This document shows, piece by piece, positions 1 through 64,000 of a stretch of DNA of 64,000 bases. Under the pieces are notes generated by a model. It ran no database searches. It saw only the letters and a program-made list of their open reading frames with translations, and had not been told where the DNA came from. The translations under genes were made by a program, and so were the position numbers. Position 1 is the first letter of the stretch. Every line of letters starts with the position of its first letter. This stretch comes from Rhizophagus irregularis (Eukaryota). Where the stretch lies: NCBI RefSeq assembly GCF_026210795.1, contig NC_089430.1:62001-126000 (forward strand), given 5' to 3'.

Positions 1-3000
1 TACGGAACCAACATAGCAGAGATAACGGAAGACACGGACTGGCACACATGGAAATGCGAAACGAGAAACTGGCTGAAAATAGTCAGAAGAATAATTAAAA
101 TAAAGGACAAGGCAATCAAAGAAGCATCAATAAAGAAAAGGATAGAAGAAAGAAATAGTATGATTACCAAGGATCAACGGAAAATGATTAATAGCATCCT
201 AGACAAAACATACTCAAAAATCAATCTGGACAGAATACGTATACTCACTGATACCCAAGAAGAAATATTGCTGAACTCTAAAGAAGAAGTCCATACAGAA
301 GCGATTAACGCGTATTCATCCCTATTCCGCTCACGAAATCATAAATTCGAGAATCTCCCAGAACAGTGGAAAGAAATATATGAACTGCGGAAAGACATAA
401 ACCCGGAAATTTACGAACACCTAAATGATATACCGACCGAACAAGAGTGGTATGAGATGCTCGAAACTATGAACGATAAATCAGCACCAGGCATCTCTAA
501 CATCAGCTATAAATTAATCAAGAAAGCTGGTGCAAAAGCCAATGACTTGTTCAGGCAATACACAGGACTATGTTATTTGTTACAAAACATACCTATGAAA
601 TGGAAAATCTCTCAATTGTATCCGATCCCCAAGACTTATGATTGGGATTTCAACCTAGCAAGGACGAGACCAATTTTACTTATTGAGTGCCTGCGTAAAT
701 GTGCAGTCAAAATTACCACAAAACGCCTAGAAAATATTCTCAGTAAACACGAAATTTTAAAAGGACCAAATTACGCGGGATTACCAGGCGAATCTACATC
801 AGCACCACTTTCAATAATTAATGGTATTCTAGAAGACGCTCGTGAAGAGAATAAGACAGTATGGATAGTGGCTCAAGACATGGCGAAAGCCTTCGACAGC
901 GTCGGAATGGTTCCCTTGCAAAAAGCTCTGGAGAGAATTAGATTACCACCATCCACCATTAATTTCATCATAAATATCTACAAAAACTGTAAGATCAAGA
1001 TCATCACGGCGTACGGTGTAACCGATACTTTCACAGCATGCGATGGTATAGACCAAGGGGAGGTTATATCCCCATTGATCTGGAGAATTTTTTACGATCC
1101 CCTCCTCCATAGAATACAGGAAGATGAAGCTTTAGGTTACTGCATGGAGCTAAATTGGCCGGACAACGTTTTTAATAATAATAAACGGAAAATAACAGTA
1201 CGAACCGCCGTGTCGGCATACGCAGATGACACACAATGGATCGCCAAAAGTAAAAATGAAGCAGAAGAAATTTTACTAATTGCGGACGAATTTTTTGATA
1301 TCAATGACATAAAAATTAACGGGGAAAAAACTGAAATTATCGTTGTAAATCCGGAAGAAAGCAACGAAAACGAAAGGTTCTTGGAGATAGGGAAAAATAA
1401 CGACAAAGTGTTTGTCAACAAGGGATCAGTTCCAATACGCATTCTGGGAGTATGGTTCAAAGCAGACAAAGGAGACAAACACATAGAAGCTATAGTAAAG
1501 AAAGAGATATCGACAATAGTAGGGGCGATTAGACACAAACACATAACACATGCGCAAGCGATCTACATTATTAACACTGTTTTACTCCCGCGACTAGAAT
1601 ATAGGCTTAAAACAACCGTGTGGGAAGACAAAAAATATGAGGAAATTTTTAAGCCGGTTATGCAAACAATTAAACATAAGACGCGACTGCCCAGCAACTG
1701 TCATGACAACATTCTTCTCCACTCAGCACAAGGCAAATTAAAGAACCTGTGGAGAAATCAAATAGCAGCGCAAATATCAGAATTCCTAGTCACCATTAAC
1801 TCGCAATCGAAACAGGCGGACGTAGTTAAAATGAGATTAAAAAAGGCGCAACTAATATTAAATATAACGTCTTGCATTTTATTGATGGAGCCGGACGTCA
1901 CAGTTCTCAACAAAATGCCTAACAATCACGCCTACAACGTAATGAGAAAAGCACACGACTACTTATTTAAATTTCAACCATTAACAGATAACGAAGAATG
2001 GGACATACCACTAATAGGACCGAACGTAAGAAACTTTGTATATCAACAAGCGTCAAAGATGCACAGGAAAGACAAAGAATTCATTATAAGAAAAGCTGCA
2101 TCTATGTCGATCTATGGTGCATTACAATTAGTTAATCAGGACGCTTCGGACACAGTCACATGGCAACAAATCTGTGACATCAATAAAAGACCAGCAAGAG
2201 GCAGGACTCCGCAATGGTTTAATTCACTAACAGATATCATACAAAAGGCACCCAACCTAAAAAACTATTATATGACGGATAAGGCGCCCTTTGACTCAGA
2301 AAATAGATTAGAAAATGATGGAATGTATTTAAAAAACGCACAGGCGTTCAGGATGCCAAAGAAGTTACCATCTACAGATAATAGAAAAAAAGAATTCGTC
2401 CATATGCAACAAGATTATACGTTAACATTTGGACAAATTAACAAAAAACTTCAAACAGGTAAACATACGATACAACATTGGACCACAGCTGACAGTGAGC
2501 AGAGAATGGACAACGAAGTGCCATATAAATTAATTAAGCGATGTGGAGGTTGCTCACTAAACGACAGAAGGGTCAACAAAGAAAACCGTGGTTGCTTCTT
2601 CAATAAAGACCGCACGTCGTTAACATGTATAAATAGAGTATCCAAATACCGAACTGATCCAGATACTAGAATAATCAAGGACATTATAGAAACCAGAGGC
2701 TACCCACAATTACAACAAAATGTAGAGCATAGCCCCAGTTACATACAAATGGTAGACTATGACACGGCTCTAATACAAAACACGTTAGTGAACAATGAAG
2801 CCATGACACAGCATATAGCGTTGCTACAACAAATAAGATCAACCTTTAACCCATCTGACATGATTAATATTTACACAGATGGCTCATTAACAAACCGCTT
2901 TAACAATAGTTCTAACACTTTTACAAAATACATGGGTACAGGCTGGGTGATACTGAATAGTAAAGACGAAGTAATACTGGAGTGTAGTAGTTCAATCACA

Positions 3001-4371
3001 GACTGGCCCTCATCCACATGTGCAGAATTAGGAGCCATCTTGTCAGCTATATTGGTTTTACAAACAGGTCAGAAAGCAAATATCCTTACTGACTCACAAG
3101 CTGCTATAGATAGTATCAACTACATAAGAACAAATTTAACAAATGGAAAAAACAAAACAAGAATTTGGTGCAAATGCAACAACTACAGCATAGTAAGTTG
3201 TATAATTAACCTTATTGACAGCAAACGGTTAGAAATAAAGTTAGTAAAAGTCAAAGGTCATTCTGGAGTCAAAGGCAATGAAGAAGCAGATAGGGTAGCA
3301 AAAAATGATACTAATAGTTTAACTTGCATCAAAATTAAAGATTCACAACAAAAAGATTTAATATATGACATTTATTGGGATGGTATAAGAGTTGACAGGC
3401 ACATCAGAAAATTCATAGATAATTTGTGTGAATCCACATTAGACGCAGCATGGTCCCTCAATCGTACACATAGATCAGTATTTTCAGACACAACTGACAC
3501 AATAGAAGAAGAAGTCACCTGGACATTATTTAAAAAAAACACAGGATCTAACTGCACAACATCAATGATAAATGACAGATTTATCAAACACTTGAAACTT
3601 TTAAATTATTTGCTTCCAACTTTAGAAATCATGAAAGAAAGAAGATATGACTTATATGGAGATGTAAAGTGCAGGTTTTGTCTTGAAGAAAATGAAGATG
3701 ATGATCATATGATATACTGCAAACAGCTCAGTGATAAATGGATAACTATAGCTAACAATACTGTATGTAAATGTAATCAAACAATCAAGAACTTCTTATT
3801 ACAAGAAAAAAATATTCAATTAAGTCAGGAAGATATACAACAATTACTCATATGGAACAGAAACTTCTTTGCCCATACTATTGATGCTAATCTTGATTTA
3901 CCCATTCCGCATATTCATTTAATGATAAGAAGTTTCTTTCCAAAAGAAAAATACAGGGAGCTCAAAATTATTGTCAAGACAAAAAGAATAGCATTAACTA
4001 TTGCAGCCCTCTTTCTAGAAGTATTTGTTAATGAATTTTACAATATTATTTGGCAACCACGTTGCAAGGTAACAGCAGAATGGGAGCATACCAAGGGTAT
4101 AAAAAAACAAGACTTAAGAAAAAAACCATTAGCACATCAACGTATTGTATATAAAAGGATTCTAACTTTACAGACAGAGGATGGCATATATGATTTGGAA
4201 AAGAGGAAAATATTAAAACATAATGAACAATGGTCAATAGCATTAGAAAAAGCAAGACAATATATAAATCAATTTATTAAAGAGGGAAATAGGGTATTTT
4301 GGAAAGTATATAACAACAAAAAAATATATAAATATAACATAACCCTTTTTTTTTCTTTGTTTAGAGGGTAG
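1..4371 (+). CDS. LINE ORF2-type polyprotein, 5'-partial: reverse transcriptase, RNase H and C-terminal Cys/His knuckle
   Basis: Frame is open from base 1 to the stop at 4371. RT motifs APG, RPILL, QDMAKAFDSV, GIDQGEVISP and AYADD. RNase H motifs YTDGS, AELGA, TDSQ and VKGHSG..NEEAD. CRFC..H...C knuckle near the C-terminus. Confidence 0.95.
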   Translation, partial: YGTNIAEITEDTDWHTWKCETRNWLKIVRRIIKIKDKAIKEASIKKRIEERNSMITKDQRKMINSILDKTYSKINLDRIRILTDTQEEILLNSKEEVHTEAINAYSSLFRSRNHKFENLPEQWKEIYELRKDINPEIYEHLNDIPTEQEWYEMLETMNDKSAPGISNISYKLIKKAGAKANDLFRQYTGLCYLLQNIPMKWKISQLYPIPKTYDWDFNLARTRPILLIECLRKCAVKITTKRLENILSKHEILKGPNYAGLPGESTSAPLSIINGILEDAREENKTVWIVAQDMAKAFDSVGMVPLQKALERIRLPPSTINFIINIYKNCKIKIITAYGVTDTFTACDGIDQGEVISPLIWRIFYDPLLHRIQEDEALGYCMELNWPDNVFNNNKRKITVRTAVSAYADDTQWIAKSKNEAEEILLIADEFFDINDIKINGEKTEIIVVNPEESNENERFLEIGKNNDKVFVNKGSVPIRILGVWFKADKGDKHIEAIVKKEISTIVGAIRHKHITHAQAIYIINTVLLPRLEYRLKTTVWEDKKYEEIFKPVMQTIKHKTRLPSNCHDNILLHSAQGKLKNLWRNQIAAQISEFLVTINSQSKQADVVKMRLKKAQLILNITSCILLMEPDVTVLNKMPNNHAYNVMRKAHDYLFKFQPLTDNEEWDIPLIGPNVRNFVYQQASKMHRKDKEFIIRKAASMSIYGALQLVNQDASDTVTWQQICDINKRPARGRTPQWFNSLTDIIQKAPNLKNYYMTDKAPFDSENRLENDGMYLKNAQAFRMPKKLPSTDNRKKEFVHMQQDYTLTFGQINKKLQTGKHTIQHWTTADSEQRMDNEVPYKLIKRCGGCSLNDRRVNKENRGCFFNKDRTSLTCINRVSKYRTDPDTRIIKDIIETRGYPQLQQNVEHSPSYIQMVDYDTALIQNTLVNNEAMTQHIALLQQIRSTFNPSDMINIYTDGSLTNRFNNSSNTFTKYMGTGWVILNSKDEVILECSSSITDWPSSTCAELGAILSAILVLQTGQKANILTDSQAAIDSINYIRTNLTNGKNKTRIWCKCNNYSIVSCIINLIDSKRLEIKLVKVKGHSGVKGNEEADRVAKNDTNSLTCIKIKDSQQKDLIYDIYWDGIRVDRHIRKFIDNLCESTLDAAWSLNRTHRSVFSDTTDTIEEEVTWTLFKKNTGSNCTTSMINDRFIKHLKLLNYLLPTLEIMKERRYDLYGDVKCRFCLEENEDDDHMIYCKQLSDKWITIANNTVCKCNQTIKNFLLQEKNIQLSQEDIQQLLIWNRNFFAHTIDANLDLPIPHIHLMIRSFFPKEKYRELKIIVKTKRIALTIAALFLEVFVNEFYNIIWQPRCKVTAEWEHTKGIKKQDLRKKPLAHQRIVYKRILTLQTEDGIYDLEKRKILKHNEQWSIALEKARQYINQFIKEGNRVFWKVYNNKKIYKYNITLFFSLFRG

Positions 4372-4597
4372 TGGAAGCATATACTGAAATCTTATAATAT
4401 GGTGATCCTATATAATTCAATAGTAACTATAGAAGGATATAGGTGAATTTTATAAGGTGATGGTAGGGCACAGGAGCAATCTTATGGATGGGGAACTGGT
4501 TTGGAGTTTTAATAAATTAGTTATATAACAGATGCTTTTGTATTCTTATATATAATTAATAAACTTACAAATTGCACTACCTTGCAAAAAAAAAAAA
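1..4597 (+). mobile_element. Non-LTR retrotransposon (LINE with RNase H), 3' end
   Basis: ORF followed by an approximately 215-bp 3' UTR and an A12 tail at 4586-4597. The 5' end lies outside the window. Confidence 0.9.
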
Positions 4598-5285
4598 TAT
4601 TAATATAAAAATAAAAACATAAAACGGTGTACATATAGTTGTTTAATTAATATTGTTAAAATTCACCATTACAATTCCAGAGAGATATTAGTGAAAGTAA
4701 TTGTTAATTGATATACGTGCATATCACTTTTGTATAATTAGTAGTTTGATACAAATATATATATTATATATTATCAAAATAAGTTTTTTATTTAATTTTT
4801 ATTATTACATTGCAGAAACCCGTGATTTGTTACTATGCGGTTAAGTGATCGCCAACATTCCACATCAATTTTGGATTGATCACGTGACGATAAGTTTTGT
4901 TACGATTTCGTTATAAAATCGAATAAAAATATTTTTGAAATCGTAACAAGATTCAGTATTAATCTTTAAAAAGTAGTGAAGAAATCGAAAAAATAGCTGA
5001 AAAATCTAGTTTAAGATATTTCTTCAATTTTTTTTCAATGCATTAACAACAAATTAACGATAAATAGGCGATTTTAAGATTATCGTAAAATTTTAAAGTC
5101 TTATTAGTTTAATTATAGTAAAATATACCTTATAAAAAATAACTATTATAATAAATTGCCAATTATAATAATAAAAGGGTTTTATATTACAAATATTATT
5201 ATATTATCATTGTAATCATAATTTAAAAAAAAGAAACCCAAAAAAAATTCGCACGAATTTTCTTCAGTTATTATTACTAATAAAT

Positions 5286-7375
5286 TCACAACTCCAAGTT
5301 GCTGGCAATATTTTTACCATTTCGAGACGGCACTGCTATTTTTTTTGTTATTTTATCTAAAGATTTCGTTGCATCAGTGTCTCTTGAATCATAGTTTACA
5401 ATTAATGATTCTCGGACGAATCTTTGTAAAACCCGTAAGGAGTTTTGATCTCTCAATTTAGTCATGTTCGTCGCACTTAGTAACCATCTTTGCAAGATGT
5501 CTAATGTTAAATTTTCATTGACAAACAAAATTATTTCATATTCATCTAAAAAGCGAACTGTAGTATCTTTATTTTCTCTATAAATCAACGTAAAAATAAT
5601 CAATATACCGCAAAACAAATAAAACAAAAAATTAAAACGAAATGATCTGCTTACCGAGCTCTTTTTTCTTTGAATATCTCAATCGCTTCCTCAACACTAT
5701 CCAGGAATTTATTTCAGAAATCACTAAAATTTCTATTCGCCGCACGCAGCCAATCGATTCCTTCAGACGAATTTAGATCGCAATTAAATATTTGCTGTAC
5801 CAAATCCTTGAAAACGCTCTTCTTAGGGTTTTGAACCCTAAGAAACAAACATTTCAATTCTTCGAGAAAATCTCGATTTGCTATCACCTGAATTATGCAA
5901 ATAATTTAGCAGATATTAACATAGTAAATTAATGACAAATTATATCAGTTATATTTACCCTGTCTTCTTGCTTTGGCATTTGTGGTACACCAGATGCCAA
6001 CGTTGATGAATTAAAGTTGGGTGAAATAATGTTGAATGTGTTGGCAGCTGGCGTTTGCATAGATAGATACATATTATAAGCAAGTAATAAAATGTCCGAG
6101 TTTACACATAACCACGAACAGATTTGGTGAACGTTCACCATATCGCGAAATGGTACTGGAGGTGCGGATTCTGGATTATATGATTTCCGAAGAGTCGAAC
6201 GAATCTCGTTACCATTAGCAAAAAAAGAAGTATTTGAACGAGATGTATTCGAATAAGGTGTATTTGAATGAGGTGTATTCGAACGAAAAACGTCATCATT
6301 ATCGATATTACGTGTACGAGAAGAGGAATATGTGTTATTAGGGCGATTAGAACAAGGTGTAGTATTCAAACTTAAACGAAAATAAGATTCAGATGTCTCA
6401 TTTGAACCATCACTACAAATCTTATTAACGTTCACGTAAGATTCAGTCTTTTCATCCAGTATGCCATTATGAATTTTATCGTTGATATTTGTAATCGGTG
6501 TAAGAGATTCACGTCTGATATTTATGGCACTTTCATTGAACTGACTTTCATCTAAAGAAATGAAGCGAGGAAGGTAAGAATATATAATCTGAGTGATATT
6601 ACGTCAAAATATGATGATTATAAAGTGAAAGCAACCTTCTGAAAGATCATCATCATTATCGCTTAATTCTAGAAGTTTATTAATCAAAGTTGGTTCTTAA
6701 ATTGTATCATCATCAGTAATGGCCTCCTTACGCCTACGTTTAACAGTGGTCTTTGGAACTGGTGTGGCAGTTTGATGTTTATTGGTTTTTGAAGCTGAGA
6801 TCATCCCTATAAAAAAAGAAAATTCAGAATTTATCCCGAAAAGTATGGAAAATGTCCAGAAATTTTCCGTGCGTCCGGAAAATATTCGGAAACGGTCACG
6901 TTTTGGAACATTTTCTAGACGCACAAATTCCAGACATTTTCTTGACACTCCAGAATTTGTCCGGAATTTGTCCAGAATCGAGCATCCGGAAAATGTTCCA
7001 AAACATGACCGTTTCCGAATGTTTTCTGGAACGCAAGGAAAATTTCTGGACATTTTCCATACTTTTCGGGACAAATTCCGAATTTTCTTTTTTTATAGGG
7101 CATGGTTTGTTGACCATCATCGTGTATATGTTCATTATCTTCAACAACAGGATCCTTTTTCTTTTGACCTCGTCTTTTAGCAGGGGGTTTTTGGGTTTGA
7201 ATCGCTTCTGGTCCTTAATTTTCCTTCAGAACTAAAGAGAAAGTTAAAAATCTGATACAATTTCAGTTTATTATAGGATACGAGAATTACTTGAAGTTCT
7301 GACAACATCATCTTCGTCAACAGGAATAATTTGTTTTTTCTTTTGACTTCGGGTAGTACTTCTTCTGGGAGGCAT
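5286..7375 (-). pseudogene. Multi-exon transposon companion gene (ELKxLFLR family), interrupted by a MITE
   Basis: ATG at 7375 (MPPRRSTTRSQKKK) and GT-AG introns. Exons encode QICSWLCVNSDILLLA, EELKCLFLRVQNP and C-terminal GKNIASNLEL, homologous to the gene at 43900-45464. Confidence 0.75.
6805..7100. mobile_element. Foldback MITE with CCCTA termini (CACTA-like), 3-bp TSD CAT
   Basis: CCCTATAAAAAAAGAAAATTC ... GAATTTTCTTTTTTTATAGGG; nearly the whole 296 bp is an imperfect palindrome. CAT at 6802-6804 and 7101-7103. Confidence 0.9.
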
Positions 7376-8595
7376 GATAATGATAAGAAGACTAGAGAAA
7401 AATAATAACAGAGAAAGAGAAAGGGTTTATAAAAAAAAAAGAAATTGTTTCTCTAAATAATAAAACAATTAAACTTTATTGTGATTGTTTTGATTGTTTT
7501 GCTATGGCAAAGTAGAAATTTTAATAATTAGACTTTTATAGACTAGACTTTTATAGACTATTAATAATCAGACTACTCCTATAAGCTATAATTGGTAGTA
7601 AATAATAATATAACACCTATTGATAATATTTATTTTGGTTTTTGATAATATGGTGTAATATTTATATATTTAACATATCGTTGAAATTTATTTAATTTTT
7701 TTTTCTCTGATCTTCTTTTAAATAATTAGTCACAACGTGATCCGGACCCAGCTCAAGCGTAGATCGTCATGGATTTTATTCACGCCACACAAAATTCTTA
7801 ATAATATTAAAAATATACAATATTAAATTATTAATATATCCCAAGTTCACGCTTGGTTAGACAAAATAATATACAAAATAAATATAAAACATCATAATTC
7901 TAATAATAAAAATATACTTCTATATTCAAATCTTTCTTTTTCATTAATAAAATCTTCCAATTATTAATCCTAAAATCAACTTTGATAGTTTCCCTTAATA
8001 AAATAATACTTCGCATTTCATTCTTATTAATCCATTAATAAAATAATATCAGAACAAATAAATCCTTAATAAAATAATTCTTACTATTATTTATCAAAAA
8101 TTTCCCCATATGCTTCTGAAATACTACGCCCAATTTTATTAACTCCTTTTATAACTTTTAAGTTACTCGATCCAAACGATGCCCTTTTTACTCAATTTAG
8201 TTATTTTGGGCCGAGTCACTTTCATCTTGTTACAATTAATTTCCTTTTTCATTATCTCAAATCCGTTCCTCTACAGAAATTATCCTTTCTCTTAAATTTT
8301 TTAATTCCGATGTCATTGTCATAATGTACATCATTCCGTAGTTCTGATAATAATAAATAAATAAAATAAAATAAATATTACAAGAACTATAATATAATAA
8401 ATCAGATTATATGGTACAGTTTAATGTTATATGCCAGGACGTCATTTCATAATCAAATAAAAATTTCCAAGTATCTAAACTAATTATAATACTACGCCCA
8501 CATTTAATAAATTCATTAGATAAATTCTGGCATTACAATCAAATCGATAAATTAGAACAATAACAAATAGTTTAATTATTTAGACTTATAGATAA

Positions 8596-8864
8596 GGCTG
8601 TTGCAACTTAATTGTTTGTTTAACGTCCAGGCCTTTTGAAAAAATTAAGGGGAAAGGGGGGCTTAAGTTAAACAAACTAAATAAATAAACATAGGAAAAT
8701 TTGAAAATTTCAGAAGGGATTATTTATCATTATATGTTTATTAGCTTTTAAATTTTTTCAAAAATAGAGGGGGTATTTAATAATATGTGTTTATTAGATC
8801 TCAAATTTTTAAAAAAATAGAGGGGGGTGGTGGACGTTAAACAAATAATCAAGTTGGAACGGCC
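8596..8864. mobile_element. PIF/Harbinger (Tourist-like) MITE
   Basis: 34-bp TIR GGCYGTTSCAACTTRATTRTTTGTTTAACGTCCA (30/34 match). TAA TSD at 8593-8595 and 8865-8867. Confidence 0.85.
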
Positions 8865-9362
8865 TAATGAAACAATAGTAAATTAGACTTTTATAAAAAT
8901 GCGAATACAAATTAGACTTTTATAATAATGAGTCTAATTCCATAAATAGAAATATACACAATAGTTTACTCTGGCCTCTGAGCGATAGATAAGCAATTAT
9001 ATAGATTATAGAACGAATTTTATAAAATGTATATTATTAAATTTATAATTGTAATATACTTTAATTTTTTGAATATTTTTTAAATATTTTTTAAATTTCT
9101 TAAATACTAGGAAAAATGAGTATAAATTAATATATCGAGAATGTTCTAGCTATAAAATAAATTTAAGTGATATTTTTAATTGATTATCTTTAAGTGATTG
9201 ATTTTATTTTTAAGTGATATTTTAACAAACTTTCTCTTTGACCTTTATTCGAATCCTTTTTCTTGAATTGTTTTTCTTGTATACTTTTTTCAATAAAATT
9301 TTGCGTGTCGTGTCATGTTTTTAAAAATGTTTCGAAATCGATATGCTTCTAATAATCAACGT

Positions 9363-12300
9363 CAGTGATGGCAAGTGACCTATGATGACCCAAATGACTT
9401 TGATGACTGGTCACTGGTCATTGGGTCATTTTAAAAGTCAAATGACTCGTGACCTGGTCATTTATATATTTATCTAATTATCATACAATCAATGTTATAT
9501 TATAATTGGCAAATGTCTGATTTGTTATTACTCAATCTAATTTTGTGACATTTGGTTTGAAGGAATATACAAATTCTGTTAAATTATCTGGTTAATTAAA
9601 TTTTTTTTTTTAAAAAAAAGATCCTTTTCTAATAAATCAAATCATTAAAGCTTTATTTGTAACAATATTTAATATTTTATAAGGAAAATGTCAAAATAAT
9701 TGAGTCTGAAAAAAATTTTATTTAAAATAAAAGAAAAAAAACTATTTTTTTTAAACTTTGAACGAATGCAAATCATTTTTTTTTACCTAAAGCAATCATT
9801 TAAATCAATCTACAAGTCTGCATTTGAATTTTAATACTATGCGAAAATTAAAGCTCCTTTATTCATTAATAAATGCAACTATACATCGTAAATAAACATT
9901 TTCACAATCCCTCTAACTCATGTCTATCAAAATCATTAGCTGCACTAGAAAAATTAGAAATTTGTTAAAGAACTAAGATAAACAGGAGCTTCCAATGAAT
10001 CGTTAAATAAAAATAGTAAATCCCATTTTGCTAATGGGTCATCTGCTGGATGAATATCACGACCACCCAATTCAAATTCAATTGGTTCCTCATTAACATT
10101 TTCACCATTATCTAAATGATTTTCGATATCTAACATTTTAACCCAATTTTCTACCATCCATAACCAATGATCTGCACTTAAAATCTCACTAGTATTATTA
10201 TCTTCAATGGAAATTTCTGTATCTGCTTCTTTCTCACAATCACTTATATTAATTTGAGTTTCAGTTTCCTCTTCAGCTTCTTTATCAACCTCCTCTTCAT
10301 CATTATATGGCTGTACTGGAGCAGCAATGTGAATTCGTTTATATTGTTTCTCAGTATTGTCAATTTCTTCCCGTTTTCACTTTTTCAATATATCACTTCG
10401 CAACTGACTCATGGCCAATACCTTTTGATGCTTAAAGTATAAATAATTAGTAATTAAAATATGAAAGTAATAAATGTAATATCAATTAAATTTAATTATT
10501 TACATGAAGTCGATTCCGACGTTTTGTGTGCAAAAATCCCATGCTTGACCAAAGGCGCTCTACTGAAGCTGAGTTAACACATATACCAAATAAGTGTAAA
10601 GCCAATTGAGAAAGTTCTGGTGCTAGACCCTTAGCTGATTCCCAAAAATCAACAATATTTTCATTGAATTGATTATAAGTACTACTATCAAAGGGAAATA
10701 TTTCTCTTTGATAAGTTAAATATTCACGTAAAATGCTTTTTGGTATTTCACCAAACCATACTTGATAATAGTAACCTAACCATTGCCCAAAATATGTATA
10801 AGAAAGATTTGAAATATTAGAAGTAAATTTTGAAAGACGGTATTTTGGGTGTAAAACAAATGATAATAAAAGAAGAGGTTGTTCCCACTGTGCCCATCGG
10901 GTTTTTAATCTTGCTATCATCTGATTAGAAAAGGATTGATTTTCATGATTTGCAAAAATTTTAGTAATCCAGCCAAAACAATGAAGTATTTCATGTAAGC
11001 GTGCAATATCTTTTTGCAAATTATTCAACACTCCACATAACGGCAATAATAAATTTTGCAATTCATAGAGTTGTGACCAAAAATTAGAATCATTTACTAT
11101 CGCTATAACATCTGGAAAAATTATTTTATTGGTATTATTATTTCCTGATGAAAAACGTTGTCATGAAAATCCACTTCTTGAATTACTAACTGTTCCAACT
11201 CTTTCTGGAGAAAACTTTGTAACTAATGTCTAAGAATAAAGAAAAATATGTTAGAAAATATTTTAAAATTAAAAAATTAAATTAAAAATAATAATTACTT
11301 TAAGAGCAGCTTCTGTTTTTAATACAGAGTTAAAACAAAAGTAAAAGCTATTCCAACGTGTTTCTCCAGGAGTAATGAGTGAAATTGTTTGATTATAAAT
11401 TGATTTTTGCTCATTTCTCAATAAACCTGTAAAATATGGTGAAGAATGAAAGTAACTAACAATGCGTACTGCATTTTTTGATACTACTTTATAGGACTCA
11501 GATTCTTTAAAGATATCTCCGACTACCAAATTCATTTGATGAGCCATACAGGGTATAAAAACTTTACTAGGATATTCTACTCTTAATTGTCGTCTAAACA
11601 AAATTATTTTTTAATAACTTAATTTTAAGTAAACTTGCATAATTTATATTCATAATATTTACCTTGCAGCAGCATATTCGCCAGCAGAATCAGATACATA
11701 ACAATTAACTTGAATTCCATTTTTTTCAGCATCATCCATTATATCCTTAATAAGAAGTTTTGCATCTTCAGTTCTTGATCGTTGATCACTAATATCATGC
11801 GCCCCCCAAATTAAAGTTTCACCTTTAGAAGTAATGAAAATTACTCCAAAAAGATGTTCTTGTTTAATATTGGTCCACCCGTCAAAGGCTGCTGTTACTC
11901 CAATTTTATCATTAGATGCAACCTCTAAAATTGATTTTTTTAATTGACTTGCTGAATCTGGAAGTATTCTATCACTTATAGCTTTTCGTCCAGGAAGTTT
12001 TAATGCTGGTGCAATAAATTTAAAAACATCTTGTGTTTCTTTATTTTCTAAAAATGTAAAGGGAAGACCATTTGAAACGATTATAAGCAATACCAAATTT
12101 TCAAAATGTGAAATATCTTTGTTTGATAAGGGACGTGATATAAAATGATTAAGAGTTGTTTGTTTAATTGCAGTAGAAGTAGAGGGGTTATTTGTGAAAT
12201 TTATTATAGAGTTATTATCTTCATTTTCAGAGTCAAAAGTTTCATCAACATTTTTTTGTTGAGAATTTTTTTTTTTATCTTCTGGTACACTACGTAAAAG

Positions 12301-12839
12301 AATTTCTTTTCTTTCTTCTTCATTATACTCTTGTTCAAAATTTAAGCATTTTTTTAAATGACTTCGACATAGCTTTGCTTTATTAGAAACAAAGCAATCA
12401 GAGTTTGTAAGTGCAACAGGTAATGTATGTTTTCGAATACATGACCAACAAACAGCCTTTTTATTTGCTTTAGGATTTTCTGGTGCGGCCAAGAAAAAAA
12501 ACTCACGAAAATTATGTTTACCCATTTTATCTATTAAGGTACAAAATAAGTTTAACGTGAAATCTAAATAGTTAGATACGAAAAAAGATCGTACTACTGA
12601 TTATTAATTATCTATATATGATTAGACAATTAGTAGATCATAACCAAAAAAATTTTTTATGAGATTTAAATGACCAAATGACCTTAAATAATCAAAATGA
12701 CTTAAATGACTCAGGTCACTTAGTCATGAGTCATTTGCGAATGACCTAATTTACAAATGACACAAAATGACTAGTCATTTTAAGGTCATTTAAGGTCATT
12801 CAAAAATTAGTCAAATGACCCGGTCATTTACCATCACTG
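9363..12839 (-). mobile_element. hAT DNA transposon, full length
   Basis: TIR CAGTGATGGYAARTGACC (16/18 match). 8-bp TSD ATCAACGT at 9355-9362 and 12840-12847. ATGAC/GTCAT subterminal repeats at both ends. Confidence 0.95.
9954..12525 (-). pseudogene. hAT transposase (BED-like finger, catalytic core, hATC dimerisation), intron-containing, with an in-frame stop
   Basis: KAVCWSC..LCRSHLKKC, FDGWTN, SDSAGE, CMAHQMNL, TRWNS and NSASVERLWSSMG motifs. TGA at 11161-11163. Confidence 0.9.
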
Positions 12840-15800
12840 ATCAACGTAGCTATGTTAGACAACGGTATAACACATTTAATATAATTTCACAAGTACCTTC
12901 AGTAACGAACAAAAGAACTTTCATAACAGATGGTAAATAATGTTACTTTGTTATTATAATTTATATTTGAATGTATATTTTTCAGTGATATTTATAATTT
13001 CTAGAAGATGTTATGGCTACTACTAGAAATGATGGTAGTATTAAAATGGATATTTATGATGACGAAGATGAAGAAATGACAACAACTATCGATATAGAAA
13101 ATGAAGAAATAAGCGAAGATAAACTTGAAAGTGAATATGAAAGAATAATGATGGAATTTAATGAAAACGACGAAAATGAAAATGAAAGAGGAGGGGATTC
13201 AGATGAAGAAGTAATCATTGATCAACCAGATGAAGAAGTAATCGTTGATCAACCTCTTAGTAGCGAACAACTTTCATATTCCTCTGGTGAGTTCGCCCCA
13301 TATTTCAAAAATGTCACTGAATCGCTGTTTTTTTGTTGGATACAGAAACATCACATATATAAGTTATATTCTTTTAAAGCTTATTAATGAAAATATAACA
13401 ATAACTTATGGTAATTCTTCACCAGCTACCCAAGCATATGACAAACTAGTTGATATAATCCATAATCCACAGTTCAGAAAAGAAGACATTGTGCCAAATA
13501 GCCGACGATTCAGGAAATATAGATAGAGACTACCTCTACTCCCAATAAGATCTCGAAAAATCAATATTTCTAACATGAAAACGCCATCAACATCTAAAAA
13601 CATTGGAGAGGCGTATTATTTATCCATTACAGATATCATTCGTAACATTTTGAATAATCCTTTATTATTTAGCAACATATACTTCAGACCTGGCCAAGAA
13701 ATCACAAAAAACAAAGAACTCTGGCACGGTGATATTTAGAAAGAATCGGCAAGGTTTGGTAAAACGTCTATCACAATCGCTCAACATGTGTATTACTCTG
13801 GGGATTTTGTAGTATACAGAGAATCAAGCAATGTGAAAAAATTCGGCCGTATATTGGCGATTGTGCAAAAAGATGACAGACTGATAATTAAGATCTAACG
13901 TATTATAAGATTTGAAGAGTTACCAGGGAACCTCCAAAGCAACAATCGCAAAGAAAAATCGCAGGATAATGAAGTCTGGTTTCTTGATTGAGAAATGGAA
14001 GATGCAGTCATAAATGTCGAATTGCACGTGATTGTTAGCTACGTACCGATTACTATTCATTATGATAATAGTAATAATAGACATTCAATTAAAATTTGGG
14101 AAATTCTCTACAAGCACAATGGACGCTAGAAGCTAAGAGATGTCAAGTATTCATATCAATATCCTTCGGAATTCGCGCCATTAAATAAACCAGAAACACA
14201 TCTTCCAATCTACAAATTATTCATCGATCTGTATTACGATGACTTTGGGACATTCAGAAACGTCTATCATTCTTTAGGTGGCGTTTACATTCAAATAGGT
14301 AACATGCTTTTTACTGAAAGAAATCGTCTTAAGAACCATTTTGTGCTAGAATTTGTTCCTTTCGGTGGTTCTTTCGACGAATTTATCAAACCCTTCATTA
14401 CAGAAATGAAAGTATTGGAGAGAGGAAAGATTTTGAATATTCAAGGGAATGAATGCGTCGTAATTGCAAGCCTTGGTGATACTACTGCCGATTTGCCGCA
14501 AGGCAATGATATGGCTGGAGTAAAGTGACACAGCGCTAATAGAGGATGCCGGACATGCAATGTAACAAAAGAATCTTTAACATCCAACGATCTTGATTTA
14601 CACTTAATCTCTCGTTATTATCATCTGTCAGATAAACAATTCAAAGAGATATCTGAGGCGTCAATGATTACAAAACGCAAAGCAATTGCATCCAAATTTG
14701 GCCTACAATTATATCCGCCTTTACTTGATTAATTGAAAAGGGAAAGACACTTACAGTCTCCCCAGGATGTCTACCACCTTACGGCTGGAAAAGCGCTAAG
14801 ACTTTTCAAGATCACAATTGAAGCACTTTCGCCAGAAGGAAAATCGGAATTCATTAGGAACTGGAAGTATTTTGAATACCCGAAGACTTGGCAAAAATTG
14901 CCAAATCTGATATCCCACATTGACAGTTTCATGATGTCGGACTGTCTAGAATTAACCATGATGATTCCATTTATCCTCAATAGGTTCTTGAGGAATACAC
15001 ATTTCAAAAATTCGGAACTTGCCTTGTTTCAATGTCGAACAGGAGTTACTAGAAGCGATTTAGCCATCAAACTTTGGTTGAAATGTTGGGTCGTAATGGC
15101 AAAAACGATGGCAATGGTTTTTAAAGATTCTTTTACAAAAGAAGAATATTCCAAATTGCGCGAATACTTACGTAATGAACGAGTGCTTTTATCGCAGGTA
15201 TTATTCTTTAAATTATAACACTAACTAGTATTAGGTAATACATATCACAAATAGGACGCAAAATTAAACGCAAAAATCGATGAAAGTCAAGAAAACAAAA
15301 AAAATGCATTCGAAATTTATATATAACTATAACCATTCTTTATTTATTTATAATAATATTATACAGCAAAGTTTAATTATTTTCAATTATTTACAAATAG
15401 GCATTCAAAGATTTTGAAAATTTACCGAATCTACATACCAACTTCCATCTGCTATTGCATGCAAAGAATTACGCGACATTATTGAACACTAATGCTGAAA
15501 CAAAGGAGATGATATATCGGATATTCAAGAATATTGTACCCCGAACGAATCTGAAAAATGTGAGTTTAGATTTACTAAAGCATTACACCACCTTGTTTGC
15601 GATACGGCATTTATTAGATGGTGGCATAGATCTGAGATTATCTACATCAAACGGTTGGATTTATGAATTTACTGAAACATTTGCGATGATTGATGAGCAA
15701 TTGGTTCATTATGAAAGATAATGTTGATATTAAGAACGATGCAGAAGAAGGTACAATTTAATATTATAATACGAAAATATATATTGAAATATGAAATTTG

Positions 15801-17355
15801 CTAACTCTTAGTATGTAAAGTTTGCTCGCCAGATGATCATATTTCTAATATATTGTTAAAGAAATGGGTACTTCAAAGAAACGTTGAAATGCCACTACTG
15901 ATGAATATCAATGAAGAATTGAAACTGGCATACGAAGATTTCAGAGACAACTCTGCAATACCTAACAGCATGCCATTATTCTTTGAGTATACGAGTTTTA
16001 TCTTTGAAAATGAAAGAGATAATACTATTCTACGCCGTTTACGTATCGGGAATGTTGTATCAATCAATATTGAAAATAGAGGCAATTTTGCAATTATAAG
16101 AGCAATATTTTGTCATCAAAAGGACAACCTTCGATTTGTGTTTGTTGTCGTTGATTGGTTTGAGGAAACAAATCGAACTATACTAGGCTGTCCAGTATAC
16201 AGGTTACAAACGACAAATGCTAATTTGCGAAGGGTTTTCTCTATCTGTTTAGTGAATGCGATTAACGTTATGCATTTCGTTCACAATTGTAGAGGCGAAG
16301 AATGTATCGATGGCGATCACAATTCTAGAAATGATTTGTATATACGAAACTTATATTTTTTAAAGCTGTTTAATGTTTATTATTTGTTTATTAATTACCA
16401 TTCATAAAAAAATTCATTTTATTCATGATTTAAAACAACAAACTTAGATTTAGAATAGAGTTTTTATGATTTATTTGCGATATTGAAAATAAAATTAAAT
16501 ACAATTTTACGATATGTTAAATATAACTTTTATATAAATCAAATGCAATATTACGATACGTTAAATATAATTTATATATAAATTAAATGCAACTTCACGA
16601 TATGTTAAATATAAAGTAAACACAAATTTACGATACATTAAATATGACTTTTATATGCATTAAATATAACTTTTATATATATTAAATACGACTTTAATAT
16701 ATTTCTAATATATATTGAATATAACGTGACTAATCTCGATACGATATTTGTATGACCTGGTTAAATCAGGTGACGATCTCCTTAATATGCATCAACTTTA
16801 TACATACGATCAACTTAAGCTTATCGTAACGATGTGAAACCATATCGTGGCCAAATCTTGGTTATAAGGTCTACAATAAATTTTTGACTTAGTCACGATA
16901 TGGTTTCGATTATAAAAATTTCTGCAATGTATATGTTAAAATAATTTTGGTATTCATTTTTATTGTCTTTTTTTTTCTAAAAAAAAGAAGAGAAAAGAAT
17001 ATTTTTGAAAAAATAAACAAAAAATAAACAATAACGTGTTATTAATGCATATGATCAGCGATTAGCTGAATTTTAATTGGTTAAATATAGAAATGCGAAA
17101 ATTAAAAAGCAGAAGTGTTTTTTTTAAAATTTAAATTATACAGATTGTTTTTAAAGTTTAATTAGTAATTTAAAAGTTCTTTTTTTTAATAAGAAAATTT
17201 GTAAAAATTTTTCTTAATACTGCTTAATTTTTAAATTAAAGTCTTAATACTAAATTAACTAAATTAGAATTAAGAAAAATTTGTGAAAATTTTCTTTGAT
17301 ACTGCTTAATTTTTAAATTAAAGCCTTAATATTAAATTAGTTAAATTAGAATTAA

Positions 17356-18462
17356 CATATAGGCTGATTTATGGAATTAAGTTTTTATATTCAAAAAACT
17401 AACTTTATTAAGAAAATGCAAATACAAGTTACATGAAAATGATAGATTCACACCGCTGATATAAATAAAATTGATTTGATTATATTATTTTTTGATTTTT
17501 TTTAATAAGATCATTAAAATTAAAAAATTTAAATATAATTGTCATAACAAAATGTTGAATAACTTAACGTTTATGTGTGCTAGACGAATAAATTTATATT
17601 CATTAGAAAGAAGTAATCAAGAGCTATCCATAAACCAAATATCACATGAATTGGATCACAAGTTGCTGAATAATTATGTTCAATATATTTATTTTTAACC
17701 TTTGACTTTGATCGTTAATATCTTCACATCTAGTAATTCGATTTGAATAATCTTTTTTCGTTCAGGTAGAGTAGATTCTGGGCTTTCATATGAATATAAA
17801 TATATGTATTTAGCATACATGTATGCCAAAATATTAACGATTTTGTTAATTGAATAAAACTCTGACACAAAAATTTTTAAAATTATAATTCTTACCAAAA
17901 GATGATCTTTACAGGTATTATTGGGCTCTTTTTACTTTACTTAACAAGTTTTTATTTGCCATTTCTGTTTTAAATTGAATAAATTAATAAAATCAATTTT
18001 AAAAAGTAATTAACAAGTAGAATAAAATTAGTATAGTAAAAAACAAAAAAAAACATCTCAAAAACTCTAAATCATAACTCACATTTTTATTTTGTATATA
18101 TTTTTACTAAAAAAAAGAAGGAAATAAGGTTAAAAATAAATTAAAAAAGATTTTTCTTATTAATAAAAATTATTAATATTTGTTTTCTTACTTACTGATT
18201 AAAAAAAACCTGCTATATATGCCTATAAACTTTTCTAAGTCACCTAACAAAAATCTGATTGAAAAGTGATTGAAAAGTGATTGAAAAAAAAAGTAGTTGC
18301 CATTGTTATTTTTGAATAAACGTTAAAAAATTTTTTTTTTATTTTTTGATAGATTTAGATCATCTGATTATGTAACACATACAATTTAAGCTTGTGAAAC
18401 ATAATTTTTGTTAAAATGTGCAAATCTTTATATTTGGCTAATTTCACGAATTGGCAGATATA
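17356..18462. mobile_element. Degenerate non-autonomous TIR element (CATATCTGCCGA family) inserted in the AT-rich satellite
   Basis: Ends CATATAGGCTGATTTATGGAATT and AATTTCACGAATTGGCAGATA resemble the TIR of 29121-29892. It interrupts the satellite unit at GAATTAA|GCAGT. TSD not resolved. Confidence 0.5.
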
Positions 18463-18754
18463 AGCAGTATTAAGAAAAATTCGCAAGAATTTTCCTTGAT
18501 ATTGCTTAATTTTTAAATTAAAGCCTTAATACTTTTTTTTTTTTTTTTAATGATTTATATATGCTTTATTGATATGTAGTTTATATACCATACAAACAAA
18601 TTATCATAAGCTATATCCACCCAGTAGGATGTAATCATCAAAATATGGATAAGAATAAATATAGAATAAGAATAATTAGTGTTGTATCTATTGATTATAG
18701 AATAAAAATAATTAAAATTATGTCTATTGATTATATTATAGAAGTTGTTGTTAT

Positions 18755-18796
<42 letters not shown>

Positions 18797-18929
18797 CCTC
18801 CCTTTTTCCTTTCAAATTTGGTATATATCCAATTTAAGATTAATTATACTGTTGCTAAATCAATTATAACATTGTTAACAACCTTTTTTGTCTTTATATA
18901 AGCCCAACTAAACCACCAGTTATTATTAA

Positions 18930-21900
18930 TTAATAAACACATTTGATCTTGAGCTTTTTTTTCATTCTATAGCATTTTGATAATATGAGATTTTCATTTT
19001 TTAAGTTTTCAGGCTGTACTGAATCCAATTTCAATAATGTATCACCAAACTCTACCATTTGATCTTCCTGTGAATTTGTTATATTATTCTTCTTTAATTG
19101 TTGTTTATTCTGTTTTAATTGCTTGATCTGTTGATGAGAGGATTTAAAATAACGATCTATATTTTCAGATTCATTTAATTTGTCTTTTTTTCCAATATTT
19201 TTAGCCTTTTCCCATGCATTAGTGGCATTACATCTAGGCGACCAAATTAATTCCTTAAAGTGAATGATGAAGGAATCCAAAAGTGAGGCCAAAAATAAAA
19301 TGTTTTTTGACTCTGAGAATCCAAATATTTGTTTTGATATTTTGGAAAAATTAGTGTTAATCTTAGCTTCCAAGGCCAATGAGCAGAAATCAAGAAATTT
19401 GATATCATTATGTTGTGTTCCTAGTATCTGGTTTAATTTCTTATTTATATTCTTAGGTGTATCTTCTGTTGTATTACTTTCTTTTTGAATTATGGAAATC
19501 ACATCATTTTGCATTCTGCTTTTGATTATAGGCCATAAGTCCTTATTGGCCTCACATTCAATAAAATGATGTCTGTTTTCTTCTTTATTAGCATTGCACC
19601 TTGGACAGACAAACTCTTTGTATAGATTTGGTTTTCGCTGTAGAAGAGTAGTACCTATAGGAAGAAGTTTAGCAAATAGTTTAACAATAAATATTAAGTG
19701 CCAATGTTTTTTAACTGAAATACAATTAAACCCTTTATATCTATGAATTAAGTTCCAAGTTATATTCCAATCAATTGGAATTTCATGGCCATTTGATTTT
19801 AGCATTGACCATTCTGCTGCCACTTTAGTATTCATTAGAGTTTTGATAAATTTCCTCAAGTTGTATTCAATGGGGATCTGTTTAAAAGTTGGAAAAAATC
19901 TGACTTTCCTATTGCTATAGTTAAATCTGTTGTTAAAGTAACCACTGTCATTACTTGTGTTTTTAGCTAATTTATCTACCATTTCATTCATAACATCTCC
20001 ACTGTGTCCCTTAACTTTCACTAATACTAGATCCATCTTTTTTTCCTGTAAAAGAATATCTATCTTAAGTAAAATTAAAGAATTAGACTGTTTCAGTAAT
20101 TTTCTCCCCGATTTATTATGTCTATTATTAATCATATAGATGGCACTTTGACTATCTGTATATATCTTAATTTTTGCATTCATAGGACTTGTGAGTAATG
20201 CCAGAAAAATAGCCACTAGTTCTGCACGTGTAGAAGAGGGCCATAATGATAAATTTGCTTGGGCAGATAGGGCGGGTTCATCATTGACACAGAACGCCGC
20301 ACCCATTTTTGTATGCACTAAATTGGGATCTTGTTGATCCCTTGATGTAGGGATACTTGTCCTGAGCGAACCATCTGTGTAGTATTCTACCGATATTCTC
20401 TCTTCTAATATATTTCTAATATCCATAAGTTTTGATTTCAAGTCATCATCATCTATCCATCTGTGAATCCATATGTCATAAACCAATGGTAGGCTAATTA
20501 CGGGGCTTGGCGCTGATGTTGGTGCTCTATCTCCGGGTATCAAAGTGCCAAGATGATGAGTTGAAGATAACCATTCACTAGGAAAACTCCAACCACGCGA
20601 ATTAGAGACTCTATCTAGAATTGCTCTCTTACAGCAATGAGCCGGTATAACTCGTCCATTGTCCTGCCATCCAATTGTTCCATTATCATTGTATCCTGGA
20701 CGATAGCTAACTGAAATCCCCTGTTCATGATGATGTATTTTGTTGACTTTACCAATTAACCATGCATCTGAATTAGCCAAAGGCTCTCTAACAAAAATTA
20801 CTTGTTTGCGTCATGCATCCGGTATAATATCTAATAAGAAGGTCCAAAGGTTAACTTTCGTAATCTCCAGATCATTGCTTACTGTTAAATTATCTATCCT
20901 TGATGTGCACAAATGAGCCATATCACGGTACCATCTAGCTATCCTTCCTTGCACCGGGAGTAGTGCTAAACTACGATATTGTTTCCATGTCATAAGATGT
21001 GTTCCCCTAATAAACAATTGATCAATATAAAATATTGGGTAATGTGAGCTTTGGTTAATTCTATATATATACTTCGTAAGCTGATATTGTTTAAAGAACT
21101 TTAATATCGGCTCTTTCCCTCCTGATATACTCCAAGTTGATCTATCAATCGGATCTATCGCCATTGAAATGTCAAGGGATTTAGCTATTACCAAAGCATT
21201 GAATGGGACGTTGTAAACGGTCGAATATCAAGCACGAAAAGATGATAAAATTCAATCACCAAATGTAATTGCCAAATATTAAGAACGAACAAATTAATCA
21301 TGAATTGGCGTAGATGGATAAATAATTAGCCGAAAGGGATAAACATTTAGGAAGAGTAATGATCTACATGATGTAATATTTGTTGAATGATTGACAAAGA
21401 ACCAATAGGATAATTAGAGTTGATCAATTGCGGCTTAGCAATCTTTAACAATAAGAACGATTAGAAAGAATAATTATAAGCCACAAAAGATAGATTATAA
21501 GCAAAACACATAAAGCGAATTAAAAGAACATATAAAATAATGTCAGAAAGATTAAAAAACACAAAATAATATAAAAGATAATATAAAAAGATGGTATAAA
21601 GATGGAACGTAAAAGATAATATATTAAAAAGAACATATATAAAGATAGCATATTAAAAGATAGCGTATTTAAAATATAGATAGCATATTAGAAAGATAGT
21701 TCAAAGATAAAATTAAAAGAATATAAAAGATATTATATAGATAGAATAGAAAGTAGCGTAAAATTTGTATAAATAGAGAACGGAATTCAAAGTAATTCCA
21801 CAGTTCTCATCCACAGAACTCAATAAAAATATAAGTTAAATTTAATTATTTGTTGATGAAGTATAATGTTAATTAAAGATGAATTAAATATACACTCTTG

Positions 21901-24900
21901 GAAAGTAATAATTCGTAGCGAGAGCTATCAAAGTTTGAAATTAAAGGTAAAAGTGGATATAATTTGAGGAAAATTTAGAGAAGTTAATTTTATTTTATAT
22001 CGTTTGATGTTTTATATTACTAACGCTATTTATGTCGTGAACCAAAAATGTTGTTGTATATTGTTCGTTGATTACGTTGTTTGTTAATTATGTTGTTGAT
22101 TAATCGCTCGTTCGTTTATTTGTTCATTCGTTCGATTATTCGTTCGTTCGACCATGAGAATGCCCGTTCGATGTGGCAACTCTGTAAATTGATGACAGAG
22201 GGAATTGGGGGATCTCAACGTTTTTCCGGACTTGAAGTTTTATCCAAGACGTTGCGTGAAGATCACAGTCAAAAATCGGATCAACGATGAGTGATTTAAG
22301 CTGCGCGTCTCTAAGCCTAATCTGTGTAGCTATCGCTGCGTATGAGTCACTATTCAATCTAATCGTTAAATCCGTTATAATATTGATACAATGGATTTTC
22401 CATGGGTGATCCATACCTAAACACCCTCATGAAATAATAGAGACGATGGTGTATTCTTGGGTAATTTCATCCAGTTTTTAACCAATTTCATTACTGGAGC
22501 GAACACTTGATTCCAGTCATGTTCTGACAGTGTCATGATTTGGGCTATATATATTAGTCTGGGAATCAATACTCTATTGATTAGATAAATACATTGTCCA
22601 GCTGGTACAAATTTCCTACGAACTGTATCACAAAAGCTTTTAACCGTCGTGGACATACGTTGCATCCATCGCCGCCTACTCGGTTTGTTAGAAAATCAGA
22701 CCCCAAGGTATCTTATTTCGTCATTAGTGGCTTGAACTATGGAACGATCACGGCCTAATTCAATAACTTGTTCATGCCTTTCCACTGACGGGTTGATAAT
22801 TATCATTTCTGATTTCTTAACATTGATATCGATATCATTAATCAAGTAGAAATCATTTGCTATATCTACTATCTTTTGCATCCTGGATTTCGATGATTCT
22901 AAAAATACCGTATCATCCATATATGCACATACTGGAACCTGAAGCCTGTAATGTGTCCATGTAGTAGGGTCATTAATATCATTTGGCCAGGTAATCTTCA
23001 TTTCATATCCGCTGTCTTTAGTTTGTTGTATTCCTACTAGAAGTGGATCATAGAAAATTCGCCATAGCAACGGAGATAGTGCATCGCCCTGATCTATTCC
23101 GTCATTTCCAATAAATCCATCACTTAACCCATATGCTGTGGCTATTCTAAGGGATCTGTGTTTGAAAAGGGCTATAATCCATTCAACCAGTGATGCCGGA
23201 ATGTCAATACGAAGCAATGCCCGATTTAGCACTTCTAACCCAACTGAATCAAACGCCTTTTTCATGTCCTGTGTGAGGACCCATAGTTCTTTTTTATTTT
23301 CTCTGGCATCCTCAATAAAATTATTAACCAGGTGTATTAGTTCGTTTGTACTTTCTCTGGGTAAACCGCAACAATTGTATCCCTGTAGTATATTATATCG
23401 TTTCATAACTGAACTCAACCTGTTCGTGATCATCTTTGTGAAGGTCTTCCGAAAACAGTCCAGCAATGCAATAGGTCGAGTATTCAAAATATTATATTCA
23501 AAGTTGGTGGGCTTAGGAATAGGGAGAATGATCGATGTTTTCCATGTCTTTGGTATAAGTCCAGTTTGTAACGTCAGATTTCCGAACTTGACCAAGAGGA
23601 TGACTATTTCCTCAGGTAATTGTAGAATTATTTTGTAGTTAATACCAGACAACCCTGCAGTCGAATTTTTATTTAAATCTTTAACGGTATTGTTCTATTC
23701 TTCCATAGTAACCTTTTCTATTGTAGCTTCCATTACTTCTTTAAATTTGCCTGCAGGTTCGTAAATTTGTTGCCAAAGCGGCGTCAAAGAATTCTCAAGT
23801 GTGTTCCTTTTCCTAAACATGCTCGCGAAATCATTGTCTACTGCTTCCTTAACTTCTCCCGGTTCTGTAGCCAGTCTCTTAGTCGAACCTTCTGATTCTT
23901 TGTTCACTAACACCTTATCTATAACTATATTGGCGTGAGTGTTTCTATCTAATATGCTAGAAAGCCATGTTGTTTGGTCTTTTTGTGTAATTTCAACTCT
24001 TTTCTCTATTTTATCTTTAATGGATTTCGTCTCTGTTGCTTTGAATTTTTTATAATCTGCTCTTAGGTGATAATTCACTTTTTTTTTTAGATTGTCAAAC
24101 CAGTTTTCCAAAAACATATCCTGTATGACTATGTTACATTTATTATAGTCATCGGTCGATGTAACATAGTCTTGATTATATTTGGCAATTTTTCTAGCCC
24201 ATCTGGATTTGGCGCCCACAGATGTGGTCATTTGTTGGTTGCCATAATAATTATTATGTAATAATTTAAGCAGCTTATTTGTATGACGTTCTGGTCTCGT
24301 CTTTTTCTTATTATAACGTATGAAGGTATTATGAAGTCTGATGACTTTCCTAGGGAGTTCTGAGTCCGCTGCGCTGACTATAACACTATTGAGTTTATCC
24401 CAATATCTATCTATATCTTCTTGAAAATACTCTTTTATATTGACTTTATCCTCAATTACTTCTTGATCTAGAGAGTTTAGTTGACTTTTTATATTAAGTC
24501 AGAATTTATCCCACTTTTCCGTTTTAATGTCATCACAATCATACAAGACTCTGGTGTGGGCGTTACCAATGGGTAATTTATCATATACTGTATTTTTCCT
24601 ATTGTTTCTTATGAGGATAGAGGTGTCCATGGTTAATGTAATTATATCATGGTCACTATGTGTGATAAACGTTGAGGGGGTAATTGAGAAATTCATTAAA
24701 TTATTACTGATATTTTCTGATATCCAAATCTGATCTATTCTCGTGCTTACACCCTCTCTGTGATAAGTGTTTCCTGGTACTTCTTTATTAAGCTTTCTAT
24801 AAGAATCTATAAGACCCATTGCCTCAAGATCATTAAAAATTTTGGGTTTTGATATATGTTGCGATGGTGTACGATCGATATGACCATTTGAGATCAAATT

Positions 24901-25377
24901 AAAATCTCCCATTAATATGTGTACAATATTGTTTGAATTTTTTTTTATAGTTTCATCGCTCATTTCCCTTTTTAGTAGTTCCAGGGTATCGTGAAGGATT
25001 GTTTTAATTTGTGGTGACGTGTAAACAATCCATATACAGAATAAAACATTTCTGAACAGAAAGTATGCTGAGAGTAGATATGGTGAATGGAATTTGTGTC
25101 CTTGATAATGTTTATTCCATTTCCTTAAGCAAATTAACGCTACTCCAGAACCCTTATGTTTGTCGTTCTGTTTGCTTGACCAATATATATGAAATTGCTC
25201 TTTAAGACTATTAGGCGTTTTGAAAAACCCGTTTTTTTGGTCTAAATTAGTTTCATTCAAGGCCATAATGTCTACCTGGTTTTCTTGCATCCAACTTAGA
25301 ATTCCATAAAGTTTTGCATTGTCCCCTGCCAATCCGTTAATGTTATGGGTTCCAATGTGGAGTGTAAGGTACAACAC
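18930..25377 (-). pseudogene. LINE ORF2 pseudogene: AP endonuclease, reverse transcriptase, RNase H
   Basis: APE motifs GTHNING, LNET, MGDFN, RIDQIW and SDH. RT motifs QDMKKAFDSV, GIDQGDALSP and YMDD. RNase H motifs YTDGS, SSTRAEL, TDSQ and VKGHSG. Fragments are separated by in-frame stops and the LTR insertion. Confidence 0.92.
21212..22217. mobile_element. Solo LTR (1006 bp) inserted in the LINE ORF2
   Basis: TG...CA termini and 4-bp TSD ACGT (21208-21211, 22218-22221). Excision restores the LINE frame ...QVRKNVPFNALVIAKS. Confidence 0.8.
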
Positions 25378-25610
25378 GTCTAAATCTATTTGTTGTTATT
25401 TCTCATACCGTATTCGTTGACTATATAAAAAACTGTCTATATTTTCTATGTTAGCTTTGTTTTTGTTTTTGTTTTTGTTATTCTGTACTCTAATGTTCGA
25501 CATAAATGTAGCATTGTATAAGTTATTATATTAATGTTGTCCTTTCTATTAGAGCTATTTGTTCCAGCCAAATAGTCCCTTGAAAATACTTCAAATTAAC
25601 TCTATAAATC

Positions 25611-25980
25611 ATTAAAGCCTTAATACTAAATTAGTTAAATTAGAATTAAGCAGTATTAAGAAAAATTCGCAAAAATTTTCCTTGATACTGCTTAATTTTT
25701 AAATTAAAACATAATCTTAAATTGGAGTTAAATTAAAGAATAGTATTGAAAAAATTCATGAGAATTTTCCTTAATACTACTTAATTTTTAAATTAAAACC
25801 TTAATACTAAATTAGTTAAATTAGAATTAAGTAGTATTAAGAAAAATTCATGAGAATTTTCCTTAATACTGCTTAATTTTTAAATTAAAACCTTAATACT
25901 AAATTAGTTAAATTAGAATTAAGTAGTATTAAGAAAAATTCATGAGAATTTTCCTTAATACTGCTTAATTTTTAAATTAT
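25611..25980. repeat. AT-rich tandem repeat of about 92 bp; further units at about 17190-17355 and 18463-18532
   Basis: CCTTAATACTAAATTAGTTAAATTAGAATTAAG recurs at 25799 and 25891, among others. The array is split by the LINE and by the 17356 element. Confidence 0.85.
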
Positions 25981-26181
25981 AATTTATAAAAATGATTTAT
26001 AATTGAGTTTTGAATTTAGTATTATCAATCGGACTTTGAACTTAAAAATTAAACAGTATTAACAAAAATTCTTGTGAATTTTTTAATAATTGTGATTTTA
26101 CATCAGTGAGTTTTTAGGTAGTACATATTAGCAGATACTAGTATTGTTTGATGCTTTAAAGTGTAGAAAAACTTACTCTAT

Positions 26182-27566
26182 CACACGTCAAATAAATAAA
26201 AATTGGCTGATTTTAGCTATATTTGTCCGATTTGTGACTTTTTACAGCCGTATTACCCATTCTTAACCACATTTTTCAGTTTTTTCACTATACAAAAAAA
26301 TTGTATATACATTATGAAATATATATTTTTATAAAAAATTATATTGTAATATTAAATTAAAATTTAAAAAATATTTTATTAAGCAATATTAAATAAAAAA
26401 CTAATCTTAAATAATTAAATTTTAAACAAAATACATTAAGTATATAAATTTACTTGTAATTCAATATATTATGCACAATTATAAAAAATTAATAACTCCA
26501 CAAATATTAACTGTGCCTTCATTAAAATAAATATTCAAGTAGATTCTAAGCTGCTGAACAATTTTTAATTAATAAAAGAAGTCGATTTACTTTGGCTAAA
26601 GTGCTTAAAATACGCTCTGAAGTAACAAAATAGAAAAATAAAATTCGTAAATAAGTACCATTGTGAAAATCGTGAATAACTCATTAAGTATTAACTGTAC
26701 CTTCGTAAAAATTAACATCCAAGTAGATTTTGACATGCTAAACAACTTTCAATTAATATAAGAAGTTGGTTTACTTTGGATAAAGTGCTCAAAATACACT
26801 CTGAAGTGACAAAATGAAAAAAATAAAATTTGTAAATGAGTACTGTTGTGAAAATTGTAAATAACTCATCAAGTATTAACTGTACCTTCGTGAAAATTAA
26901 TATCCAAGTAGATTTTAACCTGCCAAACAACTTACAATTAATATAAGAAGTTGATTTACTTTGGCTAAAGATCTCAAAATACGCTCTGAAGGTAAAAAAA
27001 TTTGTAACTTAATACTACTGTATAATATAAAAAATGTAAATAATTCCAAAAATATTAACTGTACTTTTATGATCTTAACAGTTTTAAACTTACTAAACTA
27101 CTTTTAATTAAAAGAATAAGATTTACTTCAGCCAAAATGCTTAAACTATACTTTGAAATATATGTAAAAAAAATATAATATTTGTTTATATTTTAAATTA
27201 TGAGTTATTTAATTTAAATGTATTTATATTTAAGAAAAAAAATATTTTAATTCTATTTTATATAGTATTTAAAAAGTATTTTAGTAAAGTTTTTGAAGCA
27301 AAAAAATAATTATAACTGAAATAAAAAAAAAATCTAAGTTAATAAATAAATATTAAACCATAATACATAATCACATGTTATATATTAAAATTGAAAAATC
27401 CTATTACAAATAACCAAAAATCGGCAATTTCATGTTAAAAATCAGAAATATTATATTAAAATCAGAAATATTTATTAAAATCAGAAATATTATATTAAAA
27501 TTGCCAAAAAATCAGACAACTATATTAAAAAGGGCAAAAATCTGATTTTTATTTATTTGACCTGTG
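26182..27566. mobile_element. Non-autonomous CACTA-like element (CACAGGTC family) with internal tandem repeats of about 187 bp
   Basis: TIR CACASGTCAAATAAATAAAAAT (21/22 match). 3-bp TSD TAT at 26179-26181 and 27567-27569. Repeat units at about 26500-27160. Confidence 0.85.
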
Positions 27567-28333
27567 TATATCTGTAGAAAATATGTTATAAACGTATGAA
27601 TTTTAATATACTGTAGAATAATATGTATACCGTATCCTTTATTTACAATATTTTTGTGAACCGTATACAAAATACTGATATATAGTAGAAATGATATACG
27701 TTATAGACATATGAATTTAATATACCGTATCACACAGTATGTTTACCATATACTTTATTGTATTTTTTACTAAGTACATTTTGTGAACAGTATACATTAT
27801 ACTGATATGCCGTATGTAAAAATGCAAACTGTATCAAAAATATGTATATACAGTGTAAAAACCGTATACATATTTTTTATAAGGCAGGATTTATGGCCAA
27901 ATATTTTTTTGCATTTTTTCTATCCAAAATTTTAGCACAAATCTACTGAGAATATTATGCACTGGAATTATACAATCTTGACCTTCAGGGTAAAATCCAG
28001 TACCCTAAAGTTTGACATTGCAAATTTCATTATCTTCAATACTGAAATAATAACAAGAATTTGCTGGTTAATACCATCGAATAAATGCCAAATTATGTTC
28101 CAATTCTCCATCTGGTAAGTCAATTTTGTGGAAAAAAAAGAATTGAACTTATTTGGAATAACAATCGATGCTACTGTCTTGTGTTATAAATTTGGCTAAA
28201 ACATATGAGTTTTTTACATGATAAGCTGATATATTTGACTCAAATGTCTTTGAACCGATTCTGCATCTACTGAACTATTTCATTTTAATAGTTGTTTGTT
28301 TGTTTTAGATAGATCTGTTGTACAATATACATT

Positions 28334-28870
28334 CACAGGTCGAAAAGTGAAAAATCAGGCACTAATCGGTCACCAATCAGGTAGCTAATTGGTGACTGAT
28401 TGGTGACTGATTGGTGCCTGATTGGCATTTTCGCCAAATACCGTCACCAATCAGGCAGTTTACTAACTTTTGATCCAGTGATCAGAAAAAGATGAAATAT
28501 AGCTCATTAGAATCGTCTCACCAAGACGAATCTAATGGTAGTAAAATCGCATCTCTAGGATTGATAGTTAATAAAAAATTAAATAAAATATAAATGATAC
28601 ATTTTCATTTTTATATTTTACTTAATTTCTCATCAAATATTAATCCTAGAGATGCGATTTTACTACCATTAGATTCGTCTTGTTGAGACGATTCCAATGA
28701 GCTATATTTCATCTTTTTCTGATCACTGGATCAAAAGTTAGCAAACTGCCTGATTGGTGACGGTATTTGGTGAAAATGCCAATCAGGCACCAATCAATCA
28801 CCAATCAGGTACCTGATTGGTGACTGATTGGTGATTGATTGATGCCTGATTTTTCACTTTTCGACCTGTG
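28334..28870. mobile_element. Foldback MITE (CACAGGTC family), 3-bp TSD ATT
   Basis: CACAGGTCGAAAAGTGAAAAATCAGGC and its reverse complement at the ends. Near-complete 537-bp palindrome. Confidence 0.92.
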
Positions 28871-29120
28871 ATTTAGAATAATTAAATTTATGTCTGAATT
28901 ATTAACTTAATTTTGAATATTTTGAATAAAAAAAAAATAAAAAAAAATAAAAAAAAATATTGTAATTTTGAATAAAAAAATAAAATAAAGTAAAAAAATA
29001 AGTATTAACAAAGAAGAATGCAAAAATCCTTAAATCAAAAGAGATAAAATCCTATACCTACCCTATATCAGTTTTTCCTTTGGATCAACTGAAACGCTAA
29101 AAATGCAAGGAAAAATATTA

Positions 29121-29892
29121 CATATCCGCCGATCTGCGGAATTAACAAAATTCGTCTAAATTAAGGAATTTGACAATAATTTAATAAAAATTAGGTAAAT
29201 TAAGTTTTGCAAAAATGATCACACTTGTACTACATGATCATATGACAAATATTAAGAAATTACTTCAACAAAAAGTAGCGTTAAAAAAATTTTTTTCTTT
29301 CGTAAACTCCCTATTAAACTTCCCATCAACCCCCATCAACTTTTCAAACAGTTTTTACATCAAGTAAGTTGAGAATTTTTGCAAGTATATTTGTAATTAT
29401 TTTATATTAGATACAACTTGGAGCTGTTTTTTTATTTTTTTTTTATAGTTTATAGAAAAAATTTATTTAAAAAGCAAAATTATTCAAAAAAAATCTTTTC
29501 AATAAATAAATAACTCTAAATATTAATAATGATGTTTTAGCAAATTTAGATTATGTATTGATTAGTTGTTTAATTAAAATCTATTTGATATTTATTATTA
29601 ATTATTTTTCAGTTAATTTTTTTTTGTTAAATCATTAAATATTCTGAATTTTGTAAAGTTTTTCTTTTGTTTTTTTTAATAAACTAACTTTATAATATTT
29701 TTTTTCTTTTTTTTCAAGAAACTCCTTCTACTAGCTTCGGGTTAAAGAGGTAAATATTTTGGAAGAGGTCTTAAAAGTTTTTTTATATATTTTTTAACAT
29801 TTTTTCTTACGTAGGAACGGGTTTTGATCAATTTTAATCGGTACTGCACCACATAACTGATGATCGGCAAATTCCGCAAATCGGCAGATATG
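29121..29892. mobile_element. Non-autonomous TIR element, superfamily unresolved
   Basis: TIR CATATCYGCCGATYTGCGGAATT (21/23 match). No clean TSD. Confidence 0.7.
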
Positions 29893-29910
29893 AATAAAAT
29901 ATGTAATGAA

Positions 29911-30284
29911 CACAGGTCGAAATTAGTTAAATAGGGTATTAATAGGGTATCAATAGGTTATCAATAGGTTATCAATCGGCTATCAATAGGCTACCCTATT
30001 GGTAGCCTATTAAACTTGCGCCATAATCCATCACCAATCGGGCAGGCTGATTGATAACCTATTGATAATCTATTAATACCTTATTGATAACCAATTTGAT
30101 AAAAATACCAATAGGATACTAATAGGTTATCAATAAGTTATTAATTGGCTAACAATCAGCCTGCCCGATTGGTGATGGATTATGGCGCAAGTTCAATAGG
30201 CTACCAATAGGATAGCCTATTGATAGCCGATTGATAACCTATTGATAACCTATTGATACCCTATTTAACTAATTTCGACCTGTG
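29911..30284. mobile_element. Foldback MITE (CACAGGTC family), 3-bp TSD GAA
   Basis: CACAGGTCGAAATTAGTTAAATAGGGTAT and its reverse complement. Internal CAATAGG 11-mer repeats. GAA at 29908-29910 and 30285-30287. Confidence 0.92.
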
Positions 30285-30299
30285 GAAAAAAAAATGGAG

Positions 30300-30920
30300 G
30301 ATCAAAGGAACTTACAATTAGTCTCCAAAGATGATCAAGTTCCAAGTATCTGTCACTAAAAAAAAAATAAAAAGAACATTAATAACTTCCCTAAACAGAA
30401 AAGAAAAAAAAATGAAGAAATGAACAAAAGAAAAAAAAACTCACCATTAGTCTCCAGAAAGTCCAAAGAAGATATCACTAAAGAAAAAATGGCAAATGGA
30501 ATGTCAATGACGTCTTTAAATGAAAAGAGGATGAAAAAAATGGACGAAAGAAAAAAGTCTTCACATTTATCTTCAAAAAGTCTAAAGAAGTCACTACTAA
30601 GAAAAACAGTAGAATGAACGTCAATAACATCCTAAACAAAAAGAAACCGAAAAACTGAATAAAAAAAATATAGATTTACCATTTGGTCTCCAAAAAGTCC
30701 AAGAAGCAGTTACTAAAGATAAAAAGTAAAAGAAATGCCAATAACTCTCTTAATAAAAAGAAAATAAAAATAATAACACGAAAAATAGAATAAAAGAAAT
30801 AAAACTCACATTAGTTTCCAAAAAGTCAAGAAACGTTGTTGAAAGAAAAAAAAAGCAACAAGAAACGTCAATAACATCTCTAAATTAATAGAAACAAAAA
30901 AAAAACTCCATTAGTCATCA
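30300..30920. repeat. Degenerate tandem repeat of about 120-130 bp, about 5 units
   Basis: Recurrent CATTAGTCTCCAAAAAGTCCAAG ... CACTAAAG ... GAACGTCAATAAC. Confidence 0.65.
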
Positions 30921-31624
30921 TTTAACACAGCCATGCATGCTAAAAATTGACTTATCGGACTCAAAAGATTATCGGACTGAACACCGTAAAGTATAACCTG
31001 TTTCAGAATATATAAAAAAGTTTTGTCTGGATCTACATATTCTGGACCTAATTTCAGATTTCGGCTCGATTTTCAGATTTCGGCTTGGGTTTCGAACCTG
31101 AGTTTTGGACTTTCAGATTTGGCCATATTTTCGGAAAGTTGCGAAGATTTTTTTAATTTTTTTAATTTTTTCTTTCTGTTCATATAATTCAATTTCTAGA
31201 TTTTATTTTTTTTAATTTTAACTCTAAGATCTTTTATTCCATTTTTATAAAATTATTTAGTTACTATATAGTATATTTATTATTTAAATTTAACTTACCA
31301 ATAAATGGATTTTATGCATTATTTGACGTCATATTTTCTTTATCAATAGATGAATTTTATGCATTATTTTTATTCAATGCTATATTTCCTTTTGATTGTT
31401 TGAAAAATGAATTTATCTTTAATTCTATTTGATTTTTTTTTGAGGAACTAATAAATTCCTAAAATAAAAAAAATATATATTAGAAAAAAATATATTAGAA
31501 AAAATTTAAAAACTTGTATACTTTACAGAAACCTTGAAAATTTGAGCGATGTTGAATTGATATGGATACGATATAAATTTCATGTCATAATGGTATCAAT
31601 TTCCGTGATGATATTGTTATAATG

Positions 31625-32218
31625 TTGATTCGATATCATTACTTCATCACCATAATTTATCGCGAAAATATCGTGGCAATATCCATTTAAAAGAATATCA
31701 AATCGGCACAGTCTTGATATCATTACGATGTCAGTAATTTCAAAAAAAAAAGATGTATTTTCGATATTGATTTGATATCGTCACTTCATCACCATAATTT
31801 ATCGCGAAAATATCAGGACAACATTTATTTAAAAGAATATCTGATCGGTATAGTCTTGATATCGTTATGATATTGTTAATTTCAGGGAGAAAAAAGATGT
31901 ATTTACGATATTGATATGATATCATCACATTATCACCATAATTTATCGCGAAAATATCGTGACGATATCTATTCAAAAGAATATCAAATCGGCACAGTCT
32001 TGATATCATTACGATGTCAGTAATTTCAAAAAAAAAAGATGTAGTATTTGCGATATTGATTTGATATCGTCACTTCATCCCCCAATTTATCGCCGAGATA
32101 TCATGACAATATTTATTCAAAAATATCTAATCGGCACAGTCTTGATATCATTACGATGTCGGTAATTTCAAATAAAAAAAAAAAGTATTTACGATATTGA
32201 TTTGATATTGTCACTTCA
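31625..32218. repeat. Left subterminal tandem array, about 143 bp x 4
   Basis: Unit starts at 31632, 31774, 31918, 32063 and 32204. Confidence 0.9.
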
Positions 32219-32219
32219 T

Positions 32220-33400
32220 TGCCGCAACTCATTTGTGGTATCGCAACTCATCCGCAATACCGTAAATATTAAACTTTATTTTTTTACAAATTAATAAAAA
32301 ACTTTTAAATGTATAACGTGCTGTCATATTAATAAAATAAAATTCTGATATTTTATGCGATTTTGAGAAGCTATTACTGATAGAGTTGCGTTTTACCTTC
32401 TAATTTTAACATTGCATCCTTAAAACATACGAATATCGTCAAAAAATCCATGATTTCTCAATATTGATTTTATTTGTGATTATCTAGAATTCAATTAAGT
32501 AATATTTTTAAGTAATATACATTAGTTATCTCAAAAAGTAACTTCTTCTTAATAGACTTAGAGAATACAATGTTGCAAAGCATCTTTTAACGCCAGATTG
32601 AGCTTGTGCATTCATACACCGTCATCCACCTTGTCTCCACGTACGATTTTAGACCTCCTCCTTGTATATTTTTTAATTGAATAGCGCTTTAAGTAATGCC
32701 GCGCCTATAGCCGAATTTTTGAAAAATCTTGTGAGATTACATTTGCGCATTTAATCATGTCAGAACTGATTAAATTAACGCAGCGCGCAATGCACCGTAT
32801 ATCGAGAATTGATGGATGATTTTGAGAGATAATTCGGCGGTGTGGTCCCATAGAGCTGATAAAATGATCATGTGAATCTTAGAATAGATAACAAATAGAA
32901 GAAACAAAATTAAAATCAGAATATTAATAAAGAAATAATAATGAAATTTACCAATCGTACAATTAGTTTCCTTAGCTAATTCATTATAGATTCGTAAATT
33001 TACACGAGCCAATTCAGCTTGTAATAATGTTCCACTTAAAATTTGTCGAGTTGGTAGTAGGTTGTACGCTGGTTGTAAAGTTTTAATCATATCAATAAAC
33101 CAAGGTTTTCAATAACACTAAATGGGATGCTACTCAATACTCATATCAAAAGCTTTAGTAACCGAACGGTCAATAGCATCAAAATATCTCTTTTCCAATT
33201 TGTTGTTTTTTTTGTTAAAATTTTGAATTGATGTATGTTCGTAATTTTGTCTTTGCTTTTATTTGGTGATTACCTCCAGTTTAATTAATCACGATATTGC
33301 AAATTAACTGTGATTAATTATGGTATTGCGGAATAATTGTAACGTTGCAGAATAAATGCGGTTGCGAAATTGCGAAAATTTAGACATCATAATTCGTAAT
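32220..33400 (-). pseudogene. Internally deleted hAT-type transposon remnant
   Basis: Minus-strand peptides LQPAYNLLPTRQILSGTLLQAE and GLKSYVETRW. CGCAA/TTGCG subterminal-like repeats at both edges. Confidence 0.65.
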
Positions 33401-33759
33401 GTTCGCAATATCATAACTGTCATCCTTAATTATAACAAAAAAAAATTAATTTGCAAAAAATTAGACTTTTGTTTATTTTATTACTAAAAGCATCATGTGG
33501 TATATTACAAAATTTCCTTGAATATTGAACTTCACGTGATACAAACCTACAATTAATCAAAAAAAATCTTGATATCGCTAATATCGAAGCGGTATATCAC
33601 GAAGACATCCCCATGGTTTTTTTTTTTGCTTTCCCTCCTACGTTCAAAAAAGATTTTTCAGAAAAATTATAGATATTAAAAAATTGTTACGATGTGAAAA
33701 CTGATAATTCCACGTGTATAAATATATATAATAATAAAAACATATAATACACAATATAC

Positions 33760-35114
33760 CTTATTTCGCAATCGTGATTTTCTTTCATCATTACTACTCT
33801 CTTCATTATCAACGGAACGTCAGCGCCTATGTAATAGCGAGATAAGTCCAATGATCTTGCAACATTTATTTTTTCAGCTACGAGCTGTCTTATCATCTTT
33901 TTTTTAATTAAACATATAATCCAACAACATTTCGAAGAGCTTTTTTCATTTCTTCAGGTAATTCATTTGAAACACACGTTAACCACTGACGAAATATAGC
34001 CAAAACTTCAAGGGGAAGATTGTGAAAATTAGCGCCAATACTACTACTATTTTGATACGTGCTACCTATATTCGGCCACAATTCACTCCTCTTAAATTCC
34101 TAGCAGAATGGTCAAGATGCTGTACGAAGAAATAATGCTCTTAATTCAACGTATATGATGTTTGATCCCCATTTGGGAGGGAACTATAACGTTGCTTTCT
34201 AATAATTCGCTCATCTATTTCTGACTTTATTCACTAGATCTTTGCTCTTGGGAAGGACTTCTGGGTAGTGACGGTCTTTAACAAAGTAACTCCAATTATT
34301 AATTAATAGTAGTTGTTCAAATTCGTCTCTATAATAAAAATTAAAATAGGTTCGAAATATATGAATTATAAATATTACAGATTTATTATAATGATACGTA
34401 AATATATTTACCTTGGGAGTACGTGTTTGTGCATTTTCCAAACGCGGAGAACAATATGGAGAACTAGCCGGAGAAGATTCCATCGGAGTTGTTGATAATA
34501 TAGGACTTTGGCTTTTCTTATATTGCCTTCCGGCAACCATATTGGCGTATTCAGGAAAACAAGCCCAAACCGACTACTTAATTGCAAGATGATCTGACGC
34601 TTTACTCGTTATGTTCTCAATTCTTTCTTTTTTAACATTTCGTCTACAATTATTAGATAGATATCAAGGTAAGTGAATTATTCATATCATAAAAAGAAAG
34701 AATACTGAATATCAACTATAAGTCACCTATTTCTTCTTGACCAATTTGAGGCGATGATAAACGATAGAGCGATGATTGAGGTAGCGGCGACGATTGATAC
34801 TCTTATAGCTATTGAGGTGTTGTGACCATTAAGGTTGAGATTGTTGAAGTTGTTGCGACCATTGAAGGTTGTTGAGGTTGTTGAGGTTGTTGAGGCCATT
34901 GAGATTGAGGTGGTTGCGGCCATTGAAATTGTTGAGGTTGAGATTGTTGAAATTGTTGAGGTTGTCGCGGCCACTGAAATAGAGTTTGGGGTTGAGATTT
35001 TTGCAGTTGTTGAGACTGAGGTTGTTGATATTGCGGTTGCGATGGCTGCCAATGTTTAATAAGCGAGCCTTTTTTACGAATTCCTTGTTCTTTATCAAAA
35101 TCTTGAGAAGACAT
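33760..35114 (-). pseudogene. Companion-family paralogue (Q/S/P-rich N-terminus plus ELRALFLRT domain), decayed
   Basis: MSSQD..SLIKHWQPSQPQ start. Later exons IENITSKA, RDEFEQLLL..YFVKDRHYP and VELRALFLRT match 38730-40582. Stops and frameshifts present. Confidence 0.7.
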
Positions 35115-35302
35115 TTTAATGATAGTTAAAAAATGCAAGTCAAAAAAAAAACAAATATCTAAATATAAAAAAAAAAAGAAATAATTAATTGAATAAAAAA
35201 AAAAAATTTTTTTTATCCCTTTTTTTTGCGTTGATCTTACCACATCATGATCGAAAAAAATTAATTATTAGTTTTTAAATTATAAATTAAATTACAATTT
35301 TA

Positions 35303-36739
35303 CTAATTTAATATATAAACTTGCCTTTTGGGTAATTCCAGATTTAGAATAACTTCCTTGTCCGGAAAAACTGCTTCTCTTAATAGGCAATTGGATCCCT
35401 CAGGATCTTTTGGCAAATCGTACTCAAATTTGACAAATATGAGTTTCGTATTATTAATATTTACATCAACAGAGAGATTTTTCACATTAAAAATAAAAAT
35501 ATCTACAATTAAACAGCTTTACCAAAAAAAAAGTAAATAAAATATTAATAAAAACAATTAATATTAATATAAATAAACTAATATTAATACCTATTAATTT
35601 CGACTTCAAAAATATTGTAAGCTGGTAATTGTGATTGTGATGGTTGTGGTGATTGTGGTGGTGGGAGTTGTACCGGTGATGATTGTGGTGATTGTGGTGG
35701 TGGGAGTTGTAACGGTGATGATTGTGGTGATGGTTGTGATAGGGGCGGCTGTACCGGGGATTGTAGTGATTGGTTTTGTGTATTCTAATTTTTTATAAAA
35801 AATTTTAATAAGTAATAATTCCTTCATTAATTTATATTTCATTAATGTAATAATAGTGCTTACAGATCATCCATCATCATCGTCGTCATCATCATCATCA
35901 TCATCATCATAATCATCATCATCTCCTCCTTTTGGACGTGCTTCTGCGAACATGATTGTTTTACTTAGAGGTCCGATAAATTTTTTGTTTCTCACATAAT
36001 TGTAAAATCTAGTTTTATCATCATCATTTTCGAAGTGCACAAATCCATGCCTAAATATAACAAATGTTCATTTAATTAAATTATTAATTAAAAATTGTAT
36101 ATATTAATTATTTTATTTCATTACCCCCAATCAGGATCCTTTCTGATATGTACAAAATTGTAAGAAAATCTATTCTTTAACCATCCCTTAACGTCTTTCG
36201 ATTTTATCCCTTTTAACTCTTTCGTGTTCTTACCACCGAAGAAAACTGATAATTTATGATCACGACAACATTCATGTCTTTTCTTACCTATATTATTATT
36301 AAATAAAATTAAAAATAATAAATTAATACTTTATATTAAAAAAAAGAAAAATGATTCATTCTTGATATATACTTTTTCATATAATATATTTGATTTCAAT
36401 AAAGGAATATTAAATATCATATTTTAACAAAGGAATGGGAATGTTAAAGATGAAAGGAAACATATTTTAGCCTTTCGGGACGAAAGGAATCTTATTTTAG
36501 CCTTTCGTGACAAAAGGAATCTTATTTTAGCCTTTCGTGATGAAAGGAATCTTATTTTAGCCTTTCGTGACGAAAGGAATCTTATTTTAGCCTTTCGTGA
36601 TGAAAGGAATCTTATTTTAGCCTTTCATGACAAAAGGAATATCGATTATTTTAACCAAGGATTTAGCCTTTCATGACGAAAGGAATATTTTAATTCAGCC
36701 TTTGTGACAAAGGAATAGCAAGCAAATTTACTTACCCAT
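35303..36739 (-). pseudogene. Five-exon gene: RRM-like domain, poly-Asp, P/Q/S-rich tract and alpha-crystallin/HSP20-like C-terminus; one TGA
   Basis: GT-AG splicing gives MGKKRHECCRDHKLSVFFGG...DWGHGFVHF (RNP1-like)...AEARPKGGDDDD. After the TGA at 35867-35869 the frame continues to QSPVQPP... and YNIFEVEINSCLIVDIFIFNVKNLSVDVNI...FEYDLPKD...EAVFPDKEVILNLELPK. Confidence 0.65.
36450..36715. repeat. 30-bp minisatellite with palindromic core CCTTTCGT-G-ACGAAAGG, in intron 1 of the RRM-like gene
   Basis: GAAAGGAATCTTATTTTAGCCTTTCGTGAC-like units, about 6 near-perfect copies plus degenerate ones. Confidence 0.9.
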
Positions 36740-37669
36740 TTTTCTTTGTTTACTAAATCTTACGAAACCCACATTCTTATTGTAATTCGAATGCAAAATT
36801 CGATAAATTTTATTGGTCAGTTAATGTTAATCATCATGTGAAATCAAATATTTTTTTTTTAGTCATACTCAAGTTTCACAAACCCAATTATATTGCACTA
36901 TACGTCATAATTACACATCTTAATTACAAAAAAACTTTTCGTGTCACTTATCAGTCCAATCAAAAATAAATAAACCGGATTTTGAACAGGCGTAACACGA
37001 GATTATATTTAAACGGTACGGTAACACTATTAGCTTTAGCCTTTAAGCAATGTGACGAAAATTATACCCTACCTCCCGCTGTCAACACCTTCTTCACCAA
37101 GAATATTATATTCTTCGAGAGATGTGTTAATATCTATGACGAACAACAACTGGCTAATTCCTTACAACCATCCAGTATAAAGAGGCCTGTAAAATTTGTA
37201 AGTATTTTGGCCATTCTGTAAAAAGTTGCCCCAATTTAAAATCGCAGTTTTGATGGGGTAATTATTGTATACGCTGCTGGAAAGCTGGGCACAACAGTAG
37301 TGAATGTAAAAATGAACTGGAGGTCGTGCCGTTCAATGAAGAGTTTCGTTCTCCAGAAGAAATTGTAAATTTTTTGATTTATAAATAGTTTATTTTTTTT
37401 AAAAAAAAATTTTGAAATTTTTTTTTTCTTACGAAATTTACCATGAATTGCTGGTAGCAGTGGCAAATTTCGAAAGTTTATCTGGGCCGTGGTGGCAGGG
37501 TGAACTTTTTTTTTATACTTTTATTGTATGAAATATTTTTCAATTTTTACAACCTAATAAAGAGTTAACGGACATTTTTTGAATATCATCTTGAATGCTA
37601 AATTGATATGGTGATAATGTTAAATTCATATTGCAGAAAATATAAAAAAAAATTGTTCAATATGGAAGT

Positions 37670-38125
37670 CAGTAATTTGATGGATCAGTGATGTCAGAAT
37701 CAACATCGGAAGTACATATTGAAAGATCACGTCGTATTTTGATAAATTTATTGATGTCGCGACGTTATAACCAGAAGTACTTGGAAAATCACAGTTAACT
37801 GTGTAGAGGCTTCCATTAAATGAGAAAAATTTTTCATGTGCTGCGTCATTGCTCCTCTTCCAAATTAATGATTTCTGCTTGTCTGGTTGATTGAGATTGT
37901 TGTCTCCTCTTCAAAATGTGGACACCTGGGCAATATTGTAAACGAGGTAGTTGTTCATCCTCATAAGGATATTGCAATCGAAATGGTCTGTAATTACGTC
38001 CAAATTCAGGATAATATTGTGATTGAGGTTTATAAATGGATTGTTGTTGCCGTTGATATTGCTGATGATGTTGTTGTAGATGTTGTTGGTGAAGTTGATG
38101 TTGATGTTGCTGTTGCTGTTTTTAA
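37670..38125 (-). pseudogene. Internally deleted companion-family copy (Q-rich N-terminal part fused to the C-terminal motif)
   Basis: QQQHQHQLHQQ... is followed, across a frame break, by DAAHEKFFSFNGSLYTVNCDFPSTSGYNVATSINLSKY. This aligns with DARDRFFTHTGNLYTV..SGYNIGSSIDLSKY at 38730-39560. Confidence 0.7.
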
Positions 38126-38729
38126 AAATAACCTTCACGATTAACTCAATTTAATATTTTATTATTGTATTATAAAATCCAATATACTAATAAAAATGAT
38201 TTGATTTATTTTAAAAAAACACTGCATGATATCTTCGTGATATCAGTTTGTAATTGTAAAAAAATTATCTAAATGATATTGCCGTGATGTTTCATAATTG
38301 TACCAAAAAAAATCTAAATGATATCGCCGTGTTCGATTCAGTTAAAGAATGTGAATGAATGTTCGTTAATTTTGGTTGCAAATTTGAAGTTTTATTTTGG
38401 CAATAATGTTATACAATAGAAATAAAAATGATAAAGAATATACTATCTACCCGTCTTCTTTTAGATTGTGAAAGTAAAAAAATATATATATATATATATA
38501 TATAGATACAAAGAAAAAAATTATTGTTGTAGTAACAATGATAATTATAATCATTTGACCTGGTTTTTAAAATGATGGTTTTTTACATAGAATTTTTTTT
38601 TTTAAAAAAAAAAGAAAAATTTGTTTTATAAATTTACATACGAACCTCTCATCAAACTTCAACACACGACCAGATACTTTACTTTTCTACGCTAAAAATT
38701 TAAATTGAAAAAAATCTACATAATATATA

Positions 38730-40582
38730 TTATTTTTTTCGCTTTTTAGTAGATTTCTTTGATTTCGGCTTTGGTTCATCCTCAGAGCTGGAATTTGAAT
38801 CATCATCATCATTATTTTCAATTTCATACTTTGATAAATCAATCGAAGAACCAATATTATATCCAGATAAATTGTTAAAAATATTATTAACCGTATAAAG
38901 GTTTCCGGTGTGAGTAAAAAAACGGTCACGTGCATCACTGTTATAAATTTCTAAACAGTGGAATCCAAAAAGAATTAAATTTTTAAGCAAATTTTCGTTT
39001 TCTTGAGATATCGGCTTGTCCGAAAATTTCAACCAAAGGTTGAATATTTCTTCAATATGACGACCTTTTAAGTACGGCTTGAAATCAAGACTTTCATCTT
39101 TTTCTTTACGTTTTTGATAAGTTTCGTATCTAAGCTTGATGTTATCCCATAATGTATTTCTCCAGTACGACCAGGTTTTACGAAAACTTTTTGCTATATT
39201 ATGTAATATGTCAGGATGATCGTTCATAAAAGTTGGTAACAATGACGCTAAGAAATCTTCTATAATTTGATTATTGTTGCTTTTATCTAAGTTTCTTGTT
39301 CTTAGGAATAATGATTTTAATTCGTTAATCACTATTATTCTTAACCACTTTGGGATAGAGTTTTGCAACGATATAATATTAGAAATTCTCTTCTGGTTAT
39401 ATGATATATTTGTATCACGATCTGTGAACTTTTCAGGAGAATTTGCATAAGGGCGAATCGATGTTGGATATCTTCGATTCTTGAGATAGAATTTTGGCAG
39501 CTGTAAGCCTGAGCTTAAGAGTTCTTCTTCCATATCATCCCTAATTTTTAAAGAAAACATTGTTATATGAAGATTACAAGATGATAAATATGAAAAAAAT
39601 ATATTTGTTACATTGGATTCATCCGAGGGAGAGTTGAAGATGTAACAGAAGGTATAGCAATACCAAGAGAAGAAGTACTAGTACTACTTTGAGTTATAAG
39701 AGGAATTTCTTCCAAGGTATCCCTAATTTTAAAAAACATTATGTTAATATGAAGATTATAAGATTATAAATATGAAAAAATCATATTCGTTACATTGAAT
39801 CCGTCCGTGTGAGAGTTGGGGTTGTCATAATAGGTGTAGACGATGAGGAAGTGCGGCTTCGTTCTTCACTAGAACGCTTGCCTCTGTGGATCATCTGCTC
39901 GATTTGATCATGTAAATGTTCAGGGAGCGTCATGGCAAAGCGTTCTGCAATAGATTGTCGGACATAAACAGGATTAACGGCTCTGGACATGATGTCCTCG
40001 ATTTGTAGAAATAGTGTAGTGAGTAAATTATCTATATGATAGAAATAACGTTACAAGTTATTGTTCTGTTATTGAAGATTTCTTCAAATACCGAATATTA
40101 TAATAATACAGACCAATTTCTTCATCAGAAAGTAATTGTGTTGAAGGATGCTGCAAGTGTTGTAAGGAATACGAGGGTATGGAAGCTGTTGTTGTGACGA
40201 GGGGTATGGAGACTGTTGTTGTGACGAGGGGTATGGAGACTGTTGTTGTGACGAGGGGTATGGAGACTGTTGTTGTGACGAGGGGTATGGAGACTGTTGT
40301 TGTGACGAGGGGTATGGGTACAAGGGGTATGGAGAATGTTGCCGTGACGAAAAATGTTGAGAGGGATATGGATACTGTTGCTGTGACGAACGTAAGGAAG
40401 GTAAAAGTTGAGATGATTGAGATAAATATTGTTGTGACCATTGAGGTTGAGATTGCGATTGCGAAAGGCGATTGCGAAGGCGATTGCGAAGGCGGTTGTG
40501 AAGGTTCCCAATGCTTAATAAGAGAGCTCCGTCTATGACTTTCTTTTTCTTGTACAGGCTTATTACGATCTTGAGAAGACAT
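38730..40582 (-). CDS. Companion-family protein (ELKSLFLRTRN domain), multi-exon
   Basis: MSSQDRNKP start at 40582. Exons at about 40582-40113, 40031-39794, a short exon near 39720-39614 and a long last exon ending at 38730 with an acidic tract and basic NLS-like tail. Confidence 0.7.
40172..40335 (-). repeat. 27-bp coding minisatellite, about 5 copies
   Basis: GAGGGGTATGGAGACTGTTGTTGTGAC units on the + strand. Confidence 0.9.
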
Positions 40583-42059
40583 TTTTTGATAATGGTTTCT
40601 ATGAGTTAAAAAATGTGGGTCAAAAAATTTTTTCAATTGAATTTTTTTTTTTATTTAAATAATTTTAATCTTACCACATCATGATCGAGTAAAAATACGG
40701 TTAATTTCGAAAATAAAAATTATTTTTTGCCATTGATCTATTACATCGTGTAATACAGATTTTTTTAAGGGAAAAAAAATCTGATTAATTATTTAATATA
40801 ATGATGGATATTGTGATTAAATCATGAACAAGTAATTTTTTCATATCGTGATTATATTACTTTTTTTCTTAAAAAAATCATACGGTACAATAAAAACAAT
40901 GGAAAAAAGAATTTTTTTTTCTTTTTCGAAATTAAATAGATTAGATTGAGTCAATAATTAGACTTTTCTTTTTTTCGAAATTAATCTCATCATATGATTA
41001 CGGATATTGTAATTAAATCATGATCGAGTAGAATCTTTTTTCAATTTTTCTTTTTTTTTCTTTGTGATCGAATAAAATTCCATATCGTGTTTATACACCT
41101 ATTAGCAAAAAAACTTTTTTTTGCAAAAAAAAATTGTATTGATATTGGTTTCCTAATAACACTACGGGTTCCTTGAACCCTCTCAAGCATCTAAAGTTAA
41201 ACTCTCTCATAAACACAGAGAGCGCAACTTACCTTAATATGACATGAATACTAAATATGCTTAGTAGTGAGAACGAAAAATTAAATTTTGGGGATCAACA
41301 AACTGAAATGGATTTTAACACATGAATCCTTCAGATGAAATTACTATGTTAGTAGAAAATTCAGGAGGTGGAAATAAACAGTATAATTATAATTTTGCTT
41401 CGCCACAATAACTTTTTATAATGGTAACAATCGTTATATAATTTTGATTATTTTCTACATGACCAAAATAAGTATATTGTCTTTTTAACAAAATTTTTTA
41501 AGATCATCAAAATATTATTTTGATATTAGCAACTGAATGTTGGAACACATGATCGGAAATCTGATTCTTCAATAATTTAAGTATAATACTTATACGAAAA
41601 TTTATAGCATATTTTTTTTATTTTATATTATAGTGTATTATAAGTTTATTATATTATTATTATCATAAAAAAAAATTGTGACCCGTCTTGCATAATTGCG
41701 CTTCTTCACTCCAATGTAAATAAAATGTGATAAAAGATAATTTTTTTATTATAGTACCTAATATCATAAAAACGCTAACATTTTATTTATTAGGGATGAT
41801 ATTGAAAAAAGCTTGTTGAAGCTGGATTATCGTTACCATTAAAATATCTGGAAATTTGATCATTTTTCAAAATTTGATTTGACGAATCGTTCAAGTACAT
41901 CGTTCCTAAATAATGGCTTCAATTCGCCGAAAATTATCTTTCTAATCCACTTCGGTAGTGATTTGTACGACTCAAAAAGCAAACGTGCCATTTGAGCTTG
42001 AGTAATGCTGCCTGAATTGTGTGGATCGATGAATTCTTTTTAAGGATACGCTGACGTGT

Positions 42060-42387
42060 TACAAATTTATAATAATTTGCGTAACGTCCTTTGGAAGAAA
42101 TTAGTAGAAAGGTACATTAAATATAAAAATAGTAAAGAGAAGATTAAGCCGAATGTAAATCTAAAGAATCGACAAATTAAGGAAAATACTAACGGAGGAG
42201 AATGAGAGCGCACTTAAAATCTCATCATCTTTGGGTTTTATTGTATTGAGAATTTATAAGATGCGCACGACAAATTTTTCTCATTTTACGGAAGCCTTTT
42301 CACAGTTACTTGTGATTTTCCAAGCTCTTCGAGATATAATATTGCGGCTTCTATGGATTTATCAAATTTTTATGTAGTCTTTAAATA
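42060..42387 (+). pseudogene. Companion-family C-terminal fragment in inverted orientation
   Basis: NLRNVLWKKLVERYIKYK..NLIIFGFYCIE..DAHDKFFSFYGSLFTVTCDFPSSSRYNIAASMDLS, with frameshifts and a stop. Confidence 0.7.
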
Positions 42388-42648
42388 ATAATAATCATAC
42401 ACGTGATAATATAGTGGCCATAAGTCACACGCTCCTGGGTATAATTTCATGGGATGGTTTTTTCCTGAAGGGAAAAAACCCTGAACTACTGTAGTTACTG
42501 AAACAGGAATTATACACGAGATCTTTACGTTGTACTAAACTAATTTTGACGACAGTACAATTGGACAATTTCCAAAATTGTTGAATCCCAATAATAAATA
42601 ACATCTTTTTTCGATAAAAAAAAAAGGTAATTTTCTTTTCATTTAATA

Positions 42649-43209
42649 ATGGGAAAACCATCATTACATTCTAGGAAAACGGCCTGGCGTAGACAAAAAA
42701 AACGACAATATAAAAAATTTAAACAAAAAGAAATTGAAATATCTGATCTCCAGATACAGCTCCAGGATTTCCAAAAAGCTGTTGAGACAGCCGGTGAACA
42801 AGTGATTTCCAAGCTAGACAAAACTGAGCGTGAAAACGCAAATCTATTGAAGTGGATCGATATTTTTTCAAATCAAATCTCAAGTCAGGAAGAAGAGATA
42901 TATAAGCTTGAATTAAAGAGTTATTTAGCACAATCATCATCGTCTCTGTCATCTCCACCACAGCCACCATCATCATCATCATCATCACAATTGTCACCGA
43001 CATCTTTTAAAAGCATGGATGAGTACTTTAAACATAATCAAGTTAGTAATTTTTTAGGTATTGTGCAATTTTTAATGATTTTTATTTTTATAATTAATGA
43101 ATTGTTCTCATTTTTTAGTAAAAGAAATCTAGTAGTTCATTATTTTTTTTTACTATTCTCATTTTTTTTAAATAAAAGAAATTTTTGTAATATTGAAATA
43201 AATACATAA
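42649..43209 (+). CDS. Hypothetical basic/coiled-coil protein; the real exon probably ends near 43021
   Basis: Basic N-terminus, heptad-like helix and S/P tract. The AT-rich tail after CAAGTTAGT looks intronic. Confidence 0.45.
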   Translation: MGKPSLHSRKTAWRRQKKRQYKKFKQKEIEISDLQIQLQDFQKAVETAGEQVISKLDKTERENANLLKWIDIFSNQISSQEEEIYKLELKSYLAQSSSSLSSPPQPPSSSSSSQLSPTSFKSMDEYFKHNQVSNFLGIVQFLMIFIFIINELFSFFSKRNLVVHYFFLLFSFFLNKRNFCNIEINT

Positions 43210-43899
43210 AATAATCAAATTCGTATTAATAATATATCGTGTAAAATATGTTTTATTTGCCAGTAAATAATAAAAAAAAATATTTGTAAAGGTTTAACTG
43301 GGAAATTTTCGCCTATCAGGAGGATATGGGGAAATTTTCGCCCGCTAGAACTCTACGATAATAATCGCCATAAGGTATACATAGTAATCGAACCAGAGAC
43401 CCGCTGCGATGCGGATTTCCTATCTCAAACTACTCTACCACATGCGATTATCTGTTTAAGGGATATTTATTGATTACTCTTTATTACTAAATTACTGGAT
43501 TATTGATTGTGCTATTCCCTAATAAGGTTTGTACGATCACTGTAAGACCTGTTATGTATGTATATATACATGTTAATTGTTACTGCGTTAAGAGATTGTT
43601 AATTTTTTTTTTTATCAAAAATTAAATGAGAAAACGATTACAGTTATGATAATTGATGATTATAAGGTCAAGGTTACGATAAAAAAATAATTTTTAGAGA
43701 ATGACATAAATAACAAATTAATAGTTATATTTTAGCGTCAAATTGTGTTGGTGAAGTTATTACGACATTAACTTATTAACTTGTGAAGTCACATTCTATA
43801 AACTTTTAAAACAATATGATATATTGTAATCTTTATTATAATAAAGGAATAAAAAACATATCAATGTTATCACGGTCTTTTATGTGATATGTACTGTAT

Positions 43900-45464
43900 T
43901 TATGAAAAAAGATGGAGTTTTAAAGAGCTAGCAATGTTTCTTCCGCTACAGGAAGGAATTTCTAGATCTTCTGTAATAACATCTAACTCCTTAACCTTTT
44001 CTTTGATATTTGCGCTTTCAGTTTCAACCCAGACTATTTTGAAGCATTTTCTGGAGAATTCTATTAATTTATCTAGTGAAGTTTCCGATAATTTTGTAAA
44101 ATCGATGGCTGAAACGTATCGGCTTAAGATTCTCTTTAAAACCACTTCACGTGATATGAAGTTGTTTACTTCCTCGTCGGTAGGATCTGAACTTTCCGTA
44201 TATTCACTTTAATAGAAAAAAATTTTAAATCATTAAATCATTGTAGTAAAAACAACATAACGATATGAACGTATCGATCACCTTTCTACAATTTGTCGAA
44301 ATTCTTTTACTAATGTTGAAAGTACATTTTTCAATTGATATCGATAGTCGGAAAATGATTTACGATATCGTTCGTTAATTGACTTCGCCACGCTTTGATA
44401 AGCATCATGCCCAAAAATTTTTTGTGTTATTTTATCAAACGCATGATCGGGCGGATTTCTAGTTCGCAAAAAAAGACATTTCATTTCTTCGTCAATAAGA
44501 CGATAATTATCCTAAATAATACATCAGTAATTCTGCTGTGTAATAACGATTGTTCTTAATTGGTAAGAATGTAACAACCAAAATAAGAAATGGACTTTAC
44601 GTTGTCAGATGATGACGAAGTCGAGGTGGTTAGTGGCAAATTTGTTGATGGCTGCTTCGTCGAGGCATCAAGCATTTTGTTTGCCAAATGTAGCACACTT
44701 GGATGTAAGACCAACCAATTGCAAATTTGCAATTGATTGGTCATTGCGCCAAACTGAACCGGAATTTCTTCTTCACTCTCTAGAAGTAATATTAAATGAG
44801 AATAAAATTATATTCATTAATTATGTTCAGATTTTATGTTTTACCGCTTTCATCATTTTCATTTTCTTCTTGTTCTTTATCTTGCTCTCTCCTATCCCTC
44901 TCTCTTCTATCCCTCTCTTTTCTCTCTTTCTCTCTTCTTTCTTTTTCTCTTCTTTCTTTTTCTCTTCTTTCTTTTTCTCTTCTCTCTTTATCTCTCCTCT
45001 TCATCTCTTTCTTCTCATTTTCTCTTCTTTCTTTTTCAATATTTCTTTCTTCTTGCTCTGGAAGCATATCTTCATTATAACGAAGTAAATTTATTTTTAA
45101 ATAATTTCGCAGAAATATCATTTCAATTGAATAATAAAACAATTATTATAAGGTATTTACCCAAAATAATTCTTTCAATATCATCATCTTGTCTATTATT
45201 ACCTTCTCCAATATCTACATCTTGTCCATGTAAATTATCTTGTTCATGTTCACTTCCTTCCTCTCTCCTTTCATCTCTTTCCTTATTATAATCACGTGAA
45301 GAGTTGGCAACATATGTACGAATAGTTTTTGTAGTCTTTGCAGCTTTTGTTGCCTTGTCTTTTAGGTATCATTATAATAGTATTAGGCGCAATTACTATA
45401 TAAAATTTCAAATCAAAAATATAATTTTATTACCTTTTCCTGTTACTCCTCTGCGTTTAGTCAT
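43900..45464 (-). CDS. Transposon companion protein (EMKCLFLRTRN family), multi-exon, divergent from the transposase
   Basis: ATG at 45464 (MTKRRGVTGK). Exons carry RREKE repeats, NQLQICNWLVLHPSVLHLA, EEMKCLFLRTRNP and GRNIASSLKL. Same position and orientation as 5286-7375 in the first element. Confidence 0.75.
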
Positions 45465-45597
45465 GATAAACAAACAAGATGGTACTTATTGGTATTGTGC
45501 TAGTAGCAACGTAAAGAAATAGGTGATTCCTGACGAAACGAATACAGCATTATCTTTATTTATTTATAGAGATTTCTCCTAATATTAAGAAAAAATT

Positions 45598-48500
45598 ACA
45601 TCGTGACCGCAGCACATAAAAGGAAATTGGGTTAGCATTCTCGAAAAAAACGTTCATGGTTACATTAAATCTTGGATAGTTGATCGGAAGAATTTGTTAA
45701 TGGTTACATCGATTCTTTATGAAGAAAATTTTGGGAAAATTTGATGTCTTAACGGTTACATGTAAAGAAATTATATATGAGTATCGTAACCGTAGGACAT
45801 AAACGGAAATTTGGCCAACAAAATTTTCAAATTATTGGAATAATTGATCAGGAAAATCCTTAATGGGTATATTAGCTCTTTGTCCGCAGAACATTAATGG
45901 TAATTTCGAGCAATATTAACGGTTACAAGTAAAGAAGCTATATATGAATATCGTGATCGCAGGACATAAACGGATTTTCGGGATAATTGATCAGGAGAAA
46001 AAATTTGTTAATGGTTACATAATCAGGGTTGAAGAATTATACTGTACGTACTATATTATGCTGTCCTAATACTTAAATAGAGTACATTTTTTATATGTTT
46101 AATATATTATATATTTATTTTAATAATTAGGATTGATAATAAATTATTAACTATTCTTTTAATCTTAATAGAAAAAATATTATATTAAATATTTAACAGT
46201 GCAATATTAATGGGCAATGGAAAAATTGCGGTTACATGTAAGGTGATCGCAGGACATAAAAGGAAATTTAGATTCAGATTTGGGGATAATAAAAATTATT
46301 AATGGTTACACATTGATTTTTTATCTGCAGCGCATTGATAGAATTCAGGGGTAATCTGAAAAATTTGACAGAAATATCGTGATCGCAGGACATAAACAGA
46401 AATTTAGATCAAAAAATTGATCGGAAAAATATTTGTCAACAGTTCTGTTGATTCTTTATCTGCAAAAGATCTTTATCTGCAGCACATTGGTGGAATCTAG
46501 GGTAATGATCTGAAAAATTTGACATGAATATCGTAGTCGCAATAAATAAATAGAACTTTAGGTCAATAATTGATTGGAAAAAATTATTAATGGTTACATT
46601 GATTTTTTATCTGCAGCGCATTGATAGAATTCAGGGGTAATCTGAAAAATTTGACAGAAATATCGTGATCGCAGGACATAAACGGATTTTCGGGATAATT
46701 GATCAGGAGAAAAAATTTGTTAATGGTTACATAATCAGGGTTGAAGAATTATACTGTACGTACTATATTATGCTGTCCTAATACTTAAATAGAGTACATT
46801 TTTTATATGTTTAATATATTATATATTTATTTTAATAATTAGGATTGATAATAAATTATTAACTATTCTTTTAATCTTAATAGAAAAAATATTATATTAA
46901 ATATTTAACAGTGCAATATTAGTGCAATGTATACAGTAAATTGATGAATTTTGGGCAATGGAAAAATTGCGGTTACATGTAAGGTGATCGCAGGACATGA
47001 ACAGAAATTTAGATCAAAAAACTGATCGGAAAAAAATTTTGTCAACAGTTCTGTTGATTCTTTATCTGCAAAAGATCTTTATCTGCAGCACATTGGTGGA
47101 ATCTAGGTAATGATCTGAAAAATTTGGCATGAATATCGTGGTCGCAATAAATAAATAGAAATTTAGATCAATAATTGATCGGAAAAAATTGTTAATGATT
47201 ACATTGATTTTTATCTGCAGCGCATTGACAGAATTTGTTACATTAATTCTCTATCTCGGAATTATTTTAAAAAAAAACTTTTACAAGTTGTTGACCCAAA
47301 TTTCCTTTTATGTAGTGCAGTCATGATATCACAGTCGTAATATTATAAAAAAAATTACTTTGTACTTTTTTCCCAAAGAATTCAATTGATATTTTTTTAA
47401 AGTTTGACTGTCCATATCTTATCAGTTACATATAAAAATACCACATCTCAGATCAGAGTTTTTAGATTTCTAATAAAAAAAAGTTAGAAAGAAAATGTCC
47501 TCTCCCAAACCTAGTAGAGAAGAAACAGGTATAAAAAAAAAATACCTCATATTAATTCATTAAATAACGTATGATAATATTCATATAATTTCTTTCATAT
47601 ATAGATAATACGATATTGATCTCGCTAGACGATCTAATAAAAGAACAAACCCGATTGAACGATCTTTGCCAAACCAACATTAAAAAGAAACGGCAACGTC
47701 CGTCTCGTAACAACCGAACGAAGACCATGGGAGACTGGGCTCAGATGGTGAAAAAAGTATAATCATTTGATTCTTTAATATTTTGTGATAATTTGAAATA
47801 TTTAACACTTTAAAATTATTTGTTAGAATTGATATTGCCATTATATGAAGTTATATCTCATTACAATACCGCACAATATTACTATATTCACCTTCTTTTC
47901 AATTTATTTCAATAAAAAAATAAATCTTATGTAATTTTATAATTGTATATATCCGTAAAGCTCACCACTAGTGATTTTATCATAATAATTGATCGTAATA
48001 ATTTAAAATCATAAAAATCAAAATTTCATATAAACCGGAACACGAATTGCTAACAATTTTTTTCTGATCATTTGTCTTGTCTAAATGTGCTGCGATCACT
48101 ATATTCTTAAAATGTAATGTCAATTTTTCAGAAAAGCTTTGTTAACCCAATTTCCGTTATGTCCAGCAGCCTATATAAATTTCTTTACATGTAATCGTCA
48201 AAACATCAATCAAGAGCTTTGTTAACCCAAATTTCTATAGTTACGATATTGTTCATTATATAATTCATTAACAGTTAATGTAACTAACTATTAACGAATT
48301 TTTTTTCCGATCAATTATCCCAAAATTTGATGATCTAAATTTCCGCTTATATCTTGCGGTCACAATATTCATATAAATTCCTTTATATATAACCGTTAAA
48401 GAAGTCAACTCATCAGATCATTACCTCAAAATTTCGTCAATGCATTGTAAGTAAAGAACCAATGTAGCCATTAAGAAAATTTCCCGATCAATTCAAATTT

Positions 48501-49006
48501 CCGTTTATGTCCCGCGGTCACAATATTCATACAAAATTTCTTTGCACGTCAATTTTAGATCATTTTACCAAAATGTACTGTGGACAAAGAACTAACGAAT
48601 GTAACCATTGACATTTTTTTCTGATCGATTTTCCCAAAATTTAAGAAATTAGTAATCTAAATTTCCGTTTATGTTCTGCAGTCACGCACGATATTCATAC
48701 AAAATTTCTTTGCATGTAACTGTTGTTAACACGTCAATTTTAGATCATTTTCCCCAAGATTTCCATTAATGTACTGTGATCCAAGAACTAATGTAACCAT
48801 TGACATTTTTTTTTCTCGAAATTTCGTGAAATTCGTAATATAAATTTCCGTTTATGTCCTGCGGTCACGATTTCATACAAAATTTCTTTACATGTAACCA
48901 GATCATTGCCCAAAATTTCCGTTAATGCACCACGGACAAGGAACTAATGTAACCGTTAAGAAATTTGTTAACCCAAAATTTCCGTTTATGTGCTGCGGTC
49001 ACGATA
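45598..49006. repeat. Two oppositely oriented complex repeat arrays between the companion gene and the transposase
   Basis: ATCGTGAYCGCAGGACATAAACGGAAATTT is repeated on + at about 45600-47200 and as its reverse complement at about 47300-49006. Includes a direct duplication of about 45950-46210 at about 46662-46920. Confidence 0.85.
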
Positions 49007-49134
49007 CTATGATATCCAATTGAAAATATTATAAAAGCAGTTAATGAATTAAATACACAAACGCGCATGGACATTTTTTAAATTTATGATTTTATTTCAT
49101 TTTATTATTCCTTATTATAATTATTGTCATAGCC

Positions 49135-52100
49135 ATGTTACGAAATAAACCTCGAAAAGCGAATATTGCTGCAATACCTTTTCGTATCCGTAATAATTTT
49201 AGAAGGTTGCCCAACAGATTTTTATTATCGGATAATGATGACAATGAAAAAATGGTACAAAAAGATTTTGAAGATGATAATATTAGTGGCGAAGAGTATA
49301 ATGAATATGGCGACGGAGATGATAATTTAGAACAACGAAGTGATGATGATCATATAGAACAGCGAAGCGATAATGGTGATGATTTAGAACAACGAAGCAA
49401 TGATGATCATTTAGAACAACGAAGCGATAATGATCATTTAGAACAACGAAACGATAATGATGATGATTTAGAACAACGAAGCAATAATGAAGAAGGTGAT
49501 ACCAACATGATTTCAACATCATCAGAGAATGAAACAGAAAGCGATTATATAATGTCCTTAGAAAGTGATGAAGATTATGAAACAATGTCGTCAGATAATG
49601 AAGAAAGACATGATTCTGATATCTCAGAAGAAAAGCTATTCGTTGATGAAGCATTGGCTAAAGATAAGTTACCATCTTTTGATGGTGATTTTGCTCCATA
49701 TTTTCAAAATTTAACTACTGCTGCCTTATTTTGTTGGATTTATAAACATAATATTTCAACAAATGCATATGAAGATCTTGTTGACATTATCATGAGACCA
49801 GAATTTAATAGAGATCATATTGTAAAGAATATTCGGAGATTTCGATCATGGAGGGAGCGTCTTCCTCTTCCCTCAATATCAGCAAAATCTATCTCAATTT
49901 CATCAAAAAAACACCATCAACTTTAAAGGATTCAAAGATGGCATATCAACTTTCAATAAGTGATATCATTTGGAATGTTCTTAACAACCCATCACTATTA
50001 AAGGAAATGTATTTTGGTGCTGGTGTCGATTCAAAAACAAAATCCGAGTACTGGCATGGTACCTTATGGGCAGAGTCACCTCTTTTCGGTCAAGAACAAT
50101 TAATGATATCAGGGGGTAATTATTTATTAAATGCAAGCTGATGGTAGAGAGGCGAAGCAATAAAGTACAAGAGACTAACACTTTTTTCATATGTATATAA
50201 TAGAGATATACCAATGCGGCGATTTTGTTTACTATTACGATAATGAGCGAAAACTTGGCAGATTGAGAGCGATATTATTAAATGAAGAGAACCAACAGTA
50301 TCGGCTGAGAATCCAAAAAGTTCTAGATTATAGTGACTTGCCTGGAAATTTTAAGGGAGAATTAAGACAAAATCGCTCTCTTTCCGGAGAAGTTTGGTTA
50401 CAAGATGAACCATTCTTGACAATAACAACATCACAAATTTCCGAAAAGGTTGCTGCAGATACACTACGAATTACCGAAATACTTTATAAACATCATACAC
50501 ACTGGCGCATTCGTGATGCAACGTTCTCTTATCAACATCCTTCAGAATATATTTCCATAAGGCAGCCACCATCTCCAACAATTCCGGTTTATAAGCTGTT
50601 TTTGGACATATACTACGATGATTTTGGAACATTTAGGAATGTTTATCATTCGTTAGGAGGTGTTTATGTGCAGTTTGGAAATATGCCTGCCCGTCAAAGA
50701 AAGTTGCTCAAAAATCACTTTGTTCTCGGGTTTGTTCCTTTCGGTGGTAATTTCAATGAATTCATGTTGCCATTCATTTCTGAAATGAAAGAATTCGAAC
50801 AAGGAAAATTAATGGAAGTGAATGGCCAAGATGCTTGGGTGATAGCCGGTTTAGGTGTCGTAACTGCTGATTTACCACAAGGGAATGACATGTGTGATGT
50901 ATTACGACATAATGCCAATAAAGGTTGCCGCACTTGTACAGCCTCTCGAGAATCACTTACCAACTTCTCTCAGGATGTACCAGCAACATCAAGATATCAT
51001 CACATCACTGACGATCAATTTAAAGAGATATTTGATGAACCTGCTACCACAAGGCAAAGACGACTTTGTACTGAGTTCGGACTAAGAACAAGGCCTAGCA
51101 TTTTGGATAGGCTGCTAAGAGAAAGGCATCTACAGACACCTCAAGATGTATATCATGCAACTGCTGGGAAGATTGGACGACTTCTTAAATTAACGTATGA
51201 TCTTAGAATTTAATTAACTTTAGCTAGATATGTAACGAACAAAATCTTTTAATAAAGCTTTTTGATTTCCACAGGTGCGAATTATTTTCACAAAAAGGAG
51301 AGGACGAGTTTATCAAAGCCTGGAAGAACTTAGAGAAACCAAAAAAATGGTCTCGTTTGCCAAATCCAATTAGCCACAATGCTAGTTTCATGATGTCTGA
51401 CTATCTTAGGCTCGCTATGATAATGCCTTTTATACTTAATAGTTTTTTAGAATCATCAAGCTTAAAGGAAAATGAATCCAGAAGCATTCTGCAACGAATT
51501 CAAGAATCACGCATTAACATGGCGAAAAATGTAATAATTGCTTGTTGGGTATATGTAGCAAAAACAATGAGGATAGTTTTTGAAAGCAAGTTTACATTAG
51601 ATTCGTATGACGAATTACAAAAATGCCTTGAAGAAGAAATGAAAATTCTTCCAAAGGTACAATTATTCATAATTCTTATATAATTTTTTATTTTTTATTT
51701 ATCAATATATAAAATATTATTTAATAATGTGGCTTTAGGTTTTCCCTGAATTTGCTAACTTACCAAACCTGCATATCAATATTCACTTGCTGGTGCATGC
51801 AAGGACTTATGGTACTCTTATAAACACTCAAGTTGGTATCAAAGAGATGGTGCATCGGATCTTTAAAGCAATGGTACCACGAACAAATTGCAAGAATGTC
51901 GAGCTAGACTTGTTAAAGCGGTATACTACGCTCTTTGCAATTCGTCATTTAGTAGATGGAGGCGCAGATCAAAGATTATCACAACCTTGTAGAGGTTTCG
52001 CTACTATGTCCTCAAATTTTAGAAATTTATTGACTAATTGGTATATTACTGAAGACAAGGTATCAAATGAACAAGAACCGGAAGGAAATGAAGAAGGTTT

Positions 52101-52703
52101 GTATTACAATTTTATAATAATAATATTTCCGCAATTATTAACGTATTTTTATTTTATATAGCGATTTCATCTCCAGTGGATTTTATTACAAATATTATCT
52201 TAAAGAGGAGCTTATCCCGTCAGGATCGCGAAAATATCATGAAAAATTTGCCAAATTTCAAATCTGAGCTGCTTCTTTCATTTATGGACATTGGACAAAA
52301 GTCAGCTCTTATATATTCTCAAATGAGCTGGTATGAATTGGCGACATACACTATGGAAGAAAGCGATGGCGTATTTTCCAAAGTACATCTTCATATTGGT
52401 GACGTCGTAACAATACACGAGGAAGACAGTGGTGAATGTTATGCGATTATAAAAGGGATCTTCAAATACAAAGGCAATGATGATAAATATTATGCCTTTA
52501 TTACTATTGATTGGTTTGACAATATTAACAGAATTCACAACGTATTGAAATGTCCTCTTTTTCGCATTCAGACAAGCCAAGACATTCGCTGGAGAAGAAT
52601 CTTCCCGATATCAATAATTGACCACGTACAGAAAGTTCACTTTGTCTATGATACGAAAATTGATTTGTGGATAAAAAATAATTATTATTTTACGGCTATA
52701 TAG
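49135..52703 (+). pseudogene. CMC/EnSpm-like (Plavaka-related) transposase with BAH-like segments; near-intact, one frameshift
   Basis: About five exons. Motifs EYWHGTLWAESP, DIYYDDFGTFRNVYHSLGGVY, TADLPQGND, GCRTC, PQDVYH, NLPNLH and KEMVH. Frameshift in the A-run near 49905-49911, which could be a sequencing error. Confidence 0.85.
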
Positions 52704-52910
52704 CTTTATTATGCAGTACAATGATTCTTTTCGGTATATTTATTTATGATAACGTGATTTATTAAATAAATAAAGATAACGATATCGTTACGATATCGTT
52801 TGATATCGTATTCATGAATTTATTAGGCACGTGACTTTGCAATTTTTATCCAATCAAATCATTGTTTGTTAGACATGTTAAACATTCGCACGATTATGTT
52901 TACGTCTACA

Positions 52911-53933
52911 TCTCTCTATTCAATTTTTTTAAATTTTTTTTTAATACCGAAAAACATTTTGACAGTTTTTGTTATCAACAGTATAATTTATTCAAAAAAA
53001 TATATTCATATTAACAATTACAGTCAGACCACTGTATATGCGCGTCTATTTTTATTCCGGCGTACGACAGGTACATATTCTGCTCTCGCTGGGTTATGTT
53101 AAACTATCTTTGACATTTATATAACGCGTCAAAAATAATTACGCGTTCAGTTTTAATAGTTTTTACCTTTTTATAATAATTTTTTTTTCATATCAATACC
53201 CAAAAAAAAAGAATAAAGGAAAAGAAGAAGAAAAAAGAAAAAAACCATTGTGAAAAAATGAAAAAGAGAAAACAAAGGAACGAAAAGAAAGAGAGATTAT
53301 CCTGAAATTTTTTCACAAAAGGTACTACTGTACTTGGGGGATCATTCGAGGGTTTTTTTTGGCCGCTGATGAAATGCACCATTTTTAAGACCTCTATATG
53401 GTAGGCCGTATCATGGAGGCAGGGTATGCACATAGCGAAAGCGCCGTGCTTCTATGTAATACTTGGGATCTTGTGGTATCAGAAGGTAGTGGTAATGTAT
53501 CATTGGTCATAGGCAGTTGGGTGCTAATGGCTGACAACCTAAGGGACACTCTAATGAGGTAGGCCCCGCCGGATGAGCTCAACCCACTTATTGCATTTTT
53601 TGATTCTTAAGGTTGAAAATCTTGGTCAAGTGTTCTGAGACCAATTTTTATTTTAAAAAAAAATTTCGTTTGATTTCTATAAATGCAGTACTTTAATTTA
53701 TGCATCTTTTTTAGGATTAACAACCAGCATTTGCAATGACTTTAATAAATCTTAAGAACTATCATTTAATTAGGTTGGTTTGTATCTTCAACTCCTGTAT
53801 TTTCTCATGGACAACTATATGTTGCATGTTCAAGAATAACATCAAGAAAAAATTTAAATAATTAAATTTTTACTTTATTTCAAGTTTAGGTTTTAACCAT
53901 TAACTGCTAATGTAGTTAACAGGTGAATCCTAG
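52911..53933 (+). mobile_element. Non-autonomous Helitron with a Pif1-helicase C-terminal remnant; 5' end tentative
   Basis: About 53720-53860 decodes to degenerate PAFAMT.NKS...VGLYL..PVFSHGQLYVACSR. 3' hairpin TTAACTGC-TAAT-GTAGTTAA, then CTAG|T at 53930-53934. Candidate A|TC start at 52911. Confidence 0.75.
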
Positions 53934-54009
53934 TAGTATTTAATATTTGTGACGAAATCCGATAATGTTGTGCGTAACTACTCCATTATGTTATAACGAT
54001 ATCGTCACG

Positions 54010-54460
54010 TTGGTTTATGTTAACCATCTGGGGAGAGAGAGATGTGTCTAATTTACCAGGTACGATCGTATCTTTAATTTCGCAGAAACTTGCACCATAA
54101 TCCGTGTACTTATTAATTTAACAATTGTCACAAAGTTTCGATACAATATTAGTGTCATAACAGTTAACCATCTGGAGAGAGAGATGTCTAATTTACCAGG
54201 TACTTATCTTTAATTTCGCAGAAACTTGCGTTGTATGTAATACAGACTCTTGTCAATTCAGTATTTGGTATAATATTAGTGTCTTATGTTAACCGTCGGA
54301 GAGAGAAGTAATTTACCAGGTGCGTCGTAATCAGGAAACTTACATCAATTCAACATTTATAATATTATTGTCATACCGATATTGTCGCATTGTTTTATGT
54401 TACTAGAGAGGGATGCGCCTACATAATTTACCAAGTACGATTAAACTTCGCAATACTTAT
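54010..54460. repeat. Degenerate tandem repeat of about 120-140 bp, 4 units
   Basis: GTTAACCATCTGG..GAGAGAGA..TAATTTACCAGGTAC recurs near 54019, 54163, 54288 and 54400. Confidence 0.75.
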
Positions 54461-54731
54461 CAATTCAACAATTGTGAATCAATAATGACGGAACGTGACT
54501 ACTTCAAGCTGTAATAACAATGATATCGATACGTTGTTTTTATTTTTCATTTTGACCATCATAATTGCATATTAATAATATATACGGCATTATCAATTAA
54601 TAAAAATTATTGAATGTACTAGTACCTACGGTTCACAATTTTTTCATGACCCAAAATTCTTGTCAAATATCATCTTGATACTGTGTAAATGTCGTCCTGA
54701 TATCTTAATAATATTTTTAAATGAAATAATA

Positions 54732-55402
54732 TTTTTAAATGATATCGTAACAGTACGGTTTGATAATTATATCGATACATTTTCAACATCATCGCAACAT
54801 CTTCACGATAACATCACGATTTTTAAATGATATCGTAACAGTACGGTTTGATAATTATATCGATACATTTTCAACATCATCGCAACATCTTCACGATAAC
54901 ATCACGATTTTTAAATGATATCGTAACAGTACGGTTTGATAATTATATCGATACATTTTCAACATCATCGCAACATCTTCACGATAACATCACGATTTTT
55001 AAATGATATCGTAACAATACGGTTTGATAATTATATCGATACATTTTCAACATCATCGCAACATCTTCACGATAACATCACGATTTTTAAATGATATCGT
55101 AACAATACGGTTTGATAATCATAACGATACATTTTCAACATCATCGTAACATCTTCACGACGACATCACGATTTTTTTGAAGATATCGTGACGATATAGT
55201 TATGATAGTCTTAACGATACCTTTCCAACATCTTCGCGATATTAAATTACGAAATCAATATGATATCGTTCTGATATCAAAATGTTACCGATTTTAATAT
55301 CGCGAAGATGTTGGAAAGGTATCGTTAAGACTATCATAACTATATCGTCGCGATATCTTCAAAAAAATCGTGATGTCGTCGTGAAGATGTTGAAAATGTA
55401 TC
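54732..55402. repeat. Right subterminal array: 88 bp x about 5.5, followed by an inverted copy
   Basis: GATATCGT at 54741, 54829, 54917, 55005, 55093 and 55182. About 55148-55244 is inverted at about 55295-55390. Confidence 0.92.
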
Positions 55403-57526
55403 ATTAAAATATTGTGGCAAATTTGAAGATTTCAGCAAAGTATTTATTAAATAACTTACTATATTACCAATATTAATTTCTGTTGGATTTATTATTGATA
55501 ATTTAAACTTAATATATTTCCTATATGGTTAATAAGTTTTTTTTTTATGAAATTGAAGAATTTATTTTTTGTTTGACAGACTTAAAATAAATAAATTCAT
55601 AACTAAAATAATTCATTAAATTTTATTAATAATTATTATTAAAATATCAATTAACTTTTTAATTATTTTACTACTATCTTTGGTTAAGATCTTTTTTAAT
55701 ATATTTGAATATAGCTTTCATTCACTCAATAATTTCTTTTGATTATATATTCTTAATTGTCAATCTGAAAAATAGAGATAATTTATATAGATTACTTCTA
55801 TAGCAGCAAGGATTCTTTATTTTTCCTATTTTTATTTAATATAAAAAAAAATAAAATGTTAGTTTTTGTGACGCAATAAAAAGAATTTTAAATGTTAGCC
55901 TTTTGTAATAAAAGGAATTAAATGTTAGCCTTTAGCAATGAAAGGAATTAATAAATGTTAGCCTTTCATAATGAAAGGAAGCTTTTCATAACAAAAGGAG
56001 CCTTTTTTAACGAAAGAGAAATAAGTTAGTTTTTCACAAGAAAAGAAGTAAAATGTTAGCTCTTATTTTGTAATAAAATTAATTTAATTACGAAAATAAT
56101 TAAATAATTTTATTTACCTACTGAAATTCAGTTTAAAAAAAAATAAATAATAAAAAAAATTGCCATGAGAATTTAAAAATTAAGAAAATTTTAACCAATT
56201 AAATCAAACTAGTCATGAAATATTCTGATCAACATTCTTTAATTAACATAAATAAAAAAGGTGAGATTGATTTATGTTATTATATTAACTTTTTTAAAGT
56301 AGTACACTGACATGTTCTTGCTAACAAGGATAACGATCAGACAAAGAATTTGTAAGTTAGATATATGCTTTTTTATTACATACTAACTTTTATAACTAGA
56401 TTATAATTTATAGCAATACCAATAAAATTTTAGAATATTTGAATTTTATTCATTTTTAATTAAACTGATTGTAATACTTGAATATTCTGCTTATAAAAGT
56501 TCTGTTTTCTATACTACGATAACAAACAAATAACACATATATATTATAATATATTTATAAATAAAAAGAATTGTAAAATTACAGTAAATTAAATATAAAG
56601 ATATAATAAAGAATTAATATGTTTTTTATAATACTTATCAGTACCTGATATAGGACTCTGAGCTATATATATAGAGGTAAGATGCAGCTAAAAAAATTAC
56701 TATTAGCTCTATGCATTTTTTCAGGGCCGGAATTATGATAATGCCAGCCAGCATCTAAAAAAGAAAATAAATTTCGGCTGGAATTATCTATAAAAAAAAA
56801 GATCTACATAATTATTTTGGTCAATTCTACACAAACCTTTACCCTATCTTTTTATGTATAGCTTGGAATCTTCCTGATATATATCAAACCTAGTACTTTA
56901 TAACATGTAAACATATTTTAAGTATTAAGATGTGCATGTTATGGGTATCTGATATATTACTAAAGTATAAAAAATACACTAATACTGTATATATATATTA
57001 TCTAATTGATAATATATATAATATATAAGAAAAATAAATATTGCATACATTAGGTATTTGATATATATAAAATAGACTATCAGAATCAGGTATATTAGTA
57101 ACTATTAAAAGGGATATTAGAGGATTTGAATAATACTAATATAACTTATAAGTAAACTTTAAGTACTAAAGTAAAAATACATTTTATGACATAACTTAAT
57201 CAATATTGAAGCTAGGAATTCGATTTACTATCATTAGGAATCCTCTCATCAAGATGAATCTAATGATATAAATTTTATTAAAATCGAATCACTGGTTGTG
57301 TTAAAATAGGGGTATGTAGGATAACAAATTTTGAAAATATCCCTATAATACGCAACTTTTGAAAAATTTTAATATAAACTCTATGCAAACTCAAATGTGA
57401 GTTATATCAGTATTGGTTGTGATCCTGATATCAGGAGTCTGAAATTTATATTTTCAGAAGTGTATGTTTATAGAAAAAAATCAGGTATATGATATATTAC
57501 CAGGTTAAAAAACTATCTGATATGTA

Positions 57527-58816
57527 CAGTCGGGTCCGAAAGTGACGCCCGATTTTGTACGGTGTTACGATACACAAAATTTACATTATTTATACCCCCC
57601 TTTTTTTTATTTTTAAATGTTTTTCTCACAATTTCATAACCTAATAAACGCGTTGCAAAGTTAAAAAAATAATGTCACATAGAACTGAGTTAACTTCTCA
57701 AGATAAAGGAAAAATACTAGCATATATGGAGAATTTTAACCCTGCACAAATAGCAAGAAAAATGGGTTGTGACCCCACCACAATAAGAAGAATTATTGAC
57801 AGATACAAGAAGACAGGGAAAACTGAAAATTTACCTAGATCGGGGCGTCCACCTGCTCTCAATAATAATGAGAAAAATGCACTCATAAACAAAGTTACAC
57901 AAGATCGACGCGAACCTTTACATGAAGTCATTAATACATTAGATTTAAATTGCAGCCTTACAACTGCTAAAAGAGCATTACATAGTGTTGGAATTTATTC
58001 CCATGTTGCTGCAAAAAAACCCTTTATCTCAGAAAAGCATGCATTAGCTCGTATTAGTTGGTGTGAGAAATATAAAGAAAAAACAGCTTATGATTGGGCA
58101 CAAGTTATTTTCTCAGATGAATCAAGTATTGAGATTGGCAAGCAGTCATGACAAATAAGAGTTTGGAGACACACAGGGGAAAGGTTTAACACTGAATGCT
58201 TAACACCTATCTTTAAAAGTGGTCGAAAATCAGTCATGGTTTGGGGATGTTTTGCAGGAGGGATAAAAGGGCCATTAATTTTTTGTGATGAAAATAAAGA
58301 AGGAAATGAAAAAATCAATTCAAATACTTACATTAGAATCCTAAATTCATATCTGTATCCATTTCAGCATACAGTTCATGAGTTAACAGGAAGGGCTGCA
58401 ATTTTTCAACAGGATAATGCACCCATACATACCGCGAAAATAACCAAGGATTGGTTGAAGAAGAATAAAATTGTGGTTATTGATTGGCCGGCAAATTCTC
58501 CCGATCTAAATCCAATAGAAAACATCTGGAAGCAGTTAAAGGACAATATCCAGAGTTGTAAAGTCTTTCCAAGAACTGTGGATGAACTTAAAGTTGCACT
58601 AAGTGAAGAATGGGAAAATTTGGATTGCTCCATTTTTGAAGAGGTTGTTGCTTCAATGCCACAAAGAATAAATGCAGTACTAGAAGCAAGGGGAGGGCCA
58701 ACACATTATTAACCATTTTTAGTAATTATTTTTTATGTGAATTTTAATGAAAATCAATAAAGTTTTGCCATTTTTGGCATTAATTTTAAATCGGGCGTCA
58801 CTTTCGGACGTGACTG
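57527..58816 (+). mobile_element. Tc1/mariner element, full length
   Basis: 29-bp TIR CAGTCRSGTCCGAAAGTGACGCCCGATTT (27/29 match). TA TSD at 57525-57526 and 58817-58818. Confidence 0.96.
57672..58712 (+). pseudogene. Tc1-family DD34E transposase with one in-frame TGA
   Basis: HTH region, GRPP, FSDES and FQQDNAP...SPDLNPIE, with 34 residues between D and E. Stop at 58149-58151; both ORF pieces are in the same frame. Confidence 0.95.
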
Positions 58817-58979
58817 TACTTAATATGTGGAGTATTATAAAATATGAATTTTACATATGTCAGATATCTGATAAATCTCTTTTTGACCAGTATTTAATTT
58901 GTTATATTAGGATAAGATTAAGTTTTATTATAGAGTTATATCATGTTGCATGTATAATTCTAGTAAGTATTTTGATTAA

Positions 58980-59969
58980 AGCTCCTAACAGGTCAGTTTA
59001 GTCTGGATTATAGATGATTCAGATTAGAGCTGAAATCCATAAGAACTGAACTGAAAAACCGGCAGTTCGGTTCAGTTTAATCCGATTTTTATAAAAATGC
59101 GAAAAATCAAATAGCCACCCATATAGTAATCGTACAAAGTCGAGCCATATATCATTGGATTCGTCTCGATGAGACACGTTAAATGGTGGTAAGATCATAT
59201 CTCTAGCATTGATAGATCACAAGTTAACTCACGCTAAATGATTTACAATAATTGGAATTAGTAAGTCATCTATCAGCACCATTCCATGTGTCTCAGTGAG
59301 ATGAATCTAATGAATATAAATTCGTCTGTGTATGACCACTGGATGGCGAATAATGTCAAGTTTCGCATTTTTTTAAAATTTTCGAGTGTTAAAATTAAAA
59401 ATTCCGATATATGAATTTATTTGTCATCTAATGGTCATACAAATATGAATTAAGATTTATTAGATTCATCTCGATAAGACGAGTCAAATGGTGGTGAGAT
59501 CATGTCTCTAGCATCAATAGATCGTAAGTTAATTCACGCTAAATGATTTATAAAAAATTGGCATTAGCAAGCTATCCATCGATGCTAGAGACGTGATCTT
59601 ACACCATTCAATTCGTCTCATCAAGACAAATCTAATGAATCCTAATTCATATTTGTACGACCATTAAACGACGAATAAATTCATTTATTGATAAATCATT
59701 TAGCATGGCTTAACGTGTGATCTATCGATGCTAGAGACATGATCTTACCACCATTTGACGCGTCTCATTGAGATGAATTCAGTGATATATAGCTCAACTT
59801 TATACGATCACTAGATGGATAGCTATCTGATTTTTCGCATTTTTATAAAAAATCGGATTAAACTGAACTGAACCGCCAGTTTTTCAGTTCTAATACCCAA
59901 ACCAAACCAAACTGAATTTTGAGCCGGTTTTGGATTGGTTCCCCGGTTTAGCCTGAACTGTTAGGAGCT
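58980..59969. mobile_element. Kolobok-like non-autonomous element (AG..CT termini, TTAA TSD)
   Basis: AGCTCCTAACAG / CTGTTAGGAGCT termini. TTAA at 58976-58979 and 59970-59973. Long imperfect inverted arms. A truncated relative lies at about 61609-61760. Confidence 0.8.
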
Positions 59970-60001
59970 TTAATTTTGATTTTTGAATAATAAAGAGAAA
60001 T

Positions 60002-61115
60002 CACTGGTCAAAAACTGATATATCAGTAGCAGATATGTATCAGATATATACCTGATATGTGTAGTATTAATGCAGAAAATCAGGTACCCGATATGTGTAA
60101 GATATGTATAAATATATATATCATATATATATCAGGTACTAATATGTATATGATATGTAAATGATATGTAGATGATATATATATTTACACATATCTTACA
60201 CATATCGGGTACCTGATTTTCTGCATTAATATTCTGTGGCAATCCAATTATAACAAGAAGGATTAGATAATTTGACATTTTACATTAGATAATATTTAAT
60301 AGTTATTCAGCACGAAGTGCCAAATAACTGTTATATTAGGTAAATTAAGTTTGATTGGTGATCCGGGCTCTGTAGGAGCCTGAGATCAACTGATTAAATT
60401 TGATTTCCAATATAATAAGCTACCTTTAGATAGCATTAGTTATTCGGTTCAAAGTGCCAAATAAGTGATTTATCTGGTATCCTGTGATTTGATATTGCCT
60501 GATACATAAATTTTTGCCTGATACACGATTTTTTTGCCTGATATGCGAATTTTTGCCTGATACATGATTTATTATAACCATTTTTAATTATAAAAAATCA
60601 TGTGATACCGGATAAAATATATTTATTTTGTAATTGCACTGTATTTATAAATAAACAATATTTTAACAATTAATCTATCTATATATTAAAAAACACTGCA
60701 ATCACGTGGGCGTTATGTTTAGATTAACCATATAAATAAGTCATTTGAATTGTGTAACCCTACTTCTATTCGTCGCCAATATTACACAAGACTAAAAAAG
60801 GAAATTTTATTTCTGGCGAAAAACTGAAATTTTGGGTTATACAGGATTCCATAAAAGGAAATTGTCAGTTATGCCAATTTCCAAAAAAGGAAATTTTGTC
60901 TTCTGTTACTTTTCAGAGAAATTAAAAAAATGTGTTGTTCAAATTTGCAAAAAAGGAAATTCTTTGCAGATCTTTTAATTCTGGCTGGAATTACATATTA
61001 ACTGTTGTTGTAGACAACAGGTGAACACTAGTGAAATTTTAAATATACAATACTACACATATCAGGTACATATCTGATATATATCTGCTACCTGATATAT
61101 CAGTTTTTGACCAGT
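60002..61115. mobile_element. CACTG-ended non-autonomous element containing an internal palindrome (about 60066-60232) and a Helitron
   Basis: Inverted arms of about 65 bp: CACTGGTCAAAAACTGATATATCAG... and ...CTGATATATCAGTTTTTGACCAGT. Terminal G and TSD missing on the right. Confidence 0.65.
60674..61031 (+). mobile_element. Mini-Helitron (358 bp)
   Basis: A|TCTATCTATATATTAAAA start. 3' hairpin CTGTTGT-TGTAG-ACAACAG, then CTAG|T. The 3' end is homologous to the one at 53900-53933. Confidence 0.8.
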
Positions 61116-61807
61116 TCTGAAAGGTTAAAAAGTAGTGTGTTTTGGTTCCTACGCCTTTAAAGTTTAACTGGCCAAGTAGTTCGCAGGTCAGACCATTATT
61201 TCTTGAAAGAAGCTCCTGATTAACGTATTTCTTGCTAGTTGATGTTGTTAACTAGAGAGTTAGTTTTCTAAAGTAAGAAGACGGAGTTGAGGTATATGTT
61301 TAGTGTTTTTTACTCAGGTTTTTCTCATTGCACTTAGAGTTTTCCTAAGGTTTATGTTTTTATTTTTTGCTTTTTGTTTTTCTTGGTCACTTTTTTCAGT
61401 ATAACCTAGAGGTTAGATAAATATACGGAGGGTCAACTCAAATATTATACAGACTGATCAGTGACTGACAGATCTGTCACTATATATAAATTACTATGAT
61501 AAATAGTAAAATGTAACATTACTCCAAGTTTAGAGTAAAAGATCGGCTGATAATCAAATTAATCATGAAAAAAAATTATTATGCGGTAATAATGAAACAC
61601 GAAACTAAAGCTCCGAACGGTTTGGGCTAAACTGGAAAACCAATCTGAAACTAGCTCAAAATTCGGTTCGGTTCAGTTTGGGTATTAGAATTGAAAACCA
61701 GCGGTTCGGTTCAGTTTAATCCGATTTTTATAAAAATGCGAAAAACCGAATAGCCGGTTTTTATATTTAATTCTATTTATTTTTTTAATAATAATTTTTG
61801 TTTTAAG

Positions 61808-64000
61808 GTTTTGAAAACGTAACTCATATTCGAGGTACTCAGCTTATTGGCAATGATAAAGATCATACTCCTTTTGCTTTAATGGAAAAAAAAGGCCAAC
61901 CTGATAAAATATATCGTAGAATAGATTGCACACTTGTAGTGACAAAAAAAAATATATGTGAAAATTGCACAAAATTGCAAAATACTATGTATATAATTCA
62001 GAAAAGAATTTTAGCTGGAACAATTTCTGCAAAAGTAATACATGCATCAAAAGAAATTCTTATAGAAAAAGTTGATAAATAACGAAAAATTATCAGAGGA
62101 CAAAATGAAATAATTGTTGGTCTAAAAGAGCGTCTAGAAGAAAAAATTAAAAAAGAAGAAGTAGAAGTATCAGATAATATTGCAAATATTACACATATTG
62201 TTACTAAAGATGTTATTAATAAAAATATAAATTTTTCTACTCTTCATCCTATTTTTCAAGAACTCATTCGCATTCAAACTGGAAAACCAAAAGATATCAT
62301 CTAATGTAAGATTAATTAATTGATAAATATTATATTAAATATAAAAAAAAATTTTATATATTTTTTAAATTTAGGTTTTTACATTGGGTTATATCTGTAT
62401 ATAGTAAATCTGGTCATGCAACTTATGATGCAATGAAAGTAATTATGCGTTTACCATCAATTTCTACCCTCAAAAGCTATATTAATGAATGTGAGCAAAA
62501 ATCAGGTTGGCAAAATAAAATTACTTATCAGATGTTAACTAGCTTAACAATAAACAAAATTTGGGAATATGGATGAGTGGGATTTTTTTTACATGATTCT
62601 TTTAAGATTCAAAAAGGTAAATTATAATCATTGTTAAATTTATAAGTAAATTTTAATTAATTTTACTATATAAATTTATATTCTTTAGGTCTTTTTTGGA
62701 ATCAACATAAAAATTGTTATGTTGGTTATTTGGATTTTGAAAATGAAATGCAAGATTATCAAGCATTTGCTATACAATGTCAGCAAGAAATAGAATCAAC
62801 ATCAACAGAAAACAAATCTTTATTTGATGAACAAAAATATGGACTTGCAACTCAAGTTCATCAAATTGTTTGGCATTCAGTAACATATAACTTTGCATTT
62901 CCTATATCATATTATGGTATTAATAATATAACAGCACATTGCTTAAACACATTAATTTTTAGTCTTGCAGCAAAACTGAAATGCGTAGGAATACATACAA
63001 TTGGTTCAGTTTGTGATGGAGCAGGAGAAAATAGAACTCATATTAAGAGTTTTGATTAGTATGCATCAAAATGGTCTTTTGGAGATTTAGTAGAAGTCAA
63101 TTTTAATAAAGATAAAAGATCTTTTTATGCAGCAAAAATTATAGATAATAATTTTAAAAGAACAAAGTTTACTGTATGTCAACTTGATTGTAATGATCCT
63201 AATAAAAAAATTGAAGTTAAACGAAACTTTATTCGTCCACCAATGCCTTTAAAATTAAAATGGAATGTTAATGAACGATGTGAATTTAAAAATTCAAGAG
63301 ATAACCAATGGTATTTAGGAAAAATCACTAAATTTGATCCAGTTGAATCAACATTATCTGTGAAAATTAAAAATACTAAAGAAGGTTGGAAAGTTTTTAG
63401 TTATCATATTGGTAAATTTCTTCGTCCTATTTATAATAGTCAAGAACTTTTAGTAAATCATAAAACAATTAATCCTATTACTGGTGAAAATTGGTTTTTT
63501 ATTAGTGATCCAACCCATGTTTTTAAAAAACTTAGAAACAATTTATCAAAAAGTCATACAGGTGAAAAAAATGCTAGAGAAATAATGTTTAAAAAAAGGA
63601 AATTAGTTGGAAATATATAAAAGGTGTATATGAATATACAAATCAACATACAACAGCAAAAGCTACAAAATTAACTAAATGACATATATGGTTAACCTTA
63701 TGGAGTAAAATGCATGTTGATTTTGCTGAACATACATTATCAAAAGAAGTTGAAGATGCATTAGCATCTATTAAAAAACTTAAGGAAATATCAAAGGAAA
63801 CAAGAGTAAGTAATTATTAAATTATTTTAATTATTTTATAAACTTATTTATTTAAATAAAATTAAAAAATTAATAATCATTTATTTTAAAGGATTATATT
63901 AAATATTCACGAAAGTATTATCAAATAATGCATAGTAAAATTAGTATCCAATCTTTGACAGATTCACATATTAATACTTTAATGGAAATTCGTAATTGGT
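61808..64000 (+). pseudogene. P-element/THAP9-like transposase pseudogene with a tandem Tudor/Agenet-like insertion; partial
   Basis: RLPSISTL, HDSFKIQKGL..YVGYLDF, LATQV..FAFPISYY, SVCDGAGENR, FFISDPTHVFKKLRNN and SKMHVDFAEHTLS match the P-transposase core in order. Introns, stops and frameshifts present. Confidence 0.8.

Follow-up and report, generated by a model that had tools for sequence, protein, structure and literature searches.

A probable 24-kb CMCT-clade transposon in Rhizophagus irregularis with a left arm likely derived from its own accessory gene family

The window analyzed here, a 64,000-nt stretch of the Rhizophagus irregularis genome (contig NC_089430.1, positions 62,001 to 126,000), contains what is best explained as one cut-and-paste DNA transposon of 23.9 kb that belongs to the CMCT (CACTA-Mirage-Chapaev-Transib) clade and has a left arm derived from genes of the ORF2 family; we give this reading a probability of about 0.72. 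The element spans 23,920 bp (31521-55440). Read depth, contig adjacency and transposase motifs all support the proposal of the first-pass annotation that this is one large unit, moved by a DDE enzyme (here of the CMCT clade) and not a Starship.

The proposed ends of the element are real. Imperfect terminal inverted repeats (TIRs) at 31521-31544 (+ strand, starting CTTTACAGAAA) and 55418-55440 (- strand, reverse complement CTTTGCTGAAA, ending at 55440) are each flanked directly on the outside by TA, a putative target site duplication (TSD) copy (31519-31520 and 55441-55442), with CGATAT-rich arrays on the inside. The reported TIR match of 19/24 holds over columns that include one gap, but is 17/24 when ungapped, and recomputation returned the same two differences between the first 11 bp of each TIR and the TIR of another element of the window, at 4808-16929. 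The left flank ends in ATA and the right flank begins with TAT, the repeat being TA alone. TA lies outside all four ends of the two elements, whose termini are CA..TG (4808-16929) and CT..AG (24-kb element). The motif TA-C[AT]TT[GA]C[AT]GAAA occurs exactly four times in the window, at these four ends (0.07 expected under a second-order Markov model), a count that is no independent test because the motif was derived from the same ends. Three metagenome loci (L014, L016 and L027), with transposases 49-57% identical, have the end motif on the expected side as well; outside its right end, L014 has AT instead of TA. An 18-nt TIR match in viral_contigs (L033) showed no further similarity and was taken as chance.

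Inside the left end, an array of a ~144-bp CGATAT-rich unit (x4.2) occupies 31625-32219. The right end region (54731-55391) combines an 88-bp array (x5.1; 54731-55176) with a hairpin of 99-bp arms (55148-55391) that lies between the array and the right end. The arrays had been placed within about 100 bp of both ends; the 88-bp unit on the right and the ~144-bp unit on the left were recovered, but the right array lies ~260 bp from its end. The sequence said to be common to both end arrays, ATATCGTGACGATAT, is present at 31954 and 55183. Per kb, CGATAT itself is found 16-20 times in the end regions and 0.6 times in the 17-31 kb portion of the window, and it is absent from the 800-bp flanks next to the element. 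No empty site or alternative flank appeared among the 24 loose-end rows listed of 2,811; the joints and loose ends listed were mostly poly-A/T matches and were left out of the analysis.

The transposase (49135-52703, + strand) comprises five exons and includes a BAH domain. It is near-intact, as first described, with a single base missing in an A-run near 49905 that is a probable assembly error; uninterrupted 1084-aa transposases are found in R. irregularis (P0387 and P0414). The D-D-E, CxxC and HxxxH motifs of the CMC/Transib clade are present in a 32-sequence alignment (A1, P0009 numbering): D465 is conserved in 31/31 non-gap rows, D549 in 31/32, C568 and C571 in 29/29, H796 in 24/24, H800 in 24/25 and E820 in 21/22. 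D465/D549/E820, C568xxC571 and H796xxxH800 are the motifs by which the clade is recognized, with putative catalytic roles given by motif order. The predicted structure (mean pLDDT 49) matched BAH with a Z of 11.4 (rmsd 2.3, 111 aligned residues); its RAG1-like match is weak, with a Foldseek E of 0.009 and, for this poor model, a Z of 8.6 to RAG1 (rmsd 14.4, 241 aligned). None of the six transposase ORF pieces of the window matched a Pfam transposase family, and a search of PDB sequences with the transposase profile brought up low-complexity matches alone. In viral_contigs and genome_contigs, neither the transposase nor the left-arm family had a relative.

Head-to-head with the transposase lies ORF2 (43900-45464, - strand), a multi-exon accessory gene with a predicted start. 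This pair forms the conserved two-gene core of the family, and ORF2 homologs adjoin the transposase in the 4808-16929 element and in loci L007, L014 and L016; the gene at 43.9-45.5 kb is a core gene of the transposon family, not cargo. No fold is assigned to ORF2, because the model of its relative P0150 (pLDDT 55) gave no Foldseek match at E 0.001 and a best VIA Z of 5.2. Between the two core genes, two internal repeat arrays of opposite orientation (45560-49010) surround a small ORF (47495 to about 47880, + strand); L002 and L004 have these arrays upstream of their transposases too, and an array following the transposase (53940-54400) is common to L002 and L030.

An extra region of ~12 kb of genes had been described on the left arm; the region exists, but it measures about 11 kb (32.3-43.3 kb) without the core gene. 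Going inward from the left end, coding remnants begin with a broken, DUF659-like hAT transposase fragment (32590-33258, - strand; Pfam DUF659 E 0.011, below the cut-off), which has a weak tblastx match (E 0.16) to the hAT inside the 4808-16929 element. Four related units follow. Unit a (33800-35114, - strand, 3' limit approximate) joins a Q/P-rich N-terminus to a broken ORF2-like domain, and has its upstream motif and N-terminus in common with unit c (38730-40582, - strand), the most complete paralog, in which a Q/P/S-rich N-terminus precedes a ~250-aa helical domain. In unit b (37630-38121, - strand) a Q-rich start is fused to the C-terminal end of the domain, the middle being missing, and the broken unit d (41863-42385) has its halves on opposite strands through an internal inversion. 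Also present are a small two-exon ORF with an acidic tail (35867-36330, - strand), which may be an RRM fragment (best RRM match E 0.069, not significant), and a small ORF with a basic start and a predicted coiled coil, of no family (42652-43209, + strand). A 30-bp tandem array lies at 36419-36716, and a related array was observed outside the element, at 55875-56016.

Judged from profile comparisons, units a-d (three of which are broken) are probably remote paralogs of the ORF2 that the element itself carries. A left-arm HMM reached at least 12 bits on 13/62 ORF2-family proteins versus 0/682 decoys, the reverse test (ORF2 family against left-arm family) gave 4/29 versus 0/319 decoys, and hhalign matched the left-arm family to ORF2 over 158 collinear columns that reach the C-terminus, at 24% identity (E 0.0012, probability 19%). 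Most of the extra genes probably arose long ago as copies of this helper gene and have diverged since, instead of being host genes captured by the element, as first proposed; apart from the paralog units, the left arm contains the hAT fragment plus small uncharacterized ORFs. A left arm made of captured cargo that serves the host, in the manner of Starships or Pack-CACTA elements, is very unlikely: Pfam gave no significant match and no host function for the left-arm ORFs, the similarity of the left-arm family to ORF2 is reciprocal, and the named matches of unit c (20/29 matches) are all hypothetical or unnamed R. irregularis proteins. Such an origin could account for the ORFs at 35867-36330 and 42652-43209, which are unlinked to ORF2, and for an identity to ORF2 of ~24% and no more; intact functional host cargo was rejected.

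The 24-kb transposon is likely present in several copies per R. irregularis genome. Sequencing runs were found with positions 29000-36000 of the window, and read depth was taken for the left flank and left arm, up to 44.8 kb; the summed contig depth of a run is not copy number. By contig depth, the left arm stood at ~4x flank depth in 3/4 runs: 3.3-5.5x over 32278-44487 in X4, 3.9-4.5x over 32318-43200 in X11 (the flank figure being a bin sum) and 3.3-7.3x over 32210-43890 in X19. Run X1, closest to the window in its listed contigs, had an uneven depth of 0.5-2.5x with no plateau. Low shares in runs X21-X24 are not read as absence. In one independent assembly, copies of unit c with 95-96% identity lie on three contigs of 4.29, 6.14 and 3.47 Mb (OCT59_009993, OCT59_012169 and OCT59_017227, respectively).

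The extra depth could instead reflect a segmental duplication or mixed nuclei or strains, the element being an old, immobile relic. Contig depth indeed leaves dispersed and tandem copies indistinguishable, three of the four left-arm paralogs are broken, and CpG decay is under way (24/35 of the listed transitions inside the element fall at CpG sites, against a background of 15-20%). This account is nevertheless highly improbable: the X4 depth of 291 over 30255-31412 jumps to 1187 at 31604, within ~200 bp of the TIR, the unit c copies occupy three different chromosome-size contigs, and the uninterrupted 1084-aa transposases persist in the species. In addition, a single 2,228-bp contig of X4 stands at ~5x depth and therefore represents near-identical copies.

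That the 24 kb form one unit is probable. On the 6.14-Mb contig, transposase OCT59_012172 lies three tags away from the unit c copy OCT59_012169, and GET56466.1 (unit c) and GBC53093.2 (transposase) share one 202,036-bp contig; no transposase beside OCT59_009993 or OCT59_017227 was among the matches listed. Because reads covered no further than 44.8 kb, the linkage of left arm and transposase outside the window is one of accession adjacency. Alternatively, two related pieces may lie side by side, a self-multiplying non-autonomous element consisting of the left arm only (31.5-43 kb) and a ~12-kb ORF2-transposase element lacking its left end. Consistent with this, the relatives L014 and 4808-16929 are 8-12 kb and carry ORF2 and transposase only, the OCT59 assembly has at least six transposase models (005519, 029020, 012172, 007757, 004669 and 028451) versus three unit c copies, and X11 depth falls at 43.8-44.8 kb (a dip at 43757-44800 that is not read as absence). 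However, X4 depth is equal on either side of 43.5 kb (1568 and 1587), unit c adjoins a transposase in two other assemblies, and a search of 31521-55440 for internal TA-flanked TIR-like sites starting with C found none except two poor two-mismatch matches, at 36150 and 46929. We consider the two-piece arrangement unlikely.

Overall, we regard the element as an enlarged version of an already known transposon clade. The CMC/EnSpm-like, CACTA label given at first pass survives at the level of the clade; CACTA proper is rejected because the termini (CTTTAC / CTTTGC) are not CAC/CACTA and the flank repeat is the 2-bp TA. CMCT termini are mostly 5'-CA..TG-3' with TSDs of 2-5 bp; the 4808-16929 element has CA..TG and the 24-kb element CT..AG, with a TA at either side as its putative 2-bp TSD. 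Of the named groups ESTA is closest: it too has a DDE enzyme of the CMCT clade with C(2)C and H(3-4)H motifs and a similarity to RAG1 (weak for the 24-kb element), a TA flank repeat (a putative TSD in the 24-kb element), a fungal host and the capacity to carry extra genes. The termini differ: at places 1-30 of the 88 ESTA entries, the elements begin with CAC, in contrast to CTTT or CATT in the 24-kb family, measure ~7-14 kb and come from rusts plus one with the suffix AB. In the 24-kb element no TET/JBP gene turned up, and the ESTA paper text and the available part of its supplement do not name Rhizophagus. EnSpm/CACTA elements share short TIRs, subterminal repeat arrays and a transposase with a second accessory ORF, and plant representatives above 20 kb exist. 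Enlarged forms of 16-20 kb with 4-5 ORFs are described for Chondrus (PMC6431247); within the wider clade the present element is of unexceptional size, and the analysis turned up no cargo that would benefit the host. EnSpm/CACTA elements have a 3-bp TSD, as does the fungal EnSpm of PMC12730594, unlike the TA alone seen here, and Transposase_21 matched 1/32 relatives (E 0.069). Plavaka (PF18759), a fungal CMCT lineage in which 2-bp TSDs occur, is reported to be prevalent in R. irregularis (PMC11075540). PF18759 matched 3/32 relatives weakly (best E 1.2e-5), P0115 has a precomputed PF18759 label and the window's own exons gave no match; the Plavaka termini (PlavakaA TGT..ACA, PlavakaB CATCA..TGATG) are both absent from the 24-kb element. 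Starships, too, are large fungal mobile units with several genes, but they carry a DUF3435 tyrosine-recombinase captain as their first gene and are described as confined to filamentous Dikarya (PMC13465315). A Starship was rejected: the element has a DDE transposase near its right end, TIRs with TA, extra genes that are likely element-derived, and no DUF3435 Pfam match among the 24 ORFs scanned. Our literature search found no description of the 24-kb element, although a curated R. irregularis repeat library (PMC11075540) or Repbase may hold the family.

In our proposed mechanism, each short TIR would be cut by the RAG1-like DDE transposase, which is predicted to insert the element at TA; in analogy to TnpA of En/Spm, the transposase or ORF2 may bind the CGATAT-rich arrays. 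Genes of the ORF2 family, duplicated internally or acquired time and again, would have enlarged the left arm, then diverged and for the most part broken. Copies may be silenced by CG methylation, and the BAH domain might read chromatin and so steer or regulate transposition. More tentatively, and with considerable doubt, the family may be an unnamed CMCT lineage of Glomeromycota and Pezizomycetes, with BAH plus RAG1-like transposases, CWTTRCWGAAA ends and TA targets, whose 24-kb form is now mobile in R. irregularis, has moved between Rhizophagus species and makes part of the multi-copy orphan genes of the fungus by amplifying its own accessory gene.

Although Starships are described as absent from arbuscular mycorrhizal fungi, these fungi have numerous multi-copy orphan genes and vary strongly between strains; a 24-kb DDE element moving as a unit would, if true, be a testable route to both. 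The 'BAH domain-containing protein' and several 'hypothetical' families of Rhizophagus are likely transposon genes, and a chromatin-reader fold in a RAG1-like transposase offers a lead on target choice or silencing evasion.

The candidate transposon at 31521-55440 is probably real and recently multiplied; it represents a 24-kb variant within a known clade, and no host cargo was demonstrated in it. Its left terminal inverted repeat (TIR), CTTTACAGAAA, begins at 31521 and its right TIR (reverse complement CTTTGCTGAAA) closes at 55440, each with TA just outside, as the first-pass annotation had placed them, giving a TIR-to-TIR span of 23,920 bp. The 19/24 identity first reported between the two repeats holds with one gap and drops to 17/24 in ungapped alignment; each also differs at 2 of 11 bases from the TIR of the related small element (4808-16929), as originally described. 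The window contains the shared end motif four times, always at the four element ends (0.07 expected), a count that is no independent test, since the motif was derived from those same ends. Outside the window, ends were compared in 32 metagenome loci, most of them too short to reach an end. Here, a TA-anchored scan placed the same motif to the left of the transposase in locus L014 and to its right in L016 and L027, which gives independent support for the predicted termini; the right end of L014, located by eye, is followed by AT, not TA. The proposed subterminal repeat arrays were recovered at both ends, with CGATAT at 16-20 per kb in both end regions and absent from the adjoining 800-bp flanks. 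At the right end of the element in L027, two TIR-like motifs face each other ~85 bp apart (4990-5076 of that locus).

Read depth was compared using Logan contigs from 4 of the 24 listed sequencing runs over 29001-44800, the runs having been selected with 29000-36000. Among 32 displayed pieces of ~14,300, interior contigs reached 3.3-5.5x the flank contig depth in run X4, 3.9-4.5x the flank bin depth in X11 and 3.3-7.3x the flank depth in X19, contig depth not being equivalent to copy number, as the tool itself cautions. Depth stays raised between 32.2 kb and 43.2-44.5 kb, far past the 29000-36000 query; the step in X4 lies between 31412 and 31604, and GC content is similar in flank (27%) and interior (28-35%). 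The uneven depth of X1 (0.5-2.5x) and the dip of X11 at 43.8-44.8 kb count against a single multiplied unit. No loose end at the TIR appeared among the rows displayed for reads over 29001-44800, and no empty site was seen in the contigs of the four runs across that interval.

Public annotations provide separate support for a single predicted unit. In an independent R. irregularis assembly, proteins 95-96% identical to that of unit c, a left-arm reading frame, are encoded by OCT59_009993, OCT59_012169 and OCT59_017227 (contigs of 4.29, 6.14 and 3.47 Mb, respectively), and the transposase OCT59_012172 lies three tags from OCT59_012169 on the same contig; no transposase was found beside the other two among the matches listed. 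In another assembly, unit c lies on a contig of 202,036 bp, and a transposase at 99% identity lies on a contig of equal length. Unit-c or transposase genes (P0126, P0416 and P0387) were also observed on contigs of 23,892, 23,195 and 22,318 bp, near the element size, which may be collapsed element copies.

The transposase gene (49135-52703, forward strand, five exons) was queried with its 333-aa exon, yielding 182 relatives, 120 of them listed; the best matches were R. irregularis proteins, 100% identical and often named 'BAH domain-containing protein'. In an alignment of 32 of those listed, D465, D549, C568xxC571, H796xxxH800 and E820 were nearly invariant among the rows having residues there. 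Kojima 2025 (PMC12730594) characterizes the CMCT clade by a C(2)C / H(3-4)H signature, which this pattern matches, so that the transposase carries the motifs of that clade. Pfam names the family poorly, with matches to Plavaka in 3/32 relatives, BAH in 4/32 and Transposase_21 in 1/32. A reading as a CACTA element proper was not supported, as the large element departs from that group in both its termini and the length of its putative target site duplication. Its flanking TA, as a putative duplication, resembles the TA repeat of ESTA, but the ESTA entries compared start with CAC and measure 7-14 kb, unlike the large element, and Plavaka termini differ from its own. In a low-confidence transposase model (pLDDT 49), a BAH domain is clear at residues ~300-435 (Z 11.4, rmsd 2.3, 111 aligned) and, judging by its fold, may read chromatin, a RAG1 match is weak (Z 8.6, rmsd 14.4, 241 aligned), and a second, beta-rich domain is predicted C-terminally.

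Near 49905 the window copy carries A7, one base fewer than the eight present in 8/8 related loci matching the search pattern; since uninterrupted 1084-aa copies exist and 8/9 displayed in-element indels relative to read data fall in homopolymer runs, this one-base deficit is likely an assembly error. Ten long matches of greater distance were picked among 150 listed; the six of them that bear species names belong to Ascobolus, Morchella, Geopyxis and a lichen fungus. The transposases of R. irregularis (P0387) and R. clarus (P0381) are identical at 838/845 aligned residues, and one identical sequence is present on three R. clarus contigs, suggesting recent activity of the family and, possibly, horizontal transfer between the two species; no R. 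clarus protein occurs among the 29 unit-c relatives.

Judged from sequence, the accessory gene at 43900-45464 is the core ORF2 of the family. Its homologs adjoin the transposase in the small element and in loci L007, L014 and L016, and its 62 matches extend across Rhizophagus, Funneliformis, Gigaspora, Dentiscutata and Cetraspora; structure comparison assigned no fold to it. The ~11 kb of extra left-arm DNA, previously read as cargo genes, comprises four units (a, b, c and d) of one family, with c alone close to complete and d internally inverted, together with a hAT fragment, a 30-bp palindromic array and two small ORFs without assigned family. Of the 29 relatives of unit c, 20 bear a species name, in each case R. 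irregularis, and none has a Pfam domain. A profile of 23 of the 29 relatives found the ORF2 of L014 with E 8.6e-5 in a set of 4,931 segments; for the ORF2 exon of the window, E was 0.02. At 12 bits the left-arm profile recovered 13/62 ORF2 family members versus 0/682 decoys, and the ORF2 profile recovered 4/29 left-arm members versus 0/319 decoys. When the two profiles were aligned, ORF2 being represented by 25 of its 62 matches, they proved collinear across 158 columns reaching the C-terminus (E 0.0012, probability 19%). From this weak but consistent similarity we infer that the units are deeply diverged ORF2 paralogs, and the left arm would thus be mostly element-derived rather than captured. 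A second R. irregularis subfamily (P0129-P0149), ~50% identical to unit c and found on many different large contigs, suggests another enlarged element. The 30-bp array (36419-36716) recurs in the same orientation at 55875-56016, 430 bp beyond the right end, and may be part of another mobile family.

The large element would work like an En/Spm-type element. TnpA of En/Spm is the model for a helper role, and by analogy ORF2 is likely a TnpA-like helper; the transposase would likely bind the short TIRs, aided by predicted binding at the CGATAT arrays, excise the 24-kb unit and then insert it at TA. Of 160 difference rows relative to reads, 40 were shown; 36 of these fall inside the element, and CpG sites hold 24/35 of their in-element transitions against a background of 15-20%. 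This bias is consistent with a published report that transposons of R. irregularis carry CG methylation (PMC8647823).

CMC and Plavaka families were previously reported in R. irregularis by PMC11075540, whose repeat library may already include the family of the large element. Literature searches found no published description of the 24-kb element itself, nor did PMC11952901, PMC10234402 and bioRxiv 2025.06.16.659975 yield a mention of it under the terms searched. En/Spm elements enlarged to 16-20 kb have been described (PMC6431247), and further new fungal CMC lineages, e.g. CNEST, are being named (PMC12810828).

The small element (4808-16929) belongs to the same family and has both ORF2 and a transposase, the latter ~44-67% identical by segment to P0009, a relative of the large element's enzyme; a hAT element is nested within it at ~9950-12600. 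Long palindromic MITE-like elements lie at 28333-28871, 29911-30284 and 59048-59890, the first two with common TCGAAA/ACAGG-type ends and 11-bp arrays. Other transposon remains (1-4371, 18930-25395, 57648-58712 and 61807-63620) include two reverse-transcriptase/RNase H-like reading frames, recognized by eye, a Tc1/mariner (DDE_3) element, and a TNP-like RNase H gene with an Agenet domain after it.
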